This document shows positions 1 through 43,684 of a DNA stretch of 43,684 nucleotides, in pieces. Numbering within the stretch: the stretch's first letter is position 1; each line of letters starts with the position of its first letter. The position numbers were made by a program, and so were the translations under genes. Below the pieces are notes generated by a model. The model was not told the DNA's origin. It saw nothing but the letters and a program-made list of their open reading frames with translations, and ran no database searches. The stretch lies in NCBI GenBank assembly GCA_034520885.1, contig JAXHNE010000001.1:1-43684 (forward strand). The letters run 5' to 3'. The stretch is from Candidatus Saccharimonadota bacterium (lineage in GTDB: Bacteria > Patescibacteriota > Saccharimonadia > Saccharimonadales > JAXHNE01).

Positions 1-512
1 CGATGTTCCTGTCAAAGGAACGCGAACCGACGTCAAAGTAGGGAGTGGTATGGCCAGCCAAGCCGTTTTCGCTACTCACGATTTCGAAGGTTTCGTTGGT
101 GACAATATCAACGATGAGCTTTTGCTTGTCAGCAGTTCTGGGGCAGTTTGCGGGACTCGACAGGCAAAGGTCAAACTGGGAGTCGATTAAGACTCGTGCT
201 ATGACAGGCTTCCGATACATGCCGTAGGGAGGAGAAAAACAAGAAAAACTTTACAACGAGCTTTACGGCGAAATGTTTAGGATTTGCCCGGAACTTCAAG
301 AATTATATTCTAAGTCATATAAGCTAATGACGTCACTTCTTGCTGATGATGAAAAATTTGCTGCCACAAATTTTGCGGAGGTGCTTGAGAAGCGAACGGC
401 TCTAAAGAGGAAGTGATTCGACCAAAAGCTATGCAAAATTTAGGTATGAGGCTTGATTCACTAGATTTTGACAGTAACTCTTTATCGCATAACTTTGAAA
501 TAAGAGTTCTGA

Positions 513-665
513 CGATCCACGCAGGATACCTTTGAGAAAAATACGCTGTCTTTGCCAATCAACACGGTTCGTGAACTTGGCTGGCGTGAACGGCAAAAGC
601 TTGGCCGTCGTCGCCAGGGCAAAAAACTAATCGTCCAAGACTGGAACCCCCAACCTAGTAGTTAG
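513..665 (+). CDS. 3' part of a small basic hypothetical protein (...LPINTVRELGWRERQKLGRRRQGKKLIVQDWNPQPSS*); 5' end unresolved
   Basis: Open frame read by eye, ending at TAG 663-665. Its last codons recur at 1354-1372. No start found, probably because of an upstream indel. Confidence 0.4.
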   Translation, partial: RSTQDTFEKNTLSLPINTVRELGWRERQKLGRRRQGKKLIVQDWNPQPSS

Positions 666-850
666 TAGATGGTATTTAGGAGTTAGTATTCAGTACTTAT
701 TTGCTTTTTTCTGTTTTAAGGGTGCCGTGAAGGTTCTACGAAGGTTTTCGCTACTGCTTTGAGTAGAATGACAGCGGCATTAGAAAAGTGGATTTCGGAC
801 GGAATCCTTGGCTTCAGCTTCACGGCTGCGTGCCCATTCGCGATCTGTTT

Positions 851-1279
851 TTACGCTTTGCGGGTACGAACTATACCCATTCCAATCGCTCCCACCCCTA
901 CCACTTGAGAAACTCTTCCAAACACATCAGAAGTGGTTGCTAGCCTTTCTCGCCTCAAGATCGTCCTCACAAATTGCAAGGCCAGAGCATGCCCAACAGA
1001 TAGCTCAATGTCCTCACCTCCGATAACGACGTCTGAGACCTTCGTAGTCAGCTGTAAAGTGCCGGTCAGAGTCTTCAATAATTGCATTCCCAAGCACTAA
1101 CATACCTAGGTCTTTTTGTTGTTGTTCGGTCGCTGTCCGAATATGCTGCCACTTCGTCTCTTCCAACTCACGCATCTGTCACAGATTCTGGAGTACCTAC
1201 ACCTGCATTCTCACCGCCAAAATATGCCCGTCAAACCCGCCCTGCCGACTACGCAAGCAAGTTTTGATTCTATAGCCAT
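851..1279 (-). CDS. Hypothetical protein, probably frameshifted
   Basis: ATG at 1279 (minus strand) preceded by AAGGAG; joins ORF 851..1093 only if an indel is assumed. Confidence 0.35.
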
Positions 1280-1792
1280 ATTTACTCCTTATGTGAAGCA
1301 AACTTATTACAGCATTCTGGCGAAAACTTGTTTCCAAGGAGGCTCCTGGGAATACTAATAGCCCAAGACTGGGAAGCGTCAGCGGGCGCTACGCGCGGTG
1401 ATAGTAGGTAATAGGATCATCGGTGATGGTTGGAAGATTGGGAGGTGGTTGTTAATTAGATTGTCCTTAAAAAGTCGGGATTTAGTATTATTGTTTCTGG
1501 TGCTGCCTTAGGAGCAATGGATAACGCTACTGCTTTGAACGGATTAAAGACAATCAGATCTAAAGTCTTGACAAGTTATTAAAGAATTAACATATGTCTA
1601 AGTTCAGCAAGACCCAATCACACGAAGATATATGCAGGGGGTTGACGATGCCTTAGCAACATATAGGTCAGCAATGATCTTCGGCTTACATGAAATTGCC
1701 GAAACTGCACGTCATGAATTAGATGAACTTGAAATGCCTACATTTCCAGAGAAAGTTCTGCCGTTGAAAACGGTCGAATATGCTTAAGGGAG

Positions 1793-2254
1793 ATGACTGA
1801 TGGCGTATTAGAAGAAGCTGGATACGATCTTGCTCATGAACAGCCAGCCCCGGTTGTTATTTTTGACGTCCCTTCTCCTGAAGGAGTTCAAGGGGATTTC
1901 AATCTAAAAATCTATTCTATAGATGATAACGTAGCTGGCTTCAACACATCCGGGAGTACGCAAGAAAAAGATCGCCACAGAAATAGGCGGCGCTGGATAA
2001 TTATTACTGATTGCGGTATAGATTTTGGAGCAGCGTTTGACAATAAAGGAGTAATATACCCTGACGGAACACATGAACGCACAGGATACGAAGAAAATTT
2101 TTTGACACCGGTCCGGGAAATAAGATACAAGACTTCTACGCTGACAAGAGCGGACACCTGGGGTCTAAATTATGGCAAGAAGGTGGCAAGAAACTTGATT
2201 CATGAAGTATGTAGAAGGGATTCCAGATGGCGACGATTGAAACACAACAACTGA
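1793..2254 (+). CDS. Hypothetical protein; likely extends upstream to ~1594 through frameshifts
   Basis: 153-aa ORF. The upstream frame YMQGVDDALATYRSAMIFGL resembles the N-terminus of the next ORF. Confidence 0.5.
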   Translation: MTDGVLEEAGYDLAHEQPAPVVIFDVPSPEGVQGDFNLKIYSIDDNVAGFNTSGSTQEKDRHRNRRRWIIITDCGIDFGAAFDNKGVIYPDGTHERTGYEENFLTPVREIRYKTSTLTRADTWGLNYGKKVARNLIHEVCRRDSRWRRLKHNN

Positions 2255-2706
2255 ATTACATGGAACAGATAGATGACGTTCTAGCAAAATACCAGAGCCG
2301 TCTAGAAACTGGCTTGAATAGTATATTTAACGAAGCAGATCAAAAATTGATTGAAGTTGGAGAAAGACTGGTTCCAGACAAATGTTGGCGTCCAACTGAA
2401 AGTTACCAATCAGCTTACGAGGAATTTATCGATACAACTACAAAAAATATTGGTCGTATTGCTAGAACAAATTTTGGTTACATTAAGGTTATTAACCAAG
2501 GCACTGTTATTGATGAAATGTGTTGCGCTGGGTCTGAAATTACAGCAACCCAAGGTGGAGTTATAAATAATCGCATAAAACAAGGTGCTGATTACGGAGA
2601 ATTCGGCACTTTTAAACAAGATCCTGATGACACAACAGCTAATAGAATCGAGAATTTATCATATGCAATACGTAGAGATAATAGCGATCTGGATTTATGG
2701 GAATGA
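2227..2706 (+). CDS. Hypothetical protein
   Basis: 159-aa ORF in a chain of overlapping AT-rich orphan ORFs. Confidence 0.55.
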   Translation: MATIETQQLNYMEQIDDVLAKYQSRLETGLNSIFNEADQKLIEVGERLVPDKCWRPTESYQSAYEEFIDTTTKNIGRIARTNFGYIKVINQGTVIDEMCCAGSEITATQGGVINNRIKQGADYGEFGTFKQDPDDTTANRIENLSYAIRRDNSDLDLWE

Positions 2707-2739
2707 CAACGCCTGAAAATTTTTACGGAGCTACAGCCA

Positions 2740-3048
2740 ATGGAGTTTGATCCAGACCTTCGTATGCTTTTATTTAGTCAAGGTGAGCAAAATCGTTTTG
2801 GCTTTGACGCCATGCACCAAGCTGAGGAAGCGCCGGAACTAACAGCGTCAGTTGCTAACGTACTCAGTATGGCAGTTACAGGTATGCAGCAAGCCATCAC
2901 TGCAGGAGATGAATCAAGTCATACTAAGTTGGAAGAAATAAAAACAATTGAGAAAACTTATAAACAGTTACTACCGTTTGGCGAAGCAATTCTTGGCTCA
3001 GAGATTGATAAAATGTTAGACGATTTAGGCAACGATAATGATTCTTAG
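2740..3048 (+). CDS. Hypothetical protein (true start possibly the ATGA at 2703 with an indel)
   Basis: 102-aa ORF overlapping the next ORF. Confidence 0.5.
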   Translation: MEFDPDLRMLLFSQGEQNRFGFDAMHQAEEAPELTASVANVLSMAVTGMQQAITAGDESSHTKLEEIKTIEKTYKQLLPFGEAILGSEIDKMLDDLGNDNDS

Positions 3049-3729
3049 AGAACAGCCACCTCAGCTTACAGAAGGTCAAGGGCATATCTGGGCACACAAT
3101 ACTGGAGGTGAGCATGCAAACAAGTTCATTGGAACTGAAGTCAATGAATTTAACGGACTTAGGCAATATCTTGATCCTGTTCCTGAAGAGCTAACACAAG
3201 ATGAAGTATTTGAGTTGATGTATAGCGATGGTCAAGAAGTCGTATTTGGGCACATTGTTCCGCCGGAATATGACGAGCAGTTGGGGCACGTCTGGCCGGG
3301 TCTATAGCGGTTAGGAATATTAATCCTGAAGAATTTGAGTACCGCATAACAATGACTGAGCTTGTGGTAGCTCCTGAGCATAGATTTCAAGGAGTCGCAA
3401 GCTGGTTGATAGGGCGGTCGCTTGAACTTATAGCCCATGACCCCAGGCTACAACCCACCGAACTGGCAATAGATGCTTCAGTATTTTCAATTGATGAAGG
3501 ATTTAGAGAAAAGTTATATGAGTTTGGCTTTCGCCACCAGCTTGATGACAATAGCCCAGCACTTTGGTTGCCTGGCAATACGCTACAGCCAAGATTTGAT
3601 TGGGATGACCCAGATTTTAAGCCAGACATTGAAGAAATCATAGCCAGAATGCCAGATAACTGGAACGGTCATTTACCTTTTAGTATTGAGCAAGATGGCA
3701 AGACAAGAATTTACAGAATGGCCAAGTAG
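3038..3729 (+). CDS. GNAT-family N-acetyltransferase-like protein, split by a frameshift near 3300
   Basis: Acetyl-CoA-binding motif A-like LVVAPEHRFQGVASWLI in 3352..3729; 3038..3307 is the probable N-terminal half. Confidence 0.55.
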
Positions 3730-4024
3730 TAGGATCATATAAACGCATTACAGATAGTCAAGAGTTTGTTGAAGATAGAGGTTCGTTTGTATCCGACTAT
3801 CAAATATTGATGCCGAAGGAAGCGAAGCCGACAAACTTGAAGCAGCTGGCCATGATGAAGCAAGCATCTACATTTTAAATAAGTTAACAAACTTTGAGGT
3901 TTCAGACGATGGCAACGCCTGAAGAAAACCCGTCTAAGCTAAGCTCAGGAGCGTACGAAAAAGCACATCACTTTGCTCAGGGTGCCATAATGGGAGGTGG
4001 TTACTTAATGGCTTAGGTTCGAAC

Positions 4025-5088
4025 CTAAATTCTAGAACCAAACGCAACTTGCGTTAAGTCTAGCGGTTTGTCTTGGTTTTGTACAAGCCAGTTGTAGACT
4101 TCCTGTGGCGTATGCCACTGGAGTCTCTCTGGGCTTGTTGTTTAGTTCCAACAATGTTATCTAGCTCTTTTTGGGTAAGGTTACGGATGTCCATTCGTTT
4201 CGGGAGATAAGCCCGCAGTTGGCGGTTGCTGTTTTCGTTGGCTCCACGTTGCCAAGAGCTGTACGGATCAGCGAAGTAGACGTCAATGCCGGAGGTGTGT
4301 TCACACGTTCAGTAACAGTGAACTCACTGCCATTGTCGAAAGTAATGGTATAAGCAACATGACTTCGTAATTTACGAATGACGGCATCTGCCGTCTGGGC
4401 AGCTGTCTTCTGGGTAAGTTTCGTGAAGGCAACTAAGCTACTGACACGCTCATTAACTGTGTTAATGGCGTGTTTATGGGTATCGGTGACACTATTATCA
4501 CCTTCCCAGTCACCTAAACGAGCCTTCTCGGCCACTATCACTGGCCTGTCATGGATAGGTACCCGGTACGATATCTGGACTTATGCGCGGAACGACCAGT
4601 TTGTTTGGTGCGTCGTTTCTTGCCCTGACGTCATCTTCGTCACTTTCTCGGCAATGGCATAGACATGGTGTAAATCCAATCAGGTTAATAGTTGGCACAC
4701 ACGAGCATCTGAAAACCCTCAGCCTTCAGTCGACCGCAGATCATACTTGGATCCCAACCTTTCTGTAAGCAGGCAACAATCCGACCTCGTTGGTAGTTAG
4801 CTGGGTGATCTAACTTCGGTATCTGTTTACAGCGTTTTCGGTTTGTCTTGCTCAGCGACCGTCAATCCACTCATGGTAGGTACCCGATCCATCCAAGCCT
4901 TTCTTAATCTCCCGGCCAATGGTACTGGGGCTACGCCCCAGTCGTAAGGCTATCTCTTTGTTTGTATACTGTTCACGGAGCAGGGTTTCTATCCTGCCTC
5001 TATCCGCAGCCGTTAATGTGACTCATCTTAACCTCCTTAAAGGTTCCGATGTTCCGTTAGTTGGTTGCGTTTGATGTTGGAACTGCGG
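4025..5088 (-). mobile_element. IS30-family insertion sequence; transposase ~5026..4025 (minus), frameshifted
   Basis: RLGDWEGD and TITFDNGSEF motifs. Imperfect terminal IRs: ttctagaaccaaacgcaac (~4030) and gttgcgtttgatgttggaa (~5064). SD AAGGAGGT before ATG 5026. Confidence 0.85.
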
Positions 5089-5250
5089 GAGAGAATTAAA
5101 GGGTTCGATTGTGGGTGATGATATATGATATTGACCTAAACTTGCATCTGCATATGTCGCCTCGTCGAGCCGGCTAGCTTTGCTTTTGTCTTTTCAAACA
5201 GCGCCCCTGGGGCATTTTTATTTATCAGAAACATCTATAATGGAGGAAAT

Positions 5251-6560
5251 ATGAGTTTATCCAGCAACCAATTAAAGGCGCGCGGGATTTTTATCCGGAG
5301 GACATGCGCCAGCGCGAGTACATCTTTGCGGTATGGAAAGAGGTGTGCGAGCTATTCAGCTACGAAGCTTACGACGCGCGATTTTGGAACCCACCGACTT
5401 GTATCTGACCAAAGGCAGCGAATAAATCATTAACGCAGCATACGTAACAGTTTTAAAGATCGCGGTGATCGCAACCTTACCGTGCGCACCGAAATGACGC
5501 CCAGCGTCAGCCGTATGGTGGCGGCGCGGCGCCAAGAGTTGGCGTATCCGCTGCGGCTGTATTCCATTCCGCAGTGTTGGCGCTACGAGCGCATGCAACG
5601 CGGCCGCGGGCGGGAATTCTACCAGCTGAACGTGGATCTCTTTGGCGACGAATCGCTGAACGCCGAGGTAGAGATGATTGAAATTTCCGATACGGTTTTG
5701 CGTAAATTCGGCGCCAAGCGTTCCATGTACGAAATCAAACTTAATAGCCGAAAACTGATCGATGGCTTTTTAACCGATGAACTCAAACTGGATAAAACTC
5801 CGTAGCCGACACCATCCGCCGGCTGATTGACCGCATGCATAAAATGGCCACGCCCGCCTTTACCGCTCAGGTGGAAAACACCTTGAGTCCCACGCAGCGG
5901 GATGACGGAGCACTGGATAAGCTTTTGGCATTTTTAAAGGCCGATTCGCTTGAGCATTTGCCCGAAAGTGTGCGCTCGCATCAATCGGTGGATGACCTAA
6001 AACGGCTTATGCGGGATATGGAGGGGCTCAACATCACCAACGCGGTGTTCGACCCCACGCTGATGCGCGGGTTCGACTACTACACCGACATTGCTTTTGA
6101 AGTGTTCGATACTGATCCGCAAAACAATCGTTCCATGTTCGGCGGCGGCCGTTACGACGGGTTGGTGGGGGCGTTCGGCGTGGATCCGATACCGACGATC
6201 GGCTTTGGCATGGGCGGTGTGGCCTTGCCAGATTTTACGCTCGCATGGGCTTACCAAGGAAATTCCTTCCACCACGGACATGTATTTGTTTTCCGTGGGC
6301 GACGGTCGATGAAACCATGGGCGTGGCCCAATTGAACTGGTGAAATCCTGGGCATAGGCGTAGCGACCGACGTGACCAATCAAACCGGCCAAAAAGATCA
6401 AAAACGCCGTAAAAATGGGCGTGCGTTACGCCTTGATCATTGGCGAGGACGAGGTGCAAAACCGGCAGTACACCCTAAAAAACTTAAAATCCGGCACCGA
6501 AGAGAAAAGCACAGCCTGCAACGAATCGTCAGTATCGTGGAAGATTACCGTGCGGGTTAA
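5251..6560 (+). CDS. hisS: Histidyl-tRNA synthetase (multiple apparent sequencing frameshifts)
   Basis: KGARDFYP start, WRYERMQRGRGREFYQ (motif 2), RGFDYYT, GGGRYDGLV, and a C-terminal anticodon-binding domain. Confidence 0.92.
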
Positions 6561-7632
6561 GTTTTTATAGTGCTCGGCCATAGGTGTCGTAATGGATTGG
6601 TGGGCTAAAAGGATCTCATCCACCTCTTTAAACGGGCAGTCCACTACCGTCGGTGTGAAAATAGGGAAAATGCAAAACTGAACTTCTAATTCCGCTTCAG
6701 GCTACCGATATGGCTCGACTTGTTCTGGGGTAACGTGCATATCAAGTTCAATATTGTAAGCTCGGCCTGGTAGCGTAAAACCCTCGCCGTGGCAAGTCGG
6801 CTGCACGCTGATTGTATCGTCGTTGACCGCTAAACGGGCAAGCAGAACATGGCAGGTTTATGAAAGTCGGTTGTAACTCATCGATATGTAGATGCTTAAT
6901 TTACCAATGAGTATGCAATCATATACAATACTTAGGGATCCAGTTGCATGAAAACTGTAAAAACTCGTGTAATACACGTATTGTGGAACGAAAGTTAGTA
7001 TTCTTAAGTCGAGATAGCTGAAATCATCTGGCGAAGATGTTGTTAATGCTGCCGTTAATGAACAATCGGTTGATGATGGCAATGCTTATTCCCTCGGCAA
7101 GCCAAAAAAATGTCACCCGATAAACTTCGCCAGCGTATTCAGATTGGCGGCGTGCTGTGGACTCACTCGGCCGGTATTTTATACGTGCCTAGTGAAGTTA
7201 AAGTCACCGAAGCAGCAATTACTGGCCCGGAAAAGCGTAGCGTGCCTGGTTATTTAAAGGTTCAATGCAAAAAACCTGGGAGATCATGTTTTTGCGGAAA
7301 CCGACTATTCACGCCGTGAGCATCTTCGAGTTGCGGCGCACACCACTGTTTTTGCCTTGCGTGATGCGCTGAGTTTACCGGTCAGGTTCTCTACAGCTCA
7401 ACACATCCGCGGCAGCAACCCACGTAAATCCAGAAAATACCCGTGTTTTTAGTATGTCAGAGAGCAGTTCTTCCCTGGCAGCCACAACATTGCTGCCCGG
7501 TTTTACGCAACCTTGGCTGCGGTGTTCAGGAAATTGAAGGTGGTCACGACGATATACTGGTTAACCCTTTCTGCGGTTCTTCAAGTTGCTGGCCTTGCCC
7601 AAAAGTAAAAGCCTTGAACCCGACCGCTACCC

Positions 7633-8707
7633 TGTACGGTTCGCATGAATAAGCGCCACTTCTAGTAAAATCAATAACTAGGAGAGAGTGCTTATGAAAC
7701 ATACTGGTTCACAAACCAGAACCGGCGTAGTAGTGCCCAAACTTGATAGTATTCAGTAAACTGTTAAGTTAATAAGACCGCGAAGCAAAGACTAAAATGG
7801 ATTGACTACTACGCCAGTCACAATAATAACGCCAGATTAACCTGTAGGCATTACGGTATAGCTCACAGAACTTTCTATCGTTACTACAATAGATTTAAGT
7901 CCGAAGGCTTAAGCGGCCTGGAATCGCTTTCATGCAGACCCAGGAAGCTAAGGTCACCGACTACCCCACGAAACGTGGTAGATACAGTCAAGCAATTACG
8001 TAAAGCCAACCCGGAATACTCTAAGTACAAGTTGGCTGTCATTCTAAAACGAGACTACGGGTTCAGTGTTAGCGCCTCTACCATAGGCCGGATAATAACC
8101 AGGTATGACCTGTTTTTTACCGCACCGGTAAAACCCAAGAAACACCCCCAAAGACGCAAGAGCGCGAACCGTATACGTAAACCGGCCGACCTGTCCGTTT
8201 CGAGTCCGGGCCGGCTCGTAGAGGTAGACGTAAAACATCTGCCTAACCTGGGATCCAAAAGATACGCCTTCGTTGCCGTGGACGTCGTCAGCAAACAAGC
8301 ATCGGTACACGTGGCCGGTACAATTTCCAGTGCTCAGGGAGCACTGGCTTGGAAAAAGGCAGTACATCGACTGGGTCTCCCCAGAATGCTGGTTACCGAC
8401 AACGGTAGCGAGAACTATGGAGCCTTTGAAAAATTAGTGGAATCGCAGCCCGTAAAACATTACTGGGCAAGACCAAGAACGCCAAAAGACAAACCACACG
8501 TTGAAAGGTTGATCGGAAGCATGGAAAGCGAGTGTATCCAGTGGGGAGGAGTAGCCACTGACTTACAAGATCAGCAAGACGTCATAAATGAGTGGCTACA
8601 AAAGTACCACGACTACCGACCCCATGAATCACTAAACTACTTGACCCCGAACCAATACAAGTCCAAAATCCAGGACGAGAAAGTGGCGCTTAGGTTATGA
8701 ACCACCA
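7633..8707 (+). mobile_element. IS481-family insertion sequence; transposase ~7694..8700
   Basis: HTH region (RLKWIDYY..LTCRHYGIAHRTFYRY) in frame with a DDE core (VEVDVK, TDNGSE, KPHVER, RPHESL). IRs: tgtacggttcgcatgaataagcgccactt and aagtggcgcttaggttatgaacc. Confidence 0.85.
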
Positions 8708-8949
8708 GCCGCTCCTGGATATTTATTGTTTAATATATAAAAGTAACAGTCTATAGTCTTGCTGGCTATGTGTCACTTTAAAGACTACTTTACTATGAGA
8801 GCGCGTCAGAAATGAGTCTGATGCGCGTCGAAGAGAAAAGTCTTGCAAAACGACTGCAGGGCGCGGGCGATACGTAAAACGTTGCGTGAATAATTAACGG
8901 TTGGCAGGACTTAAGTCGACAGAAAGGCTACTCTGCCGGGTCTGCGGTG

Positions 8950-10263
8950 TAAACCACCGGTGACTTCGAATACCGAATCGGTGATGAGCGTCATCACCAA
9001 GCAGGAGAAAGAATTACGCGCCAATTAAAGACGCCGTGGTGCAAGCCATGGGCAAAAACGTGAAAAGTCCAGGGCTTTCGCGATGGTACGGCTCCGTTGA
9101 ATCTGGTTGAAAAGCAGCTCGACCCGCAGCAACTGCGACAGACCTTCCTGGAAGAAGCCATTAACCAGATGCACCCGCAAGCCGTGCGCCGAAGAAGAAG
9201 CTCCGGCCGGTGGCCAACCCGGAGCTCAAGATGAGAAAGTTTCGTGCCGTTCTGCGGAGCTGGAGATTCGAGGCCACCGTCCACCCGTGGTGCAGGAGGT
9301 CAAGTTGCCGAATTATCCGGCGGGTCAAGCTGCTTCGAAACCCGAGGAAAAGAGTCGCCGCCAAAGAGGTAAACGACGTGGTCAGAAAACCTACGCGAAC
9401 GCCTGGGCGAAGAAAAGGACGTGACCCGCGCCGCCAAAAACCGGCGATAAAGTATGGATGGACTTTACCGGCAAGGACGCCGACGGCCAGCCGGTAAAAG
9501 GCGCCGAAGGCGAAAACTTGTGCCCTTGATCTTGGGCAGCAACAGCTTTTTATTCCGGGTTCGAAGAAGAGCTCGTGGGCGCCAAGGCGGGAGAGGAAAA
9601 ATCTTTCACGCTGACTTCTTCCCAGAGGATTATGGCGTGACTTCTAATGTGCGGAATAAAAAGGTCACCTTTGACGTAAAAGTCGGCGAAGCTACAAGAG
9701 GTCATTAAGCCCGAGGCCAACGATGGAATGGCCAAGAAGCCGGCCCCGTTCGAAACCCTGGCGCAATTAAAGGACGACATTAAAGAACAACTGCAGCAGG
9801 AAAAAAATCGCCAGGCGGGCATGAAGTACGAATCCGACCTCAGTGCGCAAAATTACCGAAAAAACGGAAGTGGAAATTCCCCAATTACTGATTGGCCAAA
9901 CCGTGGACAAGCTGATCGACGAGCAAAAGCAAAACTTGACGCACCAAGGGCAAACCTGGAAAGGAGAACTTTTCAAGGCGACCGGGAAAAACCGAGGAAG
10001 AATCTGGAGAACCTCCCTGGAGCCGACCGCGAAGAACGCGTCAAAGCCAGCCTGGTAATGCTCCAAGTGAAGTGGCCGACGAAGAGGAGTTGGACGTCAC
10101 GCCGGAAGAGCTGGAAACCCGCATCCAGGCACTAAAAGGCCAGTATCCGGATCAGCAAATGCCAGGCCGATATGGACAAACCGGAAGTCCGGCGAGACGT
10201 CGCCATGCGCATGCTTAAGCGAAGAAACGGTGGCCAGCTACGCACGAATACGCCCAGAAATGA
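8950..10263 (+). CDS. tig: Trigger factor (many apparent frameshifts; start approximate)
   Basis: PGFRxG.AP ribosome-binding signature near 9070, FKBP-like LGSNSFIPGFEE.LVG and FPEDY segments, and tig-clpP synteny. Confidence 0.85.
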
Positions 10264-10534
10264 AAAAGACCCGCAAACGACTTAATAACACGTGAAACCT
10301 CGCGCATGGAACCGGGTAGTCAGCCGTTTGGTTCAGTCACTTTATACAGCCAGTGGTGCGAATAAAAGAAACTGAAGCCGATGTGTTCGTTGACCCGCCA
10401 GCGCTCGAACAGCAGTTATCACCCCAGAGAGCAAGAGCGACTACGTGAAGTTGGCAAAGAGGCTTTTTTTGCAAGCCCCGCACTCGGTATGGCGGTTCAC
10501 GTTCGAAAAGAGCCGGACGAGACAAGGGAGTGAA

Positions 10535-10561
10535 TTAGCACTCGTACTTGACGAGTGCTAA
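10535..10561 (+). promoter_or_regulatory. CIRCE element (HrcA operator)
   Basis: Exact TTAGCACTC-N9-GAGTGCTAA. Confidence 0.95.
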
Positions 10562-10576
10562 TCGGCGTATTAAAAT
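10548..10576 (+). promoter_or_regulatory. Sigma70 promoter of clpP, probably leaderless
   Basis: TTGACG-17 nt-TAAAAT, with ATG 7 nt downstream at 10584 and no SD. Confidence 0.75.
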
Positions 10577-10583
10577 CCTTATT

Positions 10584-11208
10584 ATGAGCGATAAGCCATC
10601 AAGCGTTTTGATTCCGACCGTTATTGAACAAGAAGGCCGTATGGAGCGCGCCTACGATATATATTCGCGGCTATTAAAAGACCGCATTATCTTTTTGGGT
10701 GACCAAGTCAACGAACACACCGCCAACTTAATCGTGGCCCAACTTTTATTTTTGGATAACCAGGATTCCGGGAAAGACATCAGCCTTTACATCAACAGCC
10801 CCGGCGGCATAGTGTATTACGATGCCCTGGCGATTTATGACACCATGAACTTCGTAAAGAGCGATCTGCAAAAACGTCCGTGCGGTATCGGGGTGCAGGC
10901 CTCCGCCGCCGCGTTTTTACTGAGCTCCGGCACCAAAGGCAAGCGTATGCTTTTGCCGCACGCCACGGTGATGGTGCACCAGCCCTCCAGCGGTACGCGT
11001 GGGAAGGTGACCGATCAGGAAATTGATCTTCGCGAGTCTTTGCGCGTCAAAGGATTGTTGGAAAACAGCCTGTGGCCCAAAGATCACCGGCCAAACCGCC
11101 AAAACCATTCACCGGGACATGGAACGTGACAAATGGATGGACGCCGAAGAATCCGTCAAATACGGCATAGCCGACAAAGTCATCAAAACCCTCCCCACTA
11201 AAAAATAG
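10584..11208 (+). CDS. clpP: ATP-dependent Clp protease proteolytic subunit (frameshift near 11065)
   Basis: [34 protein letters not shown] and [19 protein letters not shown] motifs. Confidence 0.95.
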
Positions 11209-11357
11209 CTCAAAAACAACTCACTACTTAAAGGAACCCCCCGTCTAAGTTAAGTCAGTTGAAAGTAGTTAGTTAACAGTCAACAGCCAAAACCGCCTGG
11301 AATTGTCTAAGCAGTTTTTGCATACTACTAGCTAATATTGTATAGTCTACTATTAGA

Positions 11358-11756
11358 ATGAGTGAGTTTAGCTATCGTGGGCTTGAAGATTTAGATCTCT
11401 GGGACGAAGAAGATCACTTTCTGAGCGATTTATCGGATGCTAGGATGTTAGAGGAGGCTCGGAGCCTGGGCTTAGGGTACTTGTCAGACGAGCATGACGA
11501 ACTGTTAGCCGAAGAAGCCGAGACTGACAAATTGTTTGAGGAAACTCTTGCAAAAATGAACCAGGCAGCAGATCCAATGTCATTTGACGTTTCCGTGCTG
11601 CCGGGTCTACTAGACAACTGGATGGGTGGACGCATGGATCCTGAAGTCGCTGAGCAACTAGCAACAGCGGCCGAAGAAGCCTGGCGTGAAACTTTTCCAA
11701 AGAAGTTGGCGAGTCACCGACAAGCTCAATGCTTTCATGATTCAACAGGTTGTTGA
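11358..11756 (+). CDS. Acidic hypothetical protein
   Basis: 132-aa ORF; the 3' end may be frameshifted. Confidence 0.5.
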   Translation: MSEFSYRGLEDLDLWDEEDHFLSDLSDARMLEEARSLGLGYLSDEHDELLAEEAETDKLFEETLAKMNQAADPMSFDVSVLPGLLDNWMGGRMDPEVAEQLATAAEEAWRETFPKKLASHRQAQCFHDSTGC

Positions 11757-11777
11757 AATGATGACAAGTTGGCTAAA

Positions 11778-12130
11778 ATGGCAAAAAGGCGAGCGGCGGA
11801 CGGCGCCTGAGCATGAACCGAGGTTTTTGGATACCGAGCTGGACGTGTGGTACGACGACACGGAGGCGTTTGAGCACGAGACGGTTGTTGTATTCGGACT
11901 TTGACGGAGGATCTCCTGAAAACACCAATCACTTGTCCGACAGAACGCGGTATGTGGTGGCAGGAGAAGGTGTCATGACGATTTCCGGGGTAGAGATTGC
12001 GTTTACGGAGGGTGATGAAGTAATACGTGCCCAAAGGCGTTTCCTCGGATGGTAAAGGGTAAGGCCAGTATGATTACTACCTTTGAGCCGATTCTTGCTC
12101 CGCGTTTTGCTTACTTTGGGGGATGAAAAG
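11778..12130 (+). CDS. Cupin-like protein, frameshifted (end approximate)
   Basis: NHLSDRTRYVVAGEGVMTISG...FTEGDEV fits the cupin beta-barrel pattern. Confidence 0.45.
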
Positions 12131-12650
12131 TTGTCGCGAAAAAATACAAAGTTACTTAAAAGTGCCGAGAAAACGATACGACGGGTGCAGAAACACCCTG
12201 GCGATGGAATCGGTGGCAGCGTCCGTGTTGCGTTATGAGCGACTGTTTTCTCACATCAGTGAGGGCATGGACAATCAACGAATGGCATGGCAACTGAAAA
12301 GTTGAAATAAACACCAACGCCCACCAACGCCGCCAAAGCCATCAACCCCCTCAGGAAGTAACTTCTGTTACAGGGAAGTAAAATACACTCGCGTCAGTGA
12401 ATTAACGGGAACTCCCGAGTTCCAATGGGGGAGTTCAGATGGAGTACGGGTATTATTCCTTTGGTTTTTAGCGGAAAACGGCGGTGAAGTCGAGTGCTTA
12501 CGCTTGCTTATTATTCAGGCTTTGGGAAAATATAGCTTTTGAAAGACGGATATTACAATCTCCATGACCAGAAGAAAAGTGACTAACCGCTTACGCTTGC
12601 AGTTTTTGGGTGGTAAGCGTAGGATTTTTATAAATTAATGGAGGTTTACG

Positions 12651-12863
12651 GTGATTGACATTTTACCACCAAGGAAAACGCAAGGTGTAGGAAATATGTT
12701 ACGCGACGGAGCACTAGCACTTGCTGCAGGGGTGGTGTTATTTGTTGCGCACGAAATTGTTGAATCCGCCTACGAAGCGCCTGCGGCCAATGAGGTGGCG
12801 GAATTGGTGTATCAAAAAGTTGATGACTTTGCTATGCGAAACGCAACGATACGCTTGAAATAG
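12651..12863 (+). CDS. Small hypothetical membrane-anchored protein
   Basis: GGAGG SD before GTG; hydrophobic stretch ALALAAGVVLFVA. Confidence 0.45.
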   Translation: MIDILPPRKTQGVGNMLRDGALALAAGVVLFVAHEIVESAYEAPAANEVAELVYQKVDDFAMRNATIRLK

Positions 12864-12962
12864 GAGCATACACGTTTTCAATTCTTTGGCCTGAGCGTTG
12901 GCTCGATTGGCTTTGTGGAGGTATAAGCAAAACGCCCAAACAGACTTAAAGAGGGGTGAGTT

Positions 12963-13379
12963 ATGAGGCCAGGTAGAGTATTGCAAACAAAAAGTGAATA
13001 CGACCATGCATTCGCAGTCACATTTAATCAATTTGCAGCTACGAAGCGTGAATACGACGATAATGTCGCAGTCGACAAACTTAGAGATCCTTCGTATGTT
13101 GAACCGCATCTTCTCAGGCTTGAAGATATCGATCTGGATGTCCCGTATGACCTACAACCTGAGCGTATGGCAAGGAGCGCACTGGCGCTGTATATCCATC
13201 GTGAGAAGATCAATGACGCCGTAAAAGACTCTGAAGCTGTTGAAAATGCGTGGTCCCAGGCAGTTTGTGAGCGAGAAGCAGAATTTGCAGGTGCGAAAGT
13301 GCGAATCAGTTGCCTAGATGGCTCCCCGTTTGATCAGGAGCTTCAAAACGAAATCCGGTGGGCGATCATAGAGGTTTAA
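12963..13379 (+). CDS. Hypothetical protein (may continue to 13543 through a frameshift)
   Basis: 138-aa ORF with GAGGGGTG SD. Confidence 0.5.
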   Translation: MRPGRVLQTKSEYDHAFAVTFNQFAATKREYDDNVAVDKLRDPSYVEPHLLRLEDIDLDVPYDLQPERMARSALALYIHREKINDAVKDSEAVENAWSQAVCEREAEFAGAKVRISCLDGSPFDQELQNEIRWAIIEV

Positions 13380-13631
13380 GCCAGTGGCACGATGAAATTA
13401 CTGGGCGAATAAAGCGAGTGTCTTTTGGATTGCGGTCTGGGGGCTCTATTGTAGTCGAGAAAGCTTTGAGTAGAAAAGAATATAGAGCAGCTCCGCTTGT
13501 GGGTAATGATTATGCACCAAACTATAAAGTGGACTTTTTATAAAGTAAGCTATAAGGAAAAGTTTGATGAGCGAGAAAACAGCGTAGTGCTTTTGCTTGC
13601 GATCTGTATGACGCGGGGATAATTAAAACAA

Positions 13632-14015
13632 ATGGCTGAAAAGTTACCTGCAGAATATACAGAGAACCTCAAGACTGATGTTTGATTCCAAATACTCGTT
13701 GGGGCTTGCGGGAATTTTTGGCGTGGGCTGTGTGGCGAGCGGAAGTAGCCGACATTGATTCTGTCGAAGACGAGGGGTTTATCGAAAAGTATGCAGATGA
13801 TATTTCTAAATCAGGGGTGTTTGCCTGGGTCACACAGCAGAACGGCGCATTCGGCTGTCGTGCGGCCTGCAGGACCGACGAAAGGTGGTGGTACAGAGAA
13901 GCTCAGAAGAAAGAGCAGCTACTTGAAGCCTTGCCAAAGTTTGAAGCATCACCCCGTTTCTTGGATAAGACCCTACGGCAATAAAATTAAACAATACGAG
14001 CACGAAGCATATTGA
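13632..14015 (+). CDS. Hypothetical protein, frameshifted
   Basis: ATG 13632 after GATAAT; core is ORF 13682..13984. Confidence 0.35.
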
Positions 14016-14532
14016 TACAGCCCCAGCTGATGAATCTCGAAATCAGAGAATTCAGAAACAAAACTGTTCGCGGCAACTGTTCTGCAAAGAATACGTTCGG
14101 CGATTTGTTTTCAGGCAGTCGCAAATCCGAACTTAGTCAAGTTTCAGTTTTTTCCGAAAATTTGGATGCATTGATTAATGATCCAAGTGAGTCAGCATGC
14201 GGTGGTGTATCACGATCCAGAAGGCCGCGGGATGCAGGCCGAGTTTGGCGTTCCAACCAACATCGCTTTGGTTGGAATGTTTGCGCGACGACGCACTGCC
14301 GGTACAAGAAGGCGAACAATCTTGGACAAGCTACTTGGTCGACAGATCCTTGCGTGCAGAGGACGCCGTATGATGGCTGAGCAGATACCCAAAAAGTCAC
14401 AGAGGCCTCCGAGAGCGTTTGTTTCATGCAGGGCTTAAGTATGGGGCGATTGGTGTGGCTTCCGTTGCGCTGTTTTTCGGTGTAAACGGATTGATTGATG
14501 AACCAGTAGGAAGATCCAACAGCGTTTGAGGG

Positions 14533-14832
14533 ATGCACGACGAGATATTTTTGGTACCTGGACTCGTGGGTTCTCCTGATTGCAGCAAATCGCTTCCAGA
14601 ATGGGCTCGCGACGAGCGACAACGAAATAAACTATTACAGACATCGCAAGAAAAGGCTGAATTATTTGCTGGTATGCCTGAATTTGATGATCACCAACTT
14701 CAAGCCCAATTACGAGGAAGATTAAAGCATCTTGAGCAAAAAGCGCTTGAAAATACTAAGAACGCAAAGCTACATAGGAATTTTGAGCATACACAGTCGC
14801 TATATGTACCGACACACCTGAGCAAACACTAA
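14533..14832 (+). CDS. Hypothetical protein (possibly the 3' part of a longer broken ORF)
   Basis: 99-aa ORF. Confidence 0.35.
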   Translation: MHDEIFLVPGLVGSPDCSKSLPEWARDERQRNKLLQTSQEKAELFAGMPEFDDHQLQAQLRGRLKHLEQKALENTKNAKLHRNFEHTQSLYVPTHLSKH

Positions 14833-15241
14833 AAGCGCCACGGTGAATATGGCATAGTGACGCTCCATGCATTTAAAGAAGACATTGACTCGTTCGTAAA
14901 AAGCATAACAAAGAGACCCAAAAAATGAGCGAGCAGAGATACTTTATGTGGGAGGTTTTCTGGATGAGGTTTTGCAGGGCCAAAATAAAGAGCAGAAGTG
15001 GACGGAATACCTTTTTGAGCGAGTACACGAGAGCCATAAACAAAATTCTTGACACTTTAACGTCCTTGGTGCAGGATGGTCTATCAAGAAGTAGTGTACC
15101 TGGGAGTATTTTGTGGTGATCAGGCAAAATACGAAACACACCCAGCGTAGTTTTCTTCGGGCGAAACAGAGTCCTTTTTTGATATTGTGGCTCGACCAAA
15201 CACCAACAGTCACCAATTATTAACGTGGGAGCATTATTTTT

Positions 15242-18815
<3,574 letters not shown>

Positions 18816-18819
<4 letters not shown>

Positions 18820-18920
18820 AAGAGCTAGAAGCCAAAAGCTTAAAGCTTAGAGAAGAGCGGATAAGTGCTTACGGCTCTCAGCTTACGGCTGTCAGCTTGA
18901 GCGAAAGGAGTGAGCGATGA
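18816..18920 (+). other. Heptamer-hairpin spacer / coupled mini-ORF (34 aa, [34 protein letters not shown])
   Basis: ATGA overlap with the rpoB stop and with the rpoC start. Arms of period 7 built on AGCY and RGCT. Confidence 0.75.
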
Positions 18921-21900
18921 GGCGATACACATCAGGAACCGATATTGCGATGTTCGATGCCGTGCGACTGGCAGTGGCAAGTGCCGAAGACATTATGGAC
19001 TGGAGCCACGGCGAGGTCACCAAACCGGAAACCATTAACTACCGGACGCAAAAACCCGAACGCGACGGACTTTTCTGTGAACGCATTTTCGGGCCGGTCA
19101 AAGACATTAACCCGCATGATGCCAAGTACAAGGGCGTTCGTTCCCGCGAAGCCGCGGTGGACAAAAACGGCGAAATCGTTACCAAGGCCATTGTGCGGCG
19201 CGAACGCATGGGGCACATTCAGCTGGCCGCTCCGGTAGCGCATATTTGGTTTTTGCGTGGCACGCCGAGTGCCATTGGCTTGCTTTTGGGCATGACCGTT
19301 AAGAACTTGGAGCGCGTGGCGTACTTTGCCAGCTATATCGTCAAAAGCGTTGACGAAGAAAAGCGCGACCAACTATTCGCGGACAAGGAAGCGGAGTTTA
19401 CGGCGGCCAAAGAGGCCATCAAAGCCCGCTATGAAAAAGAGGCCAATTCGCCGGACGGCGAAGAAAATGCCAACGTTAAGGCGCTGGCCGAAATGCAAAG
19501 CAAAGAGCTGGACGAGCTCAACAAAGAGTTCGAACAGCTCAAGAACCAGTTCGACAAACTAAAACCGTGCGCTTTGATTAGCGAGAGCGATTATCGGGAG
19601 CTGCCCGACAACTTGGCCGAGTTAATAGAAGTCGGCATGGGCGGCGCGGCTTTGAAAGATTTGTTGGATGAGGTCAATCTGGAAGACGTGATTGCCAAAC
19701 TTAATGCCGAAGCCGAAGAAACCAAAGGGCAACGGCGCAAAAAGATTATGAAACGTTTGCGTTTGCTGGAGAACATGCACAAAGCCGGCATTCAACCCAG
19801 TAGCATGTGCGTATCCGCTTTGCCTGTAATCCCGCCGGATCTGCGACCCATGGTGCAATTGACCGGCGGTCGGTTCGCTACCAGCGATATGAACGATTTG
19901 TATCGCCGGGTGATCAACCGTAACAATCGCTTAAAGAAGTTGATTGACCTGAACGCTCCGGAAGTGATTCGCCGCAACGAACAACGCATGTTGCAAGAGG
20001 CGGTGGACGCTTTGATCGATAACAACAGTGCCCGCAGCGGGCGTGCCGTGGCCGCGACCGGACAACGACGGCGCCTGAAGAGCCTGAGCGACCTGCTGAA
20101 AGGCAAACAAGGACGATTCCGCCAGAACCTACTTGGAAAGCGCGTGGACTACTCCGGTCGTTCGGTGATCGTTGCCGGGCCGGAATTGGCAATCGATGAA
20201 TGCGGTATTCCCAAGATGATGGCCCTGGAATTGTTTAAGCCGTTCGTGATCGGTCGTTTGATCGCCAACGAACAGGCGCACAACATTCGCAGCGCGACGC
20301 GCATGATCGAGCTCGGGGAAACCGCCGTATGGGACGCGTTGGACGAAGTCATCAAAGGCAAATACGTGCTACTTAACCGGGCACCGACGCTGCACCGCTT
20401 GGGTATCCTTGCCTTCCAACCGAAGTTGATCGAAGGTAAGGCCATTCAGCTTCACCCGCTGGTCTGTAAAGGCTTTAACGCCGACTTTGACGGCGACCAA
20501 ATGGCCGTGCACTTGCCGCTTTCCGATGAAGCGCAAGCCGAAGCCCGGGAAATCATGGCCGCCAACAAGAACTTGCTGAAACCCGCTGACGGATCACCAA
20601 CGCTGCATATCGAACAAGATATCGTACTGGGTTGTTACTACTTAACGTACGACCGTAAGCAAACTGGCAAAGTAACCCACTACGCCGGGCTGGACGAAGC
20701 GGTTATGGCTCACGATAATGGCGCCATTACCCTGCAATCACGTATCGTGATCGTGTTCAGGGGTGAACGCCGCGAAACGACGCTCGGCCGCGTGCTATTC
20801 AACGAAATATTCCCCGACGACTTCCCGTTCCAGGACGAGCCGATGACCAAGAAGAAGCTTTCCAACGTCATGGCCTTGGTGTATCAAAAGTACGGACAAG
20901 AAGTGACCGCCAGAATTGCCGACGACCTCAAGGACGTCGGGTTCTTTTACGCCACCAAGTCCGGACTCTCCATGGGTATGGACGACTTTAGGGATATCGA
21001 AGGCCTGCAAGGGATCCTGGACAAAGGTGAGGAAAACGTCGGTGAAATTAGCGAGCAATACGAACAAGGCTTCATTACCGACGAAGAACGTCACCGCTTG
21101 ATCGTGGACGCCTGGCGCAAAGTGGACAACGAAGTTCAAGACGTCTTGTCCGATCAGTTTTCCAAGGAAGACAGCGCTATGTCCACCGCCGTGGTCTCCG
21201 GTGCCCGTGGTAATATCGGCCAGGTAAAAACCGCCGTGGGAATGTTCGGCCCCGTAGCCGACGCTACCGGCAAAACTATTGAGTTGCCGATTAAGTCCAA
21301 CTACAAGAAGGGCTTTAGCGCGCTGGAATACTTTACCGCCACGCGCGGCGCGCGTAAGGGCATGATTGACACTGCCCTGAAAACCGCCGACTCCGGGTAT
21401 TTGACCCGCCGGTTAGTGGACGTGTCGCAAGACGTGTTTACCATTGATGACGGCTCCGAAGATCCCGGGTTCCCGATTCACCGCAGCGAATCCGAGGATA
21501 TTGGCGTGCCGCTGTCCATGCGAATTTCCGGACGGTTCGCCGCCGAAGACGTAAAAGGCCACGTAAAGAAGGGCGAACTGATTACCGCCGACATCGCGGA
21601 CGCGATAGAAGCCGATGACAAGGTCGACGTGGTGCGCATCATGAGCGTACTGAGTTGCACCGACGTTCGCGGCGTATCGCGCAAATCCTACGGACTGGAT
21701 CCGGCAACCGGGGAACTGGTGGCCAACGCGCACCCCATTGGCGTTATCGCCGCGCAATCCATCGGTGAGCCGGGTACGCAGTTGACGCTCCGCACCTTCC
21801 ACTCCGGTGGTGTGGCCGGTGATGACATCACCACCGGTTTGCCGCGTGTCGAAGAGCTTTTCGAAGTACGCACGCCGAAAGGACAAGCCTACCTGTCAGA

Positions 21901-22774
21901 AATTGCCGGTAAGGTAAGTACCTGGGAAGACGGCGATCGTTTCGTGGTGCAAGTTGCCGCCAAAGACGCCGAAACCGCCGAACTCAAACTGGAGAAACGC
22001 GAACCGAAAATCGCCGAAGGCAGCGAAGTCGCCCAAGGCGACGTGATCGCCACCGGTGAAAACGACGCGAAACCACTCGTCGCCCCGATCGCCGGAAAAG
22101 TACACTTTACGAAAACCAAGGCGACGATCAGTCCGCTCGGCAGGTCACTCGTGAAGTACGAAATTCCCGGCTTTAAACAATTGGCGGTAAAAGACGGCGA
22201 CGAAGTCGTAGCCGGAGATCGATTGACCAGCGGGTCTATCAATCTGCACGAATTGATGAAGCTCAAGGGCGTGGAAGCCACGCAGCGCTACATCATGAAC
22301 GAAGTGCTTCGTATCTTCGCTTCGCAAGGACAGAACATTTCGGACAAGCACATGGAAATCATCGTGCGCCAGATGTTCTCACGCGTACAAATCGAGGATG
22401 CCGGTGATACGGAATTCGTGACCGGCGATATCGTTAGCAAGCTTGCCGCGGTAGAAGCCAACGAAAAACTGCTTGCCGAAGGCAAAGAGCCGGCTCAGTT
22501 CAGCCAGCTGCTACTGGGCATCACCAAAGCTAGCCTGTCGACCGATTCGTTCCTGAGTGCCGCGAGCTTCCAAGACACCACCCGCGTGTTGATCGGTGCC
22601 GCCACCAGCGGAAGAATCGATCACCTTTACGGATTGAAAGAAAACGTCATTCTGGGACGCCGTATCCCCGTGGGAACCGGCGTGTTGGGCGACGAAGACA
22701 AAGACGGATTTACGGATGTAAATTCCCTGACCGTGAAATCGGGATCCGACGACACCGAAGTTGCACAACTTTAA
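18917..22774 (+). CDS. rpoC: RNA polymerase beta' subunit
   Basis: Intact 1285-aa ORF with the NADFDGD catalytic motif and GEPGTQLT trigger loop. Confidence 0.99.
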   Translation: MRRYTSGTDIAMFDAVRLAVASAEDIMDWSHGEVTKPETINYRTQKPERDGLFCERIFGPVKDINPHDAKYKGVRSREAAVDKNGEIVTKAIVRRERMGHIQLAAPVAHIWFLRGTPSAIGLLLGMTVKNLERVAYFASYIVKSVDEEKRDQLFADKEAEFTAAKEAIKARYEKEANSPDGEENANVKALAEMQSKELDELNKEFEQLKNQFDKLKPCALISESDYRELPDNLAELIEVGMGGAALKDLLDEVNLEDVIAKLNAEAEETKGQRRKKIMKRLRLLENMHKAGIQPSSMCVSALPVIPPDLRPMVQLTGGRFATSDMNDLYRRVINRNNRLKKLIDLNAPEVIRRNEQRMLQEAVDALIDNNSARSGRAVAATGQRRRLKSLSDLLKGKQGRFRQNLLGKRVDYSGRSVIVAGPELAIDECGIPKMMALELFKPFVIGRLIANEQAHNIRSATRMIELGETAVWDALDEVIKGKYVLLNRAPTLHRLGILAFQPKLIEGKAIQLHPLVCKGFNADFDGDQMAVHLPLSDEAQAEAREIMAANKNLLKPADGSPTLHIEQDIVLGCYYLTYDRKQTGKVTHYAGLDEAVMAHDNGAITLQSRIVIVFRGERRETTLGRVLFNEIFPDDFPFQDEPMTKKKLSNVMALVYQKYGQEVTARIADDLKDVGFFYATKSGLSMGMDDFRDIEGLQGILDKGEENVGEISEQYEQGFITDEERHRLIVDAWRKVDNEVQDVLSDQFSKEDSAMSTAVVSGARGNIGQVKTAVGMFGPVADATGKTIELPIKSNYKKGFSALEYFTATRGARKGMIDTALKTADSGYLTRRLVDVSQDVFTIDDGSEDPGFPIHRSESEDIGVPLSMRISGRFAAEDVKGHVKKGELITADIADAIEADDKVDVVRIMSVLSCTDVRGVSRKSYGLDPATGELVANAHPIGVIAAQSIGEPGTQLTLRTFHSGGVAGDDITTGLPRVEELFEVRTPKGQAYLSEIAGKVSTWEDGDRFVVQVAAKDAETAELKLEKREPKIAEGSEVAQGDVIATGENDAKPLVAPIAGKVHFTKTKATISPLGRSLVKYEIPGFKQLAVKDGDEVVAGDRLTSGSINLHELMKLKGVEATQRYIMNEVLRIFASQGQNISDKHMEIIVRQMFSRVQIEDAGDTEFVTGDIVSKLAAVEANEKLLAEGKEPAQFSQLLLGITKASLSTDSFLSAASFQDTTRVLIGAATSGRIDHLYGLKENVILGRRIPVGTGVLGDEDKDGFTDVNSLTVKSGSDDTEVAQL

Positions 22775-22894
22775 ATAATCTGTTAGGGTTTACGAGTCAA
22801 CAATATTAATCCGAGCTGCAGTAAAGGCAATGCTGTACCGCGGTAGATTAACCCGCATAATTTTACAAAATTTTGGCGGGCAAAGGAGTTACTA

Positions 22895-23302
22895 ATGCCA
22901 ACTATTAATCAGCTGGTGCGCAAGCCCAGAAAGAGTACCAAGAAGGGAAGTAAATCCCCGGCTCTGCATAAGGTTGTCAACAGCCTGAAAAATACCAACT
23001 ACGAGAAAACCTCGCCATTAAAGCGTGGGGTGTGCGTAAAGGTCACTACCAAAACGCCCAAGAAACCGAACTCCGCCCTGCGGAAGGTCGCTCGCGTGCG
23101 CTTACAAAACGGCCACGAGGTGTGGGCATACATTGGCGGAGAAGGCCATAACTTGCAAGAACACGCCGTGGTAACCATTCGTGGTGGCCGCGTAAAAGAC
23201 TTGCCGGGTGTGCGCTACCACGTGGTACGCGGCACCGGTGACTTGCAAGGTGTCCAAGGGCGCAAACAAGGCCGCTCTAAATACGGAACCAAGAAGGGGT
23301 AG
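22895..23302 (+). CDS. rpsL: 30S ribosomal protein S12
   Basis: [32 protein letters not shown]. Confidence 0.99.
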
Positions 23303-23307
23303 CTAGA

Positions 23308-23460
23308 ATGGATAAAGAACAGTTTTACCCGAGCACTCAACGCCCCTGGGAAGAAGTGAATCAAAAACCCTTTCCAAACAATGGTGAAATCGAAGACGAC
23401 CCTAAGGTATTAGAAGCCTTTTACCGAGAGCAACAAGGAGACCAGACAGATGAGCAATGA
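23308..23460 (+). CDS. Orphan 50-aa ORF between rpsL and rpsG
   Basis: Translated by hand as MDKEQFYPSTQRPWEE...GDQTDEQ*; starts 5 nt after the rpsL stop. Confidence 0.55.
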   Translation: MDKEQFYPSTQRPWEEVNQKPFPNNGEIEDDPKVLEAFYREQQGDQTDEQ

Positions 23461-23527
23461 GCAAAGAGCAAAGAGCAATGAGCTTCGTGCGTTTTTCACG
23501 ATTCAGCGACTAAAAGGAGCACTGTAA
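23450..23527 (+). other. Heptamer spacer / coupled mini-ORF (25 aa, MSNEQRAKSNELRAFFTIQRLKGAL)
   Basis: GAGCAA(T/A) x4, CAGCGACTAAAAGGAG end block, TAATG overlap with rpsG. Confidence 0.75.
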
Positions 23528-24006
23528 TGCCACGACATAAAACCAAATCATTAGTACGAACCCCCAATCCCGACCGATTGTACAACAGTGTTATGGTGCA
23601 GCGCGTGATTAACCGCGTGATGTTAAACGGCAAAAAGCAGCTGGCCGAGCGCCTGGTGTACACCGGCATGCAAAAAGCGGCCGATGAACTGAAAGTCCAA
23701 AACCCGCTGGAGGTTTTTGAAAAGGCCTTCGCTAATATTAAGCCCAGCCTGGAAACCCGTTCCCGCCGCGTTGGCGGTGCTAACTACCAAATTCCGTTCG
23801 AGGTGAAAGGCCAACGCCAAAACCACTTAACGGTCATGTGGTTCGTCCGCGCCGCTCGTGACAAAAAAGGCATGAGCATGGCCGACCGTATCGCCCAGGA
23901 GTTGGTAGACGCCTACAACGAAACCGGCACGGCGGTGAAGAAAAAAGAAGATTCCCATAAGATGGCGGAAGCCAACCGGGCCTTCGCCCACTTCGCGAGG
24001 TACTAA
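23527..24006 (+). CDS. rpsG: 30S ribosomal protein S7
   Basis: SRRVGGANYQIP, HKMAEANRAFAHF. Confidence 0.99.
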   Translation: MPRHKTKSLVRTPNPDRLYNSVMVQRVINRVMLNGKKQLAERLVYTGMQKAADELKVQNPLEVFEKAFANIKPSLETRSRRVGGANYQIPFEVKGQRQNHLTVMWFVRAARDKKGMSMADRIAQELVDAYNETGTAVKKKEDSHKMAEANRAFAHFARY

Positions 24007-24007
24007 A

Positions 24008-24283
24008 ATGAGTGTCCATAAAAGCGCTGAAAGGTATCTTAAATCACTGGATAGGTTTGACGCTGCAACCGAAAAATACGAACACTCAAGTGAATTGGCT
24101 GAACAAGGTCGTTTGTTAAACAAGCTAGGCGTACTTGGGAGATTCGCGACACTCCAAATTGCGGCTGTGCGTTTGCAGGCTGCTGAGGAAGGTTTTGCTA
24201 TGAGCGTAGAAGGCTTATCAGTTGCACAGCAAGTAGATGCGTTTTTGTATGAAGATCAAGCAAAAGAAATACTGGAGACATAA
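24008..24283 (+). CDS. Orphan hypothetical protein between rpsG and fusA
   Basis: 91-aa ORF starting 1 nt after the rpsG stop. Confidence 0.6.
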   Translation: MSVHKSAERYLKSLDRFDAATEKYEHSSELAEQGRLLNKLGVLGRFATLQIAAVRLQAAEEGFAMSVEGLSVAQQVDAFLYEDQAKEILET

Positions 24284-24286
24284 ATA

Positions 24287-24364
24287 ATGGCAGGAAAGAA
24301 ATATCCAGTCAAAGAAAAACCAAATTGCATCCATCCGCAAAACCCTTCGGAGCTTTCAATATGA
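24287..24364 (+). other. 25-aa mini-ORF starting with a duplicate of the fusA 5' end (MAGKKYP)
   Basis: 23-nt exact repeat, 24285-24307 = 24805-24827; its stop overlaps the next ATG. Confidence 0.75.
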
Positions 24365-24684
24365 ATACCAAGCGGCTACCGGAATTGTCAGAGGAAGCGA
24401 AAGGGTTTGTCGCCGATCGAGTGGATGAAGTGCGTAAAGACGTGTTATCGGAAGCTGACCCACGACAAATTCTCATTACGGGTGAAGAGGTTATGATCGA
24501 TGCATTGCGTCGACGGCCAAAAATGAGAGACGTACAAACCGCACCGGACTCATTCCACGACGGTATCCAAAGACTTGTCACTGTAGCCCAGCCTGAGGCG
24601 GCCTTTCAACTGGTAGGTGAAGCGGTTGAAATATCGAGAATCGTAACTCAGCAAGATAAAGCATTTGAAATAAAGGAAGTTTAA
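24361..24684 (+). CDS. Orphan hypothetical protein (107 aa)
   Basis: ATG 24361 in an ATGA overlap, within ORF 24325..24684. Confidence 0.6.
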   Translation: MNTKRLPELSEEAKGFVADRVDEVRKDVLSEADPRQILITGEEVMIDALRRRPKMRDVQTAPDSFHDGIQRLVTVAQPEAAFQLVGEAVEISRIVTQQDKAFEIKEV

Positions 24685-24807
24685 ATGGTAAATAGAGAGA
24701 ATACCCGCGCTAATGCACGAAACCATCACAATGAGTTGGCCATTGGGAATTTAATGAAAATTGCAAATTGTAAATTGAAAATTGGAGCGACCGGAAGGAG
24801 CGACTAA
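24685..24807 (+). other. Heptamer spacer / coupled mini-ORF (40 aa)
   Basis: GnAAATT x4, GCGACCGGAAGGAG end block, TAATG overlap with fusA. Confidence 0.7.
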
Positions 24808-26891
24808 TGGCAGGAAAGAAATATCCACTAGGAAAAATTAGAAACATCGGGATTATCGCGCATATTGACGCAGGTAAAACCACCGTGACGGAAGGTATTT
24901 TGTACCGCACCGGTATTAAGCACAAGGTCGGGGCCGTGCACGAAGGCGAAACCACGACCGACTGGATGACACAGGAACGCGAGCGCGGCATCACCATCGT
25001 ATCCGCCGCCGTGACCTGTTACTGGAAAGACCACCAGGTCAACATTATTGATACTCCCGGACACATCGACTTTACCGTGGAGGTAGAGCGTTCACTTCGT
25101 GTGCTGGACGGCGCCGTGGTGGTGTTCGATGGCAAGATGGGCGTGGAAAGCCAGTCCGAAACCGTCTGGCGCCAGGCCGATAAATACAACGTGCCGCGTA
25201 TTTGCTTTATCAACAAGATCAACCAAACCGGCGGCGATTTTTACAAGTCACTGGAATCCATCCATAAACGCCTGTCTACCCGTGCTTTCCCGATTCACCT
25301 GCCAATCGGGTTCGAGCAAGGAGTTAACGGCGTGGTGGACTTAATCTCCATGAAAGCCTACACCTATAACGAATTTTTGGACAAAAACTTGACCGAAACC
25401 GAAGTTCCCGAGGACATGCAAGACAAGGTCAAAAAATACCGTTCGCTTTTGATCGAAAACGCCGTAGCGGAAGACGAAGAGTACCTGGAGAAGTTCCTGG
25501 AAGTCGGCGAAGAAGGCCTGAGCGAAGAAGACATCCGCCACGCGGTACGCCAAGCGACGCTGACCGGTAAATTTTTCCCGGTTAGCGGCGGAGACGGCCG
25601 CGGCGTTATCGTGGAAAAAGTTTTGGACATGGTGAACGGCCTGCTACCAAGTCCGATTGACCGCGGTGCTACCTGGGGCAAGCATCCCAAGACGGAAGAA
25701 GATATGTCCCGCGAACCGAGCGAAGACGGCCCTATGGCCGGATTGGCGTTTAAGATTACTTCCGACCCGTACGTTGGAAAATTGGCGTACTTCCGCGTCT
25801 ACTCCGGCGTATTGAAAGCCGGATCGTACGTGATGAATACTTCCACCGGCGATAAAGAACGCGTGGGACGTATCGTGCGTATGCAAGCCGACAAGCGCGA
25901 GGAAGTCGACCAAGTCGGCGCCGGCGACATTGCCGCGATCGTGGGGCTAAAATCCACCACCACCGGCGATACACTGTGCGATCAAAACGACCAGATCGTG
26001 CTGGAAAACATCACCTTCCCCGAACCGCCCGTTAGCATCGCCATTGAACCCAAGACCAAAGCCGACCAAGAAAAGATGAGCCAGGCCTTGCAGCGATTAG
26101 CGGAAGAAGATCCGACCTTTAAGGTGCAGGTGGATGACGAAACCGGCCAAACCATCATTAGTGGCATGGGCGAGCTTCACCTGGAGATTTTGGTAGACCG
26201 CATGAAGCTGGAATTCAAAGTGGAAGCCAACATCGGTGCGCCACAAGTGGCTTACCGTGAAACCATCCGCCGTGACGGCGTAGAAGCCCAAGGGAAGTTC
26301 ATTCGACAATCCGGAGGCCGCGGACAATACGGTGACGTTTGGCTACGCTTGAGCCAAAACGAGTCCGGCGCGGGCTTTGAGTTCATCAACTCCATTAAGG
26401 GAGGCGTGGTGCCGCAGGAATACATCAAACCGGTCCAACAAGGTATCGAACAAGCCATGAGCAACGGTGTCGTGGCCGGATACCCGGTCGTGGACGTCAA
26501 AGCCGAACTGTATGACGGAAGTTACCACGACGTTGACTCCAGTGAAATGGCGTTCTCTGCCGCCGGCTCCATCGCATTTAAAGAAGGCATGAAAAAGGCC
26601 AAGCCAACGCTTTTGGAACCCATCATGAAAGTCGTGGTGGTCACCCCGGAAGAGTTCATGGGCGACGTGATCGGCGACTTGAATTCCAAGCGCGGACGCG
26701 TGGAATCCATGGAAGACCTCACCCCCGGCGTGAAGGAAATTACCGGATTCGTACCCCTTGGCGAAATGTTCGGCTATACGACGAATCTACGATCCACGAC
26801 CCAAGGCCGGGCCAGCTCCAGCATGGAACTAGATCACTACGACGACGTCCCCGGCAACGTCGCCGAAGCCATTGCCGCCAAGACCGAATAA
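24807..26891 (+). CDS. fusA: Elongation factor G
   Basis: AHIDAGKTT, RGITI, DTPGH, GMGELHL, QSGGRGQYG; 694 aa. Confidence 0.99.
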   Translation: MAGKKYPLGKIRNIGIIAHIDAGKTTVTEGILYRTGIKHKVGAVHEGETTTDWMTQERERGITIVSAAVTCYWKDHQVNIIDTPGHIDFTVEVERSLRVLDGAVVVFDGKMGVESQSETVWRQADKYNVPRICFINKINQTGGDFYKSLESIHKRLSTRAFPIHLPIGFEQGVNGVVDLISMKAYTYNEFLDKNLTETEVPEDMQDKVKKYRSLLIENAVAEDEEYLEKFLEVGEEGLSEEDIRHAVRQATLTGKFFPVSGGDGRGVIVEKVLDMVNGLLPSPIDRGATWGKHPKTEEDMSREPSEDGPMAGLAFKITSDPYVGKLAYFRVYSGVLKAGSYVMNTSTGDKERVGRIVRMQADKREEVDQVGAGDIAAIVGLKSTTTGDTLCDQNDQIVLENITFPEPPVSIAIEPKTKADQEKMSQALQRLAEEDPTFKVQVDDETGQTIISGMGELHLEILVDRMKLEFKVEANIGAPQVAYRETIRRDGVEAQGKFIRQSGGRGQYGDVWLRLSQNESGAGFEFINSIKGGVVPQEYIKPVQQGIEQAMSNGVVAGYPVVDVKAELYDGSYHDVDSSEMAFSAAGSIAFKEGMKKAKPTLLEPIMKVVVVTPEEFMGDVIGDLNSKRGRVESMEDLTPGVKEITGFVPLGEMFGYTTNLRSTTQGRASSSMELDHYDDVPGNVAEAIAAKTE

Positions 26892-26906
26892 GGGTATAGT
26901 AAAGTT

Positions 26907-27131
26907 ATGGAACTAAATCAAATACCGCGCGGCGAGTATGACCCAAGGGAGATGACTACGCACGAAGCTTCCGTGTTGGTGCAGCTGGGAAGGCGTATTG
27001 TGCGCATGGTTAGAGAGCCTTTTAGTGATCTGAAAGCTATTTTAGAGATAGCCGACCACACTGACACGGCCCAGGAGTACCCGGCACCCGAAGACGAGTA
27101 TCTAACTGGTGTACGGTCGATGAAAGCTTGA
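26907..27131 (+). CDS. Orphan hypothetical protein
   Basis: 74-aa ORF with TATAGT 6 nt upstream of ATG. Confidence 0.55.
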   Translation: MELNQIPRGEYDPREMTTHEASVLVQLGRRIVRMVREPFSDLKAILEIADHTDTAQEYPAPEDEYLTGVRSMKA

Positions 27132-27159
27132 AGCGACAAAAGATAAGGGAGTTTTGTGT

Positions 27160-27291
27160 ATGCCCGAAACCGAACCACGAGTTGAACCTAAGAGCCCTTC
27201 ATCTATGGACCAAGTTACGGACTCCGGTCTTTACGACGCGTTTGAGCAAATGGTCGTGACCGTGAGCTCCCACGCAATAATTGATTACTAA
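27160..27291 (+). CDS. Orphan 43-aa ORF
   Basis: AAGGGAG SD; MPETEPRVEPKSP...IIDY*. Confidence 0.4.
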   Translation: MPETEPRVEPKSPSSMDQVTDSGLYDAFEQMVVTVSSHAIIDY

Positions 27292-27300
27292 GGAAGCGCT

Positions 27301-28119
27301 GTGCTAGAAAGAACCACAACTGAAATTCCAGGGTTGGGATGGACCGAAAAGCTTCACCCGAAGTTTGCGGAGAAGTCTCCCGGTCAAGCCATGCATGGAG
27401 CGGCTCGCAGAATTGTAAGTATTGGCGACCCGAGGCGGCGCGCACTGTTTCAACTCGAAAAAGACGAAGCTGAGTTACGGGGCTACTTTGCCAAAGTGCT
27501 CGAAGAGGTTGCGGAAGGTGGCGACACTATGATGCAGATCGGTGCTCACGACGGAAGTTTTGACGATCCGTTTAGCGCGCTCGTGCCTTCGTTCAAAAGG
27601 GCGGTGCTGGTTGAGCCGCAGGCTGAGCAGTTCAAGAAATTACAGGAACGTTACAAAGACGTTTCGAGCGTTATTCTGCGCAGGGAGGCAGTCGCGGCCA
27701 CCAGCGGTTCTATTGTGCTGCACCGTGCCGCCATTGACTCGGCTGCAGAGTTCGGGAGCGCGATTGCCGCTACGGACCCCGAACAAGTTCAAAGCGAAAT
27801 TAAAAGATGCCTTGGTTATCGAGCGGTTCGCAAAGTAGTGTTAGAAAAAGAAGAGGTGCCGGCAACAACCATGGCGGCCTTATTAGCCGACACTATGCCG
27901 GATGGAGCGAGCTTGACTATGCTCGCGAGTGATACCGAAGGTTCCGACGCGCTTGTGGTTCGCGGAGCGGTTGGCGAGCACGGCCTACGGCCACCCGTGA
28001 TCCAGTATGAACACCTACACGTTGATCAAACTACGAGCCGGGAGCTTACGGGGGAGCTTTCGGCAATCGGGTACCAGCTTACAAAAACGCATAAAGATAC
28101 GCTTGCGGTTCTCGGCTAA
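27301..28119 (+). CDS. FkbM-family SAM-dependent methyltransferase
   Basis: QIGAHDG (motif I variant), VLVEP, SDTEGSD, IQYE. Confidence 0.8.
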   Translation: MLERTTTEIPGLGWTEKLHPKFAEKSPGQAMHGAARRIVSIGDPRRRALFQLEKDEAELRGYFAKVLEEVAEGGDTMMQIGAHDGSFDDPFSALVPSFKRAVLVEPQAEQFKKLQERYKDVSSVILRREAVAATSGSIVLHRAAIDSAAEFGSAIAATDPEQVQSEIKRCLGYRAVRKVVLEKEEVPATTMAALLADTMPDGASLTMLASDTEGSDALVVRGAVGEHGLRPPVIQYEHLHVDQTTSRELTGELSAIGYQLTKTHKDTLAVLG

Positions 28120-28265
28120 ATTGCCAACAAATTACTTTACAAACAGCGGTAGATTAGGTAGTATGTTCTAGTAACTCGCGCGAGGGCGTTGCTCGCTGTG
28201 TACTCAGCAAAAGGCAATATGGACCGCGAATATAGTAAAGAATAAGTAAGAGGAGACAATAACAC

Positions 28266-29450
28266 ATGGCAGATTTTGATCGATCAAAGCCACACATTAA
28301 CGTCGGTACCATGGGTCACGTTGACCACGGTAAAACGACCCTGACGGCGGCAATCACGACCGTACTTGCCAAAAAAGTACCAACCGAAGTCAATAAGCAA
28401 ATCGCTTACGACGAGATTGACAAAGCGCCGGAAGAAAAAACCCGCGGGATTACCATTTCCACGTCGCACCAAGAGTACGAAAGCGAAAACCGGCACTACG
28501 CTCACGTGGATATGCCCGGGCACGCGGACTACGTAAAAAATATGATTACCGGCGCCGCGCAGGTTGACGGAGCCATTTTGGTAGTTTCCGCCGCTGACGG
28601 CCCCATGCCGCAAACTCGCGAACATGTGCTTTTGGCTCGCCAAGTCGGCGTACCGAAAATCGTGGTTTTCATGAATAAGATGGACCTCGCGGACCCGGAA
28701 CTGGTTGAGTTGGTAGAAATGGACATCCGTGAACTGCTAACCAATAATGACTTTGACGGTGACAACGCGCCGATCATCAAGGGCTCCGCCACCAAAGCTT
28801 TGGAGGGCTCCGAAGAAGACGAAAACGCCGTTATGGACTTGGTAAAAGCCATGGACGACTACATTGAAGAACCCAAGCGCGACCTGGACAAAAGCTTCCT
28901 TATGCCAGTTGAGGACGTGTTCTCTATCAAGGGTCGTGGAACGGTTGCAACCGGCCGTATCGAACAAGGCGTTGCCAAAGTCAACGACGAAGTTGAGATT
29001 GTCGGCGTTAAGGACACGCAAAAGTCGGTGATTACCGGAATCGAAATGTTCAAGAAATCACTTGACCAAGGGCAAGCCGGAGACAACGCCGGTATCCTGC
29101 TCCGCGGTATTGAGCGTGATGACATTGAGCGTGGACAGGTGCTTTGCAAGCCCGGTTCAATCACTCCGCACACAGAGTTCGAAGCCGAAGTGTATATCCT
29201 TAAGAAAGAAGAAGGCGGACGACACACGCCATTCTTCAAGGGCTACAAACCGCAGTTCTACTTCCGAACCACGGACGTGACCGGCGAGGTTGAATTGCCG
29301 GCCGACAAAGAAATGGTTATGCCCGGTGATACGGTAACTTTCAACGTGAAGCTATTGCAGCCGATCGCTATGGACCAAGGGCTTCGCTTCGCTATCCGCG
29401 AAGGCGGCCGAACAGTTGGAGCAGGAGTTGTAACCAAGATCTCCAAGTAA
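28266..29450 (+). CDS. tuf: Elongation factor Tu
   Basis: [28 protein letters not shown]. Confidence 0.99.
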
Positions 29451-29474
29451 GCGACACGCGACCACAAAAGAATT

Positions 29475-29505
29475 AAGGAGTGAGTTAATCACTCCTTTTT
29501 CTTTT
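29475..29505 (+). terminator. Intrinsic terminator after tuf
   Basis: AAGGAGTGA-gttaa-TCACTCCTT followed by a T tract. Confidence 0.85.
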
Positions 29506-29535
29506 GTTTTTGGCGCATCTTGAAAGTTTTCTCTG

Positions 29536-29926
29536 CGGTGCGCGTGAGCAGTATTTATATACAGCTCACTTGCGCTCCTCGCGAAGAACTTCCAACCTGC
29601 ACTCAAATACGCGTGTCGCTTCTGTGTATTTGAATCTATTGAAAAGACGGATCGTAAACTAGCACAGTGTGTGAATCCCTCAGGTGTTAAGTCGTCCATA
29701 ATTTTTTCGGTGCGCGTGAGCAGTATTTATATACAGCTCACTTGCGCTCCACGCGAAGAACTTCCAACCTGCACTCAAATACGCGTGTCGCTTCTGTGTA
29801 TTTGAATCTATTGAAAAGACGGATCGTAAACTAGCACAGTGTGTGAATCCCTCAGGCTTTAAGTCGTTCGTGATTCTTTCTGGTGCCGCTCCTCGTGAGG
29901 AACCTCCAAACTACACTCAAGTACGT
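29536..29926. repeat. 172-bp tandem repeat: two near-identical units and a diverged partial third
   Basis: Units start at 29536, 29708 and ~29881; internal hairpin gtgagcagtat-ttat-atacagctcac. Confidence 0.9.
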
Positions 29927-30037
29927 CAGTTTTTTCATAAGTCACAGCTTATCCGAGCTTGAATAGTGGTGTTTCGCGGAAAAGATTTTAAGCTTAGCGT
30001 GAGTGTGATTACGTAATTGACTTGATATAATCGTAAT

Positions 30038-30328
30038 ATGAGTGAAACTTTCGATTTTGAAAGGTTGTTTTGTGATAATTGTCCAACTGCTCCTAGTGAT
30101 GTAAGGCAAATAGCACAAGGCGTAGAGTCAGAAGAAGACATCGTTAGAGAAGTCACGGCATATGGCTGCGACATGATTGAGCAAACTAATTGTCCTGGTC
30201 GCGAAATAAACTGGAAGCAAAACCACAAAAAATACACCGGGCCAAACTTTACCTGCGGTAATCCTGCTGCTTCCCCGGCAAGAAGAATAGTTAAGGCCGC
30301 CTTGGAGTGGGATGATTTATCCCATTAG
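30038..30328 (+). CDS. Cys-rich hypothetical protein
   Basis: 96 aa with CDNC plus three more Cys; TGnTATAAT 6 nt upstream of ATG. Confidence 0.6.
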   Translation: MSETFDFERLFCDNCPTAPSDVRQIAQGVESEEDIVREVTAYGCDMIEQTNCPGREINWKQNHKKYTGPNFTCGNPAASPARRIVKAALEWDDLSH

Positions 30329-30608
30329 ACTTTCACCGGACTTTTACTGTGCACGTAAATTCGGAGGATTGTTATTCGCGCACTGAAATGATCCTCTCGC
30401 GTAATGTCAGTGTATCCCGTCGGTTTTTGGCCTCACGAGCCCAATTGATGAACCAATAAATTTTGTTGAAGAGGTTGGCCACCGCCCGGCTGAAAATCCT
30501 AGACATTATTCAGGAAATCTTATAAGATAGCCATGTCAATTAATCGTGATGATTAAAAGTCGTCTTGTTTGATCTTTTATATCGGCAAGAAGATGTTACA
30601 TCACATCG

Positions 30609-30698
30609 ACAGGTTGTAGGTTAGAGGTTGTAGGTTCGAGAATATCGCTAAAACCTAACACCTAAAACCTAACACCTGTGCTCATGAAAGGAGCACCA
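30609..30698 (+). repeat. Heptamer-hairpin element in the rpsJ leader
   Basis: AGGTTnn x4 against AA(A/C)ACCT x4, followed by GTGCTC-atgaaag-GAGCAC covering the SD. Confidence 0.8.
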
Positions 30699-31040
30699 AT
30701 GGCAGAAGCCAAAAAAGCAGCCGCGACGGGGAGCAATACCTCAAAGATTCGTATTCGCCTGAAGGCGTACGACCACAAAGTAATCGATCAGTCCGCCAAG
30801 CAGATCGTGGACACCGTTATTCGTACCGGTGCCAAGATTGCCGGGCCGATCCCGCTGCCTACCAAGCGAACGGTTTACACGGTAGTGAAGAGTCCGCACG
30901 TGTATAAAAAGGGGCGCGAACAGTTCGAAATGCGCGTACACAAACGCATTATCGACGTGTTAGAACCCACGCCGAAAACCATTGATTCGCTCATGAATCT
31001 CAGTTTGCCCGCGGGATGCGACGCCGAAATCAAAATGTAA
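30699..31040 (+). CDS. rpsJ: 30S ribosomal protein S10
   Basis: [44 protein letters not shown]. Confidence 0.99.
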
Positions 31041-31055
31041 TTAGCCGGATGCTTG

Positions 31056-31209
31056 CCCCGTAGTAAAGCGAAGCTTTCACTACCGGGGTGATGCAGAGAT
31101 AAAAATGTAATTTTCCCCCGTAGTAAAGCGAAGCTTTCACTACCGGGGCGACGCTGAGATAAAAATGTAGTTTGCCTCCGTAGTGAAGCGTAGCTTTCAA
31201 GCGAAGCCG
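31056..31209. repeat. 60-bp-period array of palindromic hairpins alternating with copies of the rpsJ 3' end
   Basis: CCCCGTAGTAAAGCGAAGCTTTCACTACCGGGG at 31056 and 31116, degenerate at ~31175; DAEIKM* codons at 31090 and 31150. Confidence 0.9.
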
Positions 31210-31223
31210 TAAAATTCTATGTG

Positions 31224-31251
31224 AAACCATGTCAACATGTTGACATGGTTT
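31224..31251. repeat. 28-bp perfect palindrome
   Basis: AAACCATGTCAACATGTTGACATGGTTT equals its own reverse complement. Confidence 0.9.
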
Positions 31252-31278
31252 TATGTTTTACCCCAGTTCGTGAAACTT

Positions 31279-31884
31279 TCACGTAGTGGCGGCGCGGGCG
31301 GCGGCCAGAAGTATGAATATTCCCGTGGAGTTGATGACGAAAATGATCGGAAGGAGTTTCCGTATAGGGGTTTTGGTGAGCCCCAACAAGCCCAGCCCGG
31401 CTTCGTCCGGCAGCGGGGAGGCCAAAAAGAACATGCCCACTAATACCGCGATCGGACGGAACTTTTTGGTGCGCATTTGCCGGATTATCGGGGTAATGCC
31501 ATATTTTTTTACTAGCGGCTTAAGCTCGTACCCGACTTTCTCTTCAAAGAATTGCAAGATAATCCAGTCCCCAATAATCGTGCCTGCCCCGGCGACCATG
31601 GCCATAAGCACTAAATTATAGTCCCCGGCCAGGGAAATAAGTAGTAACGTGGCCGGTGCCGCGGTAAAAAACGATACGAACAGTATCCCTAGTAAAAATA
31701 TCCCGAGCAAGCCCGTTTCTTTGATCGTAAGCAACAAACCTTGAATCAAAGCGGTGTCCAGGAGCAATATGAACAAACCAACGATAATCAATGAAAGCAG
31801 GGTGTGTTTGAACCCAAATTCGCGCCACCACCGTGCCGGTCGGCTATGCCTGTAGTGATAGGGTCGTTTTTTTCTTTTTGCCAT
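31279..31884 (-). CDS. Membrane protein, DedA/VTT (SNARE-associated)-like
   Basis: Several transmembrane segments; GAGTIIGD and SPLPDEAG patterns; TGTTATACT upstream. Confidence 0.7.
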   Translation of the reverse strand: MAKRKKRPYHYRHSRPARWWREFGFKHTLLSLIIVGLFILLLDTALIQGLLLTIKETGLLGIFLLGILFVSFFTAAPATLLLISLAGDYNLVLMAMVAGAGTIIGDWIILQFFEEKVGYELKPLVKKYGITPIIRQMRTKKFRPIAVLVGMFFLASPLPDEAGLGLLGLTKTPIRKLLPIIFVINSTGIFILLAAARAATT

Positions 31885-32040
31885 CCGCCTTTAAGTATAA
31901 CAAACGGCTTACGCTAAACGTAACTCAATCGAAGAACATCTCTTTATCGGGCCAATCGCGTGAAGTAAACGAAGCGGTTGTCGCCGCGATATAGTTGCAG
32001 CGAACGCCACGAGCCAATACAGTGTGATATAAACAACAAG

Positions 32041-32068
32041 TTGACAGAGGCGCGCGTGGGGTGATACT
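32041..32068 (+). promoter_or_regulatory. Candidate promoter for the rplC-led operon
   Basis: TTGACA-16 nt-GATACT followed by a ~240-nt structured leader. Confidence 0.5.
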
Positions 32069-32310
32069 CTAAATCGGTATAACAGAAAAAATCTGTGAAA
32101 ATTGGTGTATTTCGGAAGGTCCGTTTCTGGAATAAAACAGAGACGGAAACCACCAAAACACCAATATTTTTGTGCCAAACCATGACGCAAAATAGCAGAG
32201 ATTAAATAGAGGTCCCAAGAGGAAACTATGAATCCCGTCAGAAATCTACGAGTCGAACACATTGCACGGATTTTAGGCGGGGCGGCCAAAGGAAAGGTAT
32301 TTCAAACGGG

Positions 32311-32946
32311 ATGAAAGCATTAATTACACGAAAGGTAGGCATGACCAGTACCATCACTGAAGACGGTACGGTTAACGCCGTGACTTTGCTCTCCGCTGGT
32401 CCCTGCACCATCACGCAGGTGAAGACCGACGAAACGGATGGGTATACCTCCATCCAGGTCGGTACGGAAGAGGCCAAGTTGGGCAAAGCCCAGGCCGGAC
32501 ATGCCAAAAAGGCCAAGGTGATGCCAAAGATTGTGCGCGAATTCCGCGTGGATGAAATAGACGAATCAATGAAAGTCGGCGAGCAGTTTTCCGCCGACGT
32601 TTTTACTGTTGGGGACGTGATTGACGTTACCGGAACCAGTAAAGGGAAAGGCTGGGCCGGAACGATTAAGCGGCACAACTTCCACCGCCAACGCGCTTCG
32701 CACGGTGCTAAGAGCAACGAGCGAAAGTCCGGATCCATCGGATCCATGTACCCGCAAAAGATTTTTAAGGGTAAGAAGATGGCCGGCCAAATGGGCCATG
32801 AGCAAGTGACGGTAAAGAATCTAAAAGTCGCTCTCGTAGACAACGACTTGGGTGTTATCGGTGTGGTCGGTGCGGTTCCGGGACCAAAAAAAGGTATTGT
32901 GATCGTCAAAGAAGCCGTCGGCCACGGTAATGGGGCAAAAGCATGA
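32311..32946 (+). CDS. rplC: 50S ribosomal protein L3
   Basis: KVGMT, DVTGTSKGKG, KGKKMAGQMG, GAVPG. Confidence 0.99.
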   Translation: MKALITRKVGMTSTITEDGTVNAVTLLSAGPCTITQVKTDETDGYTSIQVGTEEAKLGKAQAGHAKKAKVMPKIVREFRVDEIDESMKVGEQFSADVFTVGDVIDVTGTSKGKGWAGTIKRHNFHRQRASHGAKSNERKSGSIGSMYPQKIFKGKKMAGQMGHEQVTVKNLKVALVDNDLGVIGVVGAVPGPKKGIVIVKEAVGHGNGAKA

Positions 32947-33053
32947 AGTACGAAGCACGAAATATGAAACAAGCACGAAATATGAAAAATGAAACTTTCA
33001 GGTTTCGGTCTTCAGATTTCGGATTTCAAGCGACTGGAAAGGAGCACGCGTAA
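32943..33053 (+). other. Heptamer-hairpin spacer / coupled mini-ORF (36 aa, MKYEARNMKQ...GKEHA)
   Basis: ATGA overlap with rplC and TAATG overlap with rplD; GAAR repeats against YTTC repeats. Confidence 0.8.
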
Positions 33054-33682
33054 TGGCAGTTCCCACATATACCAAAGCCGGCGCCAAAGCCTCTGCGGCC
33101 GCCAAGCTGGATAAAAAAGTCTTTAATGTTGACGTGAAAAGCCACGATTTATTAAAACAAGCTTACATCACCTACATGAATAACGGCCGAACCAATAACG
33201 CCCGTACGCTAAAGCGCGGTGAAGTGCGCGGCGGAGGTCGTAAGCCATGGCGGCAAAAAGGTACCGGCCGGGCACGCTTTGGCTCTATTCGCGTACCGAT
33301 TTGGCGCGGCGGAGGTATCACCTTCGGCCCGACCGGCGAAGAAAATTACTCCAAGCGCTTAAGCACTAAAATGAAGCGTACCGCCTTGCGCCAGGCGTTG
33401 AGCCTGAAGGCCAAGGACGATCAAGTAGTAGTAATCGATAGCTTTGAGGTAAAAAGCGGTAAAACCGCTGACGCGGCAAAGCTAATGAAAAAGATGGATC
33501 TACGAAAATCCGTGATCGTGGTCGATCAAGTTTCCGACGAAACAAAGCGTGCCGTTAACAATCTGCCCGATATTACCGTCGTGGACGTTCGCTACGTGAA
33601 CGTGTTCGACGTACTTAACGCCAGCCAACTGGTATGCACCAAAAAGGCGTTGGAGCTTATTGAGCGAGTGGTTATTTGCTAA
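33053..33682 (+). CDS. rplD: 50S ribosomal protein L4 (true C-terminus may run to ~33757)
   Basis: [31 protein letters not shown]. Confidence 0.98.
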
Positions 33683-33756
33683 GTCGAAGTCCAAGCTGAA
33701 AGCAAGACCACCGGAGGCTCGTCCTCCGAAGCTCCAGCGAAGGAAGGAAGCAAATA

Positions 33757-34141
33757 ATGAGTAAGGCGATGATTTTAAAGCCCCGAATGAGCGAAAAGGC
33801 CTACGGTTTATCACAAGCTACTAACACCTATGTGTTCGAAGTGCCGCGCGGTGCCAATAAACAAACGGTGGCCGAAGCCGTAAAAGCGCAATTCGAAGTG
33901 AGCGTGACCAACGTACGCATTGCCAACAAAAAAGGCAAAGCCAAACGCACTTTCATGAAACGATCCCGACCCGTAGAAGGCCGCCGTAATAAACCACGGT
34001 AAGCGTGCTTACGTGACCGTTAAAGAAGGCGACACCATCCCCGTTTTCGCGGCAGTCGAAGAAGCCGAAAAGGAAATGGAAAAGAAGCAGGCCGCAGCCG
34101 CCAAAGCCGCTGAAAAACAGGCCAAAAAGGAGGAGAAATAA
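33757..34141 (+). CDS. rplW: 50S ribosomal protein L23 (frameshift near 33990)
   Basis: PRMSEKA, YVFEV..ANK; KRAYVTVKEG continues in another frame to TAA 34139-34141. Confidence 0.93.
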
Positions 34142-34143
34142 CA

Positions 34144-34244
34144 ATGTCTCACTGCGTTCAACATTCGCGCAATGAAAAACGAGTAGTGAGCAGTGGCTTC
34201 TCTGTTTTTGTTGTCTGCTGACGACCAACGAAAGGAGACCTTTC
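34144..34244 (+). other. Degenerate spacer element; mini-ORF stops early at 34221 in an error-rich zone
   Basis: 5' hairpin AATGT-ctcactgcgttca-ACATT and 3' block CGACCAACGAAAGGAG. Confidence 0.55.
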
Positions 34245-35092
34245 ATGAGTCTGAAACAGTACAAGCCGACTACTCCCTGCTGCTGGCAATGCACCGGTTA
34301 GGGTTTACAGAGCTTACGCCAATAAACGGTGAAGAGTTTGCTACGTGCCAAAAAACAAAACAGCGGCCGCAACAACCAGGGGCGAATCACCACCCGTCAT
34401 CGCGGCGGCGGCGTAAAACGCTTTTACCGCGTGGTTAACTTTAACCTTGCTCCGGGCACGACCGCGACGGTGGAACACATTGAATACGACCCCGACCGCA
34501 GCGCCCGCATTGCCCGCTTGAAAGACCAGGACAATCAGTATCACGATACGTATTGGCCGCCAACAAAATGAAGGTCCGGCGATAAGATCGATTCCGGCGA
34601 AGAAGCGCCGCGACCGAAACCGGGAACCGTCTAAGCGCTACAAGACAGATTCGCGCGGGAAGCAATCGTTCACGCCGGTGGAAATGCAGCCCGGATCCGG
34701 TGGGAAGTTGGTTCGTTCGGCCGGTGCCGGCGCCCAATTGGTCGCCAAAGAAGGCAACTACGCCCAGATTAAGCTACCGAGTAGCGAGGTGCGTATGGTG
34801 CACATCAACTGCGGCGCGACAATCGGTGTGGTCGGCAATGAACAGCACCAGAACATGAAGGTCGGAAAGGCCGGACGCGTCCGAGCCAAAGGCCGCCGCC
34901 CGCAAGTACGCGGCATTGTCATGAACGCGGCCGATCACCCGCACGGTGGTGGAGATGGTGGCTCGCACGGTGTTGGCCGCGACCCACGCACACCATGGGG
35001 CCAGAAAACACTGGGATACAAGACCCGCAAGCGGATCCAAGCAAAGTAATAAGTTTATCGTGCGCAGCAGACACGTAAGAAAGAGGAAGTAA
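34245..35092 (+). CDS. rplB: 50S ribosomal protein L2 (several apparent indels)
   Basis: [46 protein letters not shown]. Confidence 0.96.
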
Positions 35093-35094
35093 CT

Positions 35095-35340
35095 ATGGCT
35101 GTAAAAGAAAGATTAGCCGAAACTATGGATGTTGCCAAAAATCTACTCGATCATTTGGCGGATGAATCCCCACATTTTGAAGGTGGGTTAACCGGCGGAA
35201 GACAAGCAGCTCGAGAAATCGAAGCGTTTTCGCCAGCTGAAGCAATGGACGCATATTTGACATCTGATGATCCGTCAGATTTCAGACTGGGGTTTGCATT
35301 GGGGTTTTATGTGGAAAAGTATGAGACAGGTACATTATGA
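35095..35340 (+). CDS. Orphan hypothetical protein between rplB and rpsS
   Basis: 81-aa ORF starting 2 nt after the rplB stop. Confidence 0.6.
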   Translation: MAVKERLAETMDVAKNLLDHLADESPHFEGGLTGGRQAAREIEAFSPAEAMDAYLTSDDPSDFRLGFALGFYVEKYETGTL

Positions 35341-35561
35341 GTAGATTATTCGAAATAGACCAAATTGCTTTCGAAAAAGGATATGCAGATGTGCACCAAG
35401 CCGTTAGTGAGGGTGTCCATATTTCTGAGGTCGAGAACTCACTAGGCCTGGTTGGTTGTGGAATCAGTGGATTTGCCTGTGTATGCAATCAATCGCGTGT
35501 GGGCGAAGAGATCGATATCTATGATTACGTTGATGGAATAAAGAGGCTGAAGCACAAGTGA
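35337..35561 (+). CDS. Orphan hypothetical protein
   Basis: 74-aa ORF, ATGA-coupled to the previous one. Confidence 0.55.
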   Translation: MSRLFEIDQIAFEKGYADVHQAVSEGVHISEVENSLGLVGCGISGFACVCNQSRVGEEIDIYDYVDGIKRLKHK

Positions 35562-35576
35562 TGATGGAGTTTTGTT

Positions 35577-35842
35577 ATGAGATCGCTGAAAAGGGACCGT
35601 TTATTGATCCGAAGTTGGAGAAGAAAGTTCAGGCTTTGGGTAAAGAAGACCGCGACCATCATTAAGACATGGGCGCGCAGTAGTACGATTTCCCGGATTT
35701 CGTTGGCCGCACCATTGCCGTGCATAACGGTAAAGTACATGTTCCCGTCCACGTGACGGAAAACATGGTCGGCCACAAGCTGGGTGAGTTCGCCCCGACC
35801 CGTAAGTTCCGTAAACACGGTGGAAAGTTAGCGAAGGCGTAA
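35577..35842 (+). CDS. rpsS: 30S ribosomal protein S19 (frameshifted)
   Basis: Across frames: [36 protein letters not shown]. Confidence 0.95.
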
Positions 35843-35847
35843 AACGT

Positions 35848-36267
35848 ATGGCAGTTAAAGCAATCGCAAAATCAGTTCGTATGAGCCCCCGCAAAGTCGG
35901 TGTAGTGGCCAGCTTGGTGCGTGGCCGCAGCGTGGCCGACGCGATTACCATTCTGGAGCACACGCCGCGCCGCAGCGCTTTGCCGGTTAAAAAAGTCATT
36001 GAATCCGCTCGCGCCAACGCCGATTATAACCACGGCTATAAACCCGAAACCTTGAAAATTACCGAAATTACCGTCAATGGCGGTCCGAGCTACAAGCGCT
36101 TTAAGCCGATTGCCCGCGGTGGAGCCCACCCCTACCAACTGCGTACCTCACACATTTCCGTTACCGTGGACGGCGAAAAGCGAGCAGCTAAGAGCAATAA
36201 ACCGAAAGCCGAAAGCTCAAAGCTAAAAGCTGGAAGTCAAAAGACGCCAGCAAAGGAGAAGAAGTAA
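35848..36267 (+). CDS. rplV: 50S ribosomal protein L22 with a repeat-derived C-terminal tail
   Basis: RMSPRK, SARANA, RTSHISV. Confidence 0.98.
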   Translation: MAVKAIAKSVRMSPRKVGVVASLVRGRSVADAITILEHTPRRSALPVKKVIESARANADYNHGYKPETLKITEITVNGGPSYKRFKPIARGGAHPYQLRTSHISVTVDGEKRAAKSNKPKAESSKLKAGSQKTPAKEKK

Positions 36268-36518
36268 TGGAAACTAAGAACTGGAAGCAGGCAGGAGACA
36301 GATATTTCGATATGTCGAAACTATTAGTTGATAGTGACGTGCAGCCAGGCTCCTCCCGCTTGGATGCAGTACGCGGAGACAGCGAAGCACGGACCGAGCC
36401 GTATGAATCATACGGTGAAGGGAGTACTGGAGATGACGACAAAGTAATGCGCCAAGAGACTTGGCGAGGTTCTGAGCTTGGCTCAGAAACTGGCCAAGGC
36501 GGCGGAGGAGACTGGTAA
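36267..36518 (+). other. Palindromic-element ORF (83 aa), TAATG-coupled at both ends
   Basis: Shares CCGCTTGGATGCAG and CGAGCCGTA..TACGGTGAAG with 38440-38733. Confidence 0.7.
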
Positions 36519-37150
36519 TGGGACAGAAAGTTAATCCAATCAGCATGCGCCTACAAGTCAATAAGGATTGGCGCAGCAAATGGTTCGCCAATAAGCGTGA
36601 TTACGCGGAATACCTGACGCAAGACCTCAAGGTGCGCCGTTATATCAAGAATAAACTCGGATCACGAGCCGCGATTAACAATATTGATATTGAGCGCTCA
36701 CCGAACTTGGTCAACGTAACCATATCTACCGCGAAAGCCGGTGTGGTCATTGGCCGTGGTGGCGCGGGCGTACAAGAGCTGAAAGACGCCATTGAAAAAA
36801 TTTACGGCGTGCAAGTGCGCGTAAATATCGAGGAAGTCAAAAAGCCCGAACTGTACGCACAGTTAGTCGCCGAAAACATCGCTCATCAAATTGAGCGGCG
36901 TATCTCTTGGCGCCGAGCCATTAAATCGACCGCGGCCGCGACCATGCGAGCCGGGGCGAAAGGTATTCGTATTGAAGTATCCGGCCGATTGGGCGGCGCG
37001 GAGATGTCCCGACGTGAAAAAGAAGTCCAAGGAAGCGTGCCGCTCCATACGGTACGCGCCAATATTGATTACCACGCGGCCCGAGCGCAATATCCCGGAG
37101 CCGGTGTTGTCGGCGTAAAAGTGTGGATTTATAAAGGGGAGAATCAATGA
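36518..37150 (+). CDS. rpsC: 30S ribosomal protein S3
   Basis: MGQKVNP, SGRLGGAEMSR, GVKVWIY. Confidence 0.99.
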   Translation: MGQKVNPISMRLQVNKDWRSKWFANKRDYAEYLTQDLKVRRYIKNKLGSRAAINNIDIERSPNLVNVTISTAKAGVVIGRGGAGVQELKDAIEKIYGVQVRVNIEEVKKPELYAQLVAENIAHQIERRISWRRAIKSTAAATMRAGAKGIRIEVSGRLGGAEMSRREKEVQGSVPLHTVRANIDYHAARAQYPGAGVVGVKVWIYKGENQ

Positions 37151-37311
37151 TGTTTCGTTTCACTCAACATCAGAGCACGGAGCACGGAGCAAGGAGCAAG
37201 GAATTTTTCACTGCTCATCAAGCGTTATCACTGCTCAGTAATCAGTGTTCAGTACACGGATTACAGACAACAGACAACGGATCACGACAACTGGAGGTTG
37301 TACTATGTTGA
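37147..37311 (+). other. Heptamer-hairpin spacer / coupled mini-ORF (54 aa, MMFRFTQHQ...)
   Basis: ATGA overlap with rpsC; stop overlaps the rplP start; GATGTT/AACATC hairpin and GAGCAnG repeats. Confidence 0.8.
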
Positions 37312-37718
37312 TGCCGAAGAAAACCAAGTACCGAAAAGTCCGCAAAGGCGTTATCAAGGGCAAGGCGACCAAAGGCCATTACATTGCTCACGGTGACTAT
37401 GCTTTGCAGAGCCTGGAAATGGATCGCGTGACGTCACGGCAAATTGAGTCGGCGCGTCAGGCCATGACCCGCTACATTAAGCGTGGCGGTAAAATTTGGA
37501 TTCGTATCTTTCCGCACACACCGGTAAGCAAGAAGCCCCAGGACGTAAAAATGGGGAGCGGTAAAGGCAACCCCGAGTATTTCGTGGCCAAGGTTCGTCC
37601 CGGCACCATTTTGTTCGAGATGCAAGGTGTTCCGGAGGCGACGGCACGCGAGGCCATGCGACTCGCCGGGAACAAGTTACCGGTAAAGACCCGCTTTATC
37701 GTGAAGGAGAATGCATGA
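37305..37718 (+). CDS. rplP: 50S ribosomal protein L16
   Basis: [34 protein letters not shown] before ATG 37305. Confidence 0.99.
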
Positions 37719-37840
37719 TGTTTCGTTACGTTCAACATCGGAATATGGAATATGAAATATGGAATATATCCGTATTTTATAAGACGTTACTTTCCATTTT
37801 CCGCTTTTCACCTTCCGTAACGACGAAAGGAGTTGCTTGA
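37715..37840 (+). other. Heptamer-hairpin spacer / coupled mini-ORF (41 aa, MMFRYVQHR...)
   Basis: ATGA and TGATG overlaps; GGAATAT repeats against TTCC repeats; CGACGAAAGGAG end block. Confidence 0.8.
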
Positions 37841-38040
37841 TGAAAGTCGTAGAAATTCGAAAACTATCAACCGATGGGCTTACCAAACAAAGCACCGCTT
37901 TGCGCGAAGAAATTGCAGAGCTAAAACGTCGCCTGCACTCCGGTGAGGTGCAAAACGTACGCGCTATTCGAGCCAAGCGCAAAGATCTGGCACGCGTACT
38001 TACCGTACTTGGCGAACAACTCAGAGAGGAGGCAGTATGA
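37840..38040 (+). CDS. rpmC: 50S ribosomal protein L29
   Basis: EIRKLS...RKDLARVLTV; position between rplP and rpsQ. Confidence 0.93.
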   Translation: MKVVEIRKLSTDGLTKQSTALREEIAELKRRLHSGEVQNVRAIRAKRKDLARVLTVLGEQLREEAV

Positions 38041-38156
38041 TGTTTCGTTACACGCAACATTGGAGCAAGGAGCAAGGAGCAAGGAGCAAAGAATTTTTCA
38101 CCGCTCACTACTCAGGACTCACTGCTCAGCGACTGAAAGGAGCATATCATGGGTAA
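38037..38156 (+). other. Heptamer-hairpin spacer / coupled mini-ORF (39 aa, MMFRYTQHW...QRLKGAYHG)
   Basis: ATGA overlap; stop overlaps the rpsQ start; GGAGCAA x4 against RCTCA repeats. Confidence 0.8.
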
Positions 38157-38443
38157 AACATTACGAGGTGTCGTCGTATCGGAAAAAGGTGATAAGACCA
38201 TTGTGGTTCGTATTCAAAACAGCAAGACACATCCCATTTACCACAAACAGTTTTTCGTGTCCCGCAATATCATGGCGCATGATGAAAAAAATGAAGCGCA
38301 CGAAGGCGACACGGTGACTATCACGGAAACCAAGCCGGTGAGCGCCCGCAAACGTTTCGCCCTGAAAAAAGTGGTAACAACCGCGGGAATTGAACACGTT
38401 GAACCAGAACCTGCCGTTACGGTCGAAGAGGAACGAAGGATGA
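38149..38443 (+). CDS. rpsQ: 30S ribosomal protein S17 (as given, reads in-frame on to 38733)
   Basis: GVVVSEKGDKTIVV, HPIY, AHDE, ETKPVS.RKRF. Confidence 0.95.
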
Positions 38444-38733
38444 GTAACAAGCAACAGGCGATAAGCGGTACGGCTGTGAATCAACTCGTTCTCGAGCCAG
38501 ATTCTTTCCGCTTGGATGCAGCGCAAGGAAGCGACAAAGCGCGGAATGGTAAGGCTCAGCACTTTTCTGAGCTTGTGAGTGCAAGGCGCCCGCGAAAGGC
38601 ACAACGAGCCGTACTTCAACGTACGGTGAAGCGAGCATTGCAGTTGGCAACGCAGCAGTCGCGGCTACGAACTGCGGATTTGTGTGCTTTGCTCACAAAC
38701 AGGCAGTTCAGACAGAAAAGGGCTAAAGTATGA
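38440..38733 (+). other. Palindromic-element ORF, in frame with rpsQ and ATGA-coupled to rplN
   Basis: Shares two blocks with 36267-36518. Confidence 0.65.
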
Positions 38734-39098
38734 TTCAGCAAGAATCACGCTTAACCGTCTGCGACAACAGTGGCGCCCGCGAAATACTATGTATTCGCGT
38801 GTTGGGCGGAACTCGCCGCCGGTACGCTAAAGTCGGTGACGTTATTACGGCGACCGTAAAAGAAGCTACTCCCGGCGGTACCGTCAAGAAGAAGAGCGTC
38901 GTAAAAGCCGTGGTCGTTCGCTCCCGCGATGGCATTCGCCGCAAAGACGGATCGACCATCAAGTTTGACGACAACGCCGCGGTAATCATTGCTGATGATA
39001 AAAACCCCAAGGCGACTCGTATTTTCGGTCCCGTTCCGCGCGAATTGCGCGATATGGGATACGCGAAAATTATTAGCCTTGCACCGGAGGTTTTGTAA
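38730..39098 (+). CDS. rplN: 50S ribosomal protein L14
   Basis: [27 protein letters not shown]. Confidence 0.99.
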
Positions 39099-39436
39099 TG
39101 AGTGTTGGAGAAGGACTGGAGCGGACACCAATGATGCGAGAACCCAGAGCTGTTAAATCTAAAATTAATTCCATTCAACACAACAGTGCATTGAACTCAC
39201 TACATGACTGGTTAAGAATGCAAGGCCTAGAAGGTGACGATATAAAGGTGGCATTTCATGGTTTTAGACGAGGACTTCGATACTATGACGGGCAAGAAGC
39301 TGAGGTTGATGAAACTTTTCGAGGGTCTCTCGTTCTAGACACGGAAAAAACTGAAGACTTTTGGAAATACAATGGAGTCGGTGAGTTAGTTTCAAGGATA
39401 CTTCGTGATACACACCAAGGAGCTGAAGATGAGTAA
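39098..39436 (+). CDS. Orphan hypothetical protein between rplN and rplX
   Basis: 112-aa ORF overlapping both neighbours. Confidence 0.65.
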   Translation: MSVGEGLERTPMMREPRAVKSKINSIQHNSALNSLHDWLRMQGLEGDDIKVAFHGFRRGLRYYDGQEAEVDETFRGSLVLDTEKTEDFWKYNGVGELVSRILRDTHQGAEDE

Positions 39437-39758
39437 AATATTTAAGATCAAGCTGAAGAAGGGCGACAATGTGATGGTGCGCGCCGGAAAGCACAAAGGC
39501 AAGACCGGTAAGGTCGCTGAAGTTCATCCAAAGTTGAATGCCGTGACAGTTGAAGGTATTAATATTGTCAAGAAGCATCAAAAGCCGAATCGCGCACATC
39601 CCCAAGGTGGAATTTTAGAGATCATCAAGCCAATTGCGGTAAGCAAAGTAGCAATTGTTGAGCCAACCAGCAAAAAGCCGAGCAAAATTGGTTTTAAGGT
39701 TGATGAAGAAGGTAATAAAGTTCGTATTTATAAGCGAACCGGAAAGGAGATCAGATGA
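39429..39758 (+). CDS. rplX: 50S ribosomal protein L24
   Basis: KOW motif KKGDNVMVRAGKHKGKTG, VEGIN; AAGGAG SD before ATG 39429. Confidence 0.98.
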   Translation: MSKIFKIKLKKGDNVMVRAGKHKGKTGKVAEVHPKLNAVTVEGINIVKKHQKPNRAHPQGGILEIIKPIAVSKVAIVEPTSKKPSKIGFKVDEEGNKVRIYKRTGKEIR

Positions 39759-39877
39759 TGTTTCGTTTCACTCAACATCAGAGCAAAGCGCAAAGAGCAA
39801 TGAGCAATGAAGCCGCTCAGAACTTCTCTGCCCCCCGATCTCCGATCTTTAAACTTCGACTGAAAGGAGTTCTGTAA
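39755..39877 (+). other. Heptamer spacer / coupled mini-ORF (40 aa, MMFRFTQHQ...RLKGVL)
   Basis: ATGA and TAATG overlaps; first 31 nt identical to the 37147 element. Confidence 0.8.
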
Positions 39878-40542
39878 TGGCGACGAAAGCGGAAAGCCCA
39901 AAGCCGAAAGCCGAAAGCAAGACAGCCCAAAGCTCAAAGCCGAAAGCTGAAAGCAAAGTGGCAAAGAAACCAGCGAATAAAGCCGGTGCTTATTCTCCAC
40001 GCTTAAAACGGTTGTACGAGAGCACTTACAAATCCGAGCTTCGCAAAGAACTTGAATTGAAGAACACTAACCAAGTACCCAAACTGGAGAAGGTCGTTCT
40101 TAACGTTGGCCTCGGGAAATCCAAGGACGACAAGCGTATGATGGAAGTCGCCGAAAATACCCTGACCAAAATCACCGGCCAAAAACCGGTGGATACCATG
40201 GCCAAGAAATCCATTGCCGGCTTTAAGCTGCGCGAAGGCAATAAGATCGGCTTGAAGGTAACGTTGCGTGATCAACGCATGTACGAATTCATGGATCGAT
40301 TGATCAACATTGTGCTCCCGCGCCTGCGTGACTTTCACGGCGTGAGTAGTAAGTCATTCGACGCCAACGGGAATTACAGCATTGGGCTGGTTGATCAGTC
40401 CGTGTTTCCGGAACTCAGCTTTGACGAAACCACGCACGCGCACGGTATGCAAGCCGTATTCGTGGTGAAGAGTGAAGACAAAGCCCACGCTCGTGCTTTG
40501 CTGGAAAAGTTCGGCATGCCGTTCGAAAAGGAAGAAGCATGA
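39877..40542 (+). CDS. rplE: 50S ribosomal protein L5 with a repeat-derived N-terminal extension
   Basis: PKLEKVVLNVGLG, ITGQKP, FKLREG, LPRLRDF. Confidence 0.99.
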   Translation: MATKAESPKPKAESKTAQSSKPKAESKVAKKPANKAGAYSPRLKRLYESTYKSELRKELELKNTNQVPKLEKVVLNVGLGKSKDDKRMMEVAENTLTKITGQKPVDTMAKKSIAGFKLREGNKIGLKVTLRDQRMYEFMDRLINIVLPRLRDFHGVSSKSFDANGNYSIGLVDQSVFPELSFDETTHAHGMQAVFVVKSEDKAHARALLEKFGMPFEKEEA

Positions 40543-40670
40543 AATACGAAGTACGAAATAAGAAACAAGCACGAAGCATGAAACCGAGAAGTTTCGGTCT
40601 TCAAATTTCAAATTTGTTTCAGTTTTCAAATTTCAGTCTTCAAAATTTAATTAATAAGAAGGAGTCGTAA
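40539..40670 (+). other. Heptamer-hairpin spacer / coupled mini-ORF (43 aa, MKYEVRNKKQ...)
   Basis: ATGA overlap with rplE; stop 1 nt before rpsN; paralog of 32943-33053. Confidence 0.8.
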
Positions 40671-40671
40671 G

Positions 40672-40941
40672 ATGGCAAGAAAAGCAAATATTGCCCGAGA
40701 CGCTAAGCGACGCCGAATGCATGAGAAGTATGCCGCGAAGCGTGCAGAGCTCAAGAAACTCGGTGATCGCGAGGGTCTGCACAAGCTACCACGCAATAGC
40801 AGCCCTACAAGATTAAAAAACCGGTGCAGTGAAACCGGGCGACCGCACGCCTACATGCGTCAGTTTGGCCTAAGTCGTATAAGTTTTCGTGAACATGCCA
40901 GCAAGGGTGAGATTCCCGGCGTAACGAAGTCGAGTTGGTAA
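40672..40941 (+). CDS. rpsN: 30S ribosomal protein S14, long Zn-independent (C-) type
   Basis: 89 aa; [29 protein letters not shown]; single Cys. Confidence 0.98.
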
Positions 40942-40946
40942 GGAGT

Positions 40947-41060
40947 ATGAAGATGTTTTACTACGTTCAACACCGGAGCAAGGAGCAAGAAACAAGAAAC
41001 AAGGACTTCACTGCTCACTGCTCACTGCTCACTGCTCAGCGACTGAAAGGAGCGCAATAA
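40947..41060 (+). other. Heptamer-hairpin spacer / coupled mini-ORF (37 aa, MKMFYYVQH...QRLKGAQ)
   Basis: SD overlapping the rpsN stop; GRARCAA x4 against CTGCTCA x4; TAATG overlap with rpsH. Confidence 0.8.
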
Positions 41061-41461
41061 TGTCGAAAGTTTCTACGGAACCCATCGCTGATATGCTGAC
41101 TCGTATTCGCAATGCCATTTTGGTAAGAAAAACCGAAGTATCTTTGCCGCATTCCAACGTCAAGGAGTCGATTGCTACGCTTTTAAAGGACAACGGCTAC
41201 GTTGATGACGTAAAGGTCGGGAAGGCCGAGGTCGGCAAACAGCTGACGATTACTATTAACGACGAAGACAGCAATGCCCGTATTACCGAAATCGCCCGTG
41301 TCAGCAAACCCGGTCGCCGCAACTATAGCAAAGCGACCAAGTTGCCCGTGGCCAAACGCGGACGCGGTATTTACGTAATCAGTACCAGCCAAGGTTTAAT
41401 GACCGACGCCAAAGCCCGTGAACTGGGCGTGGGCGGCGAAGTTATTTGTAAGGTATATTAA
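41060..41461 (+). CDS. rpsH: 30S ribosomal protein S8
   Basis: PIADMLTRIRNA, SKPGRR, STSQG, GGEV. Confidence 0.99.
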   Translation: MSKVSTEPIADMLTRIRNAILVRKTEVSLPHSNVKESIATLLKDNGYVDDVKVGKAEVGKQLTITINDEDSNARITEIARVSKPGRRNYSKATKLPVAKRGRGIYVISTSQGLMTDAKARELGVGGEVICKVY

Positions 41462-41565
41462 AGGAGTTAAAGGTTGAAAGTATAAAGTTCATAAAGTAGA
41501 GGAAAAGCAAAACCTTTTCACTTTCTACATTGCAACTTTAAACTATCTGACCGAAAGGAAGATTT
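41462..41565 (+). repeat. Heptamer-hairpin spacer without an intact mini-ORF
   Basis: AAAGT-type repeats against ACTTT-type repeats; GACCGAAAGGAAG end block. Confidence 0.65.
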
Positions 41566-42105
41566 ATGAGTCGAATAGGAAAACTACCGATCAAAGTTCC
41601 ATCCGGTGTGACAATCACTGTCGACGATGATCACATTACCGTCAGCGGGACGAAAGGAACGCTCACGCAATTTACGATGCCGGGCGTGAACGTTAAGCAC
41701 GAAGGCGACGAAGTGGTCGTGACGCGGGTGAACGACGAACCCAAAAACCGGTCGAAACACGGGTTGATGCGCACGCTCATTAATAATATGGTCGTGGGTG
41801 TCAGCGAAGGATTCAGTAAAAAACTGATACTCAGTGGCGTCGGTTACCGCGTAGCGTTGGCCGGGAACGACCTGAAAATGCAACTCGGGTTGAGTCACGA
41901 GGTGGTGTATCCATTGCCACAAGGCGTTAGTGCCAGTGTTGATCAGAACGAGATTACCATCAGTGGACACGATAAGCAGCAAGTCGGACAAGTCGCCGCG
42001 GAAATTCGTAAACTTAAAAAGCCCGAACCGTACAAAGGCAAAGGAATTGCTTACGAGGGCGAACGGATTCTGCGCAAGTCCGGTAAGTCAGGAAAGGAAG
42101 CGTAA
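41566..42105 (+). CDS. rplF: 50S ribosomal protein L6
   Basis: MSRIGKLPI, GVGYR, PEPYKGKGI. Confidence 0.99.
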   Translation: MSRIGKLPIKVPSGVTITVDDDHITVSGTKGTLTQFTMPGVNVKHEGDEVVVTRVNDEPKNRSKHGLMRTLINNMVVGVSEGFSKKLILSGVGYRVALAGNDLKMQLGLSHEVVYPLPQGVSASVDQNEITISGHDKQQVGQVAAEIRKLKKPEPYKGKGIAYEGERILRKSGKSGKEA

Positions 42106-42108
42106 ATC

Positions 42109-42465
42109 ATGAGTAGACTACAACACACCGCCCGCAACTTGGCCCGCCGCAAGAATCGTATCCGAAAGACCGTTTCCGGTACTTCCCAGCGACCACGTTT
42201 GGTGGTATTCGTCAGCAATCAACACGTTGAAGCGCAAATTATCGATGACACCAAAGGGACTACGTTGGCGCACAGTACGACGGTCGGCCAAAAGGCCGCA
42301 AGCGGTACTATGACGGACAAAGCCGCATGGGTCGGCAATGAAATCGCTAAGCACGCGAAGCAGAAGAAAATTAAACGAGTCGTATTGGACCGCAATGGTC
42401 GGCTGTATCACGGTCGAATCAAAGCGCTGGCCGATGCCGCTCGGGAAGGAGGTCTGGAGCTATAA
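42109..42465 (+). CDS. rplR: 50S ribosomal protein L18
   Basis: [30 protein letters not shown]. Confidence 0.98.
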
Positions 42466-43115
42466 TGGCGACGACAAATCCACAATCCAAAGAGCGCCCG
42501 GCCGCTGAAGAAAAGCAGTTCGAAGAGCGCGTATTAAATATCGACCGCGTAGCTCGTGTCGTCAAAGGCGGACGGCGTTTCCGTTTCCGTGCCCTCGTAG
42601 TAGTCGGTGATCGCAAAGGAAAAGTCGGCGTGGGTATCGCGAAAGGCGCGGACGTTACTTCGGCTATTAGTAAAGCTACCGATGTTGCCAAGAAAAGCAT
42701 GATAACCGTTGCGTTGGCCAAGAATACCATTCCGCATGAAACGGAGACCAAGCTTAGCGGTGCGCGCATTCGCCTGATGCCCGCCAGCCCGGGTACCGGT
42801 TTGATCGCCGGCGGTGCGGTGCGTACCATTTTGGAAGTTGCCGGTGTAAAAAACGCGCTTTCTAAGTCACTCGGTTCGAGCAACAAGGCGAACATTGCCT
42901 ACGCTACAATCAAAGGCCTGGAGAGTATCCAAAGTGAAGACCAGTGGTTAACCACTAAGGTAGCCGGAAGCTCAAAGCTCAAAGCCGAAAGCAAGACGAC
43001 CGGAAGCTCAAAACCGAAGGCCGAAGGCAAGACGGCTCAAAGCCCAAAGCCGAAGGCTGAGAAGAAAACCACCGCTAAGAAGTCCGAGAAGAAGACGGAG
43101 AAAAAGAATGCGTAG
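42465..43115 (+). CDS. rpsE: 30S ribosomal protein S5 with a repeat-derived C-terminal tail
   Basis: RVARVVKGGRRFRF, PGTGLIAGG, KSLGSSN. Confidence 0.99.
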   Translation: MATTNPQSKERPAAEEKQFEERVLNIDRVARVVKGGRRFRFRALVVVGDRKGKVGVGIAKGADVTSAISKATDVAKKSMITVALAKNTIPHETETKLSGARIRLMPASPGTGLIAGGAVRTILEVAGVKNALSKSLGSSNKANIAYATIKGLESIQSEDQWLTTKVAGSSKLKAESKTTGSSKPKAEGKTAQSPKPKAEKKTTAKKSEKKTEKKNA

Positions 43116-43230
43116 CATTTCAAGTAACAAGCAATACGTAACAAGTAATATGGGAAATGTATTAAACCGAAACCCACATAGCCTTTTACTTTCTACATTT
43201 TACCTTTTGCTGAAACCGGAGGTTTCTTAA
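43108..43230 (+). other. Heptamer spacer / coupled mini-ORF (40 aa) at the usual rpmD position
   Basis: Start overlaps the rpsE end; TAA directly abuts the rplO ATG; AGTAA-type and TAC(T/A/C)TT-type repeats. Confidence 0.7.
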
Positions 43231-43684
43231 ATGAAGTTTCACGAATTACAGACTAAACGACAAAGATCCGCCAAGCGGGCTGGCCGCGGTATTGCCGCGG
43301 GGCGTGGCAAGACCGCCGGACGCGGAACGAAAGGCCAAAACGCTCGAACCGGCGGCGGCACCCGTCCCGGTTTTGAGGGCGGACAAAACCCGCTCGTCAA
43401 ACGATTGCCGAAACTGCCCGGTTTCCGTTCCATTCGTCCAAAGGCCGAGAACGTCTACACCGGCCAACTTGCTGACGTAAAAGGCGTGGTTGACAACTTT
43501 AGCTTGTTTAATGCCGGTATTACGTCCAGCCCGTACGTTCGGGTCAAATTAGTGGTAAAAGGCGACGTTTCCAAAAGCCGTGACGTCAAACTGCAGGCCG
43601 CTAGCGAAAAAGCGGTGGAAATGTTGCAAAAAGCCGGCGGGAGTTTCACGAAAGTCGAACAAGTAAAACGCCAAGCCAAAGAAA
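43231..43684 (+). CDS. rplO: 50S ribosomal protein L15 (truncated by window end)
   Basis: RAGRGIAAGRGKTAGRGTKGQ, GFEGGQNPL. Confidence 0.97.
   Translation, partial: MKFHELQTKRQRSAKRAGRGIAAGRGKTAGRGTKGQNARTGGGTRPGFEGGQNPLVKRLPKLPGFRSIRPKAENVYTGQLADVKGVVDNFSLFNAGITSSPYVRVKLVVKGDVSKSRDVKLQAASEKAVEMLQKAGGSFTKVEQVKRQAKE

Follow-up and report, generated by a model that had tools for sequence, protein, structure and literature searches.

What are the extra stretches of DNA that separate the genes of the RNA polymerase and ribosomal protein operons in this Saccharibacteria genome, and why do so many of them read as small open frames? The window analysed here (43,684 nucleotides of contig JAXHNE010000001.1 from a Candidatus Saccharimonadota bacterium) had been described in a first-pass annotation as a candidate new system of translationally coupled mini-ORFs, in which each element had inserted at an ancestrally coupled start and taken it over. 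We argue that they are MITE-like non-autonomous elements that persist only where they relay termination-reinitiation coupling, a reading to which we give a probability of roughly 0.7.

In a gene map built with Pfam, elements occupy most junctions of the RNA polymerase, str, S10, spc and alpha operons. Most copies consist of a 5' module with an ATG and two arms of imperfectly complementary heptamer repeats, seen as period-7 arrays by Tandem Repeats Finder; the second arm of the pair is C/T-rich. A conserved 3' module, GCGACTRAAAGGAG, which holds a Shine-Dalgarno (SD) site, is often present, so that many copies do supply a new SD for the next gene, as had been proposed. Within the window, tandem arrays of whole units were not seen, no Rfam family matched at its gathering score, and a tRNA scan of the stretch gave no match. 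In this genome, where genes outside the window were called simply as ORFs, further operons have copies between co-oriented genes as well, and the elements are not confined to RNA polymerase and ribosomal junctions as first thought.

All window features described here are on the forward strand. The eleven mini-ORFs listed in the first-pass annotation are all intact at their coordinates, with 25-54 codons. Eight of them start at an ATGA, the ATG overlapping an upstream TGA. They are the 34-codon ORF of the 97-nt insert between rpoB and rpoC (18816-18920, with an ATGA overlap at each end), the 25-codon heptamer mini-ORF with a 3' module that ends as TAATG on rpsG (23450-23527), the 36-codon mini-ORF of the MKYEARN subfamily between rplC and rplD (32943-33053), four type-A mini-ORFs, of 54 codons between rpsC and rplP (37147-37311), 41 codons between rplP and rpmC (37715-37840), 39 codons with a 3' module between rpmC and rpsQ (38037-38156) and 40 codons between rplX and rplE (39755-39877), and the 43-codon MKYEVRN mini-ORF between rplE and rpsN (40539-40670), whose final codons, NKKES, match the rplE C-terminus of congeners. 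The remaining three are a 40-codon heptamer mini-ORF that starts immediately 3' of a TAA and ends as TAATG on fusA (24685-24807), a 37-codon type-A mini-ORF with a 3' module between rpsN and rpsH that starts 5 nt past a TAA (40947-41060), and a 40-codon type-B mini-ORF between rpsE and rplO that starts 8 nt ahead of the rpsE TAG (43108-43230). The ends of all eleven fall -8 to +1 nt from the downstream start (TAATG or TGATG, ATGA, or an 8-nt overlap at 38156), as had been claimed. The claim that each starts on or near the upstream stop needs one correction: the TGA overlapped at 23450 belongs to a first relay ORF of 50 codons (23308-23460), which starts 6 nt past the rpsL stop and bridges rpsL to the mini-ORF.

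Further coupled inserts were found beyond that list. A 25-codon relay ORF (24287-24364) opens with a duplicated fusA start. Three longer coupled ORFs have 83 codons in the 250-nt insert between rplV and rpsC (36267-36518, TAATG at both ends), 97 codons between rpsQ and rplN (38440-38733, ATGA end on rplN) and 112 codons between rplN and rplX (39098-39436, a TAATG that takes in the last base of the rplN TAA, and an 8-nt overlap with rplX). At rpsQ, the window lacks a G at 38432 and the ORF is fused to rpsQ; the two are separate in contig C3. Three other spacers had been described as having the architecture but no intact ORF, which holds for two of them. The heptamer hairpin upstream of rpsJ (30609-30700) has its frames closed by a TAA-bearing heptamer and adjoins no upstream gene end, and the hairpin insert between rpsH and rplF (41462-41565) has one to three stops in every frame. 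The third, a degenerate type-A element between rplW and rplB (34144-34245), lies where the window sequence conflicts with independent contigs. Over 23400-33306 and over 37168-43399, an independent short-read assembly departs from the window by 0-2 differences in each contig piece, whereas over 33557-37135 there are 41 substitutions and 48 gaps; because of this disagreement neither the 34144 spacer nor the rplD>rplW junction can be judged from the window.

To ask how often such frames arise by chance, we required one ATG-started ORF to run from the upstream stop to the downstream start and took dinucleotide shuffles as the null. Under this strict rule, of the 16 junctions of the window that have an insert, 12 pass against 0.86 expected (P = 1.7e-17), and the count rises to 14 of 16 against 3.3 when relays of ORFs are allowed. 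The four junctions failing the strict rule comprise one two-ORF relay, one ORF starting 8 nt before the stop, and two outright failures. The excess is repeated elsewhere: all seven inserts in a genome of another family (L006) are doubly coupled, with 0.64 expected, and so are 24 of 29 inserts among 33 named Saccharibacteria loci, with 1.2 expected and two of the 29 rows being artefacts. The doubly coupled frames on which the first-pass annotation had built its case thus stand far above the shuffled null. An origin of the open frames in composition or misassembly is nevertheless extremely improbable in our view. Heptamers such as GAGCAAG are stop-free in every frame, the per-spacer null rate reaches 0.36-0.45 for two spacers, and the contig ends are of poor quality, all of which would favour it. 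Yet the summed expectation is far below what is observed, and only one of 16 reversed spacers and none of 16 reverse-complemented spacers pass. The coupled frame is open while the remaining frames are mostly closed, with 1-14 stops; the counts per frame are 4/2/0 for the rpoB>rpoC insert, 0/4/4 for the insert before fusA, 2/8/0 for rplV>rpsC and 8/14/0 for rplN>rplX. The same spacer sequences are also present in the independent assembly.

Comparison with relatives shows that the inserts are lineage-specific and sit at ancestrally coupled junctions, in line with the first-pass annotation. Spacers of 74-330 nt are found at 12 of 15 S10-spc junctions of this genome, besides the fused 300-nt insert at rpsQ>rplN; the three congeners have -4 to +23 nt at the same S10-spc junctions, a value of -61 at rplX>rplE being a mis-projection. 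The junctions are thus empty in these congeners, and there and in most other genomes of the order they are TAATG or ATGA overlaps or gaps of a few bases. The rplC/rplD and rplV/rpsC junctions are TAATG in relatives, and rpoB>rpoC is TAATG in three of four relatives, the other one having +2. At least one insert took over an ancestral start codon. The fusA start is repeated exactly over 23 nt, at 24285 and 24805, on either side of a 520-nt insert, and the relay ORF at 24287 has the same MAGKKYP N-terminus as fusA; the repeat shows that this insert took over the ancestral start of fusA.

How could DNA of this size be tolerated inside essential operons? Gaps of about 20 nt almost abolish termination-reinitiation coupling, according to the relevant part of PMC10666635, and an insert of 80-330 nt would therefore be expected to uncouple the downstream gene. 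We propose that the elements landed on stop/start overlaps within the essential operons of one Saccharibacteria lineage, and that the copies which persist would be those forming a relay cistron. A terminating ribosome could restart on the ATG of the element, cross the insert in its open frame, and terminate on or beside the start of the next gene, just past an SD. The geometry is that of the -1 and -4 overlaps as described in the same part of that paper, the ATGA or TAATG occurring here twice per insert; it differs in being carried by, or rebuilt around, inserted DNA. We infer that ribosomes translate the inserts, that coupling is the property under selection, and that the elements are selfish, mobile DNA and not a regulatory device.

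Not every insert conforms to this proposal. Elsewhere in this genome, coupling is seen for 9 of 25 spacers with heptamers and for 12 of 355 without them, and the other 16 heptamer spacers fail. Failures cluster at junctions that were ancestrally gaps rather than overlaps, namely rpsH>rplF, where the ancestral junction of the non-ORF hairpin is a gap of 9-23 nt, and rpsN>rpsH. The heptamer array of the element before fusA is shared with congener G001, whose rpsG>fusA spacer of 500 nt has the array and no relay. Every downstream gene retains an SD, so de novo initiation might suffice.

If the frames are kept open, are they kept for their peptides? The first-pass annotation had called the peptides mostly unrelated, which does not hold: several copies have the N-termini MMFR[FY][TV]QH, MKYE[AV]RN or MRSI in common, and RLKG is a common C-terminus. 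These common ends, together with the 83-112-codon coupled ORFs of the window and the small ones of 56-104 codons that relatives have at junctions of the str operon, both of which could be genes, would be what one expects if the mini-ORFs encoded functional small proteins. We find this very unlikely, since the common residues are imposed by DNA modules that the copies share and that are read in differing frames, the middles of the ORFs are heptamer repeats that differ among copies, and the longer ORFs have no Pfam family match, Pfam being the only collection with which they were compared. Nor does the type-B 5' module keep its codons. Its base pairs are kept instead, as where an ATG has become TTG and the opposite arm has changed to match. 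The 3' module was found in 15 of 401 genomes belonging to the order and in none of the three congeners. A downstream gene follows 30 of its copies; a spanning ORF is seen for 27 of these, and for 22 there is coupling to an upstream ORF 50 or more codons long. The translation of the module is RLKG in 18 copies and ATERS in seven, and one copy is read in a third frame. Since this one module is used in at least two reading frames, selection acts on the open frame and not on the peptide, and the frame is shown not to be tied to the peptide.

The first-pass annotation had also placed RNA structure under selection together with ribosome continuity, and this part was not borne out. Sense and antisense folds are equally stable (18 versus 17 of 40 elements, p = 0.57), so that no selection on mRNA structure was detected across these elements. 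The z-scores of the window hairpins are uneven, from -5.8 for the hairpin at 30609, the strongest fold, to +0.1, and many hairpins are no better than shuffles. Sequestration of the start codon was considered and rejected, as the AUG of the mini-ORFs is paired at 0.46 against 0.43 in shuffles (p = 0.75, n = 40). What is conserved is a 5' mini-hairpin with compensatory changes, for which 95.9% of cells are paired and the covariation score was reached by none of 500 shuffles; the element at 43108 is included in this type-B alignment. These data bear on the suggestion that the inserts form a regulatory layer, in which relay cistron and hairpin tune ribosome flow to the next gene or mRNA stability and are kept for stoichiometry. 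The products of the host operons need fixed ratios, and the strong folds of some elements and the conserved mini-hairpin would fit. We nonetheless regard such a layer as unlikely, given the equal stability of the two strands, the many unremarkable hairpins and the start codons that are not preferentially paired. Moreover, the inserts are absent from the three congeners and from the majority of genomes in the order, and in other genomes unrelated sequences occupy the same junctions.

An untranslated stretch inside an operon would let Rho stop transcription, and the open frames might accordingly guard against Rho-dependent polarity, in which case the inserts would have to stay translated. The C/T-rich second arms would agree with this. 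On the other hand, polarity does not call for an ORF whose end coincides with the next start, as is observed, and a search for the Rho_RNA_bind family, positive in 9 of 14 control genomes, found no member in this genome, which is 92.5% complete. We consider a role of Rho highly improbable, and prefer that the frames are kept as relays for termination-reinitiation.

As multiple dispersed similar copies devoid of a transposase, the elements resemble MITEs. A loose motif search gave 95 mostly spurious matches, and only true type-A copies were used. Terminal inverted repeats were not seen: read directly, the 5' module does not complement the 3' module, and only the internal arms pair. No target duplication is evident for the heptamer elements; the insert at the fusA start is flanked by its 23-nt repeat, and in other genomes a second element family is flanked by two exact 14-nt junction repeats. 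No transposase linked to the elements was found. The genome has one Y1_Tnp-like gene, in contig C5, and a RAYT was rejected as mobiliser because on its flanks this gene has a perfect palindrome of another kind, and no heptamer elements. Such a gene is present in 12 of 15 genomes with the 3' module and in 98 of 386 others, these genomes being related to one another. It is conceivable, and we put it forward tentatively, that a guild of mobile 'relay cassettes' in Saccharibacteria targets overlapping stop/start junctions. The junction would be rebuilt on both sides either by a long target duplication of SD, stop and start or by the element's own ATG and SD modules, allowing near-costless entry even into RNA polymerase and ribosomal protein operons, and the 5' mini-hairpin and 3' module might be the cis sites of a putative mobilising enzyme.

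Several known repeats resemble the elements in part. The STRR heptanucleotide repeats and the Nezha MITE of cyanobacteria are likewise intergenic tandem heptamers, often in inverted pairs; to our knowledge, neither coupled ORFs nor a targeting of gene junctions has been reported for these repeats. REP/RAYT systems also place hairpin repeats in operon spacers; the difference is that the Y1_Tnp-like gene here is not flanked by the dispersed elements. The conceptual precedent is that of the MIRUs, or mycobacterial interspersed repetitive units, reportedly described by Supply et al. in 1997. In the sections of PMC12548453 and PMC3184786 that deal with them, MIRUs are 40-100 bp repeats inside polycistrons with ORF ends overlapping the flanking genes, are said to insert at start codons with the element ORF coupled at -4 nt, and have filled and empty sites between species. 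By description, not by sequence, these are the properties seen here (intra-operon repeats, ORF ends abutting or overlapping flanking genes, filled versus empty sites), and on these sections the concept is not new, contrary to the first-pass annotation. As far as the same sections go, the elements here differ in their heptamer-repeat arms, 5' mini-hairpin and SD-bearing 3' module, in showing no tandem whole-unit arrays, in coming from a different phylum, and in filling most junctions of the RNA polymerase, str, S10, spc and alpha operons, with several unrelated families acting alike. Rickettsia palindromic elements, as portrayed in part of PMC10969869, are palindromic repeats tolerated as translatable in frame; on that account they fuse into host proteins, whereas the elements here are separate cistrons bounded by stop/start overlaps. 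A search of article texts on repeats or hairpins in Saccharibacteria, on MITEs or palindromes in Patescibacteria, and on translational coupling of MITEs returned no description of these elements.

The little-known behaviour of MIRU-type repeats is hereby extended to the candidate phyla radiation. The inserts amount to a large natural experiment on translational coupling, in which the most conserved operons of a reduced genome have received insertions independently, dozens of times over. That they are tolerated almost only as doubly coupled open frames, whatever the peptide, supports strong selection on short-range termination-reinitiation in these bacteria. Annotation calls for some caution: in Saccharibacteria MAGs, a small 'hypothetical protein' encoded between ribosomal genes is often a relay ORF derived from a repeat, and such inserts are places where assemblies tend to break.

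By Pfam, the genes of the window follow the order rpoB, rpoC, rpsL, rpsG, two unknown ORFs, fusA, two unknown ORFs and tuf in a first block, and rplC, rplD, rplW, rplB and rpsS (both broken in the window), rplV, rpsC, rplP, rpmC, rpsQ, rplN, rplX, rplE, rpsN, rpsH, rplF, rplR, rpsE and rplO in a second. That short ORFs with heptamer hairpins fill eleven of the RNAP/ribosomal junctions was proposed in the first-pass annotation. We showed that all eleven mini-ORFs are intact and positioned as claimed, and that the heptamer arrays in the spacers are real. The coupled frame is open, and the other frames mostly have 1-14 stops. The annotation had undercounted the coupled inserts: a 50-codon ORF bridges rpsL and the mini-ORF at 23450, and further coupled ORFs have 25 (24287-24364), 83 (36267-36518), 97 (38440-38733) and 112 codons (39098-39436). 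In the window, a single missing base is all that joins the 97-codon ORF to rpsQ; an independent assembly of short reads from a public run has an extra G at 38432.

Coupling at both ends of an insert is far more frequent than expected by chance. Under a strict rule (one ATG-started ORF, with its start -3 to +11 nt from the upstream stop and its end within 11 nt of the downstream start), 12 of the 16 inserted junctions in the window pass, compared with 0.86 expected from 2000 dinucleotide shuffles per spacer (Poisson-binomial P = 1.7e-17). Only 1/16 reversed and 0/16 reverse-complemented spacers pass. The failure at rpsL>rpsG is a two-ORF relay, the mini-ORF at 43108 fails as it starts 8 nt before the stop, and the other two failures are at rplD>rplW, where the sequence is poor, and rpsH>rplF. 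Under a less strict relay rule, 14/16 junctions pass (3.3 expected). The excess of doubly coupled inserts is real and strongly non-random.

We mapped 17 r-proteins onto 20 loci of relatives. In three same-genus genomes, r-protein junctions measure -4 to +23 nt and are mostly TAATG; in the window, spacers of 74-330 nt are found at 12/15 junctions, in addition to the fused insert at rpsQ>rplN. In relatives, rpoB>rpoC is TAATG in 3/4 and +2 in the fourth. The str-operon junctions are more variable. At rpsG>fusA, one congener (G001) has an uncoupled 500-nt spacer, and a heptamer array upstream of fusA is common to it and the window. In the window, an exact 23-nt direct repeat (24285-24307 and 24805-24827), which includes TAATG and the first six fusA codons, flanks a 520-nt insert with the 24685 mini-ORF and an unknown ORF of 107 codons inside it, so that a relay ORF now begins at an ancestral start codon. 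Between rpsL, rpsG and fusA, the str operons of several Saccharibacteria (L115-L118) have small ORFs (56-104 codons) that are unrelated and likewise doubly coupled.

Doubly coupled inserts recur in other genomes. In L006, a locus from another family, 7/7 inserts are doubly coupled (0.64 expected). Among named Saccharibacteria loci, 12/33 have inserts of 50-400 nt, and 24/29 of these inserts pass the strict rule compared with 1.2 expected. Two of the 29 are artefacts, a gene interrupted by Ns that was scored as a pass (L038) and a probable frameshifted gene that was scored as a failure (L082); 23/27 pass without them. Three of the four remaining failures are at rpsN>rpsH or rpsH>rplF, junctions that were ancestrally gaps rather than overlaps. 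Elsewhere in the window's genome, simple ORF calls give 9/25 doubly coupled same-strand spacers with heptamers (0.81 expected) and 12/355 without (6.1 expected). A second, non-heptamer family also forms doubly coupled ORFs, in junction inserts of 103-115 nt at four named Saccharibacteria loci (L037, L046, L050, L063). Its copies combine a GGGAAAAGAGCAGCC core, which is conserved, with an inner hairpin and CGCGATGAGAAAAACC, and in two of them the SD-stop-start junction is duplicated exactly over 14 nt on either side. At window 38440-38733, at 11675-11947 of contig C3 of the window's genome and partly at window 36267-36518, coupled ORFs of greater length (83-97 codons) have a common motif (AQRAVLQRTVKR, RLDA) and therefore represent another repeat family; L006 has an analogous pair with WERAILRKSSL in common.

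The elements are modular. The 5' module is of type A (ATGATGTTTCGTTNCACNCAACAT), type B (a mini-hairpin, AAAATGY-N3-4-RCATTTT) or a third type (ATGAARTACGAAG), and is followed in turn by heptamer repeats rich in purines, by a loop and by heptamers that are partly complementary; in many copies GCGACTRAAAGGAG forms the end, 5-8 nt before the next start. Type A is restricted to the ribosomal supercluster (seven copies, including C3 15501). The pairing of the type-B hairpin is kept across four genomes: in an alignment of 14 sequences, 95.9% of cells are paired and 2/7 pairs have double changes, and the covariation score is reached by 0/500 shuffles. The 3' module is found in 15/401 genomes of the order but 0/3 congeners, and a reversed control pattern matched four genomes, once each. 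In one genome (G147), a single ribosomal gene cluster contains ten similar copies. Thirty copies have a gene downstream; 27 of these are spanned by an ORF, and 22 adjoin an ORF of 50 codons or more on the upstream side. The frame in which the module is read varies: 18 copies give RLKG, 7 give ATERS and 1 is in a third frame. This speaks against conservation of a peptide and in favour of openness itself. The GCAAAGA heptamer occurs five times within a stretch open in frame (LAKSKEQRAKSKELLDSDDEEL) at 62632-62672 of contig C2, so heptamer arrays may expand inside coding sequence as well.

The inserts are best explained as MITE-like elements, putatively mobile, that would survive by serving as translational relay cistrons. 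A 2025 review presents MIRUs as repeats that are apparently mobile and whose insertion at start codons leaves an ORF of the MIRU coupled at -4 nt, and a 2011 review describes MIRU ends that overlap adjacent genes in a polycistron, with both filled and empty sites. The elements are a variant of the MIRU kind, and form no new category; RPEs are their in-frame counterpart. According to Huber et al. 2023, coupling is almost abolished by gaps of about 20 nt. No description of such elements in Saccharibacteria turned up in our literature searches.

Hairpin strength varies between inserts, sense and antisense folds of the elements do not differ, and the mini-ORF start codon has no special pairing. 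No Rho was detected in this genome, which is 92.5% complete. Genes of the Y1_Tnp-like type are commoner in genomes with the 3' module (12/15 vs 98/386; Fisher p = 2e-5), which is only a lead, given the relatedness among these genomes. The one such gene of this genome (230 codons, RAYT-like; contig C5, ~6300-7200) has copies of a perfect 27-nt palindrome on both sides in a classic REP/RAYT layout, and this palindrome differs from the heptamer elements.

The genome comprises 988 kb in 11 contigs, the window being the entire contig C1; judged by L14 (83-89% identity), its nearest named relatives belong to Candidatus Saccharibacteria / Saccharimonadales. The overlap of C1 with the end of contig C7 has 94-95% identity and numerous indels, and that with the start of C3 has 99% identity and 32 gap openings, so the contig ends are of low quality and frameshifted. 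The duplicating stretches are 1-18391 and 34357-43684, and frameshifts disrupt rpoB, rplB, rpsS and most genes of 1-17000 in the window copy. The short-read assembly differs from the window at 0-2 places per contig piece in 23400-33306 and 37168-43399, and by 41 substitutions and 48 gaps in 33557-37135. A 172-nt tandem duplication (two copies, 95% identical) follows tuf at 29536-29886, and a 60-nt tandem repeat (2.4 copies) follows rpsJ at 31056-31199. The genes rpsJ and rplC, usually adjacent in relatives, are separated by 1.27 kb (31041-32310) containing minus-strand ORFs of 126-201 codons.

Follow-up and report, generated by a model that had tools for sequence, protein, structure and literature searches.

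Catalogues of heptanucleotide repeats date back to 1990, and those of the proteins of 23S rRNA intervening sequences (IVSs) to about 1993. To our knowledge, neither of them has an accepted function. The classical location of IVSs is in helices 25 and 45 of the 23S rRNA.

IVSs are described as inserts with complementary borders that form a stem-loop and are excised by RNase III; they occur with or without an S23p/PF05635 open reading frame, for instance in Salmonella, Leptospira and Coxiella (PMC4990558). Mycobacterial interspersed repetitive units (MIRUs; Supply et al. 1997) are inserted at start codons and carry a coupled ORF (PMC12548453, PMC3184786). Among the long simple sequence repeats (SSRs) of many bacteria, those with heptanucleotide units form the most frequent class; slippage was proposed as their origin (PMC4679880, PMC4692102). 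The Xanthomonas heptanucleotide GGGAATC forms 70–75 convergent pairs (PMC4692102), and TAACTGA of the Beggiatoaceae is located upstream of start codons, including those of ribosomal-protein operons (PMC4679880).

Results and Discussion

Thirteen heptamer elements in a Saccharibacteria genome

The window, that is, the whole analyzed stretch of 43,684 nt, belongs to a Saccharibacteria genome (G000) of ~1 Mb. Gene names at the element junctions were confirmed with Pfam; the final junction is rpsE-rplO. Tandem Repeats Finder detected period-7/14 arrays at 18835/18867, 23450, 24755, 30611/30648, 32939/32996, 37173/37227, 37740, 38062/38104, 39780, 40541/40600/40617, 40975/41008 and 43121. This bore out the period-7 arrays which a sequence-only reading of the window had described at each junction it named. 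Complementary core words of 4–5 nt are likewise present at these junctions and read as described, and the arrays at 23450 and 24755 (the latter part of the element at 24685) indeed carry a single arm. Genome-wide, period 7 is strongly enriched (212 of 741 Tandem Repeats Finder rows), with 51 strict arrays at period 7 versus 0–13 at the other periods within 4–12. The genome employs dozens of distinct heptamer words. According to a rough ORF call, ~82% of the genome is covered by ORFs and 155 of 226 heptamer arrays lie outside long ORFs. From unit to unit the core is constant and the other positions differ, for example in xTAGAxx of the C10 cassette and AGGTT-NN of the rpsJ leader.

All thirteen elements are located on the plus strand. 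The rpoB-rpoC insert (18816..18920) contains the arms AAAGCTT ×2 (18835–18849) and GCTTACGGCTCTCA ×2.3 (18867–18898) and a 34-aa mini-ORF that overlaps the rpoB stop at its beginning and the rpoC start at its end, in both cases as ATGA (fold z −0.8). The rpsL-rpsG insert (23450..23527) consists of the 5' arm ATGAGCA ×4.9 (23450–23483), a decayed 3' arm and the 3' module CAGCGACTAAAAGGAGC; its mini-ORF ends with TAATG at the rpsG start. A 50-aa ORF (23308–23460) is found upstream of this insert. The mini-ORF element upstream of fusA (24685..24807) has only one array, TGAAAAT ×4.3 (24755–24784), and represents the 3' end of a ~520-bp insertion (24309–24806) with an unknown 107-aa ORF as cargo. 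The fusA start is duplicated there (24288 and 24807). In the rpsJ leader hairpin (30611..30677), AGGTTGT/AGGTTAG ×4 faces CTAAAAC/CTAACAC ×4. It showed the best fold of all (z −4.69, 0 of 200 shuffles equal) and has no spanning ORF, since its site is a leader rather than a junction of two genes.

Two elements form family B. The rplC-rplD insert (32943..33053; AAGCACGAAAT... / ...TTTCAGATTTCGG) carries the 3' module AAGCGACTGGAAAGGAGC and encodes a mini-ORF MKYEARN... that starts with ATGA and ends with TAATG (z −1.93). The mini-ORF of the rplE-rpsN insert (40539..40670; MKYEVRN..., ATGA start, z −1.96) terminates with NKKES, the native C-terminal end of RplE, and the stop codon belonging to it. 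Consequently, this element was inserted into the 3' end of rplE.

Family A accounts for five of the 13 elements. Its rpsC-rplP insert (37147..37311) combines the 5' module ATGATGTTTCGTTTCACTCAACATC with the arms GAGCAxG/CTGCTCA and a 54-aa mini-ORF (ATGA start, TGATG end, z −3.06). The rplP-rpmC insert (37715..37840) has the same 5' module but the arms GGAATAT/TTTCC, and again ATGA and TGATG at the ends of its mini-ORF (z −2.47). The family A insert between rpmC and rpsQ (38037..38156) possesses the arms GGAGCAA ×4 and CxxCTCA ×4 and the 3' module GCGACTGAAAGGAGC; its mini-ORF starts with ATGA and stops 8 nt within rpsQ (z −1.25). Between rplX and rplE (39755..39877) the family A 5' module is followed by AGAGCAA ×4, a decayed 3' arm and the 3' module CGACTGAAAGGAG (ATGA start, TAATG end). 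The family A insert between rpsN and rpsH (40947..41060; arms GGAGCAA/GAAACAA and TCACTGC ×4.4) also ends in GCGACTGAAAGGAGC, and its mini-ORF reuses the native rpsH Shine-Dalgarno site and start and ends with TAATG (z −1.30).

The rpsH-rplF hairpin (41462..41565; words AAAGT/ACTTT, z −2.19) lacks a spanning ORF. Finally, the rpsE-rplO insert (43108..43230; words AAGTAAC.../...TTTTAC) carries a mini-ORF which begins 8 nt upstream of the rpsE stop codon and whose end adjoins the rplO start.

Empty sites and shared end modules

Ten of the junctions were compared with those of three congeners (G001–G003; 70–77% nucleotide identity). Where G000 carries a heptamer element of 97–154 nt, the congeners possess tight or overlapping junctions of the TAATG type; the rpoB-rpoC junction, for instance, is TAATG in G001 and G003. 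The exception is rpsL-rpsG in G001, with a different spacer of 197 nt; this junction is tight in G003. Thus, the elements are insertions. Among 29 loci of relatives, a spacer of >90 nt at rpsC-rplP, rplP-rpmC or rpmC-rpsQ was observed in only three (L008, L009 and L029), and L029, from genome G030, contains heptamer elements with the same 3' module. The rpsC-rplP junction was occupied repeatedly, in four families (G000, G030, G147 and G252). Such recurrence could point to a host benefit or to homing instead of tolerance. A comparison of filled with empty sites revealed no consistent target-site duplication. Our search for a transposase, excision or copy-number polymorphism of the elements found none; contigs in public data from the probable source sample show nothing but breaks at the array positions.

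The elements have non-repeat end modules in common, both within and between genomes. Of 401 genomes of the order, 13 contain the 14-nt 3' module, and these are scattered over at least 8 families; the reversed control pattern hit one genome, and the search detected no copy in the three congeners. The arms of elements with this module use many different words. A perfect 5' mini-hairpin of at least 5 bp is present in 13 of 20 elements versus 688 of 3000 random windows (23%). Among the seven 5' stems of 8 bp there are three variants that differ by paired base changes, TAAAATGC/GCATTTTA, TAAAATAC/GTATTTTA and TAAATTGC/GCAATTTA.

Mini-ORFs span most of the elements

An intercistronic insert with an internal ORF that overlaps its neighbors, at sites which are empty in relatives, is the arrangement known from MIRUs. 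It was found for 11 of the 13 window elements. Outside G000, 27 related elements were collected from 12 genomes; 20 of these show it too and have a Shine-Dalgarno module in common. The spanning ORF is missing in the remaining two and seven, respectively. ATGA is located at the upstream stop in seven of the 11 window cases, and the mini-ORFs end with TAATG, TGATG or ATGA at the downstream start or no more than 8 nt away from it. Across the window elements 12 of 39 sense frames are open versus 2 of 39 antisense frames, with a shuffle expectation of 3.4. The 20 related elements have exactly one open sense frame each, versus 5 of 27 for the antisense strand. Most of these 20 ORFs comprise 37–43 aa and end within 8 nt of the next start; five end 16–32 nt beyond it or begin far upstream (up to 99 aa). 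We infer that the mini-ORFs are translated.

It is barely credible that the mini-ORFs encode functional small proteins, with the nucleotide repeats taking second place to them. Frame conservation and the repeated occurrence of two N-termini (MMFRFTQH... and MKYEARN...) speak in favor of this. However, the peptides are wholly different where the heptamer word differs, conservation resides in the nucleotide modules, and one copy (C10 22087) uses the same 5' arm in another frame. Moreover, Pfam returned no match for any of the four mini-ORFs tested.

Complementarity of the arms is at the level of words

Folding of the 13 spacers gave a divided result. Six clearly surpassed dinucleotide shuffles (0–7 of 200 as good), three were marginal (20–37 of 200), and four (23440, 24685, 39755 and 43108) folded no better than shuffles. 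The proposed fixed geometry of bubbles with a 7-nt period turned out to be weak: the lag-7 autocorrelation of the paired state in minimum free energy folds was 0.04 versus −0.05 in shuffles.

Cognate 5' and 3' halves paired better than chimeric ones. In the window the means were −24.1 versus −16.9 kcal/mol (1 of 20000 permutations), with the split point optimized on the cognate pairs. The unbiased test on the 27 related elements gave −19.3 versus −15.3 (0 of 20000 permutations), with a median rank of the cognate partner of ~6 of 27. Most of 18 arm pairs exhibited identical identity (0.6–0.85) in all in-phase registers. Therefore, the complementarity of the arms is one of words and involves no pair-by-pair matching. 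Sense RNA did not fold better than antisense RNA (7 vs 5 in the window, 13 vs 14 in the other genomes), and neither a G·U signature nor a sense-strand signature was found in the elements. With register-free complementarity, a bubble pattern that is weak on average and no such signature, a shape-specific signal maintained by compensatory change, as the sequence-only reading had it, is not supported. The co-variation of the arms reflects in part families with words of their own that landed at separate junctions. Complementary partners are also not a general property of heptamer arrays: in a genome scan within 90 nt, own flanks did not differ from foreign flanks (p=0.96). Of 183 arrays, 18.6% paired clearly better with their own flank, and 10 of 55 adjacent array pairs reached at least 5/7 matches between consensus words versus 12.8% in the null.

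These data bear on the view that the arrays are ordinary microsatellites which arose by polymerase slippage in place, with complementarity as a by-product of composition. The abundance of heptanucleotide SSRs among the long SSRs of many bacteria (PMC4679880, PMC4692102) agrees with it, and so does the fact that most arrays in this genome have no better partner in their own than in a foreign flank. Yet the relatives lack the spacers themselves, non-repeat end modules are shared, cognate arms outpair chimeric arms, and homology to 23S inserts and cassette flanks (below) extends over both arms and the apex. The empty sites and shared modules already refute this explanation for the most part and leave it very improbable. 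We thus agree with the earlier exclusion of simple slippage, on the grounds of inserted elements, conserved end modules and an inverted core word.

Relatives in the 23S rRNA gene and beside PF05635 genes

The 23S rRNA gene of G000 (C4:47126–51089) has a length of 3964 nt versus 2925 positions of the Rfam model. It contains three heptamer hairpins without ORFs at model positions ~385, 575–594 and 1212–1229. Two of these positions appear compatible with the classical IVS sites, putatively helices 25 and 45. Insert 2 resembles rplE-rpsN (score 81, shuffle maximum 34) and rplC-rplD (score 54, shuffle maximum 25) across both arms and the apex, and inserts 1 and 3 resemble rpsH-rplF (scores 37 and 40, shuffle maximum 26). 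Two of the three window elements with such matches also align with the flanks of a PF05635 cassette.

All ten PF05635 genes above the cut-off in G000 are flanked by inverted heptamer arms. These ten cassettes carry ten different words. In alignments with the two flanks of cassette C5:31006 (C5:31006–31302), the rplE-rpsN element scored 78 and 55, whereas shuffles reached at most 28 and 23. The ORF of this cassette opens with the same translated 5' arm, MKTEARSTKHEIRN... The 5' half of rpsE-rplO resembles the 5' flank of cassette C7:57426 including the start region (score 32; shuffle maximum 26); its 3' half was not above shuffles in this comparison. The 3' part of the element at 24685 matches the 3' flank of cassette C5:32670 (score 56; shuffle maximum 28), and the cargo ORF of the surrounding insertion was unrelated to the protein of this cassette. 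Pfam detected no PF05635 ORF within the window elements, which are gene-less copies. Family A has no gene-bearing relative in this genome, and its tie to PF05635 would consist in shared architecture only. The analysis thus shows that the elements are insertions, that their spanning ORFs are conserved and that homology links them with the 23S inserts as well as with a PF05635 cassette. The empty sites, the mini-ORFs and this homology are the three most informative features, and the sequence-only reading included none of them.

Each of the 12 further genomes that contain the 3' module also has PF05635, versus 11 of 20 without the module (mean matches 4.75 versus 0.95). This association is loose, and the counts are not independent since the genomes are mutually related.

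The copies in the 23S rRNA gene lend some weight to the idea that the hairpins are RNA processing or stability sites useful to the host. RNase III, or another double-strand-specific factor, would cut them and release the downstream cistron with its own leader, or the stem would shield the upstream part from exonucleases, so that stoichiometry is tuned. Two of the copies lie at presumed IVS positions, the genome encodes one RNase III, and the 3' module places a Shine-Dalgarno site directly beyond the stem. IVS stems are RNase III substrates (PMC4990558). On the other hand, the mRNA copies have weak stems interrupted by bubbles, at about −0.15 to −0.34 kcal/mol per nt, whereas the three copies in rRNA reach −0.31 to −0.33; four of 13 do not surpass shuffles, and the sense strand has no folding advantage. 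Cutting would also deprive the conserved mini-ORF of its stop codon, and tight junctions suffice in close relatives. We therefore regard this explanation as quite improbable. The earlier suggestion of a "processing site or mobilisation substrate" was right in direction: members of these families are also present in the 23S rRNA gene, and IVSs at that location are RNase III processing sites (PMC4990558).

The arrays might instead be protein-binding lattices in which the core of 4–5 nt is recognized and the 2–3 variable bases serve as spacers. The inverted arms would then allow bound proteins to join the element ends, with the PF05635 protein as candidate acting in trans. Complementarity limited to the core word and independent of register, a constant core among units with differing variable positions, arms with another word at each PF05635 gene, and the PF05635 content of the module-positive genomes argue for a lattice. 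However, mere co-inheritance of gene and arms predicts the same association, an unrelated cargo (24361–24684) is also flanked by arms, and for family A this genome contains no cognate gene. We regard a lattice as rather unlikely. It is compatible with the explanation preferred below, for which it would supply the missing mobility or maintenance factor.

Gene-less inserts probably tolerated by translational bridging

We consider the elements to be gene-less selfish inserts of the IVS type which are tolerated through MIRU-like translational bridging, and assign this best reading a probability of about 0.68. The thirteen features would belong to the same class as the IVSs of the 23S rRNA of this genome and the arms of the ten PF05635 four-helix-bundle cassettes. 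An element would land at or just before a stop/start overlap in an essential operon and survive there because it brings a compatibility kit. This kit would comprise a start codon at or adjoining the upstream stop, as in the ATGA-type mini-ORFs, a single frame open across both heptamer arms, and usually a Shine-Dalgarno module of its own (GCGACTGAAAGGAGC) that lies a few bases upstream of the next start, which is also where the mini-ORF terminates. Ribosomes leaving the upstream gene would re-initiate, melt the weak bubbled hairpin by translating it, and terminate on the next start. Owing to this kit ribosomes would be handed over and translational coupling preserved, as in mycobacterial MIRUs. 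The apparent 7-nt geometry arises because each arm repeats the same core word in tandem and the two arms are inverted relative to each other. Since every in-phase register permits pairing between such arms, copies can be gained or lost without compensation. We infer that the elements are selfish or neutral and that their arms turn over through slippage and template switching.

A wider view is that rRNA IVSs, PF05635 four-helix bundles and the STRR-like heptanucleotide repeats of many bacterial phyla constitute one mobile-element class. We put it forward tentatively and with more doubt than belief. The heptamer arrays may serve this class as a register-free recognition lattice for the bundle protein, and the class may colonize the most transcribed units, that is, rRNA and translation operons. 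Gene-less mRNA copies would persist because the evolved translated bridge of start, frame and Shine-Dalgarno site restores coupling. A class of this kind is apparently undescribed; our literature search retrieved no description of links among heptamer inserts, bridging ORFs, PF05635 and 23S IVSs.

One genome presents three settings, namely a PF05635 cassette with protein-coding genes on both sides, hairpins without a gene inside the 23S rRNA gene, and gene-less hairpins where stop and start codons overlap in essential operons. The sequence homology among them provides a concrete, testable link of the repeat class to the protein family. Over 25 kb of its most essential genes, an ultra-small genome with tightly coupled operons has taken up more than 12 insertions; probably the insert is translated and the ribosomes are handed to the next real gene. 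In annotation, such spacers give rise to small ORFs that are spurious, to termini that are too long and to breaks in the assembly; they should not count as regulatory leaders.

Comparison with known systems

The heptamer elements share several traits with MITEs and with the REP, BIME and REPIN elements that RAYT (Y1) transposases mobilize: they are short intergenic repeats, are non-autonomous, form hairpins and multiply in a genome. They differ in lacking a conserved palindrome, fixed terminal inverted repeats and a recognizable target duplication. Among MITE features, inverted arms are present; a consistent target duplication between filled and empty sites and a cognate transposase were not identified. 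REP/REPIN-RAYT identity was rejected: the sole Y1/RAYT-like gene (C5:6533–6760) is flanked by its own, unrelated perfect palindrome.

The cyanobacterial STRR and the Xanthomonas and Beggiatoaceae heptanucleotide SSRs share with the elements the tandem 7-nt units, the mostly intergenic position, often between co-directional genes and near start codons, the occurrence of inverted pairs and the rapid turnover of length and sequence among relatives. These SSRs use one or a few words per genome, whereas dozens are found in this 1-Mb genome. The available portions of the corresponding papers (PMC4692102, PMC4679880) make no link to spanning ORFs, PF05635 or rRNA IVSs.

Like the window elements, MIRUs are small elements (~40–150 nt) at start codons inside operons, absent at the sites of relatives, and their internal ORF overlaps the flanking genes at its ends and so preserves coupling. 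They are presumably unrelated in sequence, consist of direct tandem units, which are used as VNTRs, and belong to another phylum, whereas the window elements are inverted heptamer arrays; MIRU-type tetranucleotide direct repeats were not found at them. Architecture and the Saccharibacteria host thus set the elements apart from the mycobacterial family of 40–100-bp direct repeats.

In contrast to IVSs, which reside in rRNA, the window copies lie between protein-coding genes or in a leader, in mRNA and not within the 23S gene. Their arms are tandem heptamers with periodic mismatches, whereas the Coxiella IVS forms a near-perfect 28-bp stem, and they add a spanning predicted frame and a Shine-Dalgarno module. 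Nevertheless, the elements resemble IVSs in having arms with complementary words, which fold clearly better than shuffles in six of 13 cases and no better in four; the small four-helix-bundle ORF that is optional in the loop of IVSs is carried here by the related cassettes, and the families of three window elements are present inside the 23S gene of this very genome.

Genomic setting and period-7 arrays

The source genome (GCA_034520885.1) comprises 988 kb on 11 contigs with ~49% G+C, and the window represents contig C1. Pfam assignments from 16.9 kb on revealed the gene order rpoB, rpoC, rpsL, rpsG, fusA, tuf, rpsJ, rplC, rplD and, further downstream, rpsC, rplP, rpmC, rpsQ, rplN, rplX, rplE, rpsN, rpsH, rplF, rplR, rpsE, rplO. 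At 43116-43230 rplO directly follows rpsE without rpmD (L30) between them, an absence which is usual for CPR bacteria.

Period-7 or period-14 arrays had been proposed for a series of junctions by the sequence-only reading. Tandem Repeats Finder (TRF) confirmed their presence at all of these junctions, and the proposed core words were legible in the sequence. No other repeat period is as frequent in the genome as period 7 (212 of 741 TRF rows), and a strict scan yielded 51 arrays of period 7 compared with 0-13 for each other period in the range 4-12. After merging, ~226 heptamer arrays were obtained, built from dozens of different words. Heptamer-like arrays (CCGAAAG, AAGCTCA and CGAAAGC) were also observed within coding sequence at 36202-36231, 39884-39954 and 42968-43057. 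They encode lysine/alanine/glutamate/serine-rich extensions of the L22 C-terminus, the L5 N-terminus and the S5 C-terminus, and the corresponding termini of relatives are shorter or different.

Insertion into tight gene junctions

Larger stretches of three congeners (G001-G003, 70-77% nucleotide identity) were compared with the window. Wherever the source genome carries a heptamer element, the junction was tight or overlapping in the congeners, namely at rpoB-rpoC (element start 18816), rplC-rplD (32940/32943), rpsC-rplP (37147), rplP-rpmC (37715), rpmC-rpsQ (38037), rplX-rplE (39755), rplE-rpsN (40539), rpsN-rpsH (40942/40947) and rpsH-rplF (41458/41462). The rpsL-rpsG junction (23440/23450) was tight in G003 and held an unrelated 197-nt spacer in G001. 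In addition, the S10 region was taken with an RplP probe from 29 loci of relatives, including locus L016 of genome G036, which was used for this count only. A spacer of more than 90 nt at rpsC-rplP, rplP-rpmC or rpmC-rpsQ was present in only three of the 29 (L008, L009 and L029). The rpmC gene was missed by tblastn in L007, L013 and L016; in the two of these that were inspected, L007 and L016, the interval of 214-246 nt contained an L29-sized frame.

The elements are insertions. Comparison of filled and empty sites placed the insertion point at or just 5' of the TAATG-type stop/start overlap, and no consistent target duplication was definable from this comparison. The element at rplE-rpsN entered the last rplE codons, and the small open reading frame (mini-ORF) which spans it now finishes with the native RplE end, NKKES plus stop codon.

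Spanning mini-ORFs and conserved end modules

Mini-ORFs of 25-54 amino acids were found in 11 of the 13 window spacers. They start on or adjoining the upstream stop codon (ATGA in seven). At the other end, five stop in TAATG, two in TGATG and one in ATGA at the start codon of the next gene, and the remaining three stop within 8 nt of it. A spanning mini-ORF is lacking at rpsH-rplF and in the rpsJ leader (30611), a position without an upstream gene. Stop-free frames across the window spacers amounted to 12 of 39 in the sense and 2 of 39 in the antisense direction, compared with a shuffle expectation of 3.4. A Pfam search with four of the mini-ORFs matched no family.

Five window elements (37147, 37715, 38037, 39755 and, roughly, 40947) and one copy before rpsI on contig C3 were grouped as family A on the basis of a common 5' module, ATGATGTTTCGTTTCACTCAACATC. 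Several of them carry the 3' module GCGACTGAAAGGAGC, which supplies the Shine-Dalgarno site of the next gene. Of 401 genomes of the order, 13 contained this 14-nt module, with a patchy distribution across at least eight families; none of the three congeners yielded it. A reversed control pattern occurred in one genome. One module-bearing genome holds 11 copies, nine of them inside 12 kb. At the rpsC-rplP junction, module-bearing elements were present in members of four different families (the source genome, G030, G147 and G252). Copies with common end modules differ in their arm words (37715 compared with 37147, and the C3 copy), which points to exchange or rapid turnover of the arms.

Among 27 elements from genomes other than the source genome the heptamer words were highly varied. 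Within the 110 nt before the module end exactly one open sense frame was present in 20 of the 27, compared with 5 of 27 for the antisense strand. Most of these 20 ORFs comprise 37-43 amino acids and stop between -1 and +8 nt relative to the next start; the five exceptions either overrun that start by 16-32 nt or have their own start far upstream (giving up to 99 amino acids). A perfect mini-hairpin of at least 5 bp was located at the ORF start in 13 of 20, compared with 23% of random windows. Stems of 8 bp occurred seven times, and three of the 8-bp variants exhibited paired base changes (TAAAATGC/GCATTTTA, TAAAATAC/GTATTTTA and TAAATTGC/GCAATTTA). The spanning frame and the Shine-Dalgarno module are conserved.

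After termination at the upstream gene, ribosomes would re-initiate on the mini-ORF, open the weak hairpin as they advance and stop at the start codon of the following gene. Translation of the mini-ORF would in this way restore the coupling broken by the insertion.

Folding and arm complementarity

The sequence-only reading had also postulated bubbled hairpins of complementary heptamer arms with a fixed period of 7, acting as a shape-specific signal. Each of the 13 window spacers was folded and compared with 200 dinucleotide shuffles. The outcome was mixed. Six folds were clear and were matched by 0-7 of 200 shuffles: the rpsJ leader (z -4.69), 37147 (-3.06), 37715 (-2.47), 41458 (-2.19), 40539 (-1.96) and 32940 (-1.93). 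Three were marginal (40942, 38037 and 18816, matched by 20-37 of 200), and four (23440, 24685, 39755 and 43108) were no better than their 200 shuffles.

Pairing of 5' with 3' halves in the window yielded -24.1 kcal/mol for cognate and -16.9 kcal/mol for chimeric combinations, with 1 of 20000 permutations as good, a value biased by a split point optimised on the cognates. An unbiased test was performed with 27 related elements from 12 other genomes, in which the 3' arm was fixed at 30 nt and the 5' region at 100 nt. Here cognates reached -19.3 and chimeras -15.3, and none of 20000 permutations was as good; the median rank of the cognate partner was only ~6 of 27. For 18 arm pairs, each arm was compared without gaps with the reverse complement of the other. 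The identity was 0.6-0.85 at every in-phase offset and ~0.25 out of phase, and the mirror register was not distinguished from the other in-phase registers, except in family B pairs (described below), whose arms have a higher-order structure.

In neither set was sense folding better than antisense folding: the mean difference was +1.75 kcal/mol (p=0.73) for the 13 window spacers, and the split was 13 versus 14 for the 27 elements of other genomes. Across the source genome, duplex energies of 183 arrays showed that their own 90-nt flanks were on average no more complementary than those of other arrays (p=0.96); 18.6% of the arrays were clearly better paired with their own flank than with foreign ones. 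Consensus words of adjacent arrays showed no clear enrichment, with 10 of 55 pairs at 5/7 matches or more against a null of 12.8%.

The feature is real, as are the inverted core words and the arrays. A precisely maintained period-7 bubble geometry was not borne out, since arm identity was register-free and paired positions of the MFE structures had a lag-7 autocorrelation of only 0.04, compared with -0.05 in shuffles. The interpretation as a shape signal is only partly supported. Tandem arms built from one core word would pair in any in-phase register, and slippage in either arm would leave the hairpin intact. Such slippage-tolerant pairing would explain the persistence of the period without compensatory change. 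Template switching between the arms of quasi-palindromes is a known mechanism that may underlie the exchange or turnover of arm words.

Relationship to 23S rRNA inserts and PF05635 cassettes

The single 23S rRNA gene of the genome (C4:47126-51089) has a length of 3964 nt compared with 2925 positions of the model. It contains three ORF-less heptamer hairpins, placed by partial Rfam matches on either side at model positions ~385, 575-594 and 1212-1229. The latter two positions would be compatible with the classical helix-25 and helix-45 IVS sites. Insert 2 aligned across both arms and the apex with the rplE-rpsN element (score 81, shuffle maximum 34) and with the rplC-rplD element (54, maximum 25). 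Inserts 1 and 3 scored 37 and 40 against rpsH-rplF, with a shuffle maximum of 26. The three hairpins account for only ~340 nt of the ~1040-nt excess of the 23S gene, so that additional insertions must be located 3' of model position ~1725.

PMC4990558 describes IVSs as flanked by complementary sequences and excised by RNase III, and reports an S23p ORF in the Coxiella IVS. One RNase III gene was found in the source genome. Fold energies per nucleotide were ~-0.31 to -0.33 for the rRNA copies and -0.15 to -0.34 (average close to -0.23) kcal/mol for the 13 operon copies, which, with only 3 and 13 copies compared, is only a hint that the translated copies are weakened.

Ten genes of the source genome scored above the cut-off for PF05635 ('23S rRNA IVS protein'). 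All ten lie behind another gene and are bracketed by heptamer arms in inverted orientation, whose word differs from cassette to cassette. The family B hairpins, which comprise 32943 and 40539 in the window and copies on contigs C3, C4, C9 and C10, are homologous to the arms of the cassette at C5:31006-31302. For rplE-rpsN the scores against the cassette flanks were 78 (5') and 55 (3') with shuffle maxima of 28 and 23. The 5' arm of this cassette is translated as the N-terminus of a four-helix-bundle ORF, whose ATGA start overlaps the upstream stop, and a second small ORF spans the 3' arm and terminates on the GTG of the next gene. The family B hairpins look like this cassette minus its gene.

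The one-armed array 24755 scored 56 against the 3' flank of cassette C5:32670 (shuffle maximum 28), and the 107-aa ORF before this array (24361-24681) showed no similarity to the C5:32670 protein. Elements 43108 (rpsE-rplO), 41462 and 37715 matched cassettes more weakly (scores 22-32, shuffle maxima 24-27), and no gene-bearing relative of family A was found within the source genome. The operon elements share families with the 23S inserts and a PF05635 cassette. All 12 of 12 module-positive genomes contained PF05635, as did 11 of 20 module-negative ones; the significance of this difference is overstated because the genomes are related.

Candidate mobilisers

A Y1/RAYT-like gene is commoner in module-positive genomes (11 of 12 versus 7 of 20, again with significance overstated by relatedness), which probably reflects generally repeat-rich genomes. 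As mobiliser Y1/RAYT was rejected, since the source genome has one gene only, with a flanking palindrome unrelated to the heptamer elements. This gene (C5:~6000-7000) encodes a 230-aa protein with an HUH motif, and copies of the perfect palindrome ACTGTACAAGGTTGAACCTTGTACAGT are located on both sides; gene and palindrome constitute a REP/RAYT-like system of their own within a CPR genome. In relatives, similar genes of ~210 amino acids reach up to nine copies. TnpB was not found in the source genome (92.5% complete).

A link to reverse transcriptase and DGRs via the Avd-like fold was also discarded. The single reverse-transcriptase gene (C9:88559-89839, L083 2559-3839, 426 amino acids) lies far from any cassette. 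Upstream of it two 160-nt direct repeats (L083 1984-2143 and 2368-2527) are 97% identical; their five differences are not adenine-specific, and thus no obvious DGR TR/VR pair is formed. Integron attC sites were dismissed purely for their architecture. A search for sequencing runs covering the region retrieved no RNA data set and only three DNA runs, all from one salt-pan metagenome study; two cover the region wholly or partly and the third next to none. Public contigs of the likely source sample end at the arrays and contained no heptamer copy-number variants or excised forms.

Neighbouring features and assembly

The first 21 nt of fusA (ATGGCAGGAAAGAAATATCCA) are duplicated at 24288-24308 and 24807-24827. 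The copies bracket an insertion of ~520 bp with the 107-aa ORF of no known family and a TGAAAAT array. Small ORFs without Pfam match lie between the translation genes at 24008-24283, 26907-27131, 27301-28119, 30038-30328, 35095-35340, 35337-35561, 36267-36518 and 39098-39436, several of them linked by ATGA overlaps. Nine inserted ORFs (ten coordinate ranges, with 24325-24681 and 24361-24681 counted as one) matched no Pfam family, the only hit being a sub-threshold acVLRF1 match of 24361-24681. ORF 39098-39436 was absent by BLAST between rplN and rplX in the three congeners.

Just downstream of tuf a 172-bp unit is repeated 2.0 times (29536-29886, 95% matches). The contig depth at 29253-29919 was 5-10 times that of the neighbours in runs X1 and X3, which suggests a multi-copy or widely shared element. 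Directly 3' of rpsJ a 60-nt unit is repeated 2.4 times (31056-31199) with the near-perfect hairpin CCCCGTAGTAAAGCGAAGCTTTCACTACCGGGG in each unit. It is followed by ~1.1 kb with the minus-strand ORFs 31279-31884 and 31909-32289, which have no Pfam match.

An independent short-read contig from the likely source sample disagreed with the window at 33655-34663, where 41 substitutions and 48 gap positions were counted, the gaps being mostly deletions of 1-2 nt. The window version of rplB is broken across frames, and a frameshift also seems to be present in rpsS (~35577-35756). The 'extended' rpsQ ORF of 194 amino acids may result from a 1-nt difference at 38432. These irregularities probably stem from the assembly or from mixing of strains rather than from biology. 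The rpoB region (15187-18819) does not form one ORF; the last ORF (16879-18819) covers Rpb2 domains 6-7 only, and upstream pieces are in other frames, which may reflect an insertion, a split gene or an assembly error. C1 34357-43684 and C3 1-9328 represent the same 9328 nt apart from one or more substitutions, so the assembly contains this part of the operon twice.

Comparison with known repeat systems

Heptanucleotide SSRs are over-represented in many bacteria, and the Calothrix STRR and the Xanthomonas GGGAATC repeats are known examples. The latter form 70-75 convergent pairs, mostly between co-directional genes (PMC4692102). The TAACTGA repeats of Beggiatoaceae are located directly upstream of start codons, including those of ribosomal-protein operons (PMC4679880). 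In the literature searched, mostly outside subscription journals and without supplements, no account was found of heptamer-armed IVS-type elements in operons, of bridging mini-ORFs or of a link between PF05635 and heptamers. The locus joins three poorly understood phenomena and is open to direct experiments. As a class, the elements are a variant which combines the known kinds IVS, heptamer SSR and MIRU-like bridging; new here is that operon hairpins are homologous at the sequence level to 23S inserts of the same genome.

Follow-up and report, generated by a model that had tools for sequence, protein, structure and literature searches.

Hairpin elements and displaced copies of gene ends downstream of rpsJ and at other conserved genes in Saccharimonadales

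Downstream of the stop codon of rpsJ in Candidatus Saccharimonadota bacterium (order Saccharimonadales; assembly GCA_034520885.1), the last codons of the gene appear twice more, each time behind the same hairpin and each time written with other synonymous codons. How did displaced gene ends come to alternate with a hairpin, and why do they keep a coding sense? We analyzed the locus in a window of 43,684 nucleotides (contig JAXHNE010000001.1, positions 1 to 43,684), and its features are listed in Table 1. The reading that we prefer, with a probability of about 0.5, is that the hairpin belongs to an element family, named E here, which forms the junction of a duplicated gene terminus, and that a formerly functional end survives in the outer copy as a young fossil.

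Table 1 Features of the rpsJ array and its surroundings (positions in the window)
Feature	Position	Strand	Remarks
rpsJ (ribosomal protein S10), intact	30699..31040	+	ORF; Pfam PF00338 Ribosomal_S10, E value 1.6e-35
Linker from the rpsJ stop to the first hairpin element	31041..31050	+	Contains GCC GGA T
Miniature hairpin element, unit 1	31051..31088	+	33-nt core at 31056-31088
Displaced rpsJ end, copy 1	31090..31110	+	GAT GCA GAG ATA AAA ATG TAA
Miniature hairpin element, unit 2	31111..31148	+	Core at 31116-31148, identical to that of unit 1
Displaced rpsJ end, copy 2	31150..31170	+	GAC GCT GAG ATA AAA ATG TAG
Degenerate, truncated third hairpin unit	31171..31199	+	91% identity to the other units over 22 nt
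Perfect 14+14-nt palindrome followed by a T-rich run	31224..31259	.	Inverted repeat; -11.5 kcal/mol, z -4.5
Convergent 201-aa ORF	31279..31884	-	No Pfam family

Tandem Repeats Finder reports a period of 60 with 2.4 copies at 31056-31199, and each 60-nt tandem unit after rpsJ consists of a hairpin and a gene-end copy. The identical 33-nt hairpin that the earlier note had described before each copy is indeed there. The core occurs exactly twice, and two matches were obtained in 0/100 shuffles. Folded as single-stranded DNA, the two hairpins give -10.3 and -9.8 kcal/mol (z -3.9 and -3.7, respectively). Unit 1 bears the full left end common to the larger hairpin family, and the left 5 nt of unit 2 are unlike those of unit 1. 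Units 1 and 2 differ at 7/60 positions, none of them inside the core. An unchanged 33-nt core beside 27 nt with 7 changes speaks against the preferred reading, in that it requires the hairpin to be constrained or the same element to have been supplied repeatedly. The third unit shows no fold (z 0.49), and the DNA after it, at about 31200-31222, may, as a conjecture, be the decayed oldest end copy.

The palindrome beyond the array looks like a terminator between rpsJ and the convergent ORF. This ORF belongs to the variable DNA that separates rpsJ from the L3 gene, where related genomes carry other genes. The two hairpins of the array are followed by TGATGC and CGACGC, not by the T-run of an intrinsic terminator. 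A CRISPR array would have unrelated spacers, whereas the 27-nt stretches here repeat one another and the rpsJ end. The idea that the 3' arm of the hairpin is a recoded rpsJ stretch (LSLPG) was rejected; the same arm was found adjoining ychF.

The functional end of rpsJ (last 7 codons, 31020-31040) reads GAC GCC GAA ATC AAA ATG TAA. This end and both copies translate to DAEIKM-stop, and copy 1 is out of frame with rpsJ. The functional end differs from copy 1 at 4 positions and from copy 2 at 4, and the two copies differ from each other at 3. All of these differences are at third codon positions, so the codon comparison bears out the earlier note, which had reported changes of this kind only. 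In Monte Carlo runs, DAEIKM-stop was kept after 4 random substitutions with P = 2.0e-4 and after 3 with P = 2.4e-3. The linker between the rpsJ stop and the first hairpin contains GCC GGA T, which resembles the GCG GGA T of rpsJ itself just upstream of the duplicated part; comparable short copies of gene sequence lie to the left of the hairpin in other modules.

The same type of rpsJ C-terminus is found in 41/41 related genomes. Alleles ending in the exact codons of the copies were sought, as the earlier note had proposed: one genome (G397) ends in the 18 nt of copy 1, but its upstream codons differ, and no donor was found. Most rpsJ examples in other genomes were found by a pattern that demands coding sense, and therefore they are not countable as evidence for wobble-only change. 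The Smith-Waterman search for decayed rpsJ remnants had a low sensitivity, with a null maximum of 26.

The 33-nt hairpin is a miniature member of family E, whose full-size members are rod-shaped hairpins of 73-95 nt. Eleven full-size members align to the rod, in which 24 pairs are predicted and 11 of them show compensatory changes. The covariance model of the family (R1) matches the rpsJ array at 31051-31148 (33.6 bits, E value 2.9e-5), and in this genome it gives 16 matches at E values ≤1 and 11 at ≤2.2e-7. By the same model, E is present in 14/151 sampled genomes of the order at 1-11 copies per genome, in 0/3 same-genus relatives, and in 0/150 other genomes of a phylum-wide draw. Within the samples searched, E is confined to this order of small-genome bacteria. 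Rfam 15 gave only weak microRNA and sRNA look-alikes, none of which overlaps E. In searches with hairpin patterns, 10 matches in genome contigs of unrelated phyla were taken as chance, as were 3/4 matches in metagenome contigs. The pattern GCTTGCYCCGYAGTAA with up to 1 mismatch hit 36/401 genomes, and its reversed control hit a similar number; only inspected matches of this pattern were used. A non-autonomous hairpin element family is the best explanation of E. Its traits are REP-like, namely an imperfect palindrome with 11-16 copies in this genome, sited at gene termini and forming a rod with covariation. They are not those of a classical MITE, judging from the repeats, which vary in length from 11 to 91 nt and lie 0-156 nt from E on one side.

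The link between the hairpin and displaced gene ends is real and general. An abutting repeat scored above its own null in 18/41 E copies examined, and no abutting repeat was detectable in the other 23/41. At those 18 copies, the sequence that abuts E is a second version, 11-91 nt long, of the terminus of a conserved gene close by, and the repeats are usually diverged. The genes at E, by Pfam, include TsaD, Cpn60, L7/L12, PNPase, UvrB, Fpg, an RNase_T exonuclease, a GNAT acetyltransferase and YchF. At the fpg site, a mirror-image array is formed at the 5' end of the gene. A near-identical 38-nt element follows ychF together with an IEFKL-stop remnant on a metagenome contig (L151), and a full-size E stands at the ychF end in another genome (G126). 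Thus, remnants of other genes beside the hairpin, which the earlier note had proposed to look for, were found with ychF and with the larger relatives elsewhere in this genome. Eight type-A loci had no direct repeats of 11 nt or more in the repeat search, and no neighboring gene was shared among the type-A hairpin loci. In one genome (G004), a more sensitive alignment gave an abutting repeat of 17 nt.

The codon-position bias extends to these genes. In 17 frame-anchored pairs, the differences at the three codon positions number 24, 16 and 71 (71/111 at the third), and the changed codons comprise 56 synonymous and 25 nonsynonymous ones (binomial P 4e-11). A tsaD remnant of 30 codons in another family (G030) differs from the functional end at 36/90 bases and still encodes an intact TsaD C-terminus. 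Because this wobble-rich, frame-keeping pattern recurs at hairpin-flanked duplicates of many genes, the copies are best read as formerly functional ends, and it supports the earlier view that the changes in the rpsJ copies are not the neutral decay of a local duplicate. A sequence motif also accompanies the duplications. The duplicated piece begins right after ATG in 5/12 independent modules (background 0.0134 per position, P 3e-7), and AT stands directly before E in 5/18 rows, among the rows listed.

We propose the following explanation for these sites. Typically, E marks the junction in a short tandem duplication of a conserved gene's 3' or 5' end. Of the two copies, the one still joined to the gene would be the working one. 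The copy beyond E, severed from the gene, would be a young fossil, having functioned as the gene end up to its displacement. Since then, the working copy may have been altered by synonymous drift and, above all, by allele replacement via homologous recombination. As the working copy changes only as selection allows, the differences between copies would be those between functional alleles. Two intact fossils and perhaps a third, decayed one in the rpsJ array would then imply at least two rounds. The remnants age, as seen in the degenerate third unit of the window and in another genome (G160), where a decayed hairpin and a decayed rpsJ remnant stand together. Mosaic tests of which copy is native, made against genus relatives (the nusG and rpsJ windows and both tsaD copies), showed no signal, since nucleotide divergence within the genus already amounts to about 20%.

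As for the origin of the duplication, E may depend for its movement on an enzyme whose gene lies at another site, perhaps a Y1/HUH transposase that works on single-stranded DNA. Such an enzyme would cut after the terminal G-run of E and after an ATG to its left. If an ATG further upstream within the gene were used, the terminal piece of the gene would travel with E, and reinsertion behind this same ATG in a sister chromosome or a homologous one would generate the order gene end, E, gene end. Between this Y1-type over-length excision and the homing described below, we would put about even odds. The broader proposal is that E is a mobile hairpin lacking a recombinase, that on each entry into the terminus of a conserved gene it creates or carries a split terminus duplicate, that its two homology arms, both within one universally conserved gene, allow homing across families, and that it leaves a dated stack of former alleles next to essential genes; it is put forward tentatively, and we hold it to be somewhat improbable.

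The candidate enzymes were examined along these lines. A Y1/HUH transposase gene, which the earlier note had suggested seeking, is present: the genome has one Y1_Tnp gene (229 aa, contig C5). The cognate recombinase that it had also suggested was not found at the rpsJ locus, and the single tyrosine recombinase match (PF00589) in the genome lies on contig C10. Y1_Tnp is present in 10/14 genomes with E and in 35/137 without E (Fisher P 9e-4), a test that overstates the link since related genomes are not independent; a Y1_Tnp match is absent in 4/14 E genomes. Around the Y1 gene of this genome lie four copies of a 27-nt palindrome unrelated to E. Model R1 detected no E there, nor a second one near the Y1 gene in another genome (G057). 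The serial hairpin-associated integrations envisaged earlier are supported in part: the association of the hairpin with the displaced ends holds generally, and no recombinase lies at the locus. A separate integration for each unit would be conjectural, and the copies may have come from another strain or from in-place duplication with later replacement of the working allele.

The alternative that survives best, though we regard it as unlikely, is homing by recombination. Here a unit made up of the new end, the linker, the hairpin and the start of the old end would spread as a small cassette. Its arms would lie in one conserved gene, with the gene body on the left and the first remnant bases on the right, and it would enter probably by natural transformation. 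The recipient's own end would become the new remnant, with one array unit per entry; jointly with the spread itself, these steps are held to be just as unlikely. The patchy distribution of E, including its absence from the same-genus relatives, favors homing, and so do the tsaD and ychF modules, which have the same boundaries across families. In the tsaD modules of two families, the E/remnant boundary is the same and the linker is alignable, with unalignable DNA beyond. The codon bias of the rpsJ duplicates likewise looks like an allele traveling with the module: GAG, a rare Glu codon, occurs in a copy in 7/10 duplicate-bearing genomes and in 0/55 single-copy rpsJ ends. However, the window shows the reverse of six other genomes, with remnants of the GAG type and a functional end of the ordinary type. 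The genome has RecA, DprA and ComEC-type genes. Some inserts that lack E, namely the nusG cassettes and an insert in another genome (G253), likewise lie between terminal duplications, and therefore the duplication may not depend on E; in a search of 30 loci, nusG remnants were found only in this genome.

Transformation experiments offer a parallel to homing. In PMC3784515 and PMC3240628, on insertion-duplication, merodiploidy and homology-facilitated illegitimate recombination, transformation is reported to make duplications and to fix foreign DNA by a single homologous anchor, as may have occurred at E sites; the cases given there are laboratory events with no dedicated hairpin. They predict neither a fixed boundary between hairpin and remnant nor an ATG motif. 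Homing leaves the ATG before the duplicated piece and the AT before E unexplained, as well as the origin of the first split duplicate. Moreover, the right arms are 11-20 nt, very short for RecA-driven exchange.

The sites might also be scars of integrative elements, in which the repeats are attL and attR with the gene end and the hairpin is the residue of an element after internal deletion, comparable to cis-mobilizable elements. According to PMC4701971, streptococcal integrative elements enter housekeeping genes at the 3' or 5' end, rplL and rpsI among them, and their direct repeats of 12-54 bp can hold exactly the 3' end of the target gene. Those elements (ICE/IME) and their deleted derivatives resemble E sites in having direct repeats with the terminal codons of a conserved gene, rplL being targeted in both, in keeping the gene intact with a displaced end left behind, and in allowing tandem accretion, as far as the parts of PMC4701971 and PMC7563491 on this subject go. 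In G253, two 78-nt rpsJ ends enclose an insert of 760 nt that has one ORF, which is also of the kind expected. Contrarily, the insert at E sites is merely a 38-95-nt hairpin, and one E family serves at least ten genes in spite of the single tyrosine recombinase match, which is on another contig. No integrase was found at any locus inspected, the repeats of 11-91 nt are usually not identical, and viral contigs contained 0 stretches matching a 24-nt degenerate rpsJ end. We consider such scars quite improbable.

Present selection on the downstream copies, through recoded translation or through factor binding at the nonwobble positions, would agree with the intactness of the recognized remnants and with an unbiased scan of 66 loci, in which 9/10 same-strand downstream hits keep the AEIKM-stop sense. 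This explanation is very improbable. The frame relative to rpsJ varies across genomes, with spacers of 36, 41, 48, 49, 52, 82 and 129 nt that mix in-frame and out-of-frame lengths, and rpsJ has its own stop codon. The decayed examples (G160 and the third unit) and the similar behavior of remnants of many unrelated genes also argue against it.

An assembly artefact, in which strain variants of the rpsJ end were chained via the repeated hairpin in a metagenome assembly, is hardly credible. The genome is in 11 contigs, the one public run holding the stretch is labeled metagenome, and the contigs of that run break at the repeated 33-mer, all of which could be expected of such an artefact. The read support consists of contigs only, from this one run, which is the probable source sample. 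In these contigs, the flanks have depths of 12.9 and 13.6, the 87-nt piece of hairpin, copy and hairpin has 14.9, and the 33-mer has 32.8. These depths, which come from contigs and not from raw spanning reads, agree with a single array per genome that has at least two hairpins, and the hairpin-bounded piece is at flank depth. The same architecture is found in many separately handled genomes, including genomes of 1 to 6 contigs (G006, G057 and G118). In runs X2 and X3, coverage was limited to a 33-nt conserved part of rpsJ and included none of the array.

Slippage duplication of the 60-nt unit followed by neutral drift fits the tandem layout and the exact 60-nt period, but it is disfavored and next to incredible, as the wobble-only pattern would have to arise by chance at P 2e-4 and 2.4e-3 and the same codon bias holds at other genes (P 4e-11).

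The duplicated-terminus reading can be set beside known palindromic elements. REPs and REPINs with RAYT resemble E in that both are short, imperfect palindromes scattered over gene ends, at times as tandem copies, in a genome with a Y1_Tnp-type gene. In contrast, the palindrome that flanks the Y1 gene here is a different one and not E, and E has a low copy number (1-11 per genome). To our knowledge, REPs have not been described with long, diverged duplications of the neighboring coding end. IS200/IS605 'peel and paste' elements and their miniatures share with E the hairpin-defined ends, the lack of inverted terminal repeats and a short left-flank motif. Dependence on a left-flank motif is established for IS200/IS605, which have two different end hairpins and make no target duplication. 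E differs from them as a single rod with flank repeats of 11-91 nt and with a left-flank ATG in 5/12 modules, and over-length excision in an IS200/IS605-like scheme would be an addition of ours.

Tycheposons are reportedly kilobase elements with their own integrases and with tRNA genes as targets, unlike E. Nevertheless, the rpsJ array resembles the arrays of displaced gene-end fragments at these elements and at islands leaving partial tRNA repeats, where, in the portions of bioRxiv 10.1101/2020.12.28.424599 on this point, displaced-end arrays mark repeated insertions in streamlined genomes. In the article texts searched, exclusive of supplementary files, hairpin elements with diverged gene-end duplications in these bacteria were not found described.

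Since E marks similar leftover gene ends here and in related bacteria, the sites record earlier gene variants. If true, this would be a new lifestyle for a tiny mobile element in a streamlined genome: E within the last codons of essential genes would be harmless because the gene end is duplicated. Under the broader proposal above, the split duplicate would keep the host gene intact, and spread between families would be independent of gene order. If an HUH enzyme is involved, ATG-linked over-length mobilization would be a testable new behavior of this enzyme class. For annotation, such arrays would explain puzzling short coding repeats after stop codons and before start codons. The remnants would be natural fossils of earlier alleles of rpsJ, tsaD, groEL, rplL and further genes, and they could gauge allele replacement by recombination in uncultivated small-genome bacteria, in which it is otherwise hard to observe.

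The array of hairpins and displaced rpsJ 3' ends downstream of rpsJ is real and not a chance arrangement, and it is one conspicuous case of a phenomenon that extends across a whole family. The hairpin occurs twice in exact form, and two matches were obtained in 0 of 100 shuffles; the repeat has a period of 60 and 2.4 copies. The three rpsJ ends differ pairwise at 4, 4, and 3 positions, always in the third base of a codon, and each of them still reads DAEIKM-stop. Under random substitution, four changes would preserve that reading with P 2e-4, and three with P 2.4e-3. Comparison of units 1 and 2 shows 7 mismatches over 60 positions, all outside the hairpin core. The earlier note, which had described two exact hairpins, wobble-only differences, and the common sense DAEIKM-stop, was right in every detail.

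Features of the rpsJ region, with positions in the window
Feature	Position	Remark
ORF read as tuf	28266-29450	Upstream of rpsJ; reading from sequence
rpsJ	30699-31040	Pfam Ribosomal_S10, E 1.6e-35
Linker, 10 nt		Directly 3' of the rpsJ stop codon; from sequence
First 38-nt element	31056-31088 (core)	Core is the 33-nt hairpin; then one base
Copy 1	31090-31110	Last six rpsJ codons and stop
Second element	31116-31148 (core)	Then one base
Copy 2	31150-31170	Last six rpsJ codons and stop
Degenerate third element	31171-31199	3' of copy 2
Perfect 28-nt palindrome, then T-rich run	31224-31259
Convergent 201-aa ORF		Past the palindrome; without Pfam family

Other repeats are also found in this region. 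The 1.2-kb tuf-rpsJ spacer contains a 172-nt tandem repeat (29536-29886; 2.0 copies, 95% matches), and a long inverted repeat made of 14-nt and 7-nt tandem units lies just 5' of rpsJ (30611-30677). Runs of 7-nt tandem repeats are frequent in intergenic DNA across the whole window.

Within its own genome (988,447 bases, 11 contigs), the exact 33-nt hairpin is found at this locus only. The earlier note had proposed a search for the hairpin beside other gene-end remnants, and a scan of metagenomes gave such a case: near-identical 38 nt are located 3' of ychF (Pfam) on contig L151, where the gene ends in IEFKI-stop and the remnant after the element in IEFKL-stop. The left foot of the element recurs in larger hairpins of 73-95 nt in its own and other genomes, which form the family E. 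Eleven of these align to one rod with 24 predicted pairs, 11 of which show compensatory changes, and no Rfam family matched E. R1, a covariance model for E, gives 16 matches in the own genome (11 at E<=2.2e-7) and scores the rpsJ array at 33.6 bits. Among 151 genomes of the order, 14 gave matches (1-11 copies per genome); none of three same-genus relatives did, nor any of 150 other genomes from a phylum-wide draw. Thus, E is patchy and, within the genomes sampled, confined to the order.

The DNA beyond E should be noted. From offset 0-2 past the element, in its own orientation, the sequence repeats a segment slightly upstream, and the gene-side repeat lies 0-156 nt from E. We examined 41 copies of E (15 from the own genome, 25 from 13 other genomes, and one from a metagenome), and 18 are abutted by a repeat whose score exceeds that of its own null. 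The 3' ends duplicated in this way, identified by Pfam, belong to genes for TsaD (91-nt repeat), Cpn60/GroEL, L7/L12, PNPase, UvrB, and a GNAT protein, and the 5' ends to those for Fpg/MutM and an RNase_T exonuclease. The stop codon of the UvrB working copy is located inside E. At fpg the rpsJ arrangement is mirrored: two copies of E alternate with the ribosome-binding region and the first six codons, and these repeated starts depart from the working one at 3 positions, leaving the six amino acids unaltered. E with a gene-end duplication is also found at ychF in genome G126, at a ychF-like 5' end in G057 (identity read from the first residues), and at further sites in other genomes. The tsaD module of genome G030 has the same boundary as that of the own genome and an alignable linker, and the DNA beyond is unalignable.

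An aligned stop or start codon sets the frame in seventeen pairs. The first, second, and third codon positions hold 24, 16, and 71 of their differences, respectively (P 4e-11), and the changed codons comprise 56 synonymous and 25 non-synonymous ones. In the G030 tsaD remnant, 36 of 90 bases do not match the working end, and the remnant still encodes an intact, conservative TsaD C-terminus. This pattern is the divergence signature of functional alleles, not that of a dead copy decaying in place. The view in the earlier note that the changes are not neutral decay of a local duplicate is borne out by these counts, and its core idea, that the rpsJ copies are formerly functional ends tied to the hairpin, is upheld by the allele-like divergence across the family.

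At rpsJ itself, the same type of C-terminus is found in 41 of 41 related genomes. A degenerate AEIKM-stop pattern matched in 285 of 401 genomes of the order (reversed control, 0); this and a few of the other tallies include some genomes flagged as unpublished (G036, G262, G307, G340, and G352), on which no individual claim depends. Two or three close copies lie 3' of rpsJ in ten genomes of eight families, and two more double matches fell at unrelated loci. Adjacent copies share a layout: the stop and 0-12 nt are followed by a brief repeat of the codons immediately upstream (e.g., GGC TGC GAC), then by the hairpin and the remnant. Since this pattern detects only sense-preserving copies, it cannot prove wobble-only change. 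A codon-position-blind scan allowing up to 6 mismatches in 21 nt covered 66 loci, five of them chosen with the biased pattern. Sense was kept in 9 of 10 same-strand downstream matches, all 28 mismatches fell at third positions (junction codon aside), and the 7 control-region matches lacked preserved sense. In G160, of the same genus as two carriers, both hairpin and remnant are decayed. The Glu codon within the last six rpsJ codons is GAA in all 55 single-copy genes (GAG in none), whereas 7 of 10 genomes with duplicates have the rare GAG in one copy, as though a single end allele of rpsJ were moving with the hairpin modules.

The hairpins at rpsJ duplicates are of several types, of which "type A" (~30 nt) is also found at eight non-rpsJ loci. 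Four type A hairpins stand in direct tandem 3' of rpsJ in G057 (locus L064, 1519-1647). The type is dispersed in 9 of 401 genomes with 1-4 copies (loci L076-L088), and abuts a 17-nt flank repeat at one non-rpsJ locus in G004.

The genes rpsJ and that for L3 are not directly adjacent in this order, and various genes intervene: a small membrane protein at 37 of 72 loci and a NUDIX-like gene at 8 of 72 mark the gap as a variable-gene zone. The L3 gene (rplC, read from sequence) has its own promoter-like TTGACA box (window 32030-32310) and a leader of ~150 nt conserved in several genomes of the order (loci L048, L050, and L102), and rpsJ is thus transcriptionally separate from rplC.

A genome-wide scan with the terminal 21-60 nt of open frames revealed further duplicates. 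On contig C3 (28381-29256, locus L115), nusG is followed by two extra versions of its final 12 codons, of which one carries synonymous changes and the other is identical. The three ends, including the functional one, bound small ORFs of 96, 79, and 102 aa without Pfam families, and a 120-aa ORF comes next. At each copy the stop is followed by one base and then the ATG of the next ORF, and the third ORF ends in frame with the identical copy. The arrangement includes no hairpin element and was found at none of 29 nusG loci inspected in other genomes. An 849-aa ORF on C3, read from sequence as a thymidylate-kinase fusion, has a duplicated end with a strong hairpin as insert. Partial diverged 3'-end copies lie 78 nt downstream of the stop of an SmpB-like ORF (C8, reverse strand) and 399 nt downstream of that of an ATP-synthase-gamma-like ORF (C3, reverse strand), both names being readings from sequence. 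In G253 (locus L075, 588-1365), two 78-nt rpsJ 3' ends enclose an insert of 760 nt that carries one reverse-strand ORF. The two ends show seven synonymous differences and one boundary-codon change, counted from sequence; this is a Campbell-type signature without a hairpin element. Terminal duplication is therefore not exclusive to E. Elsewhere, an identical 190-nt tandem duplication lies 3' of a 131-codon open frame (C2, ~25780-26160), and a 36-nt periodic repeat array is found on C6 (~3700-4000).

E marks the duplication junction and is abutted by the outer copy, and the divergence between the two copies is that of alleles. Remnants can decay, and modules at the same gene have boundaries common across families. 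There are two readings of how the duplication may originate. By analogy with IS200/IS605, which depend on a left-flank motif, an enzyme may cut out an over-length unit beginning at an ATG further upstream and re-insert it after the same ATG. This is proposed because an ATG stands directly before the duplicated piece in 5 of 12 independent modules (P 3e-7), AT directly precedes E in 5 of 18 tabulated rows, E terminates in a G-run, and 10 of 14 genomes with E have a Y1/HUH transposase gene versus 35 of 137 without E (P 9e-4, the related genomes not being independent). A gene of the HUH class, which the earlier note had suggested seeking, is present in this genome. However, this Y1 gene has unrelated palindromes of its own and no adjacent E, and 4 genomes with E gave no Y1/HUH match. 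Four copies of a perfect 27-nt palindrome absent elsewhere in the genome surround the sole Y1_Tnp gene (IS200-like/RAYT-like, 229 aa; C5, 6086-7228, locus L108), a REPtron-like arrangement that is separate from the E family. Alternatively, a cassette with both arms in one conserved gene may home by recombination, but this leaves the ATG before the duplicated piece unexplained, and the right arms are very short. Native-copy tests gave no signal because even genus relatives are ~20% diverged. Integration by an integrase is unlikely, since the single tyrosine recombinase match in the genome is on another contig and a single element family is used at ten or more genes.

An assembly artefact is argued against by recurrence of the architecture in many other genomes, some with 1 to 6 contigs. 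The stretch is present in one public run only, a possible source sample available as contigs, which are broken at the repeated 33-mer. The depths (14.9 for the hairpin-bounded piece, 12.9 and 13.6 for the flanks, and 32.8 for the 33-mer) are compatible with the array, short of independent proof.

The closest analogues of E are integrative elements, REP/RAYT, IS200/IS605-type single-strand transposition, and transformation-linked duplication, and E departs from each in a defining property. Integrative elements entering housekeeping gene ends leave 12-54 bp direct repeats containing the gene end, as a passage of PMC4701971 describes, and E has no integrase. Copies of E do not flank a RAYT gene, and E is a single hairpin with long and variable flank repeats, unlike the IS200/IS605 type. 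Transformation-linked duplication, as described in PMC3784515 and PMC3240628, is a close analogue. In the literature searched, no description of E-like elements in these bacteria was found.

We infer that the outer copy is the fossil of an end that was functional until displaced. The inner copy would since have been renewed under selection, chiefly via allele replacement; RecA, DprA, and ComEC are present in the genome. If the outer copies are such fossil ends, the array in the window may be the record of two or three rounds.
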